Positions 1-64,000 of a stretch of 64,000 nt of DNA are shown piece by piece. The stretch covers positions 992,001 to 1,056,000 of the forward strand of contig OZ237745.1 of assembly GCA_965178125.1 (NCBI GenBank). The letters run 5' to 3'. Within the stretch, counting starts at the first letter, position 1, and each line of letters starts with the position of its first letter. The translations under genes were made by a program, and so were the position numbers. The notes under the pieces are model-generated. The model saw nothing but the letters and a program-made list of their open reading frames with translations. It was not told the DNA's origin and ran no database searches. This DNA is from Bilabrum cf. latius (taxonomy: Eukaryota).

Positions 1-627
1 CACCTTCGCGAGGAATGACTTGGGGTTGGACACACCGTACTTGACGTCGCGCACGGAGCTCAGGTCTGCGCCCTGGAAGATGCCGCGGCTGTCTTGCTTG
101 GCCTGTGCGCTCAAACGTTCCAGTTCTTCGTAGTTGTAAGCTTTCCCAAATCGAGTCGCGGATTCGCCGTCGACGTGGGCCCAACCATGCTCGGCAACAA
201 GCTCGCCAACGTTGCGGTCGCCCAGGTGCACGGCCGCAAACTCGCGCTACTTCGATGCATCACGGCCTCTAGAATACTCTAACTGAAATCGTACCTTCTT
301 GCCGATGAGAAGCCTCCGCAGGAACTCGCGAGATGGCCAAGCAAAGGCCTCATCGTCAGTCTCGCTATGAAAAGCTAGGCGAGGTGCGGACAAGGAGGAT
401 AGGTTCAGCTTCTTCATTGGAGGCCGTCCACGAGTATCATCACCCATTACGATGATCGTGTCCCCAGACAAAACCTCAACAACAGTGCCGGGCTTCCCGA
501 GATCCGACGCTGCGCAACGTGCCGAAAGAATCAAGAGCATATTTCGACCCATGAAACACAGGAATGAAAGATTGAGCGAATCAACAAACAAATATACATC
601 AACTATCGGGCAGAGCCACTCACCCAT
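1..627 (-). CDS. SND1: Tudor staphylococcal nuclease (Tudor-SN/p100), 5' part; continues beyond window start
   Basis: ATG at 627-625, then a GT-AG intron (623-510). Exon 2 gives MASDLGKPGTVVEVLSGDT...LNLSSLSAPRL...DEAFAWPSREFLRRLLIGKKVRFQLEY, typical of SN domain 1. Similarity continues past the in-frame TAG at 249-247 as REFAAVHLGDRNVGELVAEHGWAHV. Confidence 0.88.
510..623 (-). other. Spliceosomal intron (114 nt) in SND1
   Basis: ATG G|GTGAGT donor and TTGCGCAG| acceptor; removal gives a normal SND1-like N-terminus. Confidence 0.75.
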
Positions 628-760
628 GGCTCAGAAGGCTGTCAGAGTGACTATTATTTCCCGAGCGGTGGCACAAAATCGGATCAGGGTGATATTTATA
701 CCGTGCACTTTTGCGAGTTGCATTTTTGAGCTGCAGCAATTCATACGGCTTTTGTCGGTG

Positions 761-1351
761 ATGGATCCTGTTGGTGGAAGTTTATCATATTATGGCGTGA
801 AATCATAGCTACATACGACAACTTCTGTGATTGGAGAAGAAGATAGAGCATCTGGTACGGTAGAACGAACTTATCGACTGCACCTCAGACCACAGCGACA
901 TGTTCGTTGGACTGGAGATGTTGTTGACAACGAGCACCTAGACAAGAAGAAGTCAAATGTATGTTGCATTTATCATCCACCGAAACGATGGGACGAGAGC
1001 AGTTCTGACAGCGACAGCTCCAGCGGAGACACTGCCCGGAGAGTATCTGCTAGGCGACGCTATCAGAGACAGCGACGATTGTCTTCGGAATCCAGCAATT
1101 CCTCATCAGATGATCGGAGAATCGTAGTTTCTCGTGCAGCGAGTGATCCGATGAACTCAAGCTCGGGCCCAACTTTGGGCGTGGCAAGCTCGGACCCTTC
1201 AACACGCGCGCAGGAGCGGTCCTCTGGCTTTGCCCAATGTGCCAGCTCGAAATCTCCAGTTGCAGAGCAATTTGGTGCATTGGTTGCAAAACCTTCTGCC
1301 GATTAGGCCGGTGTCCGTGCATCGCGGGATGGAGCCGGTGGAGGCACGTGA
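761..1351 (+). CDS. YPI1: Protein phosphatase 1 inhibitor-3 (Ypi1/PPP1R11 family)
   Basis: [27 protein letters not shown] contains the RVxW PP1-docking motif and the CCIYH motif, followed by an SSSDSDSSS tract. With TAG as sense (806, 1304) the frame runs from ATG 761 to TGA 1349-1351. The start codon is inferred. Confidence 0.85.
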
Positions 1352-2427
1352 CGTGCAGACTGTAGTAGTCTACTTGGTTGGGTTCTCTGGCTTGCTGTGC
1401 AGTATCCTTTAGTTCTTTAGTTGGACCAGGCAGGATGGACTCTGCGTAGAGTTGCTCGCAGGTGGACAGCTTAATTTGCGGTCTGACTGCGATGGGCCAC
1501 AGGTCAAGCAGTCACGAAAGGGGTAGGAACTGCATTGAATGGGACTCACGCATGAGCGCGTGAGCCAGATGGTGACGTGGATAGCATAGATATCCGTCTA
1601 GACTCATGCGATGGAATTCGCCCGTGTATCATGCTGGGGAAACTGGGAACACCAGTGGGCTCAAGACAGGCCTGCTGCCGGCGAGGTGCCCGTAATGAAT
1701 GCCGCCGGCGAGAACTAATGCATTGAAGCCAGCACACCTTGTATTCCACCGTGGCTGGACATATACAAGCTTGTGTCGCTAGGCTCCAATAAGCTCAGCA
1801 TTAGGAAGACCGCGAACGAGCGAACGAATCTTGATTTTCGGGCAATCTGTGCGCTGTGTGGAGGTGGCTTCGATGCTAGCGTCCGAGTCCGCGATTGCCC
1901 AGCAATTGCTGGAGTCCACAACCCATGCGTGCCTCCCATTCTCATGGGTGGTTGGTGCGGGTAAAAAAGATCAGGGTGGCACCGATTCCCTGTTGATTTG
2001 TGTATGCGACCCTATCTTGACATGGGCCTGTGGAGTCAGCACCCGATCGTGGCATCAAAGGGCAGGAAGAATGGATGGGCCATTGGAGCCGTCGGTTGGC
2101 ATCGACACCCAGAGGGGTACACCCTCGGGCGAATGTGGTGGCAGGGCGATGACGAGGTTGGTAAGGATGATATAAATTATGATGTTAGCGGTTGTAGGTG
2201 GTCACTGTGTACCGGTGCCCGGATCCTCTGGGCGTGGAGGGCTCTGGGCAAGTGCGTGTGACAGCTGCGGCTGGATGCCCGTGAGCTATTCAGCAAGGTC
2301 GAAGCACACTGGATAAAGGTGGTCTGTGTGGCTCTGGATGGCTGCGCGGGGTTCGTGGAGCAGGTGTGGGTGCCTACTGTAAGGAGAGGAGGAATGGGGG
2401 TGGTGAGAAGGATGATGAGGGGTTGTG

Positions 2428-2529
2428 GGAGGAGCTCGCCCTGCCCCTGTGCATGCTGACGGACGTGCTTATCGAGTGCTTGGAGCCAGACGCTATCGCG
2501 TTCCGCGCGAGCGATCGAGAGCTAGGGGC
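2428..2529 (+). repeat. Dispersed ~100-bp repeat, second copy inverted at 15920-16020
   Basis: Core gagtgcttggagccagacgct...gagcgatcgagagctaggggc is shared with the reverse complement of 15920-16020. Confidence 0.7.
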
Positions 2530-3042
2530 AATACTCACCAAACGAATGCAAGCACACATGTAGTTTAGAATATAACGAGACAAGTCGGAAGCGCATTTTT
2601 TATGTGGGTGCCCGACTGATGGATGGACTGCGTAGCGTGCAAAGCCGGGGAGAGGGCTGTGTATGCATGCGGGAATATGACAAGAGGGATGCCGCGGAGC
2701 GGTGGAGGCAGGGGATGGAGGCCAGGAGGGATGCGGGGTGCATCGTCTGGTGCGCGAGGGACGGGAGGCCCATCTGAGAGCTGGAGCGGCGGCTGGTGTG
2801 GGGGGCCTTCAACACCGGGAAGAGCCACTCCACCTCGGCACTTGAGAGCGGCTGCATTAGGACGAACCGAGCCATCTTGATTGCCGTCTGCATATTGCTG
2901 GCATTCTGCTTTAAGATTCTTCGCCCTACCTTGCCTGCTACTAGAATTGGCCCTGCTGAAGCACCACTTTTCTTTCGAGATGACGCCGCGATCACTGCCG
3001 ACACAAGCCGCCCGGCCTCCGGCCACATTCCGAACGGGTCAT

Positions 3043-3275
3043 CGTGCCCGAGCCGAATAAAAGGAAACCCTAGGCTCGGGCGGAGACCGCCCCTGCCCGA
3101 GCCCATCGTTCGGCTCGGGCGCAGGTGCTCGGCGCTCGAGCTTGACATTCCGCTCGGGCGCGATCGCTGAAATCGCGGCAAATCCAGTTTAAATATATAA
3201 TTATTCGGCTTGGGCAAAGTTGCTTTTTGCCCGAGCCAAACTTTCGGCTCGGGCAGGGGCGCTCGCCAGCGGGGG
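3043..3275 (+). mobile_element. Solo copy of the long terminal inverted repeat of the element at 37887-39646
   Basis: Colinear similarity to 39397-39646 (aaaccctaggctcgggc...gcgcgatcgctgaaatcgcggcaaa...gtttaaatata...ggctcgggcaggggcgctc...gccagcggggg). No partner TIR is seen to its left. Confidence 0.75.
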
Positions 3276-3372
3276 CCCCCCCCTTCAAGTTGGCGGCTCG
3301 GCGGGGGTCTGTCTGCCCCGCCCCCCCGCCGGAGTCTGCGGGTGTGCATTTATATTCTATCCTTGCGATATA

Positions 3373-6300
3373 ATGATGCTCAAGATCCCATGCATTGTAT
3401 TGTCTGTCATTGTGGTTCTCTATGCTGCGGATGGACTGCGGATTGGTCCCTCTGATCAAGCAGTGATAGAGCCCCACAAAGAAGAAGCCAGCGTGAGCAG
3501 AGCAGCTCTGTCCTCCAACCTGCGAAGGCGGCTCCGTGGGCAGACAGGCAAAAGCCACCATGGATCATTTGTCCAAATGGATGGAAGTCATGCAGACGGA
3601 TGCACGCTCGCCGCCCTGGAGCTGTGCGACGCCGCCGGGGGAGGTGGCTCAGTGGGGCATCAACTCCATCCCGGCCAGGTGCTACTCGCTGGGCAGGTAC
3701 TGCAGCGGTCTAGCTAGTACAAATCTGATAATATAGTTAGGGGTCCGCTGGGGATCCCACTATTTTCGTTTGGACAGTCCAACGAATTTGTCATTCGTCT
3801 CATCGTCAATTTCGAAGGACAGCTCCAGCTTCTGGAAGTGAGAGCAACCCACGATGAAACCCAGCACTAGAAAACTTTGCTATGTTGCTACATATCCGTG
3901 TATCCCCACCCTCCCTCTTGACCACCCCAGGGAAAGAAGGGGACGGCCGATTTTAGGCCGTTCTGGACTGCAGACCTCGAGCGCAGCCTCGGGAGCTTTT
4001 GTGCGCCAAGCGATGTGGGACTTGTATTTACAGAAGCTGGCGACCTTATCCTAGCCGTGGCCTTGCCGGAGGGAGGCTGCAACATCGGCAACTTTTTCGA
4101 TCAAGGAATGCATGCCAAGCTTGCGTCGTTCGTGACCCACCCCAAGGAGCGGATCCAGGCCCTGGCCACCGCTTCCAAGGAGGGCCGCCTGCAGGTCCTT
4201 TGGAGCCGCAGCTTTGCTTACTTGGGCGGGTTCGAGGGAGCAGCCCCTGAGGACCTGCAGCTGGATCTGCGCGCCGACGGGAATCTGGTGGTCAGGTCCG
4301 GAAGCCTGGGCATCGAGCCCGTGTGGGAGACGGGGACACGAGTGCCCCATGAGTGGCTGCAGCTGCTCATGGATCTGGGCGACTTCGGCGACGCGGATGC
4401 GGGGAGTTGGGCCGAGGAAGAAAAGGATATGAACGGCTGGTGGCGATACGCCCAGATGCGACGCAACTACAAGTCCGATTTCTTCTCGACCACCTACATG
4501 GTGGACCAGGTGTTCCGGTCACGAGGTACACGGTATTGCGGTGCCGGAGATGTGATGGCCTGCACGGAGGCGGAGAGCGGGGGCGGGGTGCTGCGCCCCG
4601 GCTAGTTTCTCCGAGAGGGCGGCTCCTTGGGGAACAAGCTGCTGACCATGACGGTGCATGGGAACCTCCTCCAGGGCATCTTCAACTTTGCGGGATGGGC
4701 TGGGGGCGGGCTCACGGGGGAGGACATTACGATTCCCGTGCGCAAGGGGAAGCCATACCTCAATGCGGTCGAGGGACGCGTGTCCGTGCAGGAGGACGGC
4801 AACCTCGTGCTGTACTACCGGCAGACGTCATGCGAGGCTTGGTTTGACGAGGACGAGGACAAGTTCTATAAAAGCGAAATGTCCATCCCCGGAGGGGCCT
4901 ACGACTGTCGCAAGCCAGGGGTAATCTGCAAGTGCAGGGGTGACGAGGGCAGGGACTTGCTGGGGGAGCTTGATGGAGTGGGGTGGGCCGCGCTGTGGTC
5001 GTCTGACACCAACGTGTAGGATCCATCCAAGCGGAACGGCCCCTACGCTCTCTTGCTGTCGAGCGGCGGGGACCTGGAGCTGGTGGATGGAGATGCCAGG
5101 GCCACGTGGAGGGTGAGCACCGGGAATGCAGGCCCTATCCAGTGCGCGGTGGTGGCCGCTGTCAAGCGAATGCCTGGGCTCGAGGACTGGGACGATTCAC
5201 ATGTGAATCTAGCCGTGTACCGGAAGCATCCTCAGGCAACATTCGACCCCTGCTCGAAGAATTCTGCGGCGCTTCTCGTGACGTCTGGCGACGACTCGCT
5301 GGTGTGGTCCACTCTGACCACCCCAGATGACGACAAGCCTAGGCCTGGTCCGAAGGGCCACATGTTCAGCCGCTGGAGGGCTAGGCTTGACGATCCATTC
5401 CACGCCTTCTGCTCCACTGATATGCTGGAGAACTGCAAGGAGGTGCCAGAAGGGGCAGCCGAGATGCGCCCAGGACAGGTGCTGCGTGAAGGCAAGTCAC
5501 TCGAGGTGTCCCTGGGAAGGATGACCATGCAGGCCGATGGCAACCTAGTCATCGGCCTTGGGAGAGGCAAGGCCATCTGGGAGAGCTTCACGCACGGTGG
5601 CTACTTCCACGAGGACAAACAGCGGGTCAAGGAGCGCAACAAGGGGTAGAAGGGACCCTACGCCTTCGTGATGACGTCGCTAGCCGAGCTGGCGATAGTG
5701 GACGGCAGAGGAGAGATCCTCTGGTTCGTTGACAGCCTCAAGCTGTACACGACCCAAGTCCAACCGGATTCGATTTCCCTGATGGACAGGATCTTCTCTC
5801 CTCTTGTCACGGGGCTGGGGGATACGCTTTCGAGGGGTATGTTTGCCGACTCGTTCAATCCCGAGTCGGACCTTGTGGAAGCCGGGTGCATGGAGTTCGA
5901 CAGGTGGAAGCTCGTGCTACAAGGGGACGGCAACTTGGTGCTGTTGGCAAAGGGCTTGATCCCGCTCTTCAGGACCAACACGGGAAATTGGCATGCGGAG
6001 AGCGATGAGTGGCCGAAGGCTATCCTGTCCACCACCAACTTGTATGGCGACGGCTGGACGCGCTTCGACCCACGAACCGGCGACACATTCATGCAGAAAG
6101 CCAAATTTTGGAAGCAATTAATTACTGAGCTCGTGATGGATCTTGTAATGAGCATCTTCACTGGAGGAACGTGGGCACTCGCAAAGATCGCCGCCTAGCA
6201 AGGGGCCAAGGCAGCAGTGGCGTTTGCCAAGAATGCCATCAAGGCCAGCGTCAAGGCTGCCTTTCTGGCGGGCAAGTCTCTCGTGGTCGGCGCATACAAG

Positions 6301-9300
6301 CTAGGCGCCGCGTCTATCAAAGGGCTGGCGAAGTTGGGGTTAGCCTTGCCCACGGCCATGGTCAAGTCTGCCAAGTACCTGAAGCGGGTGGGCCTCCGTG
6401 GCCTGCTGAAGGACACCAAAGATATAGGTATACGGCTGATTGCCATGGGAAAGAAGGGGGTCGTTGCGTTGAAGGGAGGGCTCAAGCAGCTTACTGTCAA
6501 GGCTGGCAAGAACACAGCAGCGTGGAAAACCTCGATCAAGGCCGCCATTGGCAGGGCTGTCAAGATGAACGCGCGCGCTTTCGGCAAAGCCGTGGGCAAG
6601 TACTTGTTGTCCGTGGTCTTCAAGCTGTTAAAGGTGACGTTTAAGGTCAAGTGGTTGATCATCAAGACGCCCTTTAAGCTCGCAAGGCACCTGACAAAGG
6701 GGACGTTCAAATGGCTCAAGTCAGTGATCATGGACATTCCTGATGTCATCAGGGGCATTAAGCTGCTGCTGCAATACGGGGGGGACCAGGCCCTCGCCAA
6801 GATCGGGGTGAAGATCGCAGGGAAGGAGGTCACGCAGGAGGCTCTATAGAGGTCCATCTCGGCGGCCGTGAAGCGGGCCGCAACCAATAGCGTCAAGCGT
6901 TCAGCCATTCGCACGGGCGCCAAGTAGTCTCTCCTAGAAGCTTTCGGTGAATTGGACGAATAGTTGGTCGAGACCTTGGAGCACTCAAGTGCGGAGGTCC
7001 TCGAGGCAGATAATGCCTTAACCAGCTCGGTGGAGAGACTGGATGCCAAGGACGGGTCCTACCACATCGATGACTTCACCGCGAGGAAGGGCTACACGGC
7101 CGCGGCTGGCTGGGATGGCGACGGCAATGATCTCCTAGATAGCCAGGACGCGGAGGACATGGAGCATGGGCCTGGCGTCGTTGATAAGGCCATGCAAAAG
7201 GTAGAGAAGGACCTCGACAAAGCCCTCATGAACATCACGGATCCGGCGGAGAGGGCCAAGTACGTCGAGCAGAAAGTGGCAGAGGCCGTGAGCAACTTCG
7301 ACACACCCGAGATGAAGCAAACATTGCCTAGACTGGCCGGCTGGGACGATCTGCGGAAGAGCATGGGCAGCGAGGGCTACCTGCAGATGCTTCGGCGAAT
7401 GCTTGACGAAAAACCGAGCGAGCTGCTCAAAGCCATTGCTGCTTTCGATGATGTGCCAGGCGAGTCGGTGATCGACGTCATAGTGGGAGTCGCCAAGGCC
7501 GCCCCGCCCAGGGATATCGAGAGGATCACACAGGAGCTGCGATCGAAGCTTGTCGCACTTGCGCTTGACAGAGTCATCAAGAATGCGGCTCTACGCCCTG
7601 GAGGGCCCCTGGAAGATTCCATCATAACCTTCCTTGGCCGTTCTGGCGTGCTGGACGGGGTTGTATCGACACTGGCCGAAGGTGGCCCAGCTGCAACGAA
7701 GCTGAATGCGGGCCTACAGCTGGAAAGCAAGATCAAGACCATCGTGGATCAGATGCTGCAGCCAGAAGCCAATCTTGAGCAGCTCAGCTCGGTTTACGTT
7801 CACCTTGATGACTCAATAGGGGTGTATCATGGCCAATCGAACGTGCTGCAAGAAGCGCGCAAAGCCTTAGCGATGGTGCTAGACCCTGCGAATCCCGACA
7901 GCCTTGTCCCTGCGTAGGCAATCGTAGATGCTGTGGCCCGCGACAAGAATGAAATGCTTGCGAGGCTACTTGACGGCAGTGACGTGGATGGAAGTCTGTA
8001 TTATCGCCTCGTGGAAGTCAAGAAAGCATAGCCTAGCCTCAATACGGGTGCCATTGGCGGCATGCTAGAGTCCCCATCGAACATGGATGCCGCATCGCTG
8101 TGGCAGCAGCTAAAGCCACGACAGTGGCACCGCAATACTGCGATTTCGGAGCTTGACGGCGGCGCTCGCATGAAGTCTGTCCTATTGGAGATGCTTGCCC
8201 GAATCGACAAGAATAAGCCACCGGTGGGACGTGCCATTCAAGAGGAGGTTCTGCTGGCGATGCACAAGGCCACCGAGACGACAAGGTCCGTGATGGATGA
8301 GCTGCTGGAGAGGGGTGCGACTACCTCGAAACAGATCAAGAAGATGATCGCTAGGGTGACGGGTATGGACAAGTCGAGCAGTGCCATGGCGGTGGGAGAG
8401 GCTCGCGCAAGGGCCGAGCTGCTGGAGGCGATGGTGGCCCCCAAGGGATTGCCTTTCTCGGACCTCCTCCGGCAGGCCGGCATCTCCACCAAACGTGCCC
8501 GCAAGAAGTGGCTGCAGGCTTGGCGCAAGACTGTCAAGGCCAGCCCACAGGTGCATCTGGACGTCATGCTAGATGCCAGCCGGCGCGGCATGTATCGTGA
8601 CGCGATGAAGGCAAACAGCTGGTTCTGGTGGCTGACAGGCAAGGGCAAGTGGGCCAAAGAGCAGCAGCAGGCACTCGCCTTCGTGAAAGTTCTACCGACG
8701 GACGAAATCCACGTCTTGATGAGACGAGTCACAGGGGGCGGACTCGGTGACCTGGAAGAGTTGGTGGGCAGGGATGCCGCTAGAGAGCTGCAGGACTTCT
8801 ACCAATCGGGCATTCCAAATAGTGCAGTCGATGGTGCCACGCAAGGCAGCAAAGATGTGAAGACGACGCTGGACGATGCTGCTCTGTACACTGGCGTGGA
8901 CCGGTACCGCGACATTGACATCATGCCACAGGCGGTCGAGAGCGAAGAACTGCGCTAGGGGATGCTGGATGGAATGAAGCCTGCCGGTCTCATCAAGAAG
9001 TCCGTCCTGCCATCACGAGATCCCATCGGCTCGAGCGCCAAGTCAAAGGCGCTTTCGGGGCTGTCGACGAGGAAGTGGGCGGGGGCATCGGATGAGGTGA
9101 TGGAGTGTCGCCGGGCTCTCCGCAAGGGTGTAGAGCAAGACTTTGTTGGCGGGTACTTTCCCACGTTCGAGGTAAGGGATGTGTATTCGTCAGGCAGACA
9201 GGGGCCGGCCGCCAGCATGAGCAAGCTTGAGGTTGCTAGCGTCCTGCAGGGCCTGCCAGAAAGTGTGAAGGAGAAGGTGGCAGGCAAGCTTGTGTCCCGT

Positions 9301-12300
9301 CGCCCCGTGCTGCCCCAGTCGGAGCTGGACTCGCTGGCCTTCCGGCAGAAGCAGATCAATCTCGTGGTGGATCGCGTGACCGCTAACCCCGAGGTTGCGG
9401 CCTCGGATCTCGTGGGGGAGTACAAGGCTCTCATTCCCGCTGACCACCCGGTGCTTCACTTGTCCAAGAGGGCCGATGGGTCGAGTGTATCGGAGAGCGT
9501 CTTTTCGGACTCTGTCTTGGAGGAGCAGATCGACAGGCTCAAGGAAGGAATCAAGGACGGGACCGTCAAGAGGGTGGACGACTCGGCCCCCAAGAACCCC
9601 GCCCTCATGACCCGCAAGGAGCTGGTGACCAAGGATGGCTCTCTCACAGCGTTGGCGTAGCAGGGTCTGGAGCACTACGACAGCATGCCTTCGTCGTTCC
9701 GCTTCAGCGACGAGTTGTGCTAGCTGGTGGGCAAGAAGGACGAGATGGAGCTGCTCACGTCTCTGGCGGATCCCGTTCAGCTGATGAGGACGAAGACGAA
9801 GCGGGACCTTGGGCTGGTGGGCCCCGATAGCATGGTCGCCGAAGGGCTTGGGTCCTAGCTGCTGCGAGACGACGATTTCATGGGGGCCATGCGATCCTCG
9901 GACCTGCTGGCTTCATACCTGAAGAAGAACCAGCTGGACGAGAAGATGACCAGGCTGGACCTTTGGACCACGAAGGCGCACGGAGGTGTGGCACCAAAGG
10001 ACGCTACCACGCTGGCCAACATGGACCGGGCCATCGACGATGCTGTGGTGGCCCACAGCCGGTCTCGCGGCGTCATGACGAAGCAGCAGGCTGAGTACGT
10101 GCTCGCCCGCCCTCAGCCACCACTTTCGGCAGAGACGGGCAAGATCGACAGTGCGGCGAAGATGGACATCAAGACCCTGGACCGGCTGTTTGACCCGAGC
10201 GACCCCCTGTGCCTGACGAACGGGCAGACCGACCGCATCCTGGGGCGCTTGGCGCAGACGAGGTGGCAGATGGTGCACGACATCAAGAATACGAAGAGCA
10301 TGCAATCATCGATGCAGGAGGCCGCGAAGCTGTTGGGGGATGCGCAGGGCAAGAAGCTGAAGAGTGTGGTAGACAAGCTGCGCGTCGAGGAGGTGCGGGG
10401 TCGCGGCAACTGCTACTTCGACAGCGTGCTGCGGCAGACGCCCGAGATCAAGGATGCCGCGAGCCTTCGCCGCAAGTTCGGGGAGAAGCTCGAGGGCATG
10501 GACGTATCGTTTACCTCGAAGGGGGGTGTTGATTTGTCGGAAGGCGATGCTGCGTCGTACATGCTCACCGCGGACAGAGAGGGCATGAATACAAGCGTGA
10601 AGGAATCCAACCATGCCATGGTGGAAGCACTGGATCGGCCGATCATCTACGTCAACAACAAGGCGGATTGGGAGATAGAAGTAGCTCCCGTGTAGCATTT
10701 CACCAACCTTGAGGTCAAGGGCAAGAAGCCCGTGGTGATCTATCTCAAGCCTGGCCACGCGATGGCCTTCGACCCGGACACAATCTCGGACGAAGCCGTA
10801 GACCAGCTGATTGCCGCGGCCGAAGACCTGAAGAAGACGTGGATCCCCCAGAAGCAGTACGAGAAGTACGAGAAGGGGAAGAAAGGCGAAGTGCTAGTGC
10901 AGATAGGCGAAGGCTCTGTGCTGCTGCAGCTGCAGCATTCCCGGCGGTCCATGAATAGATATGCCCTTCGGCATGCACGGCTGCATGGGACCTCCAGCAC
11001 GAAGCATGGTCCCGGCTCCCCAGGTGGCGTCAGTACCCGCACGTGCCCCAACATCGCAGCCGCATTCATGGATCGTGCACGATCCACAAAGGCAGCGATT
11101 GAGGCTCTGGTGACTAGCAGTGGGTCCGCAGAAGGGAAGCTGTCCCACGCAGAGAAATCCGCGCTTCGATCGAAACTCGAGGAGTTGGAGTCGGTGGACC
11201 CTGCCATTTCTGCCCTGTCATGCATCGAGACAGCCAAGGCCAATGCGAGCAAGTCGGGCCCAGCGGTTGCCGTAGATGAGCAAGGGATCATCAGGGAGTT
11301 CTTCGGCAGTGACAGCGCTCCAAGCATGGAGAGGCTTCGTGATGTGGGGAAGACGGCAAGCGTTCTCGGCCTAGCAGCTGTTCTCCCCGTCGGTGGGATG
11401 GAGCTGGCCGGGCTGGAGCACAAGGTGCTGGACCAGTATGTGGAGCTGATGGGGATGCAGGGTGTAGATATTCTCGGGTTTTCATCCGATAGCTGCGTCT
11501 AGACCATCATCTTGAGGCTGTCCAGTATTGCTTCCGTCCTGCGGCCGCAGGTGCCAGCCTACGTGGCGACGTACCGCTTCGGCGGCTCTGGAGCCTCTCT
11601 CAACGGGTCATTGTATGCAGATGTTGTGAGTGCGTCGGTCAAGGCTGGCAGGTCCGGGTGGGAGGAGCTCCAGCTGCAACGCGTAGCGCTGCTGACGTAG
11701 CTGGCAACACGCGTGGGAGCAGACGTGGGTCGCGTCACCGAGAAAATCAGCGGGTTGAAGCTGCCTGTCGCAGCAGTGATGCTGGCAGCATCTGAAGCGC
11801 GTGTGCGCGCCGAGGAGGACCGAGAGCGTGCGCTGCACCTAGTGGAAGGCATGGGCGTTGCCACGGAGGGCGCGGTGCTTGACCACGCGGAGTAGCTTGG
11901 TGTGCTGTTCGACGTGGCCGAGATTCTCGAAGCGGTCAGGGGGCTTCGAGGTGTGGGTCCCTTCCATGGGAGCGATATTGACTAGGGCCATGGATCATCA
12001 GCGCAGAATGATACCTGTAGCGGTGCTCCCGAGGTGGCAATCGCTGGGATGGGGATCAAGGACGCCAGCGAGATGTTCGAAGAGGCACTCTTTTCGGCGG
12101 ACAACAGCGAGGAGGACACTGGGTCAGACGGCAACTTGCTGGCACAGCAGGGTGGTCCGACCCCAGCTGTAGCCATTTTGCAAGGAGGGTATTCCCCGGA
12201 GACAGAAAGCAATCGAGACGTTGCTGTGGTGTAGCAGCGGCGTCGCGGTAGACAGCTGCTGAAGAGGATCGGCAAACTCCCCTCCAGCATTACCACCGCT

Positions 12301-14367
12301 GCGGGCAAGATCAAGGTCCCAAGTAGTGTAATTGCGATGTTCTAGGAGAGTAGCACTGGACTGGACTCGATGCGTGATCTGGCGATGCTCATGGACGCCA
12401 GTCCTGGAGGAGCGAGACTTGCTGTTGCTGCCCTCAAGCTCAAGGACATCGTGTGGTTGTACCGCCGCGCCACTGCCGTGCATAGTGTCGTTTCTCTCGC
12501 TGAGAGTAAGGGCATCTCGACTGCCGCTTCATTGTTCCCTGGACTTGTGGCCAAGGTACCGGATGCAACGTTGCAAGAACTCAAGCGGGAGGCCCGAGCG
12601 GCTGCTGCAGCCCTCACCTGTGCGTCCTTCGCCCCCGAGGGCCATCCTCTCGCTTTGACCATGGCACTGGCTGGCAATAGCGGTGGCATCGACGCAGACA
12701 TTGATGGCGCGATAATGTCCTTTTAGGGCATTGGCGCTGGTCTGGAAGAGCTCCAAGGGCTTCAGACAGATTCCGGCGCTTGGCAACAGGCCGCTGCCCT
12801 GCGGCCCTGGGTGGACGATGAGGCGCGAGCGGTCAAGGGGGCTGGTGCTGAGCTCTGGAGGGTTCTGACGGGGTTTGCAGACGCCAAACTGTCGATGGCA
12901 GACGAGCGATACGCCGAGGCAGTGCGTCGCTTTGGGGTGGATGCAGGGGTGCCTATTGGCCGGCTTGTGTCTGACACGGTCCTTGCTGGATTCGATGAGG
13001 AGCAAGGAAGCATGCTGGTGGAAGCGTAGCGCAAGGCGCGTGAGAATTTGCAGCTGTACCAGGCAGCCATACTCAAAATCAGGGAAGGCGATGATTGGGA
13101 AGCTGCGGTCGGAGCGATGGGACTGCGGGTGGCGGCCAACTCTACAGTGGTCGAGATTGTGGCAGGAGGGGGCTCCCGGTTGCCAGTATTTGCGAAGGCG
13201 GTGCTAGAGTGCGCTATGCTGGAGGGCATCTCAGCTGACGGGGATGGCAAGCCCGGGTCTTCCTCCATCCTGGAGGTGATCGAGAGGGCGATCGCTGGGA
13301 CCACCAAGGAGGGCCAGGGGCTGTCCGATCACGCTACGGATGCGGTCCTCCTACAGCTGAGTGACAAGGGGCGTGCTGCAGCCGAAGTCTCGAAGGTATG
13401 TCGTGCTAGCGATCTGGGTGCCTGCGATGTGCGCAGCAGCCACGACTACCTCGACAGGATGGGCCCTGGACAGGGGCTCCAATCGCCCTACGCCATCCAG
13501 CGCCATGGTGGATTCAGCGATGACGATGAGAGGGCGCTGGACCTGCGGATGCAGAGCGACGGCAACTTGATCTTGAATCGCAAGTACAATAACTTCTGGG
13601 GTAATGACGACGAGGAGGTCATCTGGGCGAGCAATGGGGGTGACAAGGGCTACGGGCTGTACGGTGGCACGTATGTCTTCGTGTTGGAGAGCGGCGGTGA
13701 CCTGGTGGTGGTCGACAAAGACTCTGGCAGCGAGAGGTGGAGGATCGAGACTGGACGCAAGCGCCCTGTGAGGTCGCTAGAGCTGCAAGGGGATGGAAAT
13801 CTCGTCGTCTACCGCAAAACCGGCGAAGCTATTTGGTCTACCGATACGGACAGCTTCTATGGGGGCAACTATGGGGACGGTGAGTGGGCAGATGGAATGG
13901 AGGGCCTGAAGTATAAGGACGGCGACCCCATTTGCGACCCCGGCGCGCGTTCGTTCTGCACGAGCGCCGTCGGATCTCTTCGTATGGGCCGGAGCATCCG
14001 GTCGTCGATCTTCAGGGGGGAGCGTTTGAGGCAGGGTGAGACACTGAGGGATGCCGGCGACCCGAGGTACGCGCTGTTGATGCAGAGCGACGGCAACCTC
14101 GTGATGTATGGCCCCGATGGGGCTATTTGGGACTCTGACTCGGATGGAGAGGGCGCCTCGGGCGACTACCAGCTGATCTTTGATGTCCGCGGCGACCTGT
14201 ACGTCATTGACAAGAATGGGGAGGTGCTGTGGGATTTTGCCAACGATAACCTCGTGGCTGCAGGCATTCATAGGCGAGATGAGTTCGAGCCGCGCCTTTG
14301 GGGATACAACGGGGAGAACAGCGGAGAGCTGATCACTGGGAACGCGTGGCAGCGGACATGGGACTGA
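3373..14367 (+). CDS. Giant secreted bulb-lectin / OTU-like protein, copy A (~3,633 aa, 2 exons: 3373-3837, 3931-14367)
   Basis: All + strand ORF-track fragments from 3220 to 14367 share one frame and are separated only by TAG (23 counted) once the intron is removed; the frame ends at TGA 14365. Signal peptide MMLKIPCIVLSVIVVLYA. QxDGNLV-type motifs at 4789, 5530, 5920, 13552, 13786 and 14083. OTU-like GRGNCYF at ~10399-10419. Confidence 0.85.
3838..3930 (+). other. Spliceosomal intron (93 nt) in giant gene A
   Basis: GAA|GTGAGA donor and pyrimidine-rich CCCCAG| acceptor. It contains the only in-frame TGA (3919). The equivalent segment in copy B is 98 nt (not a multiple of 3), as expected for an intron. 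Confidence 0.8.
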
Positions 14368-17300
14368 TCTTGGTTCAGCTGGAGTCCCTTTTTTTTTGTA
14401 CTTTCGTGAAAGGTGTGTTGTGACGATTACATCGTTTCAAGGCGTATTCCCCCCGTGTTCCACTCTCACTCCGCCCTGCAAATCCCTCGCAAGCTCTTCT
14501 ATCCTGTCACCCTCCACAATCCCCCTCCTTTTTTAAAAAACAGCATTCCACTCCTCCGCACCTGATGACCCCAATCATCTTCTCCTCCACTAATTCCTCG
14601 CCCCTTTTCGGTGAACCGTCGCCCCTCTCCTTCTGCTCCGTCCTCACCCGGTAAGACTTGGGATCAGGCCCGACTGATTCCGAGTCGTTCGGGTCCTGGT
14701 TTGTGCTCCCGAGGCACTTCCCTTGGGGCAAGTGCTCGAGTGGAGGCTGAGAAGGAACACGCAGAACCACAGATATAGAGATCTGGGCACTGCCCTAGGG
14801 TGAGGCTGGTGCGGGCCAGCTCACCCCGTCCCCATCGCCGTCTTTCTCAGCAATTACCAACCGGCAGGTTGGACAGAGATTAATTATGCCTTCGTATTAT
14901 AACAAATCGGGACCCCCCCCTCCCTTCGCCCACCCCGCCGCTCCTATACTCCCTCACTAGCCGCTCTGTTTCAAATTGGGAGTCGCCGGCGGAGCGCGCG
15001 GAGAGTTCCGGTTTGATCGGACCGTGGAGAGTGGCCCTGGAATCTGGCACCCTTGTGGGAGCACGCGCAATAACTAGCGCAAAAAGATATAAATCTACGG
15101 CACAAGGTAACTGATACCTAGTGCACGAGGCGCACAACGGACGTTGTAGCTAAAGTTGACCCACCCACCCGTGAGCTGAACAGAGGGAGTGCGACCACAA
15201 GTGGAGCACCACCCATTCACGCCAGGGGCGATGAAGAGGATTCGGGACTAGGGGACCCAGCACACCGCATATGGTAGTATTTTTTGTTTGGTTGGTACTG
15301 ATTGAATTGATATCTGCCGGTAGGGAGCTCACGTTCCCTTCGACGACATGATGGGTGGAGGTGAGGGCGGGCCGAGGGCGGCCGCCCTGTGGTGGTGCTG
15401 GCGGAGGGCCAGCCCCCATCATCACTGTCGCCGTCTTTCTCAGCAACTGTACCCGGCAGGGTAGATAGCGATTACGTATGCCACAGATCCATCAACTCTG
15501 TACGGTCTCTCTCACTCCTCCGCATCGCTACGTCGCATCTAAGCCTGCACCTCGAGCGGGTCCTGCGCCCACCGCGCGACCTCAATCTCAAAAACCTTGC
15601 TGGCTAGCCTCACCAACACAGATGTGGCTTGACCTCAGCTTCCGCCACTCATGTCAAGATCAACGGAGTCTCCCAAGCAGTGCCTATCCGGGGGATGAAC
15701 TGACGGTGTACATACACAGACTGCAAAATAGTACCCGGGACTAGGTTCGATTAGTGCCCAAGCTAAGAGCTCATTTCATGGCCTCACCCAGTAGCTTTAC
15801 GCGCGCCTCGTGCCCTCCCACCCTTTTTGCCTCCGCAGAAGTCACCCACATCCACACCATCACCCCTTTCACCTACATTTGCACCTTCACCTACAGCACC
15901 CCCGTCTTGGGCCCCCAAAGCCCCTAGCTCTCGATCGCTCGTGCGGAACGCAACAGCGTCTGGCTCCAAGCACTCGCTGAACACGTCCGTCTGATGCTCA
16001 GCATACACAGGAGCTCCTCCCGTAACCCCGTGCAACGATGATAAGAGGTCGAGGACAGTAAGGGGGAGCTGGTAAGGGGTGGGAACATGCATTCCAGAGC
16101 AGTAAAGAGGGGGGTTGTGGTGGGTGAGAGGAGTGATGGAAGAGTCTGGCAGGAGGCGCGGGAAGTGCGGGGCTGAGCAAGGACGGAAAACGGGGCGAAT
16201 ATCCATACGTCATTCAATACTATATAGTCGTTAAACTACATACACTCGCGAGGGAAAGCAATTTGGTGCGAAGAGGCAAGCTGTTCCACATCTCGGGCCA
16301 GGCTGTTTTACTGGGTCGCTTCCATATCCAGGGGACTGAAGACCCGGTAAACCTCCCTGATGAGATCCCCACGATACTTCCTGGTCTCCCTGGCCGATTG
16401 CTTGAGCACGACGTCCACCAGATCCAAGGGATTGCTAGCAACCCGATGGTACATGGTGTGGAAGACGCACGCATCACCGCGCAAGTGCTCGCTCTACTAG
16501 GCGGGAATCGAGATCCTGGCCGTGGCAATGACCAACCAGCCCTCACGAGCCCCCGTCGGGCGCACGGCCTTTGAGGAGTCCTCCAGAGGCTTGGCATGCG
16601 CTCGGCGGGCACGCGAAGGATACGACGTGCTCGTACCTCTGGGTACCACTGACGTGGGACTCCAGCTGAACCAAGATCAGTCCCATGTCCGCTGCCACGC
16701 GTTCCCAGTGATCAGCTCTCCGCTGTTCTCCCCGTTGTATCCCCAAAGGCGCGGCTCGAACTCATCTCGCCTATGAATGCCTGCAGCCACGAGGTTATCG
16801 TTGGCAAAATCCCACAGCACCTCCCCATTCTTGTCAATGACGTACAGGTCGCCGCGGACATCAAAGATCAGCTGGTAGTCGCCCGAGGCGCCCTCTCCAT
16901 CCGAGTCAGAGTCCCAAATAGCCCCATCGGGGCCATACATCACGAGGTTGCCGTCGCTCTGCATCAACAGCGCGTACCTCGGGTCGCCGGCATCCCTCAG
17001 TGTCTCACCCTGCCTCAAACGCTCCCCCCTGAAGATCGACGACCGGATGCTCCGGCCCATACGAAGAGATCCGACGGCGCTCGAGCAGAACGCACGCGCC
17101 CCGGGGTCGCAAATGGGATCGCCGTCCTTATACTCAAGGCCCTCCATTCCATCTGCCCACTCACCGTCCCCATAGTTGCCCCCATAGAAGCTGTCCGTAT
17201 CGGTAGACCAAATAGCTTCGCCGGTTTTGCGGTAGACGACGAGATTTCCATCCCCTTGCAGCTCTAGCGACCTCACAGGGCGCTTGCGTCCAGTCTCGAT

Positions 17301-20300
17301 CCTCCACCTCTCGCTGCCAGAGTCTTTGTCGACCACCACCAGGTCACCGCCGCTCTCCAACACGAAGACATACGTGCCACCGTACAGCCCGTAGCCTTTG
17401 TCACCACCATTGCTCGCCCAGATGACCTCCTCGTCGTCATTACCCCAGAAGTTATTGTACTTGCGATTCAAGATCAAGTTGCCGTCGCTCTGCATCCGCA
17501 AGTCCAGCGCCCTCTCATCTTCATCGCTGAATCCACCATGGCGCTGGATGGCGTAGGGCGATTGGAGCCCCTGTCCAGGGCCCATCCTGTCGAGGTAGTC
17601 GTGGCTGCTGCGCACATCGCAGGCCCCCAGATCGCTCGCCCGACATACCTTCGAGACTTCGGCTGCAGCACGCCTCTTGTCACTCAGCTGTAGGAGGACC
17701 GCATCCGTAGCGTGGTCGGACAGCCCCTGGCCCTCCTTGGCTGTCCCAGCGATCGCCCTCTCGATCACCTCCAGGATGGAGGAAGACCCGGGCTTGCCAT
17801 CCCCGTCAGCTGAGATGCCCTCCAGCATAGCGCACTCTAGCACCGCCTTCGCAAATACTGGCAACCGGGAGCCCCCTCCTGCCACAATCTCGACCACTGT
17901 AGAGTTGGCCGCCACCCGCAGTCCCATCGCTCCGACCGCAGCTTCCCAATCATCGCCTTCCCTGATTTTGAGTATGGCTGCCTGGTACAGCTGCAAATTC
18001 TCACGCGCCTTGCGCTACGCTTCCACCAGCATGCTTCCTTGCTCCTCATCAAATCCAGCAAGGACCGTGTCAGACACAAGCCGGCCAATAGGCACCCCTG
18101 CATCCACCCCAAAGCGACGCACTGCCTCGGCGTATCGCTCGTCTGCCATCGACAGTTTGGCGTCTGCAAACCCCGTCAGAACCCTCCAGAGCTCAGCACC
18201 AACCCCCTTGACCGCTCGCGCCTCATCGTCCACCCAGGGCCGCAGGGCAGCGGCCTGTTGCCAAGCGCCGGAATCTGTCTGAAGCCCTTGGAGCTCTTCC
18301 AGACCAGCGCCAATGCCCTAAAAGGACATTATCGCGCCATCAATGTCTGCGTCGATGCCACCGCTATTGCCAGCCAGTGCCATGGTCAAAGCGAGAGGAT
18401 GGCCCTCGGGGGCGAAGGACGCACAGGTGAGGGCTGCAGCAGCCGCTCGGGCCTCCCGCTTGAGTTCTTGCAACGTTGCATCCGGCACATTGGCCACAAG
18501 TCCAGGGAACAATGAAGCGGCAGTCGAGATGCCCTTACTCTCAGCGAGAGAAACGACACTATGCACGGCAGTGGCGCGGCGGTACAACCACACGATGTCC
18601 TTGAGCTTGAGGGCAGCAACAGCAAGTCTCGCTCCTCCAGGACTGGCGTCCATGAGCATCGCCAGATCACGCATCGAGTCCAGTCCAGTGCTACTCTCCT
18701 AGAACATCGCAATTACACTACTTGGGACCTTGATCTTGCCCGCAGCGGTGGTAATGCTGGAGGGGAGTTTGCCGATCCTCTTCAGCAGCTGTCTACCGCG
18801 ATGCCGCTGCTACACCACAGCAACGTCTCGATTGCTTTCTGTCTCCGGGGAATACCCTCCTTGCAAAATGGCTACAGCTGGGGTCGGACCACCCTGCTGT
18901 GCCAGCAAGTTGCCGTCTGACCCAGTGTCCTCCTCGCTGTTGTCCGCCGAAAAGAGTGCCTCTTCGAACATCTCGCTGGCGTCCTTGATCCCCATCCCAG
19001 CGATTGCCACCTCGGGAGCACCGCTACAGGTATCATTCTGCGCTGATGATCCATGGCCCTAGTCAATATCGCTCCCATGGAAGGGACCCACACCTCGAAG
19101 CCCCCTGACCGCTTCGAGAATCTCGGCCACGTCGAACAGCACACCAAGCTACTCCGCGTGGTCAAGCACCGCGCCCTCCGTGGCAACGCCCATGCCTTCC
19201 ACTAGGTGCAGCGCACGCTCTCGGTCCTCCTCGGCGCGCACACGCGCTTCAGATGCTGCCAGCATCACTGCTGCGACAGGCAGCTTCAACCCGCTGATTT
19301 TCTCGGTGACGCGACCCACGTCTGCTCCCACACGGGTTGCCAGCTACGTCAGCAGCGCTACGCGTTGCAGCTGGAGCTCCTCCCACCCGGACCTTCCAGC
19401 CTTGACCGACGCACTCACAACATCTGCATACAATGACCCGTTGAGAGAGGCTCCAGAGCCGCCGAAGCGGTACGTCGCCACGTAGGCTGGCACCTGCGGC
19501 CGCAGGACGGAAGCAATACTGGACAGCCTCAAGATGATGGTCTTGACGCAGCTATCGGATGAAAACCCGAGAAGATCCACACCCTGCATCCCCATCAGCT
19601 CCACATACTGGTCCAGCACCTTGTGCTCCAGCCCGGCCAGCTCCATCCCACCGACGGGGAGAACAGCTGCTAGGCCGAGAACGCTTGCCGTCTTCCCCAC
19701 ATCACGAAGCCTCTCCATGCTTGGAGCGCTGTCACTGCCGAAGAACTCCCTGATGATCCCTTGCTCATCAATGGCAACCGCTGGGCCCGACTTGCTCGCA
19801 TTGGCCTTGGCTGTCTCGATGCATGACAGGGCAGAAATGGCAGGGTCCACCGACTCCAACTCCTCGAGTTTCGATCGAAGCGCGGATTTCTCTGCGTGGG
19901 ACAGCTTCCCTTCTGCGGACCCACTGCTAGTCACCAGAGCCTCAATCGCTGCCTTTGTGGATCGTGCACGATCCATGAATGCGGCTGCGATGTTGGGGCA
20001 CGTGCGGGTACTGACGCCACCTGGGGAGCCGGGACCATGCTTCGTGCTGGAGGTCCCATGCAGCCGTGCATGCCGAAGGGCATATCTATTCATGGACCGC
20101 CGGGAATGCTGCAGCTGCAGCAGCACAGAGCCTTCCCCTGCCTGGCCCAGAACTCCACCTTTCTTCCCCTTCTCGTATTTCTCGTACTGCTTCTGGGGGA
20201 TCCACGTCTTCTTCAGGTCTTCGGCCGCGGCAATCAGCTGGTCTACGGCTTCGTCCGAGATTGTGTCCGGGTCGAAGGCCATCGCGTGGCCAGGCTTGTG

Positions 20301-23300
20301 ATAGATCACCACGGGCTTCTTGCCCATGACCTCAAGGTTGGTGAAATGCTACACGGGAGCTACTTCTATCTCCCAATCCGCCTTGTTGTTGACGTAGATG
20401 ATCGGCCGATCCAGTGCTTCCACCATGGCATGGTTAACCTCGTGCACGCTAGTGTACATGCCCTGCCTGTCCGCCGTGAGCATGTACGACGCAGCATCGC
20501 CTCCCGACAAATCAACACCCCTCTTCGAGGTAAACGATACGTCCATGTCCTTGAGCTTCTCCCCGAACTTGCGGCGAAGGCTCGCGGCGTCCTTGATCTC
20601 GGGCGTCTGCCGCAGCACGCTGTCGAAGTAGCAGTTGCCGCGACCCCGCACCTCCTCGACGCGCAGCTTGTCTACCACACTCTTCAGCTTCTTGCCCTGC
20701 GCATCCCCCATCAGCTTCGCTGCCTGGTCCATCGATGATTGCATACTCATCGTATTCTTGATGTCGTACACCATCTGCCACCTCGTCTAAGCCAAGCGCC
20801 CCAGGATGCGGTCGGTCTGCCCGTTCGTCAGGCACAGGGGGTCGCTCGGGTCAAACAGCCGGTCCAGGGTCTTGATGTCCATCTTCGCCGCACTGTCGAT
20901 CTTGCCCGTCTCTGCCGAAAGTGGTGGCTGAGGGCGGGCGAGCACGTACTCAGCCTGCTGCTTCGTCATGACGCCGCGAGACCGGCTGTGGGCCACCACA
21001 GCATCGTCGATGGCCCGGTCCATGTTGGCCAGCGTGGTAGCGTCCTTTGGTGCCACACCTCCGTGCGCCTTCGTGGTCCAAAGGTCCAGCCTGGTCATCT
21101 TCTCGTCCAGCTGGTTCTTCTTCAGGTATGAAGCCAGCAGGTCCGAGGACCGCATGGCACCCATGAAATCGTCGTCTCGCAGCAGCTAGGACCCAAGCCC
21201 TTCGGCGACCATGCTATCGGGGCCCACCAGCCCAAGGTCCCGCTTCGCCTTCGTCCCCATCAGCTGAACGGGATCCGCCAGAGACGTGAGCAGCTCCATC
21301 TCGTCCTTCTTGCCCACCAGCTAGCACAACTCGTCGCTGAAGCGGAACGACGAAGGCATGCTGTCGTAGTGCTCCAGACCCTGCTCCGCCAACGCTGTCA
21401 GAGAGCCATCCTTGGTCACCAGCTCCTTGCGTGTCATGAGGGCGGGGTTCTTGGGGGCCGAGTCGTCCACCCTCTTGACGGTCCCGTCCTTGATTCCTTC
21501 CTTGAGCCTGTCGATCTGCTCCTTCAAGACAGAGTCCGAGAAGACGCTCTCCGATACACTCGACCCATCGGCCTTCTTGGACAAGTGAAGCACCGGGTGG
21601 TCAGCGGGAATGAGAGCCTTGTACTCTGCCACGAGATCCGAGGCCGCAACCTCGGGGTTAGCGGTCACGCGATCCACCACGAGATTGATCTGCTTCTGCC
21701 GGAAGGCCAGCGAGTCCAGCACCGACTGGGGCAGCACGGGGCGACGGGACACTAGCTTGCCTGCCACCTACTCTTTCACACTTTCTGGCAGGCCCTGCAG
21801 GACGGCAGCAACGTCCGTCTCACTCATGCCTTTGATCAGTCCCTGTCTGCCTGACGAAAACACATCCCTTACCTCGAACGTGGGAAAGTACCCGCCAACA
21901 AAGTCCTGCTTCACACCCTTGCGGAGAGCCCGGCGACACTCCATCACCTCATCCGATGCCCCCGCCCACTTCCTCGTCGACAGCCCCGAAAGCGCCTTTG
22001 ACTTGGCGCTCGAGCCGATGGGCTCTCGTGATGGCAGAGTGAATTTCATGTCGGGACCGACATGCACTATATCATCTAGTACCCCCTGGCGCAGTTCTTC
22101 GCTCTCGACCGCCTATGGCATGATGTCAACGTCACGGTACCGGTCCACGCCAGTGTGCAGAGCAGAGTCGTCCAGCATCGTCTTCACATCTTTGCTGCCT
22201 TGCGTGGCACCATCGACTGCACTATTTGGAATGCCCGATTGGTAGAAGTCCTGTAGCTCTCTAGCGGCATCCCTGCCCACCAACTCTTCCAGGTCACCGA
22301 GTCCGCCCCCTGTGACTCGTCTCATCAAGATGTGGATCTCGTCCGTCGGTAGGTCTTTCACGAAGGCGAGTGCCTGTTGCTGCTCTTTGGCCCACTTGCC
22401 CTTGCCAGTCAGCCACCAGAACCAGCTGTTTGCCTTCATCGCGTCACGATACATGGCGCACCGGCTGGCATCTAGCATGACGTCCAGACGCACCTCTGGG
22501 CTGGCCTTGACAGTCTTGCGCCAGGCCTGCAGCCACTTCTTGCGGGCACGCTTGGTGGAGATGCCGGCCTGCCGGAGGAGGTCCGAGAAAGGCGATCCCT
22601 TGGGGGCCACCATCGCCTCCAGCAGCTCGGCCCTTGCGCGAGCCTCTACTGCCGCCATGGCACTGCTCGACTTGTCCATAACCATTACCCTAGCGGTCAC
22701 CTTCTTGATCTGCTTCGAGGCAGTCGCACCCCTCTCCAGCAGCTCATCCATCACGGGCCTTGTCGTCTCGGTGGCCTTGTGCATCGCCAGCAGAACCTCC
22801 TCTTGAATGGCATCTCCCACCGGTGGCTTATTCTTGTCGATTCGGGCAAGCATCTCCAATAGGACAGACTTCATGCGAGCGCCGCCGTCAAGCTCCGAAA
22901 TCGCAGTATTGCGGTGCCACTGTCGTGGCTTGAGCTGCTGCCACAGCGATGCGGCATCCATGTTCGATGGGGACTCTAGCATGCCGCCAATGGCACCCGT
23001 ATTGAGGCTAGGCTATGCTTTCTTGACTTCCACGAGGCGCTGATACAGACTTCCATCCACGTCACTGCCGTCAAGTAGCCTCACAAGCATTTCATTCTTG
23101 TCGCGGGCCACAGCATCTACGATTGCCTACGCAGGGACAAGGCTGTCGGGATTCGCAGGGTCTAGCACCATCGCTAAGGCTTTGCGCGCTTCTTGCAGCA
23201 CGTTCGATTGGCCATGATACACCCCTATTGAGTCATCAAGGTGAACGTAAACCGAGCTGAGCTGCTCAAGATTGGCTTCTGGCTGCAGCATCTGATCCAC

Positions 23301-23700
23301 GATGGTCTTGATCTTGCTTTCCAGCTGTAGGCCCGCATTCAGCTTCGTTGCAGCTGGGCCACCTTCGGCCAGTGTCGATACAACCCCGTCCAGCACGCCA
23401 GAACGGCCAAGGAAGGTGATGATGGAATCTTCCAGGGGCCCTCCAGGGCGTAGAGCCGCATTCTTGATGACTCTGTCAAGCGCAAGTGCGACAAGCTTCG
23501 ATCGCAGCTCCTGTGTGATCCTCTCGATATCCCTGGGCGGGGCGGCCTTGGCGACTCCCACTATGACGTCGATCACCGACTCGCCTGGCACATCATCGAA
23601 AGCAGCAATGGCTTTGAGCAGCTCGCTCGGTTTTTCGTCAAGCATTCGCCGAAGCATCTGCAGGTAGCCCTCGCTGCCCATGCTCTTCCGCAGATCGTTC
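7350..23700. repeat. Large inverted repeat: ~7-kb arms (about 7350-14388 and 16656-23700) around a ~2.3-kb spacer
   Basis: Equivalent positions sum to a constant 31044 (14367/16677, 13048/17996, 8062/22982, 7917/23127), so the arms are colinear with no net indel. The translated products are near-identical. Confidence 0.9.
15920..16020 (-). repeat. Dispersed ~100-bp repeat (partner of 2428-2529)
   Basis: The reverse complement matches 2428-2529 with a few substitutions and indels. Confidence 0.7.
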
Positions 23701-26700
23701 CAGCCGATCCGAAACATAATAAGCTGGGAAAGATATAAATTTTCTTCCCACTCATCGACGGTAGAATCAATCTTCTCCTTGACGTACTTGGCCTTCTCCG
23801 CCGGATCCGTGATCTTCATGAGGTCCATGTCCAGGTCCGTTTCTGCCTAAGGTACGTTCTCATCGACGATGTCAAGCCCAGGCTCCATGTCCTCCGCGTC
23901 CAGGCTATCCAGGAGATTCTTGCCCTCGCCATCTCCCGATGACTACGCAATGCTACCGACCCCATCCGACTCGCCGGCGCTAGCATCTACTCCAGGTCCC
24001 TTGGCATCCGACACGTCACCCAGTTCGTCCACGGCGCCCATATCCTTCGAGCCCTTCGACAATCCTGCTTTACTGCCCTTCCCGTACTTCTCGTACTGCT
24101 GCTGAGGGATCCACGTCTTCTTCAGGTCTTCGGCCGTAGCAATCAGCTGGTCTACGGCTTCGTCCGAGATTGTGTCCGGGTCGAAGGCCATCGCGTGGCC
24201 AGGCTCGTTATAGATCACCACGGGCTTCTTGCCCTTAACTTTCGGGTTGGTGTAATGCTACACGGGAGCTATTTTCATATCCCAATCCGCCTTGTCGTTG
24301 ACGTAGATGATCGGCCGATCCAGTGCTTCCACCATGGCTTGGTTGAATTCCTTCACCCTTGTGTACATGCCCTGCCTGTCCGCCGTGAGCATGTACGACG
24401 CAGCATCGCCTCCCGACAAATCAGCACCCCTCTTCGAGGTAAACGATATGTCCATGCCCTCAAGCTTCTCCCCGAACTTGCGGCGAAGGCTCGCGGCATC
24501 CTTGATCTCGGGCGTCTGCCGCAGCACGCTGTCGAAGTAGCAGTTGCCGCGACCCCGCACCTCCTCGACGCGCAGCTTGTCTACCACACTCTTCAGCTTC
24601 TTGCCCTGCGCATCCCCTAACAATTTTGCGGTCTCATCCATTGATGATTGCATACTCATCGTGTTCGCGATGTCGTGCACCATCTGCAACCTCGTCTAAG
24701 CCAAGCGCCCCAGGATGCGGTCGGTCTGCCCGTTCGTCAGGCACAGGGGGTCGCTCGGGTCAAACAGCCGGTCCAGGGTCTTGATGTCCATCTTCGCCGC
24801 ACTGTCGATCTTGCCCGTCTCTGCCGAAAGTGGTGGCTGAGGGCGGGCGAGCACGTACTCAGCCTGCTGCTTCGTCATGACGCCGCGAGACCGGCTGTGG
24901 GCCACCACAGCATCGTCGATGGCCCGGTCCATGTTGGCCAGCGTGGTAGCGTCCTTTGGTGCCACACCTCCGTGCGCCTTCGTGGTCCAAAGGTCCAGCC
25001 TGGTCATCTTCTCGTCCAGCTGGTTCTTCTTCAGGTATGAAGCCAGCAGGTCCGAGGACCGCATGGCACCCATGAAATCGTCGTCTCGCAGCAGCTAGGA
25101 CCCAAGCCCTTCGGCGACCATGCTATCGGGGCCCACCAGCCCAAGGTCCCGCTTCGCCTTCGTCCCCATCAGCTGAACGGGATCCGCCAGAGACGTGAGC
25201 AGCTCCATCTCGTCCTTCTTGCCCACCAGCTAGCACAACTCGTCGCTGAAGCGGAACGACGAAGGCATGCTGTCGTAGTGCTCCAGACCCTGCTCCGCCA
25301 ACGCTGTCAGAGAGCCATCCTTGGTCACCAGCTCCTTGCGGGTCATGAGGGCGGGGTTCTTGGGGGCCGAGTCGTCCACCCTCTTGACGGTCCCGTCCTT
25401 GATTCCTTCCTTGAGCCTGTCGATCTGCTCCTTCAAGACAGAGTCCGAGAAGACGCTCTCCGATACACTCGACCCATCGGCCTTCTTGGACAAGTGAAGC
25501 ACCGGGTGGTCAGCGGGAATGAGAGCCTTGTACTCTGCCACGAGATCCGAGGCCGCAACCTCGGGGTTAGCGGTCACGCGATCCACCACGAGATTGATCT
25601 GCTTCTGCCGGAAGGCCAGCGAGTCCAGCTCCGACTGGGGCAGCACGGGGCGACGGGACACTAGCTTGCCTGCCACCTACTCTTTCACACTTTCTGGCAG
25701 GCCCTGCAGGACGGCAGCAACGTCCGTCTCACTCATGCCTTTGATCAGTCCCTGTCTCCCTAACAAAGTCACATCCCTTACCTCGAACGTGGGAAAGTAC
25801 CCGCCAACAAAGTCCTGCTTCACACCCTTGCGGAGAGCCCGGCGACACTCCATCACCTCATCCGATGCCCCCGCCCACTTCCTCGTTGACAGCCCCGAAA
25901 GCGCCTTTGACTTGGCGCTCGAGCCGATGGGCTCTCGTGATGGCAGAATGGGTATCTGTTTCGGACCGGCAGGCTTCATTCCATCCACTATGCCCTGGCG
26001 CAGCTCTTCGCTCTCGACCGCCTATGGCATGATGTCAACGTCACGGTACCGGTCCACGCCAGTGTGCAGGGCAGAGTCGTCCCAGGCCTGGCTCAGCTCC
26101 TCGATATCGATATCACCCGCTTCAGACATGGTGCGCTCACTGGTCACAAACCCAGCGGAGTCCATGCTATCCGCGTTGTGCGCATGGAACAGCCGCTCAG
26201 AAATGTCTTTCCCAACGGCTTCCTCCAAGTCACCTCCACCACTTCCAACTGCCCGCCGCACAAGGAGCTCCACCTCATCGTCTGTCATCATCACCAGGGC
26301 AGCAGCCGACTGTTGCTGCTCTTTGGCCCACTTGCCCTTGCCAGTCAGCCACCAGAACCAGCTGTCTGCCTTCATCGCGTCACGATACATGCCGCGCCGG
26401 CTGGCATCTAGCATGACGTCTAGATGCACCTGTGGGCTGGCCTTGACAGTCTTGCGCCAGGCCTGCAGCCACTTCTTGCGGGCGCTCTTGGTAGCCGCCC
26501 CGGACTGCTTCAGCACGTCAGTCAAGTAGTCCCCGCCATTGCGTCCCATCATGGCCTCCAGCAACGCCACCCGAGTCCTCGCCTGGCCCACTGACAAGCC
26601 GGGCAGCTCTCGCTTGGTCTGTTGAATCACCGCGTGGGCGGTGTTTCGCACGAGCTCTAACGTCTTGGTGCCCTCTGCCAGCAGCTTGTCCATCTCGGGC

Positions 26701-29700
26701 TTGGCTGCGTTCGGAATGCGCGACAGCGACTCCAGCAGTCGTTCCATCACGTCATTGGACAACGATCCTGGCTTCGTTGCCGCGAACTTCAGCTGGGACT
26801 TGTATAGCTGGCTCAGGAAAAGCCCATCATCCAAACGGGAGAATGACTGCAGCTTATCCCACACGGTAGAGCTGAGCATCTCGTCTGGGTCACGCATCAG
26901 CGTTCTTCCCATAACATGAAAGATTCTGGCCGCATTGGACATGTCCACTGTCTTGTCAGCCGCCCGCATGCTGGCAATCCGTTCGAACAGGCTGCCATGC
27001 ACTCCATCGCCGTCCAGCAGCTGGATTAAGTACGCCTTGTTGCTTCCGAGGGTCTCTGAGATGTCCCCTACCAGCTATTGGCATGCTTCCTCCCCAGGCA
27101 CAAAGAGCTTTGCGAGCTCGTCCGACACTTGCTTCAGGTGCACGCTATCGGTTGCACCGCCTGGGAAGGCATCTGTCACGCGAAACAAAAGAGCCAGCTG
27201 GTCTCTGCTTGCTGACTCGGACTTGAGCATCGGATCCACCATCGCATCCTTGATGCCTTTGGCGAGGTCGAGCTTCTTGCCCAGCTCAAGGGCAGCGCTA
27301 TCCCCCTTGGCGAGCGCTTTAGCCACCCCATCGAGCACACCCTGCCTTCGCAGGAAGCCCATCGCCACGCTGCGCTTCGTCGCCTCCTGTCCGGCTATGT
27401 GGCCAAGGGCATTCGGAATGACCGCGGCATAGACCGCATCCGCTGCTGCTCGCTACGCAGCATCATTGACAGCAGTGCCCTTGGCCACACCCACCACCGC
27501 GTCCACCACTGACTGACTCCCCGACACCGACGCCAGCCCCTGCAGAAGTTGATCGGGCTTCTCTTTAGCGACCCGGTGCAGCATCTGCAGGTAGCCCTCG
27601 CTGCCCATGCTCTTCCGCAGATCGTCCCAGCCGGCCAGGCTAGACAGCTGTTTCTTCATCTCGGGTGTGTCGAAGTTGCTCACGGCCTCTGCCACTTTCT
27701 GCTCGACGTACTTGGCCTTCTCCGCCGGATCCGTGATCTTCATGAGGGCATCGTCCAGGTCCGTCTCGTCCAGGCTATCAAGGAGATTCTTGCCCTCACC
27801 ATCTACGGATCCGGGCTCAATGTCCTCCGCGTCCAGGCTATCCAGGAGATTCTTGCCCTCACCATCTACGGATCCGGGCTCAATGTCCTCCGCGTCCAGG
27901 CTATCCAGGAGATTCTTGCCCTCGCCATCTCCCGACGACTACGCAATGCTACCAACCTCATCCGACTCGCCAGCACTAGCATCTACTCCAGGCCCCTTGG
28001 CACCCGACACGTCACCCACTTCGTCCACGGCGCTCACATCCTTCGAGCCCTTCGACAATCCTGCTTTCTGGCCCTTCCCGTATTTCTCGTACTGCTTCTG
28101 GGGGATCCACGTCGACTCTATATCTTGGGCCATAGCTCTAAGCTGGTCTACGGCTTCGTCCGAGATACTGTCCGGATCGAAGGCCATCGCGTGGCCAGGC
28201 TTGTTATAGATCACCACGGGCTTCTTGCCATCGACCCTTGGGTTGGTGTAATGCTGCACGGGAGCCGTTTTCATGTCCCAATCCGCCTTATCATTGACGT
28301 AGATAATCGGCCGATCCAGTGCTTCCACCATGGCTTCGTTAACTTCGTTCACGCTTGCATACATGCCCTCCCTGTCCCCGGTGAGCATGTACGACGCAGC
28401 ATCGCCTCCCGACAAACTAGCATCCTTACTTGTGCTTATCTGAATGTCCATGTCTTTGAGCTTCTCCCCGAACTTGCGGCGAAGGCTCGCGGCGTCCTTG
28501 ATCTCGGGCGTCTGCCGCAGCACGCTGTCGAAGTAGCAGTTGCCGCGGCCGCGCACCTCCTCGACGCGCAGCTTTTCTACCACACTCTTCAGCTTCTTGC
28601 CCTGCGCATCCCCCAACAGCTTCGCGGCCTGGTCCATCGATGATTGCATGCTTTTCGTGTTCGCGATGTCGTGCACCATCTGCCACCTCGTCTGCGCCAA
28701 GCGCCCCAGGATGCGGTCGGTCTGCCCGTTCGTCAGGCACAGGGGGTCGCTCGGGTCAAACAGCCGGTCCAGGGTCTTGATGTCCATCTTCGCCGCACTG
28801 CCGATCTTGCCCGTCTCTGCCGAAAGTGGTGGCTGAGGGCGGGCGAGCACGTACTCAGCCTGCTGCTGCGTCATAGCGCCGCGAGACCGGCTGTGGGCCA
28901 CCACAGCATCGTCGATGGCCCGGTCCATGTTGGCCAGCGCGGTAGCGTCCTTTGGTGCCACGCCTCCGTGCGCCTTCGTGGTCCAAAGGTCCAGCCTGGT
29001 CATCTTCTCGTCCAGCTGGTTCTTCTTCAGGTATGAAGCCAGCAGGTCCGAGGACCGCATGGCCCCTATGAAATCGTCGTCTTGCAGCAGCTTGGACGCA
29101 AGTTCTTCGGCGACCATGCTATCGGGGCCCACCAGCCCAAGGTCCCGCTTCGCCTTCGTCCTCATCAGCTGAACGGGATCCGCCAGAGACGTGAGCAGCT
29201 CCGCCTCGTCCTTCTTGCCCACCAGCTGGCACAACTCATCGCTGAAGCGGAACGACGAAGGCATGCTGTCGTAGTGCTCCAGGCCCTGCTACGCCAACGC
29301 AGTGAGAGAGCCATCCTTGGTCACCAGCTCCTTGCGTGTCATGAGGGCGGGGTTCTTGGGGGCCGAGTCGTCCACCCTCTTGACGGTCCCGTCCTTGATT
29401 CCTTCCTTGAGCCTGTCGATCTGCTCCTTCAAGACAGAGTCCGAGAAGACGCTCTCCGATACACTCGACCCATCGGCCTTCTTGGACAAGTGCAGCACCG
29501 GGTGGTCAGCGGGAATGAGAGCCTTGTACTCCTCCACGAGATCCGAGGCCGCAACCTCGGGATTAGCGGTCACGCGATCCACCACGAGATTGATCTGCTT
29601 CTGCCGGAAGGCCAGCGAGTCCAGCTCTGACTGGGGCAGCACGGGGCGACGGGACACTAGCTTGCCTGCTACCTACTCTCTTGCACCCTTTGGCAGGCCC

Positions 29701-32700
29701 TCCAGGACGTCAAGAACGTCATGCGAGTCCATGCCTTTGATTAGTCCCCCATGCCTGCTTGACGAAAACACATCCCTTACCTCGAACGTGGGAAAGTACC
29801 CGCCAACAAAGTCCTGCTCCACACCCTTGCGGAGAGCCCGGCGACACTCCATCACCTCATCCGATGCCCCCGCCCACTTCTTCGTCGACAGCCCCGAAAG
29901 CGCCTTTGACTTGGGACTCTGGCCCTTGATCTGTTTTGCCGGCAGGGCGGACTTCTTGTCCGAACCGGCACGCTTCATTCCATCCACTATGCCCTGGCGC
30001 AGTTCTTCGCTCTCGACCGCCTGTGGCATGATGTCAATGTCGCGGTACCGGTCCACGCCAGTGTGCAAGGCAGAATCGTCCCACGCCTGGCTCAGCTCAT
30101 CGATATCGATATCACCCGCTTCAGACATGGTGCGCTCACTGGCCACAATCCCAATGGAGTCTGTATCCGCGTTGTGCGCATGGAACAGACGCTCAGATAT
30201 ATCTTTCCCCACGGCTTCCTCCAAGTCGCCTCCACCACCCCCAACTGCCCGCCGCACAAGGAGCTCCACCTCATCGTCAGTCATCATCACTAAAGTAGCA
30301 GCCGACTGTTGCTGCTCTTTGGCCCACTTGCCCTTGCCCGTCATCCACCAGAACCAGCTGTCTGCCTTCATCGCGTCACGATACATGCCACGCCGGCTGG
30401 CATCTAGCATGACGTCCAGATGCACCTGTGGGCTGGCCTTGACAGTCTTGCGCCAGGCCTGCAGCCACTTCTTGCGGGCGCTCTTGGTAGCCGCCCCGGA
30501 CCGCTCCAGCACGTCAGTCAAGTACCCCCCGCCATTGCGTCCCATCATGGCCTCCAGCACCGCCACCCGAGTCCTCGCTTTGCCCAATGACAAGCCGGGC
30601 AGCTCTCGCTTGATATTCTCAATCACCGTGAGGGCGGCGTTCCGCACGTGCTCTGACGTCTGGGTGCCCTTGGCCAGCAGCTTGTCCATCTCGGGCTTGG
30701 CTGCGTCTGGAATGCGCGACAGCGACTCCAACAGTCGTTCCGTGACGCCATGAGGCAACGATCCTGGCTTCGTTGCCGCGAACTTCAGCTGGGACTTGTA
30801 CAGCTGGCTCAGGAGCCGCCCATCATCCAAACGGGAGAATGACTGCAGCTTACTCCACACGGTAGAGTCGAGCATCTACATTGGGTTACGCATCAGCGTT
30901 CTTCCCATATCATGAAAGATTCTGGCCGCATTGGACATGTCCACTGTCTTGTCAGCCGCCCGCATACTGGCAATCCGTTCGAACAGGCTGCCATGCACTC
31001 CGTCGCCGTCCAGCAGCTGAATTAAGTACGCATTATCGCGTCCAACAGTCCCCGAGATGTCCCGTACCAGCTATTGGCTTGCCTTCTACCCAGGCACAAA
31101 GAGCTTTGCGAGCTCGTCCGACACTTGCTTCAGGTGCACGCTGTCGGTGGCACCGCCTGGGAAGGCATCCGTCACGCGGAACAGCAGAGCCAGCTGGTCT
31201 CTGCTTGCCGTCTGGGACTTGAGCATCGGATCCACCATCGCATCCTTGATGCCTTTGGCGAGGTCGAGCTTCTTGCCCAGCTCAAGGGCAGCGCTATCCC
31301 CCTTGGCGAGCGCTTTAGCCACCCCATCGAGCACACCCTTCCTTCGCAGGAAGCCCATCGCCACGCTGCGCTTCGTCGCCTCCTGTCCGGCTATGTGGCC
31401 AAGGGCATTCGGAATGACCGCGGCATAGACCGCATCCGCTGCTGCTCGCTACGCAGCATCATTGACAGCAGTGCCCTTGGCCACACCCACCACCGCGTCC
31501 ACCACTGACTGACTCCCCGACACCGACGCCAGCCCCTGCAGAAGTTGATCGGGCTTCTCTTTACCAACACGGTGCAGCATCTGCAGGTAGCCCTCGCTGC
31601 CCATGCTCTTCCGCAGATCGTCCCAGCCGGCCAGGCTAGACAGCTGTTTCTTCATCTCGGGTGTGTCGAAGTTGCTCACGGCCTCTGCCACTTTCTGCTC
31701 GACGTACTTGGCCTTCTCCGCCGGATCCGTGATCTTCATGAGGGCATCGTCCAGGTCCGTCTCGTCCAGGCTATCAAGGAGATTCTTGCCCTCACCATCT
31801 ACGGATCCGGGCTCAATGTCCTCCGCGTCCAGGCTATCCAGGAGACTCTTGCTCTGGCCATCTACAGATTCGGGGTCCTCCGCGTCCAGGCTATCCAGGA
31901 GATTCTTGCCCTCGCCATCCCTGCCAGTCGCGGCAGTGTCGCCTTTTCTCGCGGTGAAGTCATCGATGTGGGAGGACCAGTCTTTGGCCCCATCATCCAG
32001 TTTCTTCATCGAGCTGGTTAAGGCATTATCTGCCTCGAGGATATTCGCATTTGAGCGCTTCAAGACCACAGCCAAGCCTTCGTCCAGTCCACCAGCAGCT
32101 TCTAGGATAGACTCCTTGGCGCCCGTTCGAATGGCCAAACCCTTAACGCTACTCGTTGCGGCCCGCTTTACGGCAGCCGGGATGGTCTTCTCCAGAGCCT
32201 CCTGCGTGACCTCCCTCCCCACAATCTTGGCGAGGGCCTGGTCCCCCCCGTATCGCAGCAGAAGATCAATGCCCCTGATGACATCGGGAATGTCCATGAT
32301 GACCGACTTGAGCCATCCGAACGCCTCCTTTGCCAGGTATCCTGTGAGCTTAAATGGCGCCTTGATGATCCACCACATGGCCTTTAATGTAACCGTCAGA
32401 ATCTTTACCATCCCGAAAGCCACAGTCTACAGAGACTTGCCCAGGGCTTTGCCGAAAGCGCGCGCGTTCATCTTGACACCCCTGGCAAAGACGGCCTTGA
32501 TCGAGGTTTTCCACGCTGCTATCTTCTTGCCAGCCTTGACAGTAAGCTGCTTGAGCCCTCCCTTCAACGCAACAAACCCCTTCTTCCCCATGGCAATCAG
32601 CCGTATTCCTATATCCTTGGTGTCCTTCAGCAGGCCGCGGAGGCCCACCCGCTTCAGGTACTTGGCAGTCTTGACCATGGCCATGGGCAAGGCTAACCCC

Positions 32701-35665
32701 AACTTCGCCAGCCCTTTGATAGACGCGGCGCCTAGCTTGTATGCGCCAACCACGAGAGACTTGCCCGCCAGAAAGGCAGCCTTGACGCTGGCCTTGATGG
32801 CATTCTTGGCAAACGCCACTGCTGCCTTGGCCCCTTGCTAGGCGGCGATCTTTGCGATTGCCCACGTGCCTCCAGTAAAGATGCTCATTACAAGATCCAT
32901 CACGAGCTCAGTAATTAATTGCTTCCAAAATTTGGCTTTCTGCATGAATGTGTCGCCGGTCCGTGGGTCGAAGCGCGTCCAGCCGTCGCCATACAAGTTG
33001 GTGGTGGACAGGATAGCCTTCGGCCACTCATCGCTCTACGCATGCCAATTTCCCGTGTTGGTCCTGAAGAGCGGGATCAAGCCCTTTGCCAACAGCACCA
33101 AGTTACCATCCCCTTGTAGCACGAGCTTCCACCTGTCGAACTCCATGCACCCAGCCTCCACAAGGTCCGTCTCGGGATTGAACGAGTCGGCAAACATCCC
33201 CCTCGAAAGCGTGTCCCCCAGCCCCGTGACAAGAGGGGAGAAGATCCTGTCCATCAGGGAAATCGAGTCCGGTTGGACTTGGGTCGTGTACAGCTTGAGG
33301 CTGTCAACGAACCAGAGGATCTTTCCTCTGCCGTCCACGATCGCCAGCTCGGCTAGCGACGTCATCACGAAGGCGTAGGGTCCCTTCTACCCCTTGTTGC
33401 GCTCTTTGACCTGCTCTTTGTCCTCGTGGAAGTAGCCACCGTGCGTGAAGCTCTCCCAGATGGCCTTGCCCCTCCCAAGGCCGATGACTAGGTTGCCATC
33501 GGCCTGCATGGTCATCCTTCCCAGGGACACCTCGAGTGACTTGCCTTCACGCAGCACCTGTCCTGGGCGCATCTCGGATGCTCCTTCTGGCACCTCCTTA
33601 CAGTTCTCCAGCATATCAGCGGAGCAGAGGGCGTGGAATGGATCGTCAAGCCTAGCCCTCCAGCGGCTGAACATGTGGCCCTTCGGACCAGGCCTCGGCT
33701 TGTCGTCATCTGGGGTGGTCAGAGTGGACCACACCAGCGAGTCGTCGCCAGACGTCACGAGAAGCGCCGCAGAATTCTCCGAGCAGGGGTCGAATGTTGC
33801 CTGAGGATGCTTACGGTACACGGCCAGGTTCACCTGTGAATCGTCCCAGTCCTCGAGCCCAGGCATTCGCTTGACGGCCGCCACCACGGCGCACTGGATA
33901 GGGCCTGCATTCCCGGTGCTCACCCTCCAAATGGCCCTGGCATCTCCATCCACCAGCTCCAGGTCCCCGCCACTCGACAGCAAGAGAGTGTAGGGGCCGT
34001 TCCGCTTGGATTGATCCTACACGTTGGTGTCAGACGACCACAGCGCGGCCCACCCCACTCCATCAAGCTCCCCCAGCAAGTCCCTGCCCTCGTCACCCCT
34101 GCACTTGCAGATTATCCCTGGCTTGCGACAGTCGTAAGCCCCTCCGGGGATGGACATTTCGCTTTTATAGAACTTGTCCTCGTCCTCGTCAAACCACGCC
34201 TCGCATGACGTCTGCCGGTAGTACAGCACGAGGTTGCCGTCCTCCTGCACAGACACGCGTCCCTCGACCGCATTGAGGTATGGCTTCCCCTTGCGGACGG
34301 GAAGCGTAATGTCCTCCCCCGCGAGCCCGCCCCCAGCCCATCCCGCAAAGTTGAAGATGCCCTGGAGGAGGTTCCCATGCACCGTCATGGTCAGCAGCTT
34401 GTTCCCCAAGGAGCCGCCCTCTCGGAGAAACTAGCCGGGGCGCAGCACCCCGCCCCCGCTCTCCGCCTCCGTGCAGGCCATCACATCTCCGGCACCGCAA
34501 TACCGTACACCCCGTGACCGGAACACCTGGTCCACCATGTAGGTGGTCGAGAAGAAATCGGACTTGTAGTCGCGTCGCATCTGGGCGTATCGCCACCAGC
34601 CGTTCATATCCTTTTCTTCCTCGGCCCAACTCCCCGCATCCGCGTCGCCGAAGTCGCCCAGATCCATGAGCAGCTGCAGCCACTCATGGGGCACTCGTGT
34701 CCCCGTCTCCCACACGGGCTCGATGCCCAGGCTTCCGGACCTGACCACCAGATTCCCGTCGGCGCGCAGATCCAGCTGCAGGTCCTCAGGGGTTGCTCCC
34801 TCGACCCCACCCAAGTAAGCAAAGCTGCGGCTCCAAAGGACCTGCAGGCGGCCCTCCTTGGAAGCGGTGGCCAGGGCCTGGATCCGCTCCTTCGGGTGGG
34901 TCACGAACGACGCAAGCTTGGCATGCACTCTTTGATCGGAAAAGTTGTCGATGCTACAGCCTCCCTCCGGCAAGGCCACGGCTAGGATAAGATCGCCAGC
35001 TTCTGTAAATACAAGTCCCACATCGCTTGGCGCACAAAAGCTCCCGAGGCTGCGCTCGAGGTCTGCAGTCCAGAACGGCCTCAAATCGGCCGTCCCCTTC
35101 TTTCCCTGGGATGGTGAAGAGAGAGGGTGGGGATACGGTCCACGGATATGTAGCAACGTAGCAACGTTTTCTAGTGCTGGGTTTCATCGTGGGTTGCTCT
35201 CACTTCCAGAAGCTGGAGCTGTCCTTCGAAATTGACGATGAGACGAATGACAAATTCGTTGGACTGTCCAAACGAAAATAGTGGGATCCCCAGCGGACCC
35301 CTAACTATATTATCAGAAATGTACTAGCTAGACCGCTGCAGTACCTGCCCAGCGAGTAGCACCTGGCCGGGATAGAGTTGATGCCCCTCTGAGCCACCTC
35401 CCCCGGCGGCGTCGCACAGCTCCAGGGCGGCGAGCGAGCATCCGTCTGCATCACTTCCATCCATTTGGACAAATGATCCATGGTGGCTTTTGCCTGTCTG
35501 CCCACGGAGCCGCCTTCGCAGGTTAGAGGACAGAGCTGCTCTGCTCACGCTGGCTATTTCTTTGTGGGGCTCTATCACTGCTTGATCAGAGGGACCAATC
35601 TGCAGTCCATCCGCTGCATAGACAACAGCTACAACTGACAAGATAATCTATGGGATCTTGAGCAT
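16677..35665 (-). CDS. Giant secreted bulb-lectin / triple OTU-like protein, copy B (~6,296 aa, 2 exons: 35665-35204, 35105-16677)
   Basis: About 30 minus-strand ORF fragments from 34431 down to 16677 share one frame, and the breaks inspected are TAG. ATG at 35665 gives MLKIP(TAG)IILSVVAVVYA; the stop is TGA at 16679-16677. The spliced length of 18,891 nt is a multiple of 3. Same termini as copy A, with three internal modules instead of one. Confidence 0.82.
20150..31950 (-). repeat. Three tandem intragenic modules (~3.9-4.0 kb each) in giant gene B
   Basis: Equivalent codons at 29289, 25293 and 21384 (spacing 3996 and 3909 bp). Each module carries ARKKWLQAWRKTVKASP, WFWWLTGKGKW, RKGVEQDFVGGYFPTFEVRDV-like segments and the VRGRGNCYFDSV OTU-like motif. 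Confidence 0.9.
27768..27930 (-). repeat. 63-bp coding tandem repeat (GEGKNLLDSLDAEDIEPGSVD), ~3 copies; similar array at ~31760-31920
   Basis: gtccaggctatc recurs at 27768, 27831 and 27894. Single related units lie at ~23885-23935 and ~7117-7170. Confidence 0.85.
35106..35203 (-). other. Spliceosomal intron (98 nt) in giant gene B
   Basis: GAA|GTGAGA...CATCCCAG|GGA; removal reconciles the two different frames of the flanking ORFs. Confidence 0.8.
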
Positions 35666-35721
35666 CACTATGTAGCAAAGATACGTCGTGAGTGACTCGT
35701 AACGCCATGATGAAATTCATC

Positions 35722-37883
35722 TGCAATCACTTCTAGTTATACCTCATTCTAGCGCACTTAAGTGCACGTAACTATACCGGATCGCCGTCCCGGGCCCTCG
35801 TTCCAGATGTTTCTTCGTGATAGCGTGCGCTTTTGAGTTGAGTCCACAAAATATCAGATCCCCCCCCGCCGGATCGCTGCTAGCCTTGATTGGCTCGGCC
35901 ACATGCGGGCCTCATGCTGGCTCGACTCGATAGCCTCGCAGTGCAGCTGATCGCCGGATCGCTGCCTGCCTTGATTGGCTCGGCCACATACTGGCCTTGC
36001 GCTGTTTGACCCGAGAGCCTCGCAGTGCAGCTGATCGCCGGATCGCTGCTAGCCTTGATTGGCTTGGCCACATACTGGCCTCGCAGAGCAGATGTTCGCT
36101 CTCTGCCTTGATTCGCAGAGCAGATGTTCGCTGCCTGCCTTGATTGGCTCGGCCACATACTGGCCTTGAGAGCAGATGTTCGCTGCCTGCCTTGATTCGC
36201 AGAGCAGATGTTCGCTGCTAGCCTTGATTGGCTCGGCCACATACTAGCCTCGTGCTGGCTCGGCTCGATAGCCTCGCAGTGCAGCTGATCGCCGGATCGC
36301 TGCCTGCCCTGCTTGCCTCGGCCACAAACTGGCCTCGTGCTGGCTCGGCTTGAGAGCCTCGCAGTGCAGCTGATCGCCGGATCGCTGCTAGCCTTGATTG
36401 GCTCGGCCACATACTGGCCTCATGCTGGCTCGACTCGACAGCCTTGATTGGCTCGGGTGCGGAACGCGGCTCTTCGCCTGTTCACGTCAGCGAAACCAGC
36501 CGCATCGGCAGGGCCAACACCAATGACCCCAGCCTCGCGCACGGCATCTGAGACCAACCAGCCCTGCACCGCGACGGTAGCCAGCGGTCACGCGCCACAC
36601 GACCAGGCCCCACCCCAGGTCCCAGCACCGGCGGGGGACGTGCCGCGCAGATCCCTACGGCTGGCCGGCCTACTTCCCTACGGATGGGCCACCATGGAGG
36701 CTGGCGCAAAGCGCCCCCCAACGCACCTGGCACTCTTAGGTGAGCATGTTGCATTGAAGAAACAACACGACTTTTAAGTTATTCCAGCGATAGGTTCTCG
36801 AATACGTGCTGTACTGCAACATACGACCATGGTGGAAACTACCACCGGGGATTAGGGTCGACATCGAGTCACCCCTACATCCCCACACTGCGTAGCTCGC
36901 TACGCTCGGCTACCTTACCATGCGACCGTAGAGGACAGCCGGACTCCTACCCTACCTGGGCAGGGAAAACACCCTGTGGAGTCCGCCGCCTACACCTCGC
37001 GCCTATCACGGCACGCATGCTGGACCGAACACATAGTGCATAAGACCACAAGGGCTGCACGCACACTGCACAACTAAACACACACATCCCAGTCTGGCCT
37101 CCCTTGACAAGCCAAGTTGGCAAAGCCCAAGGCCACGCTGACAGACCCCGAAGGGCAGTCAGCATGGCCGTTGCGGGCCTGCAAGGGGGGCCATCAAACA
37201 AGACTACCCCCTGGGATGATGGGTGGAGGTGGGAAACCACCACCACCTTGTGTAGTAAACAAGTGCAACCTAGAATGTGCAATCACTTCTAGTTATACCT
37301 CATTCTAGCGCACTTAAGTGCACGTAACTATACCGGGGAGCTAGGCTGGGGGCCTGTGGGGGACCACACTGATGGCGGAAAATGGGAACTCGGCGGCATA
37401 GGCTGAGAACGGGGGGCCTTTGGCCTGAAAGGGTCGGGGGTCTTGTAGTCCTTTGTTTTTAGGGCTCCTCTGGATCTAGGTGATCACCCAAACCCCCTCG
37501 GGGGCGACGGTGCATCTGGGTGTTTATGGAATCTTTACCCAACAATGTATTTCTGTGTATTTCTGTATTTCGGCTCACCGGCACTCACAAATAATAGCAA
37601 AGAAGCATACAATAGTACCAAGTGAGAGCTTCCTAGCAAGACAATTGGACCAGATCAGTTGATCTAATCCGCCCACCATCCCAGCCTGCGCCGGATCATG
37701 CCGGCGCGGCAACCCCTGTCCCCCCCACAAGCCCAAGGCCACGCTGACAGACCCCGAAGGGCAGTCAGCATGGCCGTTGCGGGCCTGCAAGGGGGGCCAT
37801 CAAACAAGACTACCCCCTGGGATGATGGGTGGAGGTGGGAAACCACCACCACCTTGTGTAGTAAACAAGTGCAACCTAGAATG
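35722..37883 (-). mobile_element. Putative non-autonomous split-direct-repeat element (Ngaro/PAT-like arrangement)
   Basis: 155-bp repeat A at 37729-37883 and 37123-37277; 59-bp repeat B at 37278-37336 and 35722-35780. On the minus strand the order is A1...B1A2...B2 with B1 and A2 exactly abutting. No RT or recombinase ORF is seen. Confidence 0.45.
35866..36454. repeat. Complex minisatellite
   Basis: Shuffled sub-units gccggatcgctgc(t/c), gccttgattggctcggccacatactggcct, gcctcgcagtgcagctgatc and gagagcagatgttcgct repeated many times. Confidence 0.9.
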
Positions 37884-37886
37884 ACG

Positions 37887-38641
37887 TCCCCCGCCACCCA
37901 GTGGCGCCGCAGCGGAACCTTGGGCTGTAGCGGAGAGCGCCCCTGCCCGAGCCAAACTTTCGGCTCGGGCACGGGACAACTTTGCCCAAGCCGAATAATT
38001 TTATATTTAAACTGGGTTTGCCGCGATTTCAGCGATCGCGCCCAAGCGAAAAGTTAGGCTCGGGCGCCAAGCACCTGCGCCCGAGCCGAACGATGGGCTC
38101 GGGCAGGGGCGCCCACCGCCCGAGCCTAGGGTTTTCTTTTTTTATGGTCGGGCACGGATATTCTGGTAGATGGGGCTGGCATCGCCACCGGCGTGCAGTT
38201 CGACCACCCGAGCACTGGTCGGAGGCTTCCCGGCATGATGATCCTGCTGCCAGAACAATGTACAGAAACACACGCAATTCAAGCAGTACTTGGCTTGATG
38301 AATCAAACCTTCTTCTGAGGGCGCGACTCCTCCTCGTTGGGCGCGAAAGCCGTGCCCTGTCCGTCGGCCTTGGCCTTGCGACTGCGCTTGCTGCTGATCC
38401 TGCGCTGGGCTGCCCCACCCTGGCCGCGCCGCGGCTTCCGCACTAGCCCATCACCACCAGGGCCAACTCTCTCCGCTACGACATCGCCGCTCAAACGAGA
38501 CACACCCTGGCCGACGCCGGGCCAATAGCTACTCTTTCTGTCCACCATCCTGCCCCCTACTCCCCCGGCGGCCAGCCCAGGGATGCCCCAGAGATCGCCA
38601 TCCAGGACCAGGCCGTCCCGCCTGCCACCACGATGCTGCCC

Positions 38642-38684
<43 letters not shown>

Positions 38685-39646
38685 GTCACCCTTGCCCGGC
38701 GATTGCCCGAAGAGGTCTGCTTCTTCCTCGTCCAACAGATCCATGGCTCCCATCCGTGCCTGTGGCAGCTGCTCCTGCCTCTGCTTGCCGCCATCGATGC
38801 ACGCTGTGCCGCCCCCCCCCCCCCCCCCCCCCCCCTCGTCCTCGTCCATGCCACACTCGCCCCCAACGGCCAGCCCAACCAAATCCCCGACATCACCGGT
38901 GTCAGCGAATGCTAGGCACCTGCAAGAGTGGGCGGGGCACGGGGGCTGCCTTGGAGTTGGCGTGACAGTGGTGGCAGGCGGGTGGGCGTACTGCAGCCGC
39001 CCACGCAGATGCTCGGCAAGTCACTGCCCGCCACGGCTGCTAGCTCCAGGTCCTGCAGTGCAGCACAGTGCCAGCACATGCACAGTGCCAACTGCATCGA
39101 GACGGCCTCGCCCGCCTCCAGGCTGGCCGCCGGGAAAGCCACCCCATGGCGAGCCACCCAGCACGCGCGGCCGGGGATCCGCCCGCTGAAGCTTCCAAGA
39201 GCGTCTGCTAGCCCTGGCAAGCGCTTGATTGGAGCACAATTGGTGTTGCTAGTTGGCTTGGTTGATCATGTTTGTCGTTCGGCAGAGTCCCTGGCGTTCG
39301 CAACGAGTACTGTCAATGCATTTGCACGTTTGCGCGATGTAGCTGCTGAGACTCTTCAGATTACGCAGTTGCTGACCAATTTATCAGCAAAATACCCGTG
39401 CCCGACCATAAAAAAAGAAAACCCTAGGCTCGGGCGGAGGGCGCCCCTGCCCGAGAGCCCAATGTTCGGCTCGGGCGCAGGTGCTCGGCGCCCGAGCCTA
39501 ACATTCCGCTCGGGCGCGATCGCTGAAATCGCGGCAAACCTAGTTTAAATATAAAATTATTCGGCTTGTGCCCGAGCCGAAAGTTTGGCTCGGGCAGGGG
39601 CGCTCTCCGCCACAGCCCAAGGTTCCGCTGCGGCGCCAGCGGGGGA
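37887..39646. mobile_element. Non-autonomous DNA transposon-like element with ~250-270-bp TIRs
   Basis: 37887-38157 is the reverse complement of about 39397-39646. The TIRs contain many GCCCGAGCC/GGCTCGGGC sub-repeats and an AT-rich core. The ~1.2-kb interior has no transposase motif and no clear TSD was found. Confidence 0.75.
38643..38835 (+). repeat. (GCT)n microsatellite (~38643-38683) and poly-C run (~38812-38835)
   Basis: Directly visible simple repeats inside the TIR element. Confidence 0.95.
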
Positions 39647-39868
39647 TCGGCAAACTCTCCTGTTGTCGGGCCAATCGAAGAGAGTTTGCTGAAATCGAGC
39701 AAGTGTTCAAGTAGCTAGAACGTGCCGCACTGCACTAGAACTACAAGTACAACCATACTCTCTGGCAAGCAGAGGCACTCTACATCTTGCTGAAGCTTTT
39801 GACAAAGGCTGCTGTGCGGGTTGCCAGGCACTGGGCCACGACATTGGAATCTATTTGCGCATTTCTAA

Positions 39869-42268
39869 ATGAATAGGAATCTAGATGGTGAAGCACACCG
39901 CGCAGCAGCCGCTGCAGCGGCCGCTGCTTATGCGGCTACTCACCGATAGAGGCACCAAGGTATTTCTGCACCTGGCCAGCGTCTACTTGAAAGGTCCGAT
40001 CTAGGCCAAAAGTATGACCAACATTCGAGAGATCTAACATGGCCGGGAGCATCGACAGCGGCAGCAACGGGCGGACTAGGTGCCAAGCAGCGAAGGGAAG
40101 CCAATGTTAGCTTGGCCGAAAGCCTTGTGCAGTCGTTCAAGTCCCAGGCTTATGGATTCCGGCCCCACACTTTGAACGACTAGGAGATTCATGATTTTGC
40201 TCACCAGCAAGTTAAGTTACCTCGTGTGTCACTTTCTGGTATGAGCGACGGAATAGCCGCCAGCAGCGGGATTGCTACTTCTGGTGGTACAGCCTGGCTC
40301 GGTGGAGTTGGGTCTAGCGGGCTTGATGCTGCTAGGACTTCCTCTGGGTATTCATCAAGATCGACCGATGCGAAGGCATCTACAGAACACGGCATTTCAG
40401 CAGGAAGCTCATCAGGCCACGCCCTACAAACGAGCATGCGGCAACTTGCTGAGGCAGCAAGCCATTAGGCAGCTTTCAACCAGCGACTAGTAGATCCCGT
40501 GCAGCAGCCAGCAAGCAGTCGAGTCAAAATTGTTCCACCTGCCCAGGGGTACACGCAAAGGGGCCAATAGCGAAAGCGAAAGCCCCCGTCGCTTGCCGAG
40601 TCGATCACCCGAGCGATCGCAGATGCCACGGGCTTTGGCGCAGGTGAGGCGATGCCAGCCTCATCCAGGCAGGCCATTGCCTAGCTAATCTATCTGCGGG
40701 ACGCGCCCGCTGCGAAGCGGGGACGGAAGCCGAAGTGTCCGCGCATCGACCAGCGCTCCAGCCAGTCGGCAGCGGGCTCCAATGAAAGCAGAGGATCGTC
40801 GTCCTCGTCCTCGTCTTTGTAGACATCCTCTAGGGAACTGGCTAGCGGGGCAGACGACGATCACAATAATCCGGCCATTGAGGCGGCTGCTCGAGCCGCC
40901 GCAGCTGCTGCGGCGGGCGCGTCCGTATCCGCGGCGGGAGGCTTTGCAACATCTCAGACTGAACTGGGCACCGGGCTTCCCGTCCTGGGATCCTCCTCCA
41001 GCTCCTCCACGGTCAGCATGTCGACGATGGGCTGGGCTGGTACGCAACACATGAGCAGTAAAGTGTGCTCCGTGTGTAACAAATCCATCAGCTCCAAAGC
41101 CAACCTCGTGAGGCACCTCATGAACGTCCACCTGAAATCGCGACCGCACGTGTGCCCTGTAGCGGGGTGCGGCAAGTCGTTCGCCCAAGAGACGCACCTG
41201 TCGCTTCATGTCCGTTCCGTGCATCAAAAGGAGAGGAATTACGAGTGTCCTCATTGCAGGAAGCGGTTTTCGAGAGTGGGTGGCCTACAGCTGCATATAC
41301 GCGTGAAGCACATAAAAAATGGCCCACAGTACGAGTGCACAAGATGCTCCAAGAAGTTCGGCTAGCGCGCCCAGCTGATGCAGCACATCCGCAGATCTCA
41401 TGGTAGTGGTGCATATGATTTGCTTGCCAGCGGAAACGGGGACTCTGCGCCAGTGATGGCCACGCGAGACGGTCAGACCGACGGCATGCTCAGTGGCGCA
41501 TCAGCCTCTGCCGCGGGTGCCACCGCTTCAACTGCCACATCAGGGTTCATTTGTCCGCCGAAGGGGTGCACAGTGTTCACAAGAAGCCTTGGAAAGTTCA
41601 ACCAGCATTGCTTGGAGGCACAAAAGGACCCATCTGGTGCTGCCGAGGCGGCAGGTCTTAGCGCAGTCCTGCAGGGAAGCGTATCGTCCACGCCGGTGGC
41701 GCCATCAGTTCCTGCAGCTAGCGTGTGGGGCGCTTCCACGGGGTTTAACTCGACTACTAGCACAAGCATTTAGAACATGCCTGCTGACGCGCCTCTACAA
41801 GGCAGATTTTTATCTGGTAGTGGGCATCTGGCTGCCTCGATGAGTGCTAGTCGAGACCCTACCCGAGTGCCGTCCTCAATGGCCCAAGCTGGTACGGCCG
41901 CGAGTGGTTCGTACGTATCGCGCGTAGCGTCAAGTGGCAACCTGGCTAGACTAAGCAGCGCGAGCCGTCAATTTGGTTTGCAAAGCACCACTCCGTCTGC
42001 ATCGGCTGGGCCACTTCTAGCCTAGGGTTCAAGTACTCATGTAGCTATTTCATCTGGCATGCAAGCAGCGACGGAGACTGCTGCCGAGCTGGCTGAGCAG
42101 GCAGCTATTAGTGCAGCTGCAGCCGCTGCTATCCAATAGCAATAGCAGCAGTAGAAGTAGCTGCAACGGTGTTCGATTGGCACCAGTCCGCCCACAGCCG
42201 GTACAACACCAGATGGGGCAAGCAGAGAATCTCGGGCAGAAGGGGGGTAGACTGACTTCCTGATTTGA
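39869..42268 (+). CDS. C2H2 zinc-finger transcription factor (~799 aa)
   Basis: Tandem fingers CSVC..HLMNVH, CPVAGC..HVRSVH, CPHC..HIRVKH and CTRCSKKFG(TAG)RAQLMQHIRRSH. One frame from ATG 39869 (immediately after an in-frame TAA) to TGA 42266, interrupted only by TAG. Poly-Ala and poly-Gln tracts. Confidence 0.85.
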
Positions 42269-42340
42269 TCCAAGTCGCGCGTGCGTGCGCACAGACAGTA
42301 GACGGTACAGTATACAACAGAATGGTCTATAGTTCACGCG

Positions 42341-45300
42341 TCAATCCGTTGGCAAGTTCTCCAGCTTGCGAGCTGCCTCACCGGTTGCCTCCAATACGGC
42401 ACTCAGGCCTGATGCCACAAGCTCGGTGGCTGCTATCTCACGTGCAAGAGCAATGTTAGCCATCATTTTCAACTCTTTGCTTGACTGCGATTGAGAATTT
42501 CGTGGTGAACCCACCGCAATGCCTGCCGAGCTCGCCTAGCCAATTTGCTTCCATTCACTGCGACGACCCGTCCCCTGCAATGCTTGCTGCAGCACTGCAT
42601 CGTGAGCCATCGCATGCAGCTCTCGCATGGCCTCGACCTTGCCACCGCCACCTGTCCCTTCCGATGCCTGCTGCAGCACTGCATCGTGAGCCATCGCATG
42701 CAGCTCTCGCAGGGCCTCGACCTTGCCACCGCCACCCGTCCCTTCCGATGCCTGCTGCAGCACTGCATCGTGAGCCATCGCATGCAGCTCTCGCATGGCC
42801 TCGACCTTGCTACCGCCACCTGTCCCTTCCGATGCCTGCTGCAGCACTGCATCGTGAGCCATCGCATGCAGCTCTTTCGCGGCTAACGCATGTGCCTATT
42901 TTATCGCAGCTGCTGAGTCTGACTATGCTTCGTTTGTGTGTTTGGTTGCACCGGCCGACGCATCAGGCTAGGCTAGCGCGCAATCGGCTCGTATGCGATT
43001 CAGCGTATCCGATGAGACGTTGTCGCTTTCACTTGCATTGCCACGCGCCCCACCATGGGCTGCAGTGCCAAGCTCAGAGTCAATACAACAATCGACTGCT
43101 ACGCCAATTTCACAGCTAGCTTGTCTTGGCGAAGTGGCCCCAAGCCCATCACACTGGCCTCTGGTTCGCGTGGGCGGGGTCCGCAAGGGCGTCGATGGCT
43201 GCAGAAGGGCCTCAATTCCGGCTGATTCATGCCCATGCTCGCCTCCTCGAAGCGCAGAAGCAGAGCTACTTGGTCGAGCTAGCATCAAATGGCTTGGTTG
43301 GCTCTCCGAAGAGGCTGCTTGGCCCCACATTGCCGGCACGGCCCCGCCTGCAAACCCTACCCCTGAGTTGGACTCTACCATCCGTGGCTCGACATTGCGA
43401 TCAGGAGCCCCCGGGCTGGGAGATTTGTCGTGGACGTTAATGGCGTTGTTGCGGCCAACACCTGGACTGCCACCTCGATTAAATGCAACTCCGCTGCGCA
43501 ATACCAAGCCCACTTCATCACCGTCTTCATCTGCAGCACCAGGGCCTTCTTCAACCAGGCTAACCACCATGGGCCCAGAAAGAGGCGAGGGTGCACGAAC
43601 CTTTCTCAAACCGCTGGGCAGAGCAGATTGGCGACCTTGATCGCCGATGGTAGGAGTTCTATCGATCCTGTCCGAAGCGCCCCCAGTCCTAGCGCTCACC
43701 AAGTCGAACGTGACTGTCCTCCCTGGCTCGTCCCCAGGCGTGACCAGCTCGTCTTGCCAGCGACGCCAGTCCGTTGGCTCTACACCCAGCACTTCTACTC
43801 TCTACCGCTGCATCTGTCCAGTCGCGTAGGACCTCATGAGGTCTCCCACTTGGGAGCGCGGCAGGGCAGGGCCGGTTTCGTCCCTTCCTTCCAGTGTGGC
43901 GCGCATTGCGGGCGGGAGAGACTCCCTGGGAACGCGGTGCTCAAACGACTCCATCGGGGGGGGCGTCGGGGGCGGGCTCTAGACGGATAACTCCCTCCTT
44001 GAGATCGATGACCGGGTAGATGGGCCTGCTTTTTGACTGCGGCTCAGCGGTCCAGTGCCTGAGGGCTGATCCTTGACACAGTCCGCCCGGCGAGTCGCTG
44101 CCTTCTTGCGCTTGCTCTTGCTTGACCTGTGCTTCCTGCCACCAGTCTTTCGCGACCTCTTGGAACCCGACCCCCCTGCGTGAAAGGCGTCGTGAACCAT
44201 CGATTTTCCACTGTCAACGTCCCCTGGGAGCTTGCCAATGGAGCCAAGCATCACGTCAACCGTTTTGCTGGCTGACATGCTCGCCTTCGAGGCGAGGTCG
44301 GCGGCATCCTCCAGTGCACGCTTCTTGGCTGCGAGTCCAAGCGAGGTGGGCGAAGTCGGTGAAGTGGCCTGGACCGCCCCGCCAAGTGCCATTGACAGGC
44401 GGAGGGCCAGCTGCTCGTCCGAGTCGAGCTTAGCAATGCTGCGAGGCAACTTCTAGCTGCCCTTTCCGCGCGGTTGCTTTGCTGCGCCATGCAGCATATT
44501 GTTGCTGCGACTGTGGGAAGGGCTGCTGGGCTCGGATTTTCGCTCGCTGTCCTGGTGGTGCCTGAACCCCAACCTGCGGTGCAACCGAGCCTACATCGTG
44601 GCCAGCAGAGCCCTGCTCTCCCCATCCATGCTCGGCATGGCTTGGTAGGTCTTTCGAAATCTTTGCTGATCTCGTTGCGCACTAGGCGAGGCCTCCCGGC
44701 TTGCACCAGTCCGGGACAGCCGGTGTCCTGTTGTACCAGCAGTCAGGCCGTCTTCCATCGGCTCGACTGCGAAGGCCCTTTGGCTTGGCGTCGGGTGCCG
44801 GGAGGTTGCCGTGGGCCCTCGAAGGGGTGACGTGACTATGCCCAGAGGGGTCAGCCTTCTTCGATTGGAGCCTCGCTGCTTCGGATGACTCACATGGGGC
44901 AGCGACTGCGCCGTGGAAGCATCCACTGGCAGAGGATTCTGCGCTGTCGAGACCATCCGTTGCTTCTGTGTCTGCGTTGTTGATTTGCTGCCACCGCGAC
45001 GCTGTCTTGGTCTCGGCTGCCAGACGGGGGTGCCCGGTACTGCCTCGCTGATGATAGGGTGGCTAGTAGGCTCGCTTGCATGTCCAGTCTAGCTCAAATT
45101 GGACGCCTGGGGCTGATCAAGCTCCTGTGGTGCACCACCCGGAGGCGACTTAGGCGGAACATTATCACTGCCTTTGGACGACATCTCAGAGACCCCCACA
45201 GCTGTGCCGGGTATTCCACTTCGCTGCATGTCGCTCCATGCTTGCATCTGCCCGTCTCTACCGGTAGATGCACTGCGCGCGTAAGCACTGTGCGCACTTG

Positions 45301-47731
45301 AAGGAATGTGTTGCTCTTCAAGGGTGAATCTAGCTCGGTGAGCTCCTTGTCGAACGGCTTGGATGCTTGGAGCACGGTTGGGATGTTCAGGGACGTATCC
45401 ATCACCGGCGTGTGCTACCTGATGACCATTGCTGTGCCTAAGCCCCTCTCGCCTTCTGCGCCTCCTCGCTTTAATCCTCTCTTCTGCTTCCCTCTCTTTC
45501 TGCACCAGTGCCAGTCGCTCTTCTCGCGTGAATGATGTACCACCCAAGCTTGAGCGCCGCCTCGCCCTGCTCGCTTTGCCGCCAACTGCCTCCACATCGG
45601 CGCTAAGCCCGCTCCGCTGGTGCACAGCTCCCGGCATGCCTGAAGAATTTTCACACCTGCTGCCTAGTGTGCTACCTGGTATGCCATCGAGCTCCTCGAT
45701 ACCAGCCCGAATACCATGCGTGGAGCCTCTGCGAAAAGCTCTCACGTGCTCCTTGGCAGAAAGCAGCGAATCGGCCCTGTCTGTTGCCACGTGCTTGACC
45801 TGCAGTCTCTTGGAATCTGCAGAGCTGATGTTGACGCTGGCTTGCGCCACAGCATCTCTGGCCTCCTCGATGGCCTGCGCCAGACTCGTGATTTCGTACG
45901 AGGCTGGCGCGTCCGCGCTGGCATCCGCCGGCGATGTAGATCGCCAGGTGGTTGCGGCACCCTGCACGGCACTAGTCGAGTCGGAGGGCGCCACGTTCGA
46001 TACAGTGCTAAGCACCGCATAGCTCTATGCCATGCTTGCTGAATCCAAAGAACCGCGCCTGCCCCGCCTCGCGCGCAGCTCGTTGCCGGGTGGCCCTGCT
46101 GCTCCTCTGCGAATCGCAGTTGCGATCCCTGATATCTTCTGATCTGCTTCCTCTGATGATTGACTCGCACCAGTATGAGAATAGCCTTTGGCACTAGAAT
46201 AGGCGCCACGAGATTGGGATGCTCCCGTCATGTCTGGTGCGTGCTAGGCAAGCCCCTGATCTGACGTTGCCGGTGCGCCATCACCTTGGTGCGAGCGTTC
46301 CTGCAGCCGATACGCACTCTCTGAGTCTGCCAGAGAGGCGTGCTGCAGCCGATCAGCTGGAGGAAGCTCTGAATGCATTGATCGGTCGGCAGCCCTAACT
46401 CTTACGCTGGAATGCCTCATGCTAGCACGGAGCCCCTCGTAGGTGCCAGCGTCGCCAGGGGCTGTGCCAGTGCCAGTGCCAGTGCCAGTGCCAGTGCCAG
46501 TGCCGTGGTAGTTGCGAGACCCACCCCCGCGATGCTGTCTTGCCTGCCTCTTGCGTCGACTGGCTTGACCGATCCTCGCGTTTCCCGCCGCGTATGCCTC
46601 GTACAGATTCTTCGGGTCTAGCCTCCGAGTGCGCACACGGCCCGGCATCTTGGTCACCTGGGCCTGCATCTGCCCAGTGATCCTGTCCTTGAAATCTACC
46701 AGGTCCAGCTTGGGGAAGGCGGGATCTAGCCTGGCGCCACCCGCTGCCATCACCATGTCCCTGAGGCTGATACCACCGTCGGCATGGGTGCTGTGTGACG
46801 AGTGCTACGGCCCCTGCTGCCGTCCCCTAGATCTACGTCTGGCAAATGGAGTTGCAGCGGCATGCGCAAGTGCCTGCTGTCGGAGAAGCTCTGCATCTGT
46901 TGCTGCGTAGCTGTATTGGTCGACTCCATGTTGGCTTACCGCTGCTTTTTCTTCATTTTCTTTTAGAGGCGCTGTCATGTGCCCCAGGTGCTCCCTCTTA
47001 CCGGGGTCAGTCTTCGAGCCAGCCAGACCGCCCCACGGGTCATCGCTGGCGTGAGGTATCGCGGCGCCAGCGCTGGCAGACCTTGATTGTTGACGAGACA
47101 CGAGAAAGCTCTTCCCTGCTAATGGGCCAAGTGCTTGATGCGCATCGGCACGCCCCAAGCCCTGTGCCAACAGCCGCGTGGGCACTGCCGGGGCGCACTC
47201 AAGCGGGGTGCCGGCTGCGTCGAGCGCACCCAATACGCGACTCTGCGACATCAGAGCGTCTACTCTGCCCTATCGGACTAATGCTCTTGCCACCGCGAGG
47301 TCACGCTCTTGCTCGTGCAGAGCGCGCTTCTGAGTCCTTCGTCTCCTCAACGTATTGTTTTTGTATGATTCACGTTCTGACCGTTCCAATGATGAAAGCG
47401 CCCTATGATTATCACCGTTGGTATGTAAGCGACTCGAACCGTGCTTACACCTCTCCAATTCAATTGCAGCTCCGTCTGGTTGCGAGGCATGATCAAAACG
47501 CTAGTTGCTGGTGTGGCCGGTTCCAGTGGAGGCTCCATAGTACTACCTGGTACCGTTTCTGCGTCCATGATCCCCAAATGATGAGTCTTTGTCTTGTGGA
47601 TTACCATTATGATGCTCTTTTCTCCGCGGCGAGTCATTTTCTTCGGCTATGGCGGACAGGGGTCGAACTTCGTTCGGGCTTCGGAACGATGACGACGTTG
47701 ATCCCATGACTTCGCCCGATCCATGCGACAT
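42341..47731 (-). CDS. Large low-complexity Ser/Ala/Arg/Gly-rich hypothetical protein (~1,796 aa)
   Basis: Ten minus-strand ORF fragments (47543 down to 42536) are in one frame and each ends in TAG. The gaps I read contain no TAA or TGA until TGA at 42343-42341. No domain recognised; the start is uncertain. Confidence 0.7.
42580..42875 (-). repeat. 84-bp coding tandem repeat (~3.5 copies; 28-aa unit MAHDAVLQQASEGTGGGGKVEAMRELHA)
   Basis: Unit starts at 42580, 42664, 42748 and 42832 on the + strand. Confidence 0.92.
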
Positions 47732-47887
47732 TGCAATACAAATGCAAGTAGATGATACACCTCGAGATGCCCTTCAAAATGTGTCAAATGAATGCCAGCC
47801 TCGCCGACGAGGAATATGATCGTTGCTCCGAATCGGCGGAGATTCGCTATCTGGCACAGCATGCAGCTTCAAACTCAACAGCTTTCA

Positions 47888-48206
47888 ATGTACAGACTCG
47901 CGTGCTGCCTTGCCTTTTGCATTACTGCTGGGTTGTGTGGGGCTAAGCGACCCGATAGGCCAAGGTGTCCTGTTGATCTGCAACCCTTTGGGAGTGCGAA
48001 GCCATTGCAGGTTCCCGAGCCAGACATACTTAACAGCGACGCAAGTTATGCAGCAACAGAGCATATTTCAGTTGACGGGGTTGTGTGGAAAAGCACGAGA
48101 TACGATCCGATGTGCGTGTTTGGTGGGGATGCTTCAATGCCTCTCAAGACGTTGCTCGGGGCCAACAAACAAGCCACTCACGACGATGCAGCACTACTTG
48201 CAGTAT
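47888..48206 (+). pseudogene. Truncated duplicate of the 5' end of the glycosyltransferase gene at 51649
   Basis: Aligns to 51649-52143 but lacks ~180 bp, carries a 4-nt AAAC duplication (frameshift near 48165-48172) and loses homology after 48206. Confidence 0.75.
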
Positions 48207-48430
48207 TCGCCGAATACACCTTGAACCCTCACGACGAGATGCGTCGATTGGTGTACGGCGAATGGGGGTACGGCGCCCCTCGCCCCAGCCCCAATCGCCG
48301 TACCCACACCGGGATCCGACAGCTGCCGCTGCATTCCCGTCGTCTCTTCGCCGAGGGCAGGGGATCGTGGCACTGCTGCATCACTTTGCACGTCTAAAAG
48401 TCAGCAGTATTCAACGCAACCCGCGCTTCC

Positions 48431-49564
48431 TTAGTTAGCAAAAGAGAACACGTCGACGGTGCCCACAGGGGCCCCTGACGGCGTCTGCCCTCCACCAACG
48501 AGAACGGTGAGATTCATACCAACAATGGCCCCTGCTTCGTGCCAGTCATCGCAGATGTGGGTTGTCCAGATGTTGTTCGCGACATTGAAGCAGGCCACGA
48601 GGCTCTGAGATCCAGCAGAGTAGAAGCAAACTGCCGTACCCACCCGGACCCCGTTTCGTGCCATACGTGCCGCAGGGATGCCCGAAGCTTCTGCGGGGAG
48701 GGGCGTTACCACTGGTGGCGAAGATCCGGCAAAAACGTCCCGGGTTATCCTGTACAGATGTGTTGAATCGGCAAGAAAAGCGGTGTTCTCGTCGTACGAA
48801 GCTCCGCCGATCCAGTACGAGGACTGATCTACTTTACCTGCCACAAACGGCCATGCAGTAGCCTTCCCACTTAGGTAAAATGCATCAACAACTGCGGTTG
48901 TCTGCGGTTTGGGGACGGTGATCCAGCCTCCGGCAAAAAGCACACCCCACCCGGCCAGAGCGGCAGAGGCCGCAGATTCGCGGGCGACGGACAGCGACCA
49001 GCCGAACTTGTTGCTGAGGATAGGTGATCGACTGTCATTAAGAATGACAACCTAGCTTGACATCTTTTGTCCGAAGGGGCCGACCTCTTTTCCACCGGCG
49101 AAAACGATCCCACCTTCGGACTCGACGCAAGTTGCTCCCCAGCGGCCCACGCTTAATGCCGAGGAATTAGTACTTAGTCTACCTGAGTGTGGATCAAATA
49201 GATCTAGTGTAGTGCTGTGAGGGCTAGCTCCGTTTTGTCCCCCTCCCAGGAACGCTACCACGCCATCGATTGCACACGTCGATGGCCAGCCACGAGCCTC
49301 TGAAAGGTGGGCCCCGGGTCCTGGCGTTATGGAGGCACCATGAACGCGCCATACATCAATCGAATCAGAAGGGCTGTCGCAAGAATATGCTCCGTTATCT
49401 GCGCAACCGCCCCCGAATACGACTGCATCGCCCGCGATGGCAGCACCAAGATCTCGCCGAGGCACCGACATATTGAGGACCTGGTGTACAGTCGCATTTG
49501 TAGATACAGCAAGAAGAAAGACACTTACGCCAGAAATTGCAACAGCACGATGAACCGATACCAT
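48431..49564 (-). CDS. Secreted Kelch-repeat beta-propeller protein (~377 aa)
   Basis: Signal-like N-terminus and Kelch-type repeats (VPRRDLGAA..VVFGGG, EARGW..AFLGGG, VGRWGA..IVFAGG, VARES..VLFAGG, VLVGGG..VDVF). One in-frame TAG at 49054-49052; ends at TAA 48433-48431. Confidence 0.8.
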
Positions 49565-49984
49565 ACTTTACTGCGGGTGAAAGGAAGGATTCATGCTCGA
49601 TTGCACTTGTTTACTGCACTAAGACATCGTCGAAGTTATTATTAGACAAAGCTGCAAATGGTGCTGGCAAGAGCCGCGGCCAAACCGCCTACATCGCAAG
49701 ACTGGCTGAACGGGCAAGCTACCGCTGCCAGCGCCAGAGACAAACATAGGAAACAGCGGCAGAGCAACGGATTTGATTGCTACCAATCTAGTCCATAGAA
49801 CCTTGGTTTCGTTTCTTACTTGGTACTACTGGTGTAGTGTTATTTCACGTGACTGTCTGTGAGCGCCCAGAAAACGGTCTGCAAAGTCGAATCGAATCAT
49901 TGAATTAGGCAAAAGCGCACACTATCTCGAAATACACCCAGAAAGTCCACCGAACTTGCTATGCTTCAGCTGCAACGGCCGAAG

Positions 49985-50955
49985 TCACCTATAAGCTCCA
50001 CCCTGAGGACCCATTTCCCCCTGGGGAGCGTCAGTGTTCATGTTACCTCCGGCTCCCGCTCCTGGCATCCCGTCGTGCTGCCCGTCCTGGTGCAACCCTG
50101 CCTTGACGTTTGCGACTGCGACGGCAAGGTTGTTGTTTTCGGCTGCCCCAATAGGCAGGCTGGCAAAGCCCTGCCTAACCACCCTGATGAGCGCCCGTTT
50201 GGCATTCGCTGCAACCCTCCTCGAACGCTTCAAGACAAAGTCGAAGGATCCTTGGATGGTCCTGCATGACCCGTGAGTACATAGTGTGGTACACACGCTG
50301 TTCCCCGCGAGCGTGCTGGTGCTAGGCGGCGAGCGAAAGTCGAGCCTTACCCACGGAAGACCACGGGAGGCGCGCATTGCATAGGCAGGACGAGTCGAAA
50401 CCCGCCGCCCCTTGTCCTCCTACCTCTTCTTCCGCAGCTTGTCGAGCGCTAACTGAAGGAACTCAACCGACTCCTCCCCGATTCTCGCCTCCCGGAAGCC
50501 CTGACATGCTCCGCACCTTTTAGGTTGAATTGAGCCGTGCGGGATGCGCTCAGCATGGAATCTCCTTTGGCGATCTCTCGCGCCGCCCAGATCCTGACCT
50601 GGGCCTCCACCGACCTGCTGCCGGCCACGCTCATCCGCATACGTCGGATTCGGGCCTACAGGCGTAGCAGTCCTCGTACCCCACTGCCCAACCGCCCTCT
50701 AGGCAGACTACAAAATCCTGGAAGACGACCTGGTTCCTGTTCGCGATCGACTTCACTCTTCGGGATGCCGTTCCTTCGTCCTCCCATCAGCCGATGGGGA
50801 GGGATGGGCTCGTCGATCTCGGTCCACTTCCTCCCGGCTGTTCGTGCTTCTGCTGCCTCGTCCTGGTGATCCAACCCCGCGCCGGCGGTTTGCCAGGAAA
50901 GTGTCTGTCGCCGCTCTCCTTCCTCCAGTTGATCTCTCAGAAGGCTTGACGTCAT
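49985..50955 (-). CDS. Hypothetical protein with IQ-like motif; intron 50350-50262
   Basis: The frame reads through TAG at 50656 (LLRL[Q]ARIRRMR, IQ-like) and at 50449. A GG|GTAAGG...GCAG|G intron (89 nt) joins it to the frame ending at TGA 49987-49985. The start is uncertain. Confidence 0.5.
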
Positions 50956-51085
50956 CTCTGACAGCCCGCCCTTTCCATGCAGGCCCGTAGCTATCACATC
51001 CACGCAGATTGGCTTGTCTCCTTCAAAGGAAGGTCGAAAGAACGAATGTATGTAGACTACTTGATTCAAGCTACCCCGTCTGGGG

Positions 51086-51425
51086 AGTCTTCGAGCCAGC
51101 CAGACCGCTCTACAAGTCATCCAACACCGGAGTGAGGTATCGCGGCGCCAGCGCTGGCAGACCTTGATTGCTGACGAGACACGAGAAAGCTCTTCCCTGC
51201 TAATGGGCCAAGTGCTTGATGCGCATTGGCATGCCCCAAGCCCTGTGCCAACAGCCGCGTGGGCACTGCCGGGGCGCACTCTAGCGGGGTGCCGACTGCG
51301 TCGAGCTCACCCAATACGCGACTCTGCGACATCAGAGCGTCTACTCTACCCTATCAAAGTAGACTCGTCTTATGCTCTTGCCACCGCGAGGTCACGCGCT
51401 TGCTCGTGCAGAGCGCGCTTTTGAG
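51086..51425 (-). pseudogene. Truncated duplicate of part of the 5' region of the 42341-47731 gene
   Basis: Aligns to 47009-47334 (MSQSRVLG.LDA.GTPLECAPAVPTRLLAQGLG...) and then diverges. Confidence 0.75.
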
Positions 51426-51648
51426 CGCTTCCAAGAATGCTTCTTTTACAGATCTCATGCACCACATACTTTCGCCCGATCCATGCGACATTGCAAAACA
51501 AATGCAAGTAGATGATACGCCTAGAGACGCCCTTCAAAACGTGTCGAATGAATGCCAGCCTCCAGGAGTATCATGATGATCGTCGCTCCGAATCGGCGGA
51601 GATTTGCGGTCTGGCGTGCGTGTGCAGCTTCAAACTCAACAGCTTTCA

Positions 51649-54600
51649 ATGTACCGACTCGCAGGCTGCCTTATTTTTTGCATTGCTCCTGTGTTGTGTG
51701 GGGCTAAGCGACCCGATAGGCCAAGGCGTCCTGCTGATATGCAACCCTTTGGGAGTGCTGGTGCGTTTGATCTCCGAATAGCTTTTCCACTCGCTGGGAG
51801 CAGCGTCCTGGCTACCAGCTCCCGACAGACTGCACTATTATGGCAGAAAGGTAACGATGTCGGGCTCGTGGTGCGTGACTATCGAATTTGTCTGCACATG
51901 CGGTCGCAACGGAGCGCGGACCGAATGCCCTCGACTGCGAAGCCATTGCAGGTTCCTGAGCCAGACATACTTGACAATGACGCAAGTTATGCAGCAATAG
52001 AGCATATCTCAGTTGACGGGGTTGTGTGGGAAAGCACGAGATACGATCCGATGTGCGTGTTTGGTGGGGATGTTTCAATGCCTCTCAAGACGTTGCTCGG
52101 GGCCAACAAGCCACTCCCGACGATGCAGCACTACTTGCAGTATCGTCTGACTGTGGAAAAGCCCATCGGTCATAGGTCAGAGCGCTTGCTTGAGGAGATT
52201 GGAAAGGCTCCGACGAATCGTGGGCAGGTGATTCAGGCTGGCGATGTGCACGCCATCACCGGGAGGCACCACTACACACGAGCTGACGGGAGCGAGCAGG
52301 CAAACCTTACAGGTGCCATCCAGCAGCTTGGCCAGAATGGACCACGCCATGAAGCGTCGGCTGCACTGGACGGCCTCGCCGAGGACTTGCCGTACACGGG
52401 GCCGAGCGGCTCCGTGGCCACGGCTCGCTGGCGTCGACTGCACGCCGGGGGTGCCCCCCCCGTGCGGCACCCCTGGCCCTCGTCCCCCAGCTTTGCCCCC
52501 GGGGCCATCGTACAGACAGCGGTTCAGTTTTCTGCATCGAAAGGCCGTGATGGGACGGTCATGGAGCAGCAGCGCTTCGAGGTGGTCTTTGCTGCCGAGG
52601 GCGAGATCCGGTCGATGCACGGCAAGGACTGCAGGTTCGGAGATGCACCGTGCCACACGCCTGCGAGGCTGCGGCAGCACTGCGCCACGCAGGAAGGGTT
52701 TAAGTTCTACCTGTACGACAACGAGACAGAGGCAATGGAGCTGCGACAGGCCGCCAATGCGGTCGGCAAGGTGCCCGGCCCTGACCCATGGACCGTGGCA
52801 CCCTGGTGGGACGGCAGACGCGAGACGCTGCCACTGGCGCTGGTGGAGGCAGGGGCCATCCACAGCCAGGAAGGGGCGCAGGCCCTCCTGACGGCCAGGA
52901 CGGTGGTGGACGAGCTGTACTCGCCTCACATGCACCCGTTCCAGGAGCTCGGAGGCAGAGGCGTGGCTGCCGTAGCACAGCACCGCCGCGCGGTATTTGA
53001 GGAAAGTATGGCTGGCTAGAAGGACACGGTGGGCATGCTTCGGCAGGCGAACCAGAGTGAAGCAGGCACTGCTGGGGAGGGTGATTTGGATAGGTCCTAG
53101 GGCACAGTCGCCGCCTCGTTGCTGCAGCTGGACGCCTTCGATGCGGCTAGCGTCGGCAGCATCGTCTCGCCCACTATGCAGAGTCTGGCAGCAATTAGCA
53201 AGCCTGCGCTTGATGGCGCTGGTGTAATGACACATAAGCCGGGGTCGAACAGCAAGATGGGTGGTGGTGCTCGCAGCGAGCGCACTAGTCGCGGCATGTG
53301 GATCAGGGGAAGGGGCCAGCTCGGCGGCATGACGAACGTGGTGACCTCGAGTGAGGGCGCGAGGTCGCTTCGATCCCTGCTGCGGCACCACCCGCTGCGC
53401 ACCAGGGACCCACGCGAAGCTTGTGTCTTCATTCCCATGCACGAAGATACGGCATGCATATCCAACTGGTGCAAGGAGGTGGGTATCTTGCACACCGCGC
53501 GGTTCAGCAGGCTGCCGTACTGGCGAGGCTCCGGGCGTGACCACGTGGTGCTTCACTACAGTGACCACCAGATCTTCTCGGAAGTTGGCGGTGCAATCCT
53601 GGCAAAGTCTTCTTTTGGTCCCGATTTCGACCGGTCCTACTACAACCGCGAGAACCCAAATGCGGTGCCGAGGATGCAGCCCTATCGCAACGGTTTCGAC
53701 GTGATGATGCCTCTCAGCGGGTACAGGTGCTTCGAGCCGCTGTACGGGCACTTGGGCAGGTATCATCACAGAAGGAGGAAAAGGCGGTCGTTCTCGGCAC
53801 TCTAGCTGGGCGTGACGCACGCTCTTGCGGAAGGCCTGCCCGCGTGTCACGCGGGAAACTCGGGAGGACCGGGACAGGTGGCATGCAAGTCCGTGAATCT
53901 CACAGTAGGCACTGCGGTTGGTCATTGTAGCTTCCAGGGAGAATCTCCGGAGCCCGACATCGTCATTGACGATGCGCTGACGGACTCTCGTTTAAGCAGC
54001 ATGTATGGAGGCAGGGCCTCATCCCAGTGGGAACCGATTCAGTCCAAGGACTGGATTCGTGAAATTCCGGTGTCGAGCGGTCCACACCTCCCTGCGACAA
54101 TCGACGTTCCAGGGGAGCGCGAACGCGACCTGCTGTTGGTCTTCAAGGGCGCGATCCACAGGGCGCCTGCCGATCACCCATCGGTGGCTAGGAGGACGCT
54201 CCGGGGCATGCACAACGGGATCGACACCATCGTACAGGTTTACTGCGCGCATTAGTCCAGGGAGTGCGGCTCTGGGTAGTTGCGGGAGTTCCACACTAGG
54301 TACGACCCGGAGTGTTCAGAGTTCGACAGGCAGGCATGGGCAAACCAGAGCCAATCCACCAGCTTTATTGGTAAGGGCGCCCAACCCAGTGCAGCGGGCT
54401 CTGATTCAATCGCAGACTTCGATGGTCTACTACACAGGTCTTCCTTTGCCGCTGTGGTGCCCGGCGAGGGAACCCATTCGTACCGCTTGCTCGAGTCACT
54501 GCAGGCTGGCGCCATCCCAGTGATCATTGGATATTCTGCCACGCCGTTTCCCGACCTGCTGCGCTGGGACAGGATTGGGGTGGTGCAGAGAGACGCGTCT

Positions 54601-56985
54601 CAGGTGGGCCTGCTCGAGCTCATGGAGAGGCTCAGAACGATGCCGCTGCGCTTCCGGGACGCTCTTCGAGACGCTGGGCAGGCCGCTTACATGCGCTACC
54701 TGTCAAGCTTGGCCAGGCACGTGGACGGGCTCTTCGAGACCCTCCGCGTCCGGTATCACAGGGTGCTTCGCAGGGGGGGGGGCGAGGTGCCGGGCTCATG
54801 GTCATCGACGGCGCAGGAAGATCTGGAGGCGTATGGCTTCTACGCAGCGGAGCAGCTGCTGGGGCCGAAGTCGGAGAGCCTTGCAGGTGACGGTGAGCAG
54901 TCGGCACTGCTGCAGCCACTGCCCGTCCAAGGTAAAGTCGTGTTTTCTGAGCAACGCGAGCAATCTTCCACCAAGGATACAGGACTACGGGGTCTAGAGA
55001 TGGCTGGTGAACTAGAGGCGAGCGCGCAGAAACCATGCAGCGACGAGATGTGGTCTATGTTCCAACGCAGCCTGGATTCCGTCGTGCAGTCTGGCTAGCC
55101 ACTTGCGTGGGCTCCAGGACCGTGCTAGCCCGTAAACCCCTCAAGTTGGCACGTTGCAGACATGCTTGCTACACCACCTCCAGCTCGAGGGTAGCAGCTC
55201 CGGACTCTATCCAGTCCTTCGTTGCTGGCTTTGCTGGATTCTCTTGCTCGGGGCATTGCGGCGCACGGCTACAGCCTGGAATCACCAACAAACCCGAACG
55301 CCTAGGAATCGATGCTACTTGGAGATTTAGAAATGCTGCAATCTGGTACGACTGGCAGTCGCACCGTTCAGGCATGGGCTTCACGAGCAGCACGCGCGAG
55401 GCCTTCGCCGGCGCAGCTCGTCGCTGAGGTTCGGACCGTGGCAAACATGCTGAATCCATCTCCTCAGCAGTGGGGCCTCGCTGCCAAGTCCGTCCATTAG
55501 CTCGTGCTGTCGTTTGCACCCACCCCATGGCACAGACGAAGGACAGCAGGCATTGTTGCCGTTCTGTATTTCGTTGCTGCAGAGTTGTGCGAAGCTGCCG
55601 GCAGCTATAGAGACAGCCTGACAGCTGCATAGCTTTCAGTGATGTTCGGAGCAATGGCACGAATTGACGCCACGGGATTGGAAAAGTCTAGTCTGATTCA
55701 CAATGGAATGACTGGGCGCAGGTTCCAAAACCCGACTGCAATCACCCTTAAGGTTGAAACGTATGGTCTACTGGGAGGCTTCAATCTGCTGACCAATCGT
55801 ATGGTATCCAGCCGAGCGCTGATGGAAGCACACCAGATGCTTGCATTTGCAGCGGAGCCAACCTCGATGCGAGCGCTAGGGGAGGCACAGCACGTGTGTG
55901 CGCGAGCAAGTTAGTTCGATCGCAGCCATGGCCCAAGCTCGGCGGTCAAAGCTCTCGTGCAGACGTGCACGAGAGCGAAGGAGACGCTAGGTGGAAGGCC
56001 GGTCTAGCTAGTTGCAGGTCCAGGACGAGGGGGAGTTCCAGGGCCAGGGCAGCACTCCCTGGCCCCTAGGACCTTAAGCTGGCAAGGACTCGATCATCAG
56101 CCGAGCGATGGCAAGCGACACTTTACGATCGTATCCATGTGTGACTACGATCACAGAAAGACTTCCATGGCCCGGGTGAGCCTTAGCAACACGGCTCGCT
56201 ATTGTGCACTGCATGGCTACGAGTGCAGGCTGCACATAAAGAGCGTCCTCAGTGGTTGGCCACCGGCATGGTCAAAGGTTGCACTAACGAAACATTACTT
56301 GCAAGCAGCAGCTAGTACAGGCAAACGAATTTTCCTGCACGATGGGAGCAGGCTACCACACGTGGAGAAGCGGGGCACTCGCAGGGTGCCAGATCGGCAC
56401 GTGCAAGCAGAGGAGTGGGTTGTGTGGCTCGACTGCGATTCGATCATCACGAACGCGTCTGTGACGATGGACTCGATAATCGATGCAGCTGCGCAGAGGA
56501 GGATGTTGCCATCCGCGGAGACAGGATCTGGAACAGGCAATGCACCCTCGTTCGTTGTGAGCGAGGATGGCGTTATGGTTAACACTGGCTTTTTTGCAGC
56601 GAGGAAAGGAGACCGCGCCGCCTCTGTGTTGCTGGACGTGATGCGTCCTGGAAACGGCACCGCGTTCAAGGAACACGATTGGTGGGAACAGGCGGCGCTG
56701 CTTTCTGCGCTCGCTGAGGACCCCTTTGGGCCTGGGTCGAGCCGCGCCTTGCAGCAATCGATTGCGTACGTCCCTCAGAGACTGGTCAACTCGTACACCT
56801 TCGAGCTTGGCAACAAGCTTCGTATCGGCGGCCTGCTACCGGTGCATGCGGTCTGGTTGGAGCATGACTTTCTCGTAGCCCTGTCAGGGTGTGGACGGTT
56901 AGCAGAGAGTCAACAATGCGAGTAGTGGTTGGAGAAGTTCGGTGAGGTGGGATGGAAGAACTTTGAGCGCATTGTGAGCAAGTAA
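51649..56985 (+). CDS. Bifunctional glycosyltransferase: exostosin-like GT47 domain plus C-terminal GT34 (MNN10/GMA12-like) domain (~1,778 aa)
   Basis: Signal/anchor MYRLAGCLIFCIAPVLCG. GT47 motifs: HPLRTRDPREACVFIP, LPYWRGSGRDHV, SSFAAVVPGEGTHSYRLLESLQAGAIPVII..PF..LLRW. GT34 motifs: YCALHGY, PAWSKV, WVVWLDCD, NTGFF, WWEQAAL, VPQRLVNSY. One frame broken only by TAG; ends at TAA 56983. Confidence 0.85.
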
Positions 56986-57126
56986 ATGCAATATATGCAG
57001 AGTGGGTTAAGTAAATACGTGCCCTCTTATGTCACAGACAAGCTACTTAATCCGCCGGCAGTCAAGGCTGGCACGCTGGCTCACAGCTCGCCACTCGAGG
57101 GGTCCAACCCCTCGGTGTGGCTGGTT

Positions 57127-60100
57127 TCACAGGGTGCCTTCCTAATGCTCCTACTATACTCTATCTCCCCTGCCGTTGCCACGTGAGTCTCTCGCGCTCT
57201 CCCCTGCACTTCCAAAGTCCAGGGTGGCGCGGGCCCCAAAGTGTCCTAAGCGCCTGGCATCTGCCGCCGTGCTGCTCTGTGCCCTAGGCAGGTCGGACAG
57301 CTCGGTTGGGCCCGACTCGTCGTCCTACCAAGGGGGGTTTGACATACATCGGCGAGGCTGGGCTGGCCACAGTGAGTCTCCTTCCTGTGATTCGGACTGA
57401 CCCTAGGCGCCGGAAGACGACTAGATCTGGGCATCGGCGACGCTGGAGCTCGCGGCGGACGGTGCAGACACCAGGATGGGTGCAGGCAGCGCATACTCCT
57501 CCTGCTGTGAAGGCGCATCTGCACGACCCCCCACACTTGAATCCTGCGCAGCCTCTGCTCCAAATTGAAACTGACGACGCGTGTTCCCCCCGATGGGTGA
57601 ATCATCACCGGCCCGCAAGCCAGTTGTGCTAGTGCGACCCCCCAGCCCAGCGACGTCGCTGAATGCCCGCATCAGGGGAGGCGACCGCCCCCCTTGCCTC
57701 CGACCAACATCGTCGTTCAAGGCCGTCTGTGCAGATGCCCCGGCAAAAAGACTGGCTTGCTCATCGTCGCTGCTTCCCTGCAGCAGGCCCGAGCCGGGCC
57801 CAAACAGCATGGCTCGCCCCAGCAGCCTGCCACCTCCCGGCCGGGTCCCGTGCCGCCCTCGCTCTCGCCCCCGTCCGGACTTCCCACGGAGCCGCGGTAC
57901 CATAGCGCCTGCGCTGCGGCCGCTTGTACCCCCATCGCTGTCGTCGCTGTCATCGTCCGAGTCAGTGCTGTGCCGCGAGGCAGCACGCCTGCAAGCAGCC
58001 ACGCCGAGTCCCGCGCGGGGCCGGCGCTTGCCGGCGTGCTTGCGTCGCGGGCCCATCCCTGCTACAGAGTCACCTCCCAGGCACCGGGTGCTGGAGAGGT
58101 GATCGAACACGTCCTTCAGCTCCTTGGTCCGTCGCGCCGAAATCGAGCTGAACTCTTTCTGAAACATGGAGACGTACCCGTGGGGAGGGTTGCACGCCTC
58201 CGGCTGGTGCCACTTCATCGAGCGGTAGCCCTGGTGCAGCAGGTACATTTCCTTGAACGTGAGCTTGGGGTAGTCCTTGCGGTGCATGGCACGGTCGCGA
58301 TTCCGGACGTGCTTGAGCATCCTGGGCCCTCGGTTCTTCGAGTACTCGCAGTGAAACACGTGGATCTACGCGTTCTGAACCTCCCGGCGGAGCTCTGGTG
58401 TGATGAGCAGGAGCTGCGAGCCCATCCTCACGTACCCCTCTCTGCCGTGCCCCAGACGTTCCTGCCGAGACAGCCCAGTGGCCGTCGTGCCAGCGATACT
58501 CTGCGCAGACGGCGCGAAAGTGGCCCGTGATCCGACTCCGAGCGCGTCGCCCACAGTTGACGACTGCCGGAGCGCCCCCGAGCGATGCCATGCACCGTGT
58601 TGGCGCAGACCATCCCTCTGCAGCTGGTGAGCAGCGGCATGCGGGTCGTCCAACAAGCCTGACACTACGGAGGAGGACGTCGATGAAGAGGACGAAGACA
58701 GAGCAGAGCCTGGCCGAGAGCTTGAGTTCAAGCTCGCCCCACCGCTGGCGGTAGCAGCGCCCGATGATGTCGCCGGACGATCCGTGCTGGATGATGCAGC
58801 GGTTGGTGCTCCGTCATTGGTACCCTCTGGCATGGGTGCGGCCTCTCCGAAGAGCAAGTCCTCCACCACGCCGGGGTGGTCGCAGTGCAGCGCCCCGCTG
58901 ATGTGCCCGCCCATGTACTCGTAGCCAAACCTGCAGTCGAACACGATCACGCGCCGCATGGGGACCCCTTTGCCAGCCCTAAGGGCACATCGAGCCAGAG
59001 CAATCTGCTTGTCCAGTTCCGACACGAGCGTTTCGGGTGAAATGCACAGGCACTGCCGCACGTCTGCACTGCACCACTCCTCCGGCAGCACGGGCAGGCT
59101 GGCACGGCCGCCCATGGGTATTCGGGCGTCATCAGTCTCCAGCACGGTACCACCAACGTCTTTCTTGGGACCTCGTTCCACCACTTCGTCGTTGCTGTGC
59201 GATGAGTTGTTCAGGCACGTCATGTCGTCGTCCGAGTCCATCTCGACCCGCACACCGGGCCCGGCAGCAGCGACGGGTGGGTGAGCCTGAGACAGGCCGG
59301 GCACTGCAGAGGCAGGAGAACGGGCTCTGGACGCCTCGAGCACTTCTTCCGCCACTTCGGCACCGTCTTGCCCCGCCATCGGAGCTTCAGAGCTCTGAAA
59401 TCGCACCATAACTTGTCCGCCAGCAGCACTTCCGCCGCTGTGAGCGAACGCCAGCCCTGTGCCAACCAAGCCCTGCGGTGCGTCAGGCGCCGGCATTCCT
59501 TCCTCGCAGCTGAATCCCTCTCGCATGCCGCTGTGCAGTCCTGCTCCCCGCATGGAGACCGGACTGCTCATCGGTATGGCGTCGTCAGTCCCATCTGCCA
59601 TCGAGCCTGCAGTGCCTCCGTCTCTTCGCTGTCCGCTCTGCCGACCCGACTGCTGGAACTCCATGGCCCACCGAGACCTAGATGCAGCGCCGGAGCTGGC
59701 ATCACTGCCGTCTTGGTAGCCATCTGCGGCTGCTGGAGTGACGGCAGGCATGCTGCCGATTGCCGGTGTCAGGTCCGAGTCGATGCTGGCGCTGCTGCCG
59801 CCTGTCGCCTTTGCAAGAGGCATGGAGATGCGCAGCCCCCTTGAGGGTGGCCCGACCACCGAAAACGATTTCATGTGGTGCGCCCCACTCGGCACATGCA
59901 CGCCCTCAAAGCCATGCCTCTTGCCGAAAGGCAGTGGTGGGAAACCAGCAGGCTCTGAGGACTTGGAGGAGGAAGAGAGCGGCTGCACTGCACCGGCCCC
60001 GGCATCCTCCCTGCTGTCCGAGCCAGCCAGCGCATCTGAAGGACCCGGGCCCCACGCCTCGATCGCCAGATCGGTGGCACTACGACTGCGGGCAGTGGGC

Positions 60101-62031
60101 CCTGTCACAGTGCCAGCTCTGTCCTTGTCCCTGCCCTCCTCGGGCACAATGGCTAGCCTTGCCGCGCTGACCTCTGTCTGGGCCCTGCCCCTGCCCACTC
60201 GCCTGCTCGTGCCCTTTGCGGGCAGTTGTCTCTCCAGCTGGGCGCCCCTTGAGCCAGACCTGTCGCGCGCCCGGGGGGGCAGGCATCCTGACTGTTTCTT
60301 GTTGGCGGTCGCCGACCGGGATGACCCCGGGGGCGTGCCCAGCCCTCCATCCACGGAGCTTGGCCGCCTGCAAGAGCCGATGCCCATGGCCGCACCGCGC
60401 GCCCTGCCAGCGGCATCAGATGCCGTGCACTCGCCGGCCTCCACGCGAGGAGGGTCGCCCTGACCGCTGGCATCTGTTTCCCACAACCGAACTGCGAAGG
60501 ACGCGGGCGATGCAACTGGCATGCTCTCGGCTCTGTCTCTAATACCGTCTGCTTCGATGCCCGCGTGGTGCTGCAGGCTGGCAGCGCCACTACCTGACAT
60601 GCTACCGCTCTCCGAGCGCCTGTCGGTGCTGTCTACCTCGCCGAACCCAGCCGCCAGGTCAGCCAGCAGCCGCCCGTGCGACTCGCTCCTGCGTCGCTTG
60701 TGATCCGGCTGTGGGCTGTCGGCAACGCTGCTGCCGTGCTGGCCCGACCGGTCGTGCTGATCTCGGTCCATGCCAGGAGACTGTGCACCCAGGCTTGCCC
60801 CCGAGGCAGCCCTCGATAGGGGTGCAATCCCCGCACCGTGACCATGGTCACAGCCACGGCCGTGACCATGACCATGACCGTGACCATGACTGGACGAGGA
60901 AGAGAAGAAGGCAGGGGGTGAGGGCCCTGCGAGCGCCCTCTCGCCCTCGAAGGAGCCAGCAAGCAGCTGTTCCTGCACACCGACAGAGCCACGGCCCATC
61001 GCACCTGACGAGTGCCTGTGGTCGCGGCTGCACTCGCTCGCACAGTCGCTGCCCGGCCCGCCGCGCCGCTTGCGGCCGATGGATCTTGGGGCTGGGGCTC
61101 CTCCTCCACCACTGTTTGGGCTTCCCGATGAGGCTGGTACAGGTACACGCATCATGCCTGGCGTGGTTCCAAGCAAACCGCCGCTTGTGCTGCTGCTGTG
61201 TCGGCTCTGCCTGCTTCCATTGATTGGGAGACCGCCTCGTCCGCGCCCCGTGACATCAGAACCACTCCGGGTGCGAGACAGGCCTGTCCACTGCTGCGGG
61301 CAGGTTTCGACACGGAGGGTAGATTTCGTGCGGCGCATGCCTTGTTGTGCCCTGATTCCCGCACTTCGAACTGTGCGCGGTTGAGTGGCGTTGCGACAGT
61401 CTTCGCCAATATCACTGATTGGCGAGTCCTTCGGAGAGCAAGTTGCCGTTGCACTAGCCGTACTTGGTAGCTAGTGTGCCTATGCACTGCTCATAGGAGC
61501 TGATATTGCAATCGAATTCCTGGCTGCAGTTAAATCAGGCCCGGATGCCTCGACTCCGACGGCTGCATTCGAATTATCTTGCGGCTGGTGTGTGCTTGAG
61601 TCGATAATCCGACTTGAAGCGCTACACTGTTGGGTATTCGGGTTAACCTGTGCAAAGGCGCGGGAGCGTCCTCGAGCGATGCTGGATGAAGGAGCTTTGG
61701 ACGGCAGATCGGCCGAGGCACCACAGCTACTGGTGACAGCTACCCGCTCGCTCGCCTCTGGCTCAAGTTTGGATGATTTCACCACGCCCATTACGCCATC
61801 CAATCCATCTTCATACCTTGATGATGACTAATCCATCGACAGCAGCTTTAATGCCTTCCCTGATTTCGAATTTCGGACGCTTTCTATGTCCCGAGACGAA
61901 ATGGCGCCTTCTGTGGCTGGGGTCGCAACGCCGATCCCTTGCATTCTTTCGCAAATGGTCCGATCTGAAGCCGCTGATACACTATTTTTACCTCTTCTGT
62001 GGGTAGAAGGCGCAGTTGGAGTGCCATCCAT
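57127..62031 (-). CDS. CDC25: Cdc25 M-phase inducer phosphatase (~1,634 aa)
   Basis: Rhodanese-type catalytic domain: ISPETL, VFDCRFGYEYMGGHISGA, VFHCEYSKNRGPRM (HCX5R), RDR..YPKL..EMYLL.QGY, C.P..GYVSM. Long disordered N-terminus. Frame is continuous through TAGs to TGA 57129-57127; start ATG 62031 is inferred. Confidence 0.88.
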
Positions 62032-62168
62032 GGCCTGCACGGGCCCAGGTTGTCTCTCGCGCCCGTTGCCGCGCACGATTGTCCAGACGCAAACCGGAAT
62101 TAATCGATTAGTTGCGCGTTAAAAAAGGGAAAATTCGATTTACGCAAGAAGCTCATAATACTGGCCGC

Positions 62169-63559
62169 ATGTTGGCAGAGACGCTACGATAGCTCGATGC
62201 CTACCCAAAACTTAAAGATGATGCTAGGGACTCGACCGTATCTGGCGGCTTGCGTGAGTTGTTGAGATCTTGAGCAGGCCTGCAATTCGACATGTTGATG
62301 AAGCGTCTCTACTATTGAAATCATTCTTGTGGGCCGGTCGCAGTGTCGTCTGGGGCGATCCTTTTGATCTTAGTATTGGTAATCTAGGATGTACGGGACT
62401 ATATGACTGTCGTGAGTCCTATGCGCGCGTGTCTGCAGCGTCCTCCGAATCATCAGGAGTGGGCTTCGCTTCGCACGCTAGCGTTGTGTGGCGTCAATCG
62501 TATTCCTCGCCGCAGGAATCCATCGAAACAATGGAGGTAGATACGAAAAGGAACGCCCACATGCGGATCAACTTTGACCTTAGTTTCCCTAAAGTGCCGT
62601 GCACCATGATCAGTGTGGATGCCGAAGATGTTACAAAGTCGCCCCATAAGGGGCTCATGCACAACGTTTTCAAGCGTAGACTTGACAGATACGGGCGATC
62701 TACGGGAACGGTAGAGAGAAATAACCTAGGCAACACTCTTTCTTCCGAGGAAGAGCTGAAGGCTTCGAAAGCAAGGGACATTGCTAGCGGGCGCCCAACC
62801 ATCACGGAGACAGAGGCGAAGACCCAGGGGGCTGATTGCCCTTCTTGTTATGGCGCCGGATCTCCAGGGCAGTGTTGCTAGACGTGTGACGAGGTGCGAG
62901 AGCTGTACAGGCAGAAGGGCTGGAGCTTCGAGCCCTCGGGTGTGGCGCAGTGCAGGAAGGAGGGGCTGGCCGATGACGTGGCCTCGGGGAAGGAGGAGGG
63001 ATGCAACATATACGGGTACGTGAAGGTGCCGAAGGTAGCAGGGAACATTCATTTTGCGCCCGGGACGGGATTCTCTCAGCTGTTCGGCAGCCACGAGGAC
63101 CTCATGGCGCTCACCCACGGCAAGTTTAACTCGACGCACACCATCAACTCGCTGAGCTTCGGCAGGTTCTACCCCAGCCGAACCAACCCGCTGGATGGGG
63201 TCTATCACGAGGTGGGGGATGGGGCGGCGATGTACCAGTACTTCCTGAAAGTGGTGCCCACCGAGTACAGGTCGCTGGCAGGCACTAGGTATTCGACCTA
63301 CCAGTTCGCCGCCACGTCGCACCAGCGGCACCTCAACCTGGAGACGCAGAGGGGCCTGCCCGGAGTGTACTTCTACTATGACCTGTCCCCCATTCGAGTG
63401 CGGATCAGGGAGCAGTCGCAGTCTTTCGCCCACTTGCTGACCGGGCTGGTGGCCATCGTGGGAGGTGTCATGTCTCTGGCTGGGTTTATCGATAGCCTCG
63501 TGCACCAGGCTTCCACCACTGCGGGGGCGGGGAGCCGCAGGTCCGGGCTGCTGGGATGA
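62169..63559 (+). CDS. ERGIC3: ER-Golgi intermediate compartment protein 3 / Erv46 (~398 aa; exons 62169-62253, 62344-62411, 62516-63559)
   Basis: MLAETLR(TAG)LDAYPK..SGGL, a TM helix, INFDLSFPKVPC, CPSCYGA..CC(TAG)TCDEVRELYRQKGW, EGCNIYGYVKVPKVAGNIHFAPG, YQYFLKVVPT, LPGVYFYYDLSPI and a C-terminal TM. Two GTGAGT...CAG introns; TGA stop. Confidence 0.92.
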
Positions 63560-63862
63560 AGGGAGGCGCGGCTTCGCTTGAGAAGCTTTGCCGCGATGCA
63601 GCGCCCAGTGGCACGGTTGCGGTGGGAGCTGATCCGGATGTGATAGTGCGGTTAGTCGCCACCAGGAATTGAATGGACAAGGTCTAAGTGTGATAAAATG
63701 GGTGTTTCGGCTTGTACGCAACTGTCATCACGCAACTGTCATCACGCAACACAGCTACCCCCTCCTGCGGATGCCCGCTCGCACCGCTGGCTTCAAAGCC
63801 TCGCGGTGAGCTTGCGCATGCCATGCGACTCGGGGACTCGTCAAGCACTGCGCGTTCACCCG

Positions 63863-64000
63863 TCATCGCCCGCCCCTCGAAGCCTTGCCTTTCCACACCG
63901 ACCCGCCCGTCTTCTTAGAGGGGGGCCCTGCCAGCGAGCTGGCCAGGTCGGCAGCAGACCGGCCCTGCGAGGAAGAGGCTCGTCGCCTGCTGCTGCTGCT
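63863..64000 (-). CDS. Probable 3' end of a gene entering from beyond the window
   Basis: Ser-rich frame ...SAADLASSLAGPPSKKTGGSVWKGKASRGGR-TGA (63865-63863); compositional evidence only. Confidence 0.3.
   Translation of the reverse strand, partial: SSSSRRRASSSQGRSAADLASSLAGPPSKKTGGSVWKGKASRGGR

Follow-up and report, generated by a model that had tools for sequence, protein, structure and literature searches.

UAG as a sense codon, most likely glutamine, beside UAA and UGA stops in a protist tentatively placed near the bicosoecid stramenopiles

The genes in a 64,000-nucleotide stretch of DNA from the protist Bilabrum cf. latius (contig OZ237745.1, positions 992,001 to 1,056,000; hereafter the window) are interrupted in frame by TAG, which raises the question of whether UAG is translated in this organism and, if so, as which amino acid. 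Only a few nuclear codes separate UAG from UAA: the accessible parts of PMC11687900 and PMC5304391 describe one fornicate, one rhizarian, one green alga and some ciliates. Each independent case tests whether UAG and UAA are coupled solely through eRF1 and wobble, and reveals the amino acids and eRF1 changes that recur. The whole of our analysis is based on the 64-kb window and one 2-kb metagenome contig, L001.

With the standard code, the longest stop-to-stop open reading frame in the window encodes 1,034 aa. Reading through TAG yields longest frames of 6,168, 3,481, 1,810, 1,801 and 1,663 aa, while reading through TAA instead gives no gain in ORF length within the window. The reading frame of nine gene models (16,440 codons; Table 1) contains 117 TAG, no TAA and no TGA; the same models hold 146 TAG, 52 TAA and 332 TGA in the +1 frame and 132 TAG, 82 TAA and 328 TGA in the +2 frame, i.e. 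134 TAA and 660 TGA in both off-frames combined. For 6,168 random codons to be free of TAA and TGA, ln P is about -104, and the G+C content of the present genome is 56-62%. When SND1 and exons 1-2 of ERGIC3 are included, in-frame TAGs total 120 across ten gene models. An earlier note on this DNA, made from the letters alone, had claimed that the recognizable genes are broken in frame only by TAG, and this is borne out over all 16,440 codons; the stop coordinates that it gave (Table 1) are all correct. Every one of the nine complete gene models reaches TGA (seven) or TAA (two), which is no independent test, since reading TAG as sense rules out, by definition, any ORF that ends there.

Table 1. 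Features of the window, with their in-frame TAG codons and terminators
Feature	Position	Strand	In-frame TAG	Stop	Remarks
SND1 N-terminal exon (SNase domain)	1..630	-			Runs off window start; Pfam SNase 27.3 bits; SND1 homologs
SND1 in-frame TAG	247-249				Faces CAG in 77%-identical ortholog L001
Ypi1/PPP1R11-like phosphatase inhibitor	452..1351	+		TGA 1349	PF07491, 79.6 bits
Ypi1/PPP1R11-like gene, in-frame TAG	806-808, 1304-1306
Giant gene A, 3,419 aa	4108..14367	+	22	TGA 14365	B_lectin match
Giant gene B, 5,996 aa from first ATG	16677..34667	-	38	TGA 16677
C2H2 zinc-finger protein, 799 aa	39869..42268	+	14	TGA 42266	Pfam zf-C2H2
Gln-codon tract in zinc-finger gene	42134..42166	+			CAA TAG CAA TAG CAG CAG TAG AAG TAG CTG CAA
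Low-complexity gene, 1,796 aa	42341..47731	-	15	TGA 42341
Kelch-like secreted protein, 377 aa	48431..49564	-	1 (49052-49054)	TAA 48431
GT47 + GT34 glycosyltransferase fusion, 1,778 aa	51649..56985	+	14	TAA 56983	Pfam
Cdc25 phosphatase, 1,634 aa	57127..62031	-	10	TGA 57127	PDB Cdc25B E 1.8e-14
ERGIC3/Erv46, 398 aa spliced	exons 62169-62253, 62344-62411, 62516-63559	+		TGA 63557	Pfam ERV 246-249 bits; homologs found
ERGIC3 in-frame TAG	62190-62192, 62385-62387, 62879-62881

Homology runs across the TAGs of ERGIC3, SND1, the zinc-finger gene, the GT47/GT34 fusion and Cdc25. The gene identities proposed earlier stood in most cases, with Pfam supporting Ypi1, the C2H2 zinc finger, GT47 and GT34, ERGIC3/ERV and SNase, and with PDB supporting Cdc25, whose HCE..RGPRM motif aligned to that of Cdc25B; the Kelch identity is suggested by weak, sub-threshold Pfam matches only (E 0.013-0.023), and the low-complexity gene had no family match in the Pfam search. 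The description of the DNA as intron-poor needs a qualifier, as there are two introns in ERGIC3 and one in the kelch-like gene, the latter at 49571-49819 just upstream of its ATG, with the spliced joint 49570>49820 found in sequencing runs X5 and X7. The frame of giant gene A is open only with TAG read through; its paralog, giant gene B, contains a module of about 1,250 aa in three copies. For the GT47/GT34 fusion, alignment to the homolog P0123 stops no more than 12 residues short of the C-terminus, in favour of the annotated TAA as the true end. P0001 (221 aa) and P0124 (402 aa), two proteins in the databases, are fragments of window genes at 99% identity. Each lies downstream of a TAG that would count as a stop in gene prediction under the standard code. 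Gene callers set to that code cut the proteins of this organism at every TAG, so its public proteome will be fragmented until the code is set correctly.

The frame statistics and the homology across TAGs, together with the DNA and spliced contigs and the TAG of L001 described below, uphold the earlier proposal: UAG is, almost certainly, a sense codon, and it is very nearly as sure that UAA and UGA are stops. The fuller statement, that a former stop, UAG, became a sense codon for a polar residue, most likely Gln, while UAA and UGA stayed as sole terminators, is in our judgement probably right as a whole.

The residue at UAG is clearly polar. Log-odds summed over five columns disfavour Leu (-5.7 bits), Tyr (-3.7 bits) and Trp (-7.0 bits), placing Leu at TAG takes 3 bits off the zinc-finger Pfam score, and the one TAG/TTG pair among the paralogs is weakly aligned. 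Gln is the best single-step candidate, and we consider it the probable meaning. It is supported by the SND1 TAG that faces CAG in L001, by the Q-majority column at the TAG of L001 itself, and by the CAA/CAG/TAG tract of the zinc-finger gene, which reads QQQQQQQKQLQ with TAG as Gln. In the part of PMC11687900 that deals with UAG-only precedents Gln is the commonest meaning, and near-cognate decoding of UAG in yeast naturally inserts Gln, Tyr and Lys, according to the portion of PMC4150775 available.

None of the alignable TAG columns is a conserved position. Among 35 homologs, the three TAG columns of ERGIC3 hold R7/K6/S5/G4/N3, S17/A4/T4/C3/Y3 and N20/S8/A2/D2/E2/Q1; among 53 homologs, the TAG column of the window's SND1 holds N14/G13/T12/K5 and Q1. 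One Cdc25 TAG lies opposite Val in human Cdc25B, and in the GT47/GT34 fusion TAG 869 falls in a poorly aligned stretch, while 877 and 1759 face Pro and Ala, respectively, in a single homolog. The zinc-finger gene has a TAG (41363-41365) inside a finger. "Probably Gln", as the earlier note put it, therefore remains the best guess among Gln, Lys, Glu, Ser and Asn, which such variable columns leave without confident separation, and its caveat that some TAGs align to Glu codons was right and deserves widening to Lys, Ser and Asn. All ten of the TAG/CAG, TAG/GAG and TAG/AAG paralog pairs given in that note were found in place. In well-aligned paralog columns TAG stands opposite CAG (about 5), GAG (about 5) and AAG (3) alone, and never opposite TCG, TGG or TAY. 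The giant-gene paralogs differ by 124 non-synonymous versus 64 synonymous changes, a sign of weak constraint, so the TAG pairs mostly reflect single-base neighbours. Two TAG columns are E and K in P0121, the sole giant-gene homolog.

A polar residue other than Gln or Lys, i.e. Glu, Ser or Asn, or a mixture through ambiguous decoding, is the alternative that survives best, although we judge it unlikely. Asn has both the top five-column log-odds (N 4.5, Q 4.1, K 2.9, S 2.5 and E 1.9 bits) and the top Pfam bit sum over SNase, ERV, zf-C2H2 and GT47 (N 429.1, Q 427.5, S 424.7, E 424.5, K 424.4), yet by established anticodon rules its tRNA anticodon would differ from CUA at more than one position. 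Ser or Asn is frequent in two of the three ERGIC3 columns, where the closest relatives carry Ser, but the TAG/TCG pair, the synonymous neighbour expected for Ser, is absent from all paralog alignments. Glu draws on the GAG codons opposite TAG and on the E in P0121; for the pair of SND1 ortholog columns, where Q and K are seen, it would call for two substitutions. Both Ser and Glu have precedents, in the green alga Scotinosphaera (UAG = Ser) and the ciliate PL0344 (UAG = Glu), as described in the available part of PMC11687900; in the Pfam sums Q has an advantage of about 3 bits over S, E and K.

The placement of TAGs along the genes bears on whether UAG may also still terminate. Of nine genes, four have a TAG among their final 20 codons (permutation P 0.02), and such TAGs number six in all (P 0.001). 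Cdc25 has three in its last 11 codons (57142-57156; GTA TAG TAG GAG CAT TAG GAA GGC ACC CTG TGA), and the zinc-finger gene has one 6 codons before its TGA. TAGs occupy variable protein positions, and this, with the late excess, fits former UAG stops past which translation now continues as far as the next UGA or UAA. The late enrichment, the Cdc25 tail and the TAG close to the zinc-finger TGA could also reflect a dual UAG, sense inside genes and terminator near the mRNA 3' end, with the late tails untranslated, on the model of the ciliates with ambiguous stop/sense codes (Condylostoma and karyorelict ciliates). Such dual use would be compatible with the other alternatives considered here, but the same pattern is expected from former UAG stops turned sense, and the late TAG of the GT47/GT34 fusion falls within the part aligned to P0123 up to the end, so at least that TAG is read through. 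We rate dual use as rather improbable.

L001 encodes an SND1 that is 77% identical to that of the window (59 codons are identical, 78 differ synonymously and 39 non-synonymously). It has an in-frame TAG of its own, which indicates that the trait is common to the lineage, and the use of UAG as sense is evidently shared with at least one related environmental organism. The window residue opposite this TAG is AAG (Lys), and with the window TAG facing CAG this pair of columns, taken by itself, favours Gln and Lys equally. A Lys meaning, through a CUA tRNA derived from tRNA-Lys(CUU), would also accommodate the AAG codons in three paralog columns, the K of P0121 at column A1872, log-odds close to those of Q and the near-cognate insertion of Lys in yeast (PMC4150775, in part). 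However, of 53 distant homologs 26 have Q and none has K at the L001 TAG column, the window TAG faces CAG, the Pfam sums are higher for Q by 3.1 bits, and the zinc-finger tract mixes CAA, CAG and TAG codons. The composition around TAGs is likewise Q-like rather than K-like (0.9 versus -10.4 bits; a weak heuristic), and no UAG = Lys appears among the UAG-only cases set out in the accessible parts of PMC11687900 and PMC5304391. We hold Lys to be improbable, and more so than dual use.

The window stretch is present in runs from three studies. Contigs of X5, X6 and X7 contain GT..AG joints, those of ERGIC3 among them, and their ends coincide with gene borders; X1 has no such joints. Depth per gene ranges from 12.8 to 202.8 in X5 and is flat at 46.3 in X1. 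Run X5 carries the automatic label "RNA? (probably DNA)". Listed pieces cover 35, 15, 14 and 37 of the 37 TAGs in 44001-64000 in X5, X6, X7 and X1, respectively, and no alternative letters at TAG sites were reported in the contigs of these four runs. Transcript-like contigs span 52080-56931 and 52080-57002 in the GT47/GT34 fusion, and a further contig spans 57056-62040 in Cdc25, each with 0 other letters. TAGs that are present in DNA and unchanged in the spliced, gene-bounded contigs of two other studies exclude editing and assembly error, and point to decoding by the ribosome rather than removal by editing or splicing. RNA editing of stops was considered separately and rejected: in X5, a run that also includes spliced contigs, the pieces cover 35 of the 37 TAGs and show no other letter there. 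That the TAGs are untranslated, as sequencing or assembly errors, codons edited to CAG in mRNA, intron sequence or relics in dead genes, is barely conceivable, as no support was found for it beyond the unrecorded library type of the runs and the label of X5, and against it stand identical letters in four runs, contigs spliced at GT..AG introns elsewhere yet genome-collinear across TAGs, the absence of in-frame TAA and TGA where dead genes would accumulate all three stops, and the same trait in the organism of L001. Such a code in a protist that is free-living, apparently culturable and already sequenced, with DNA and transcript data in three studies, would be experimentally tractable.

By analogy with other UAG-only codes, the change of UAG to sense would have taken two steps. 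A tRNA with anticodon CUA would pair with UAG and not with UAA, its simplest source being a mutated copy of tRNA-Gln(CUG), and eRF1 would have lost affinity for UAG. The stop-recognition motifs of eRF1 are GTS, NIKS and YxCxxxF (listed in the part of PMC5304391 on eRF1). Both steps are drawn from analogy because the genes lie outside the window, in which we found no tRNA genes, no Rfam matches and no eRF1 gene.

One of the closest parallels is the fornicate Iotanema spirale, in which, as described in the available part of PMC5304391, UAG is Gln and UAA is still a stop; the likeness extends to a proposed tRNA(CUA) and an altered eRF1. Iotanema is a metamonad, whereas the present organism groups with Cafeteria in an ERGIC3 tree, and the Iotanema assignment rests on many conserved genes and an inspected eRF1, ours on the window genes and L001. 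UAG is likewise uncoupled from UAA in phyllopharyngean ciliates and Protocruzia tuzeti, where independent changes to Gln or Leu arose repeatedly and recently (PMC11687900, in part); unlike those ciliates, our genome combines 56-62% G+C with conventional GT..AG introns and an ERGIC3 that falls among stramenopile sequences. The uncultured rhizarian exLh (PMC5304391, in part) is also a free-living, non-ciliate protist with a UAG-only reassignment, but to Leu, which is disfavoured here. Scotinosphaera and PL0344 share with our organism a UAG whose meaning differs from that of UAA, and Ser and Glu are among the possible residues here; there are, however, no TAG/TCG paralog pairs to match Scotinosphaera, and UAA, which is sense (Lys) in PL0344 (PMC11687900, in part), is here absent from the frame and ends two genes. 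The codes with UAR = Gln (NCBI table 6), found in many ciliates, hexamitid diplomonads, ulvophytes, Streblomastix and an aphelid according to the same part of PMC11687900, resemble the present case in a stop-to-Gln change via a mutated tRNA-Gln, as proposed here; they reassign UAA and UAG together, whereas UAA is strictly avoided in frame in the window.

The ERGIC3 single-gene tree, in which the organism groups with Cafeteria and stramenopile sequences, places it tentatively near the bicosoecid stramenopiles. An independent origin of the UAG change is plausible. The tree sets the organism apart from the lineages in which a UAG-only change is known. Our literature search found no report of a nuclear genetic-code change in stramenopiles. 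It is conceivable, although we would not wager on it at even odds, that this is the first: an independent, UAG-only stop-to-Gln change in a lineage that is related to bicosoecids, comprises two or more members and keeps traces of the switch. Such traces would be the short C-terminal read-through tails and the near-confinement of UAG to unconstrained positions, and UAG might retain some terminator function near 3' ends.

The reading frames of the Bilabrum cf. latius window support a code in which UAG is a sense codon while UAA and UGA are stops. This assignment, put forward in the earlier note, is borne out by the frame counts, by TAGs that are unchanged in spliced contigs, and by a TAG in L001, a metagenome contig carrying SND1 of a related environmental organism. 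With the standard code the longest stop-to-stop open reading frame in the window has 1,034 amino acids, and reading through TAG only gives frames of 6,168, 3,481, 1,810, 1,801 and 1,663 amino acids. Reading through TAA only leaves the list nearly the same (1,034, 613, 492 and downward), and reading through TGA only gives just scattered frames below 1,000 amino acids, as expected because the sequence is GC-rich (56–62% G+C). At the observed TAA plus TGA triplet frequency of 0.0166, ln P for 6,168 codons without either triplet is about −104. Nine models were counted (Ypi1, the paralogous giant genes A and B, the zinc-finger, 1,796-aa low-complexity, kelch-like, GT47/GT34 and Cdc25 genes, and the last exon of ERGIC3), and their 16,440 codons contain 117 TAG, 0 TAA and 0 TGA, compared with 146, 52 and 332 in the +1 frame and 132, 82 and 328 in the +2 frame. 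TAG is thus about equally frequent in and out of frame, with TAA and TGA wholly excluded in frame. Addition of the SND1 exon and ERGIC3 exons 1–2 brings the in-frame TAGs to 120 over ten gene models. The models terminate at TGA seven times and at TAA twice, in each case where the earlier note had placed the stop.

Most of the gene names assigned from the sequence were recovered by Pfam or PDB matches; the exception is Kelch, for which the Pfam matches are sub-threshold (E 0.013–0.023). The description of the genome as intron-poor also stands, although it is not intron-free, as three spliceosomal introns are present.

Gene matches, introns, late TAG codons and duplicated segments of the window
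Feature	Position	Match or remark
SND1 exon		Pfam SNase, 27.3 bits
Ypi1		Pfam PPI_Ypi1, 79.6 bits
Giant A	4108..14367 (+)	3,419 aa
Giant B	16677..34667 (-)	5,996 aa
Zinc-finger gene		Pfam zf-C2H2
Glycosyltransferase fusion (GT47/GT34)		Pfam Exostosin_GT47 + Glyco_transf_34
Cdc25		PDB matches, E 1.8e-14; active-site stretch HCE..RGPRM aligned
ERGIC3		Pfam COPIIcoated_ERV, 246 bits; spliced model 398 aa
ERGIC3 intron	62254-62343	90 bases; starts GTGAGT, ends CAG
ERGIC3 intron	62412-62515	104 bases; starts GTGAGT, ends CAG
Kelch-like gene intron	49571-49819	249 bases; CT..AC ends = GT..AG on minus strand
Late TAG, Ypi1	1304-1306	
Late TAG, zinc-finger gene	42248-42250	
Late TAG, GT47/GT34	56923-56925	
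Late TAGs, Cdc25	57142-57156	
Inverted duplication	7338-14388 vs 23706-16656	97.6% nt identity
Inverted duplication	3358-7158 vs 35683-31875	94.1%
Small ORF upstream of each giant	3373-3918; 35084-35716	2-3 TAGs apiece
Tandem internal duplication, giant B	23878-27929 vs 27874-31919	~4 kb; 92.9%
Repeated element	2600-3349; 37658-38165; 39364-39927	37902-38165 vs 39638-39388, 89%
Similar 5' segments, 1,796-aa and GT47/GT34 genes	47009-47997; 51086-51758	two segments, same + strand orientation; 90.9%/340 bases, 87.3%/299 bases

The TAGs are present in both DNA and transcript-like contigs. The interval 52001–62000 is at least partly present in 11 public runs from six studies, with at least half of its words in six runs, and four runs (X1, X5, X6 and X7; three studies) were compared with 44001–64000. 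X1, with an even depth of 46.3 and a single contig spanning genes and introns, behaves as DNA. In the contigs of X5–X7, 62344 follows directly on 62253 and 62516 on 62411, the spliced-out 90 and 104 bases being GT...AG, and a 49570-to-49820 joint is also present (all three joints in X5 and X7, the ERGIC3 pair in X6 too), whereas X1 contains no such joint. The X5–X7 contigs end at gene borders (52080–56931 and 52080–57002 for GT47/GT34, 57056–62040 for Cdc25, 48139–49570 for the kelch-like gene), and the X5 depth of adjacent genes is uneven, e.g. 12.8, 74.5 and 202.8. Because of the spliced joints, the contig ends and the uneven depth, we infer that X5, X6 and X7, which stem from two studies other than that of X1 and whose library type is unrecorded, are transcript assemblies, and they behave like them; none of the 11 runs is listed as RNA. 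The automated label of X5 is ‘RNA? (probably DNA)’, so that X5 may be part-DNA and the spliced contigs are the evidence relied on. Across 44001–64000 in the four runs, no letter other than those of the window is reported at a TAG; only three differences occur in the 20 kb, all within a repeat at 50416–50576. The gene models have 37 TAGs in this region, of which the listed pieces of X1 cover 37, X5 35, X6 15 and X7 14, in every case with no other letter. The TAGs are unchanged across the pieces of all four runs, spliced contigs included, which excludes hidden introns, RNA editing and an error of assembly as their source.

Two public proteins are what a standard-code gene caller would be expected to produce from Bilabrum cf. 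latius. P0001 (221 aa, 99% identical to ERGIC3) and P0124 (402 aa, 99% identical to SND1) are each located downstream of a TAG, which indicates that standard-code annotation of this genome is broken throughout. The C-terminus of P0124 was rejected as a TAG marker, as its end appears to enter an intron. Metagenome contigs scanned with P0124 yielded one locus, L001 (2,047 bp, 56% G+C), which is 77% identical to the same part of the window SND1 over 178 codons, with 59 codons identical, 78 synonymous and 39 non-synonymous differences, indicative of strong purifying selection, with silent sites close to saturation. An in-frame TAG is present in L001 too, at 317–319 within the conserved GKPPMK-TAG-LNLSSL stretch, and its SND1 exon is free of TAA and TGA in that frame. 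UAG as sense is therefore not peculiar to one strain, and the lineage that uses it has at least two members. The part of L001 3' of the SND1 exon (1570–2047) has no obvious next SND1 exon and contains a short direct repeat, with the same peptide-like string in two frames.

Gln is probably the residue inserted at UAG. The SND1 orthologs are under constraint, and in this pair the window TAG (247–249) corresponds to CAG in L001 and the L001 TAG to AAG (Lys) in the window, in a column where 53 distant homologs have Q26, T13, L6, R5, E1, V1 and N1; reading TAG as Gln requires one substitution for both columns. The zinc-finger gene contains the tract CAA TAG CAA TAG CAG CAG TAG AAG TAG CTG CAA, which becomes QQQQQQQKQLQ with TAG as Gln. 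Gln is the commonest meaning among the UAG-only cases described in PMC11687900, and in yeast near-cognate tRNAs insert Gln, Tyr and Lys at UAG according to PMC4150775.

The identity of the residue is the weakest part of the case, and other polar residues are an unlikely but appreciable alternative. None of the alignable TAG columns falls at a conserved position, and all are variable. In 35 homologs of ERGIC3, TAG position 8 has R7 K6 S5 G4 N3, position 43 has S17 A4 T4 C3 Y3, and position 173 has N20 S8 A2 D2 E2 Q1, with Ser in the closest relatives; the window SND1 column in 53 homologs has N14 G13 T12 K5 and, among others, Q1. The Cdc25 TAG faces Val of human Cdc25B. P0123, the one database match to GT47/GT34, has Pro at TAG 877 and Ala at 1759, with 869 poorly aligned. 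When 1,200 aa of a giant protein (11 TAGs) were used for an exhaustive profile search, two matches among 1.84 billion representatives were obtained, and the two usable columns have E and K, both from the single homolog P0121, two more being poorly aligned. Log-odds from hmmbuild summed over five columns, the well sampled three of ERGIC3 and one of the window SND1 plus the L001 TAG column, are N 4.5, Q 4.1, K 2.9, S 2.5, T 2.0, E 1.9, Y −3.7, L −5.7 and W −7.0 bits. In a Codetta-like test, four domain regions (SNase, ERV, zf-C2H2, GT47) were translated with TAG as various residues, giving summed Pfam scores of N 429.1, Q 427.5, S 424.7, E 424.5 and K 424.4; for the zinc finger by itself, Leu scores 73.2 and Gln 76.2. 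On these scores the residue is polar, with hydrophobic or aromatic meanings (Leu, Tyr, Trp) disfavoured. Asn thus scores above Gln, yet among the one-base neighbours of UAG (Q, E, K, S, L, Y, W) the Gln proposed in the earlier note comes top, by just ~3 bits. The residues within three positions of a TAG (A 3.1, S 1.6, Q 0.9, E −8.4, K −10.4 bits) give a weak hint at most, the composition of the genes being a confounder. Lys in particular is improbable: the AAG opposite the L001 TAG favours it, but K is absent from the 53 homologs in that column and two substitutions would be required.

The giant-gene paralogs are compatible with Gln, Glu and Lys alike, and the ten codon pairs listed in the earlier note are all correct. 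TAG faces CAG in about five well-aligned columns (A1608, A1617, A1872, A2050, A2196; gene letter and codon number), GAG in about five (A631, A914, A940, A1851, B1194) and AAG in three (A1723, A1917, A2465); a single TTG pairing falls where the alignment is poor, and TCG, TGG or TAC/TAT never face TAG in these alignments. What the pairs show is tolerance of Gln, Glu and Lys but none of Ser, Trp, Leu and Tyr, the neighbours that differ at the second or third position. The youngest giant-gene pair has 124 non-synonymous and 64 synonymous differences, a constraint so weak that the TAG pairs mainly reflect one-base neighbours and cannot tell Gln, Glu and Lys apart. In the comparison of the youngest duplicates, 7 of 20 columns with a TAG differ, compared with 196 of 2,425 codons overall, which fits an entry of UAG mainly at unconstrained sites.

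In-frame TAGs are also enriched towards the 3' ends of genes. A TAG occurs in the last 20 codons of four of the nine genes, six TAGs in total (permutation P of 0.02 for genes and 0.001 for TAGs, with TAGs placed uniformly per gene). Cdc25 ends GTA TAG TAG GAG CAT TAG GAA GGC ACC CTG TGA, and in the zinc-finger gene a TAG stands six codons ahead of the TGA. On the simplest reading these may be relics of UAG stops, beyond which translation now continues as far as the following UGA or UAA. UAG may instead still terminate near 3' ends, but the late glycosyltransferase TAG sits in a stretch that still aligns with P0123.

Where UAG is decoded and UAA ignored, the sole possible anticodon is CUA, as argued in PMC5304391. 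A tRNA(CUA) one mutation away from tRNA-Gln(CUG) would decode UAG, and an eRF1 with weakened UAG recognition would be expected for efficient reassignment; the eRF1 of Iotanema is described there as having T32G within the GTS motif. The 64-kb window contains no tRNA gene by tRNA scan, no Rfam match and no eRF1 gene. The code change is of a rare but known kind, with Bilabrum cf. latius a new case. As described in PMC11687900 and PMC5304391, UAG alone encodes Gln in Iotanema spirale, Protocruzia tuzeti and two phyllopharyngean ciliate lineages, and Leu in a phyllopharyngean ciliate and the rhizarian exLh; UAG is Ser in Scotinosphaera, and the ciliate PL0344 has UAA as Lys and UAG as Glu.

Whatever its exact placement, Bilabrum cf. 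latius differs from ciliates and fornicates in its G+C content, in having GT..AG introns of the ordinary type and in its position in the ERGIC3 tree. Among named sequences, ERGIC3 best matches Cafeteria roenbergensis (49%), followed by a MAST-4 stramenopile (45%), and in a quick IQ-TREE analysis of 68 rows (the query and 67 of P0002–P0069 with at least 330 aa) the spliced ERGIC3 falls in an eight-row clade with the Cafeteria rows (SH-aLRT 97). The best named SND1 matches in a word-limited search are haptophytes (Prymnesium, 46% and 43%), not stramenopiles, which calls for caution over the placement without contradicting it. Judged from these two proteins, we lean towards a bicosoecid-related stramenopile; the placement is hedged because the ERGIC3 tree names few groups, its named rows being stramenopiles and plants only, and because SND1 matches haptophytes best. 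No nuclear stop-codon reassignment in a stramenopile was found in a search of the full texts of openly accessible articles, and the sole ‘genetic code’ match in a stramenopile overview refers to mitochondrial codes. The reassignment probably had an independent origin, which the earlier note had put forward as a possibility; as the sequencing runs date from 2025, a description of the code may be in preparation.

The inverted duplication makes giants A and B converge tail to tail. Giant B has three copies of a ~1,250-aa module, including the part common to giant A, and in some columns A equals B1 and B3 equals B2, a pattern that hints at gene conversion. Giant A has bulb-lectin (B_lectin) matches near its C-terminus and a GRGNCYFD motif in a stretch common with a homolog (e.g. 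10378–10806), a motif reminiscent of OTU-type cysteine proteases. The repeated element occurs in several copies in both orientations, with a conserved peptide ..LPEPKVWLGQ..PNNYIFKLDLPRFQRSRPS.., and one copy has a weak hAT dimerisation match (E 0.002, under the cut-off). The X1 depth rises from ~46 to 1,878, 1,588 and 482 in the bins 46002–46668, 50004–50670 and 60676–61342, with many loose ends; these bins are simple-sequence or dispersed repeats within or between genes.
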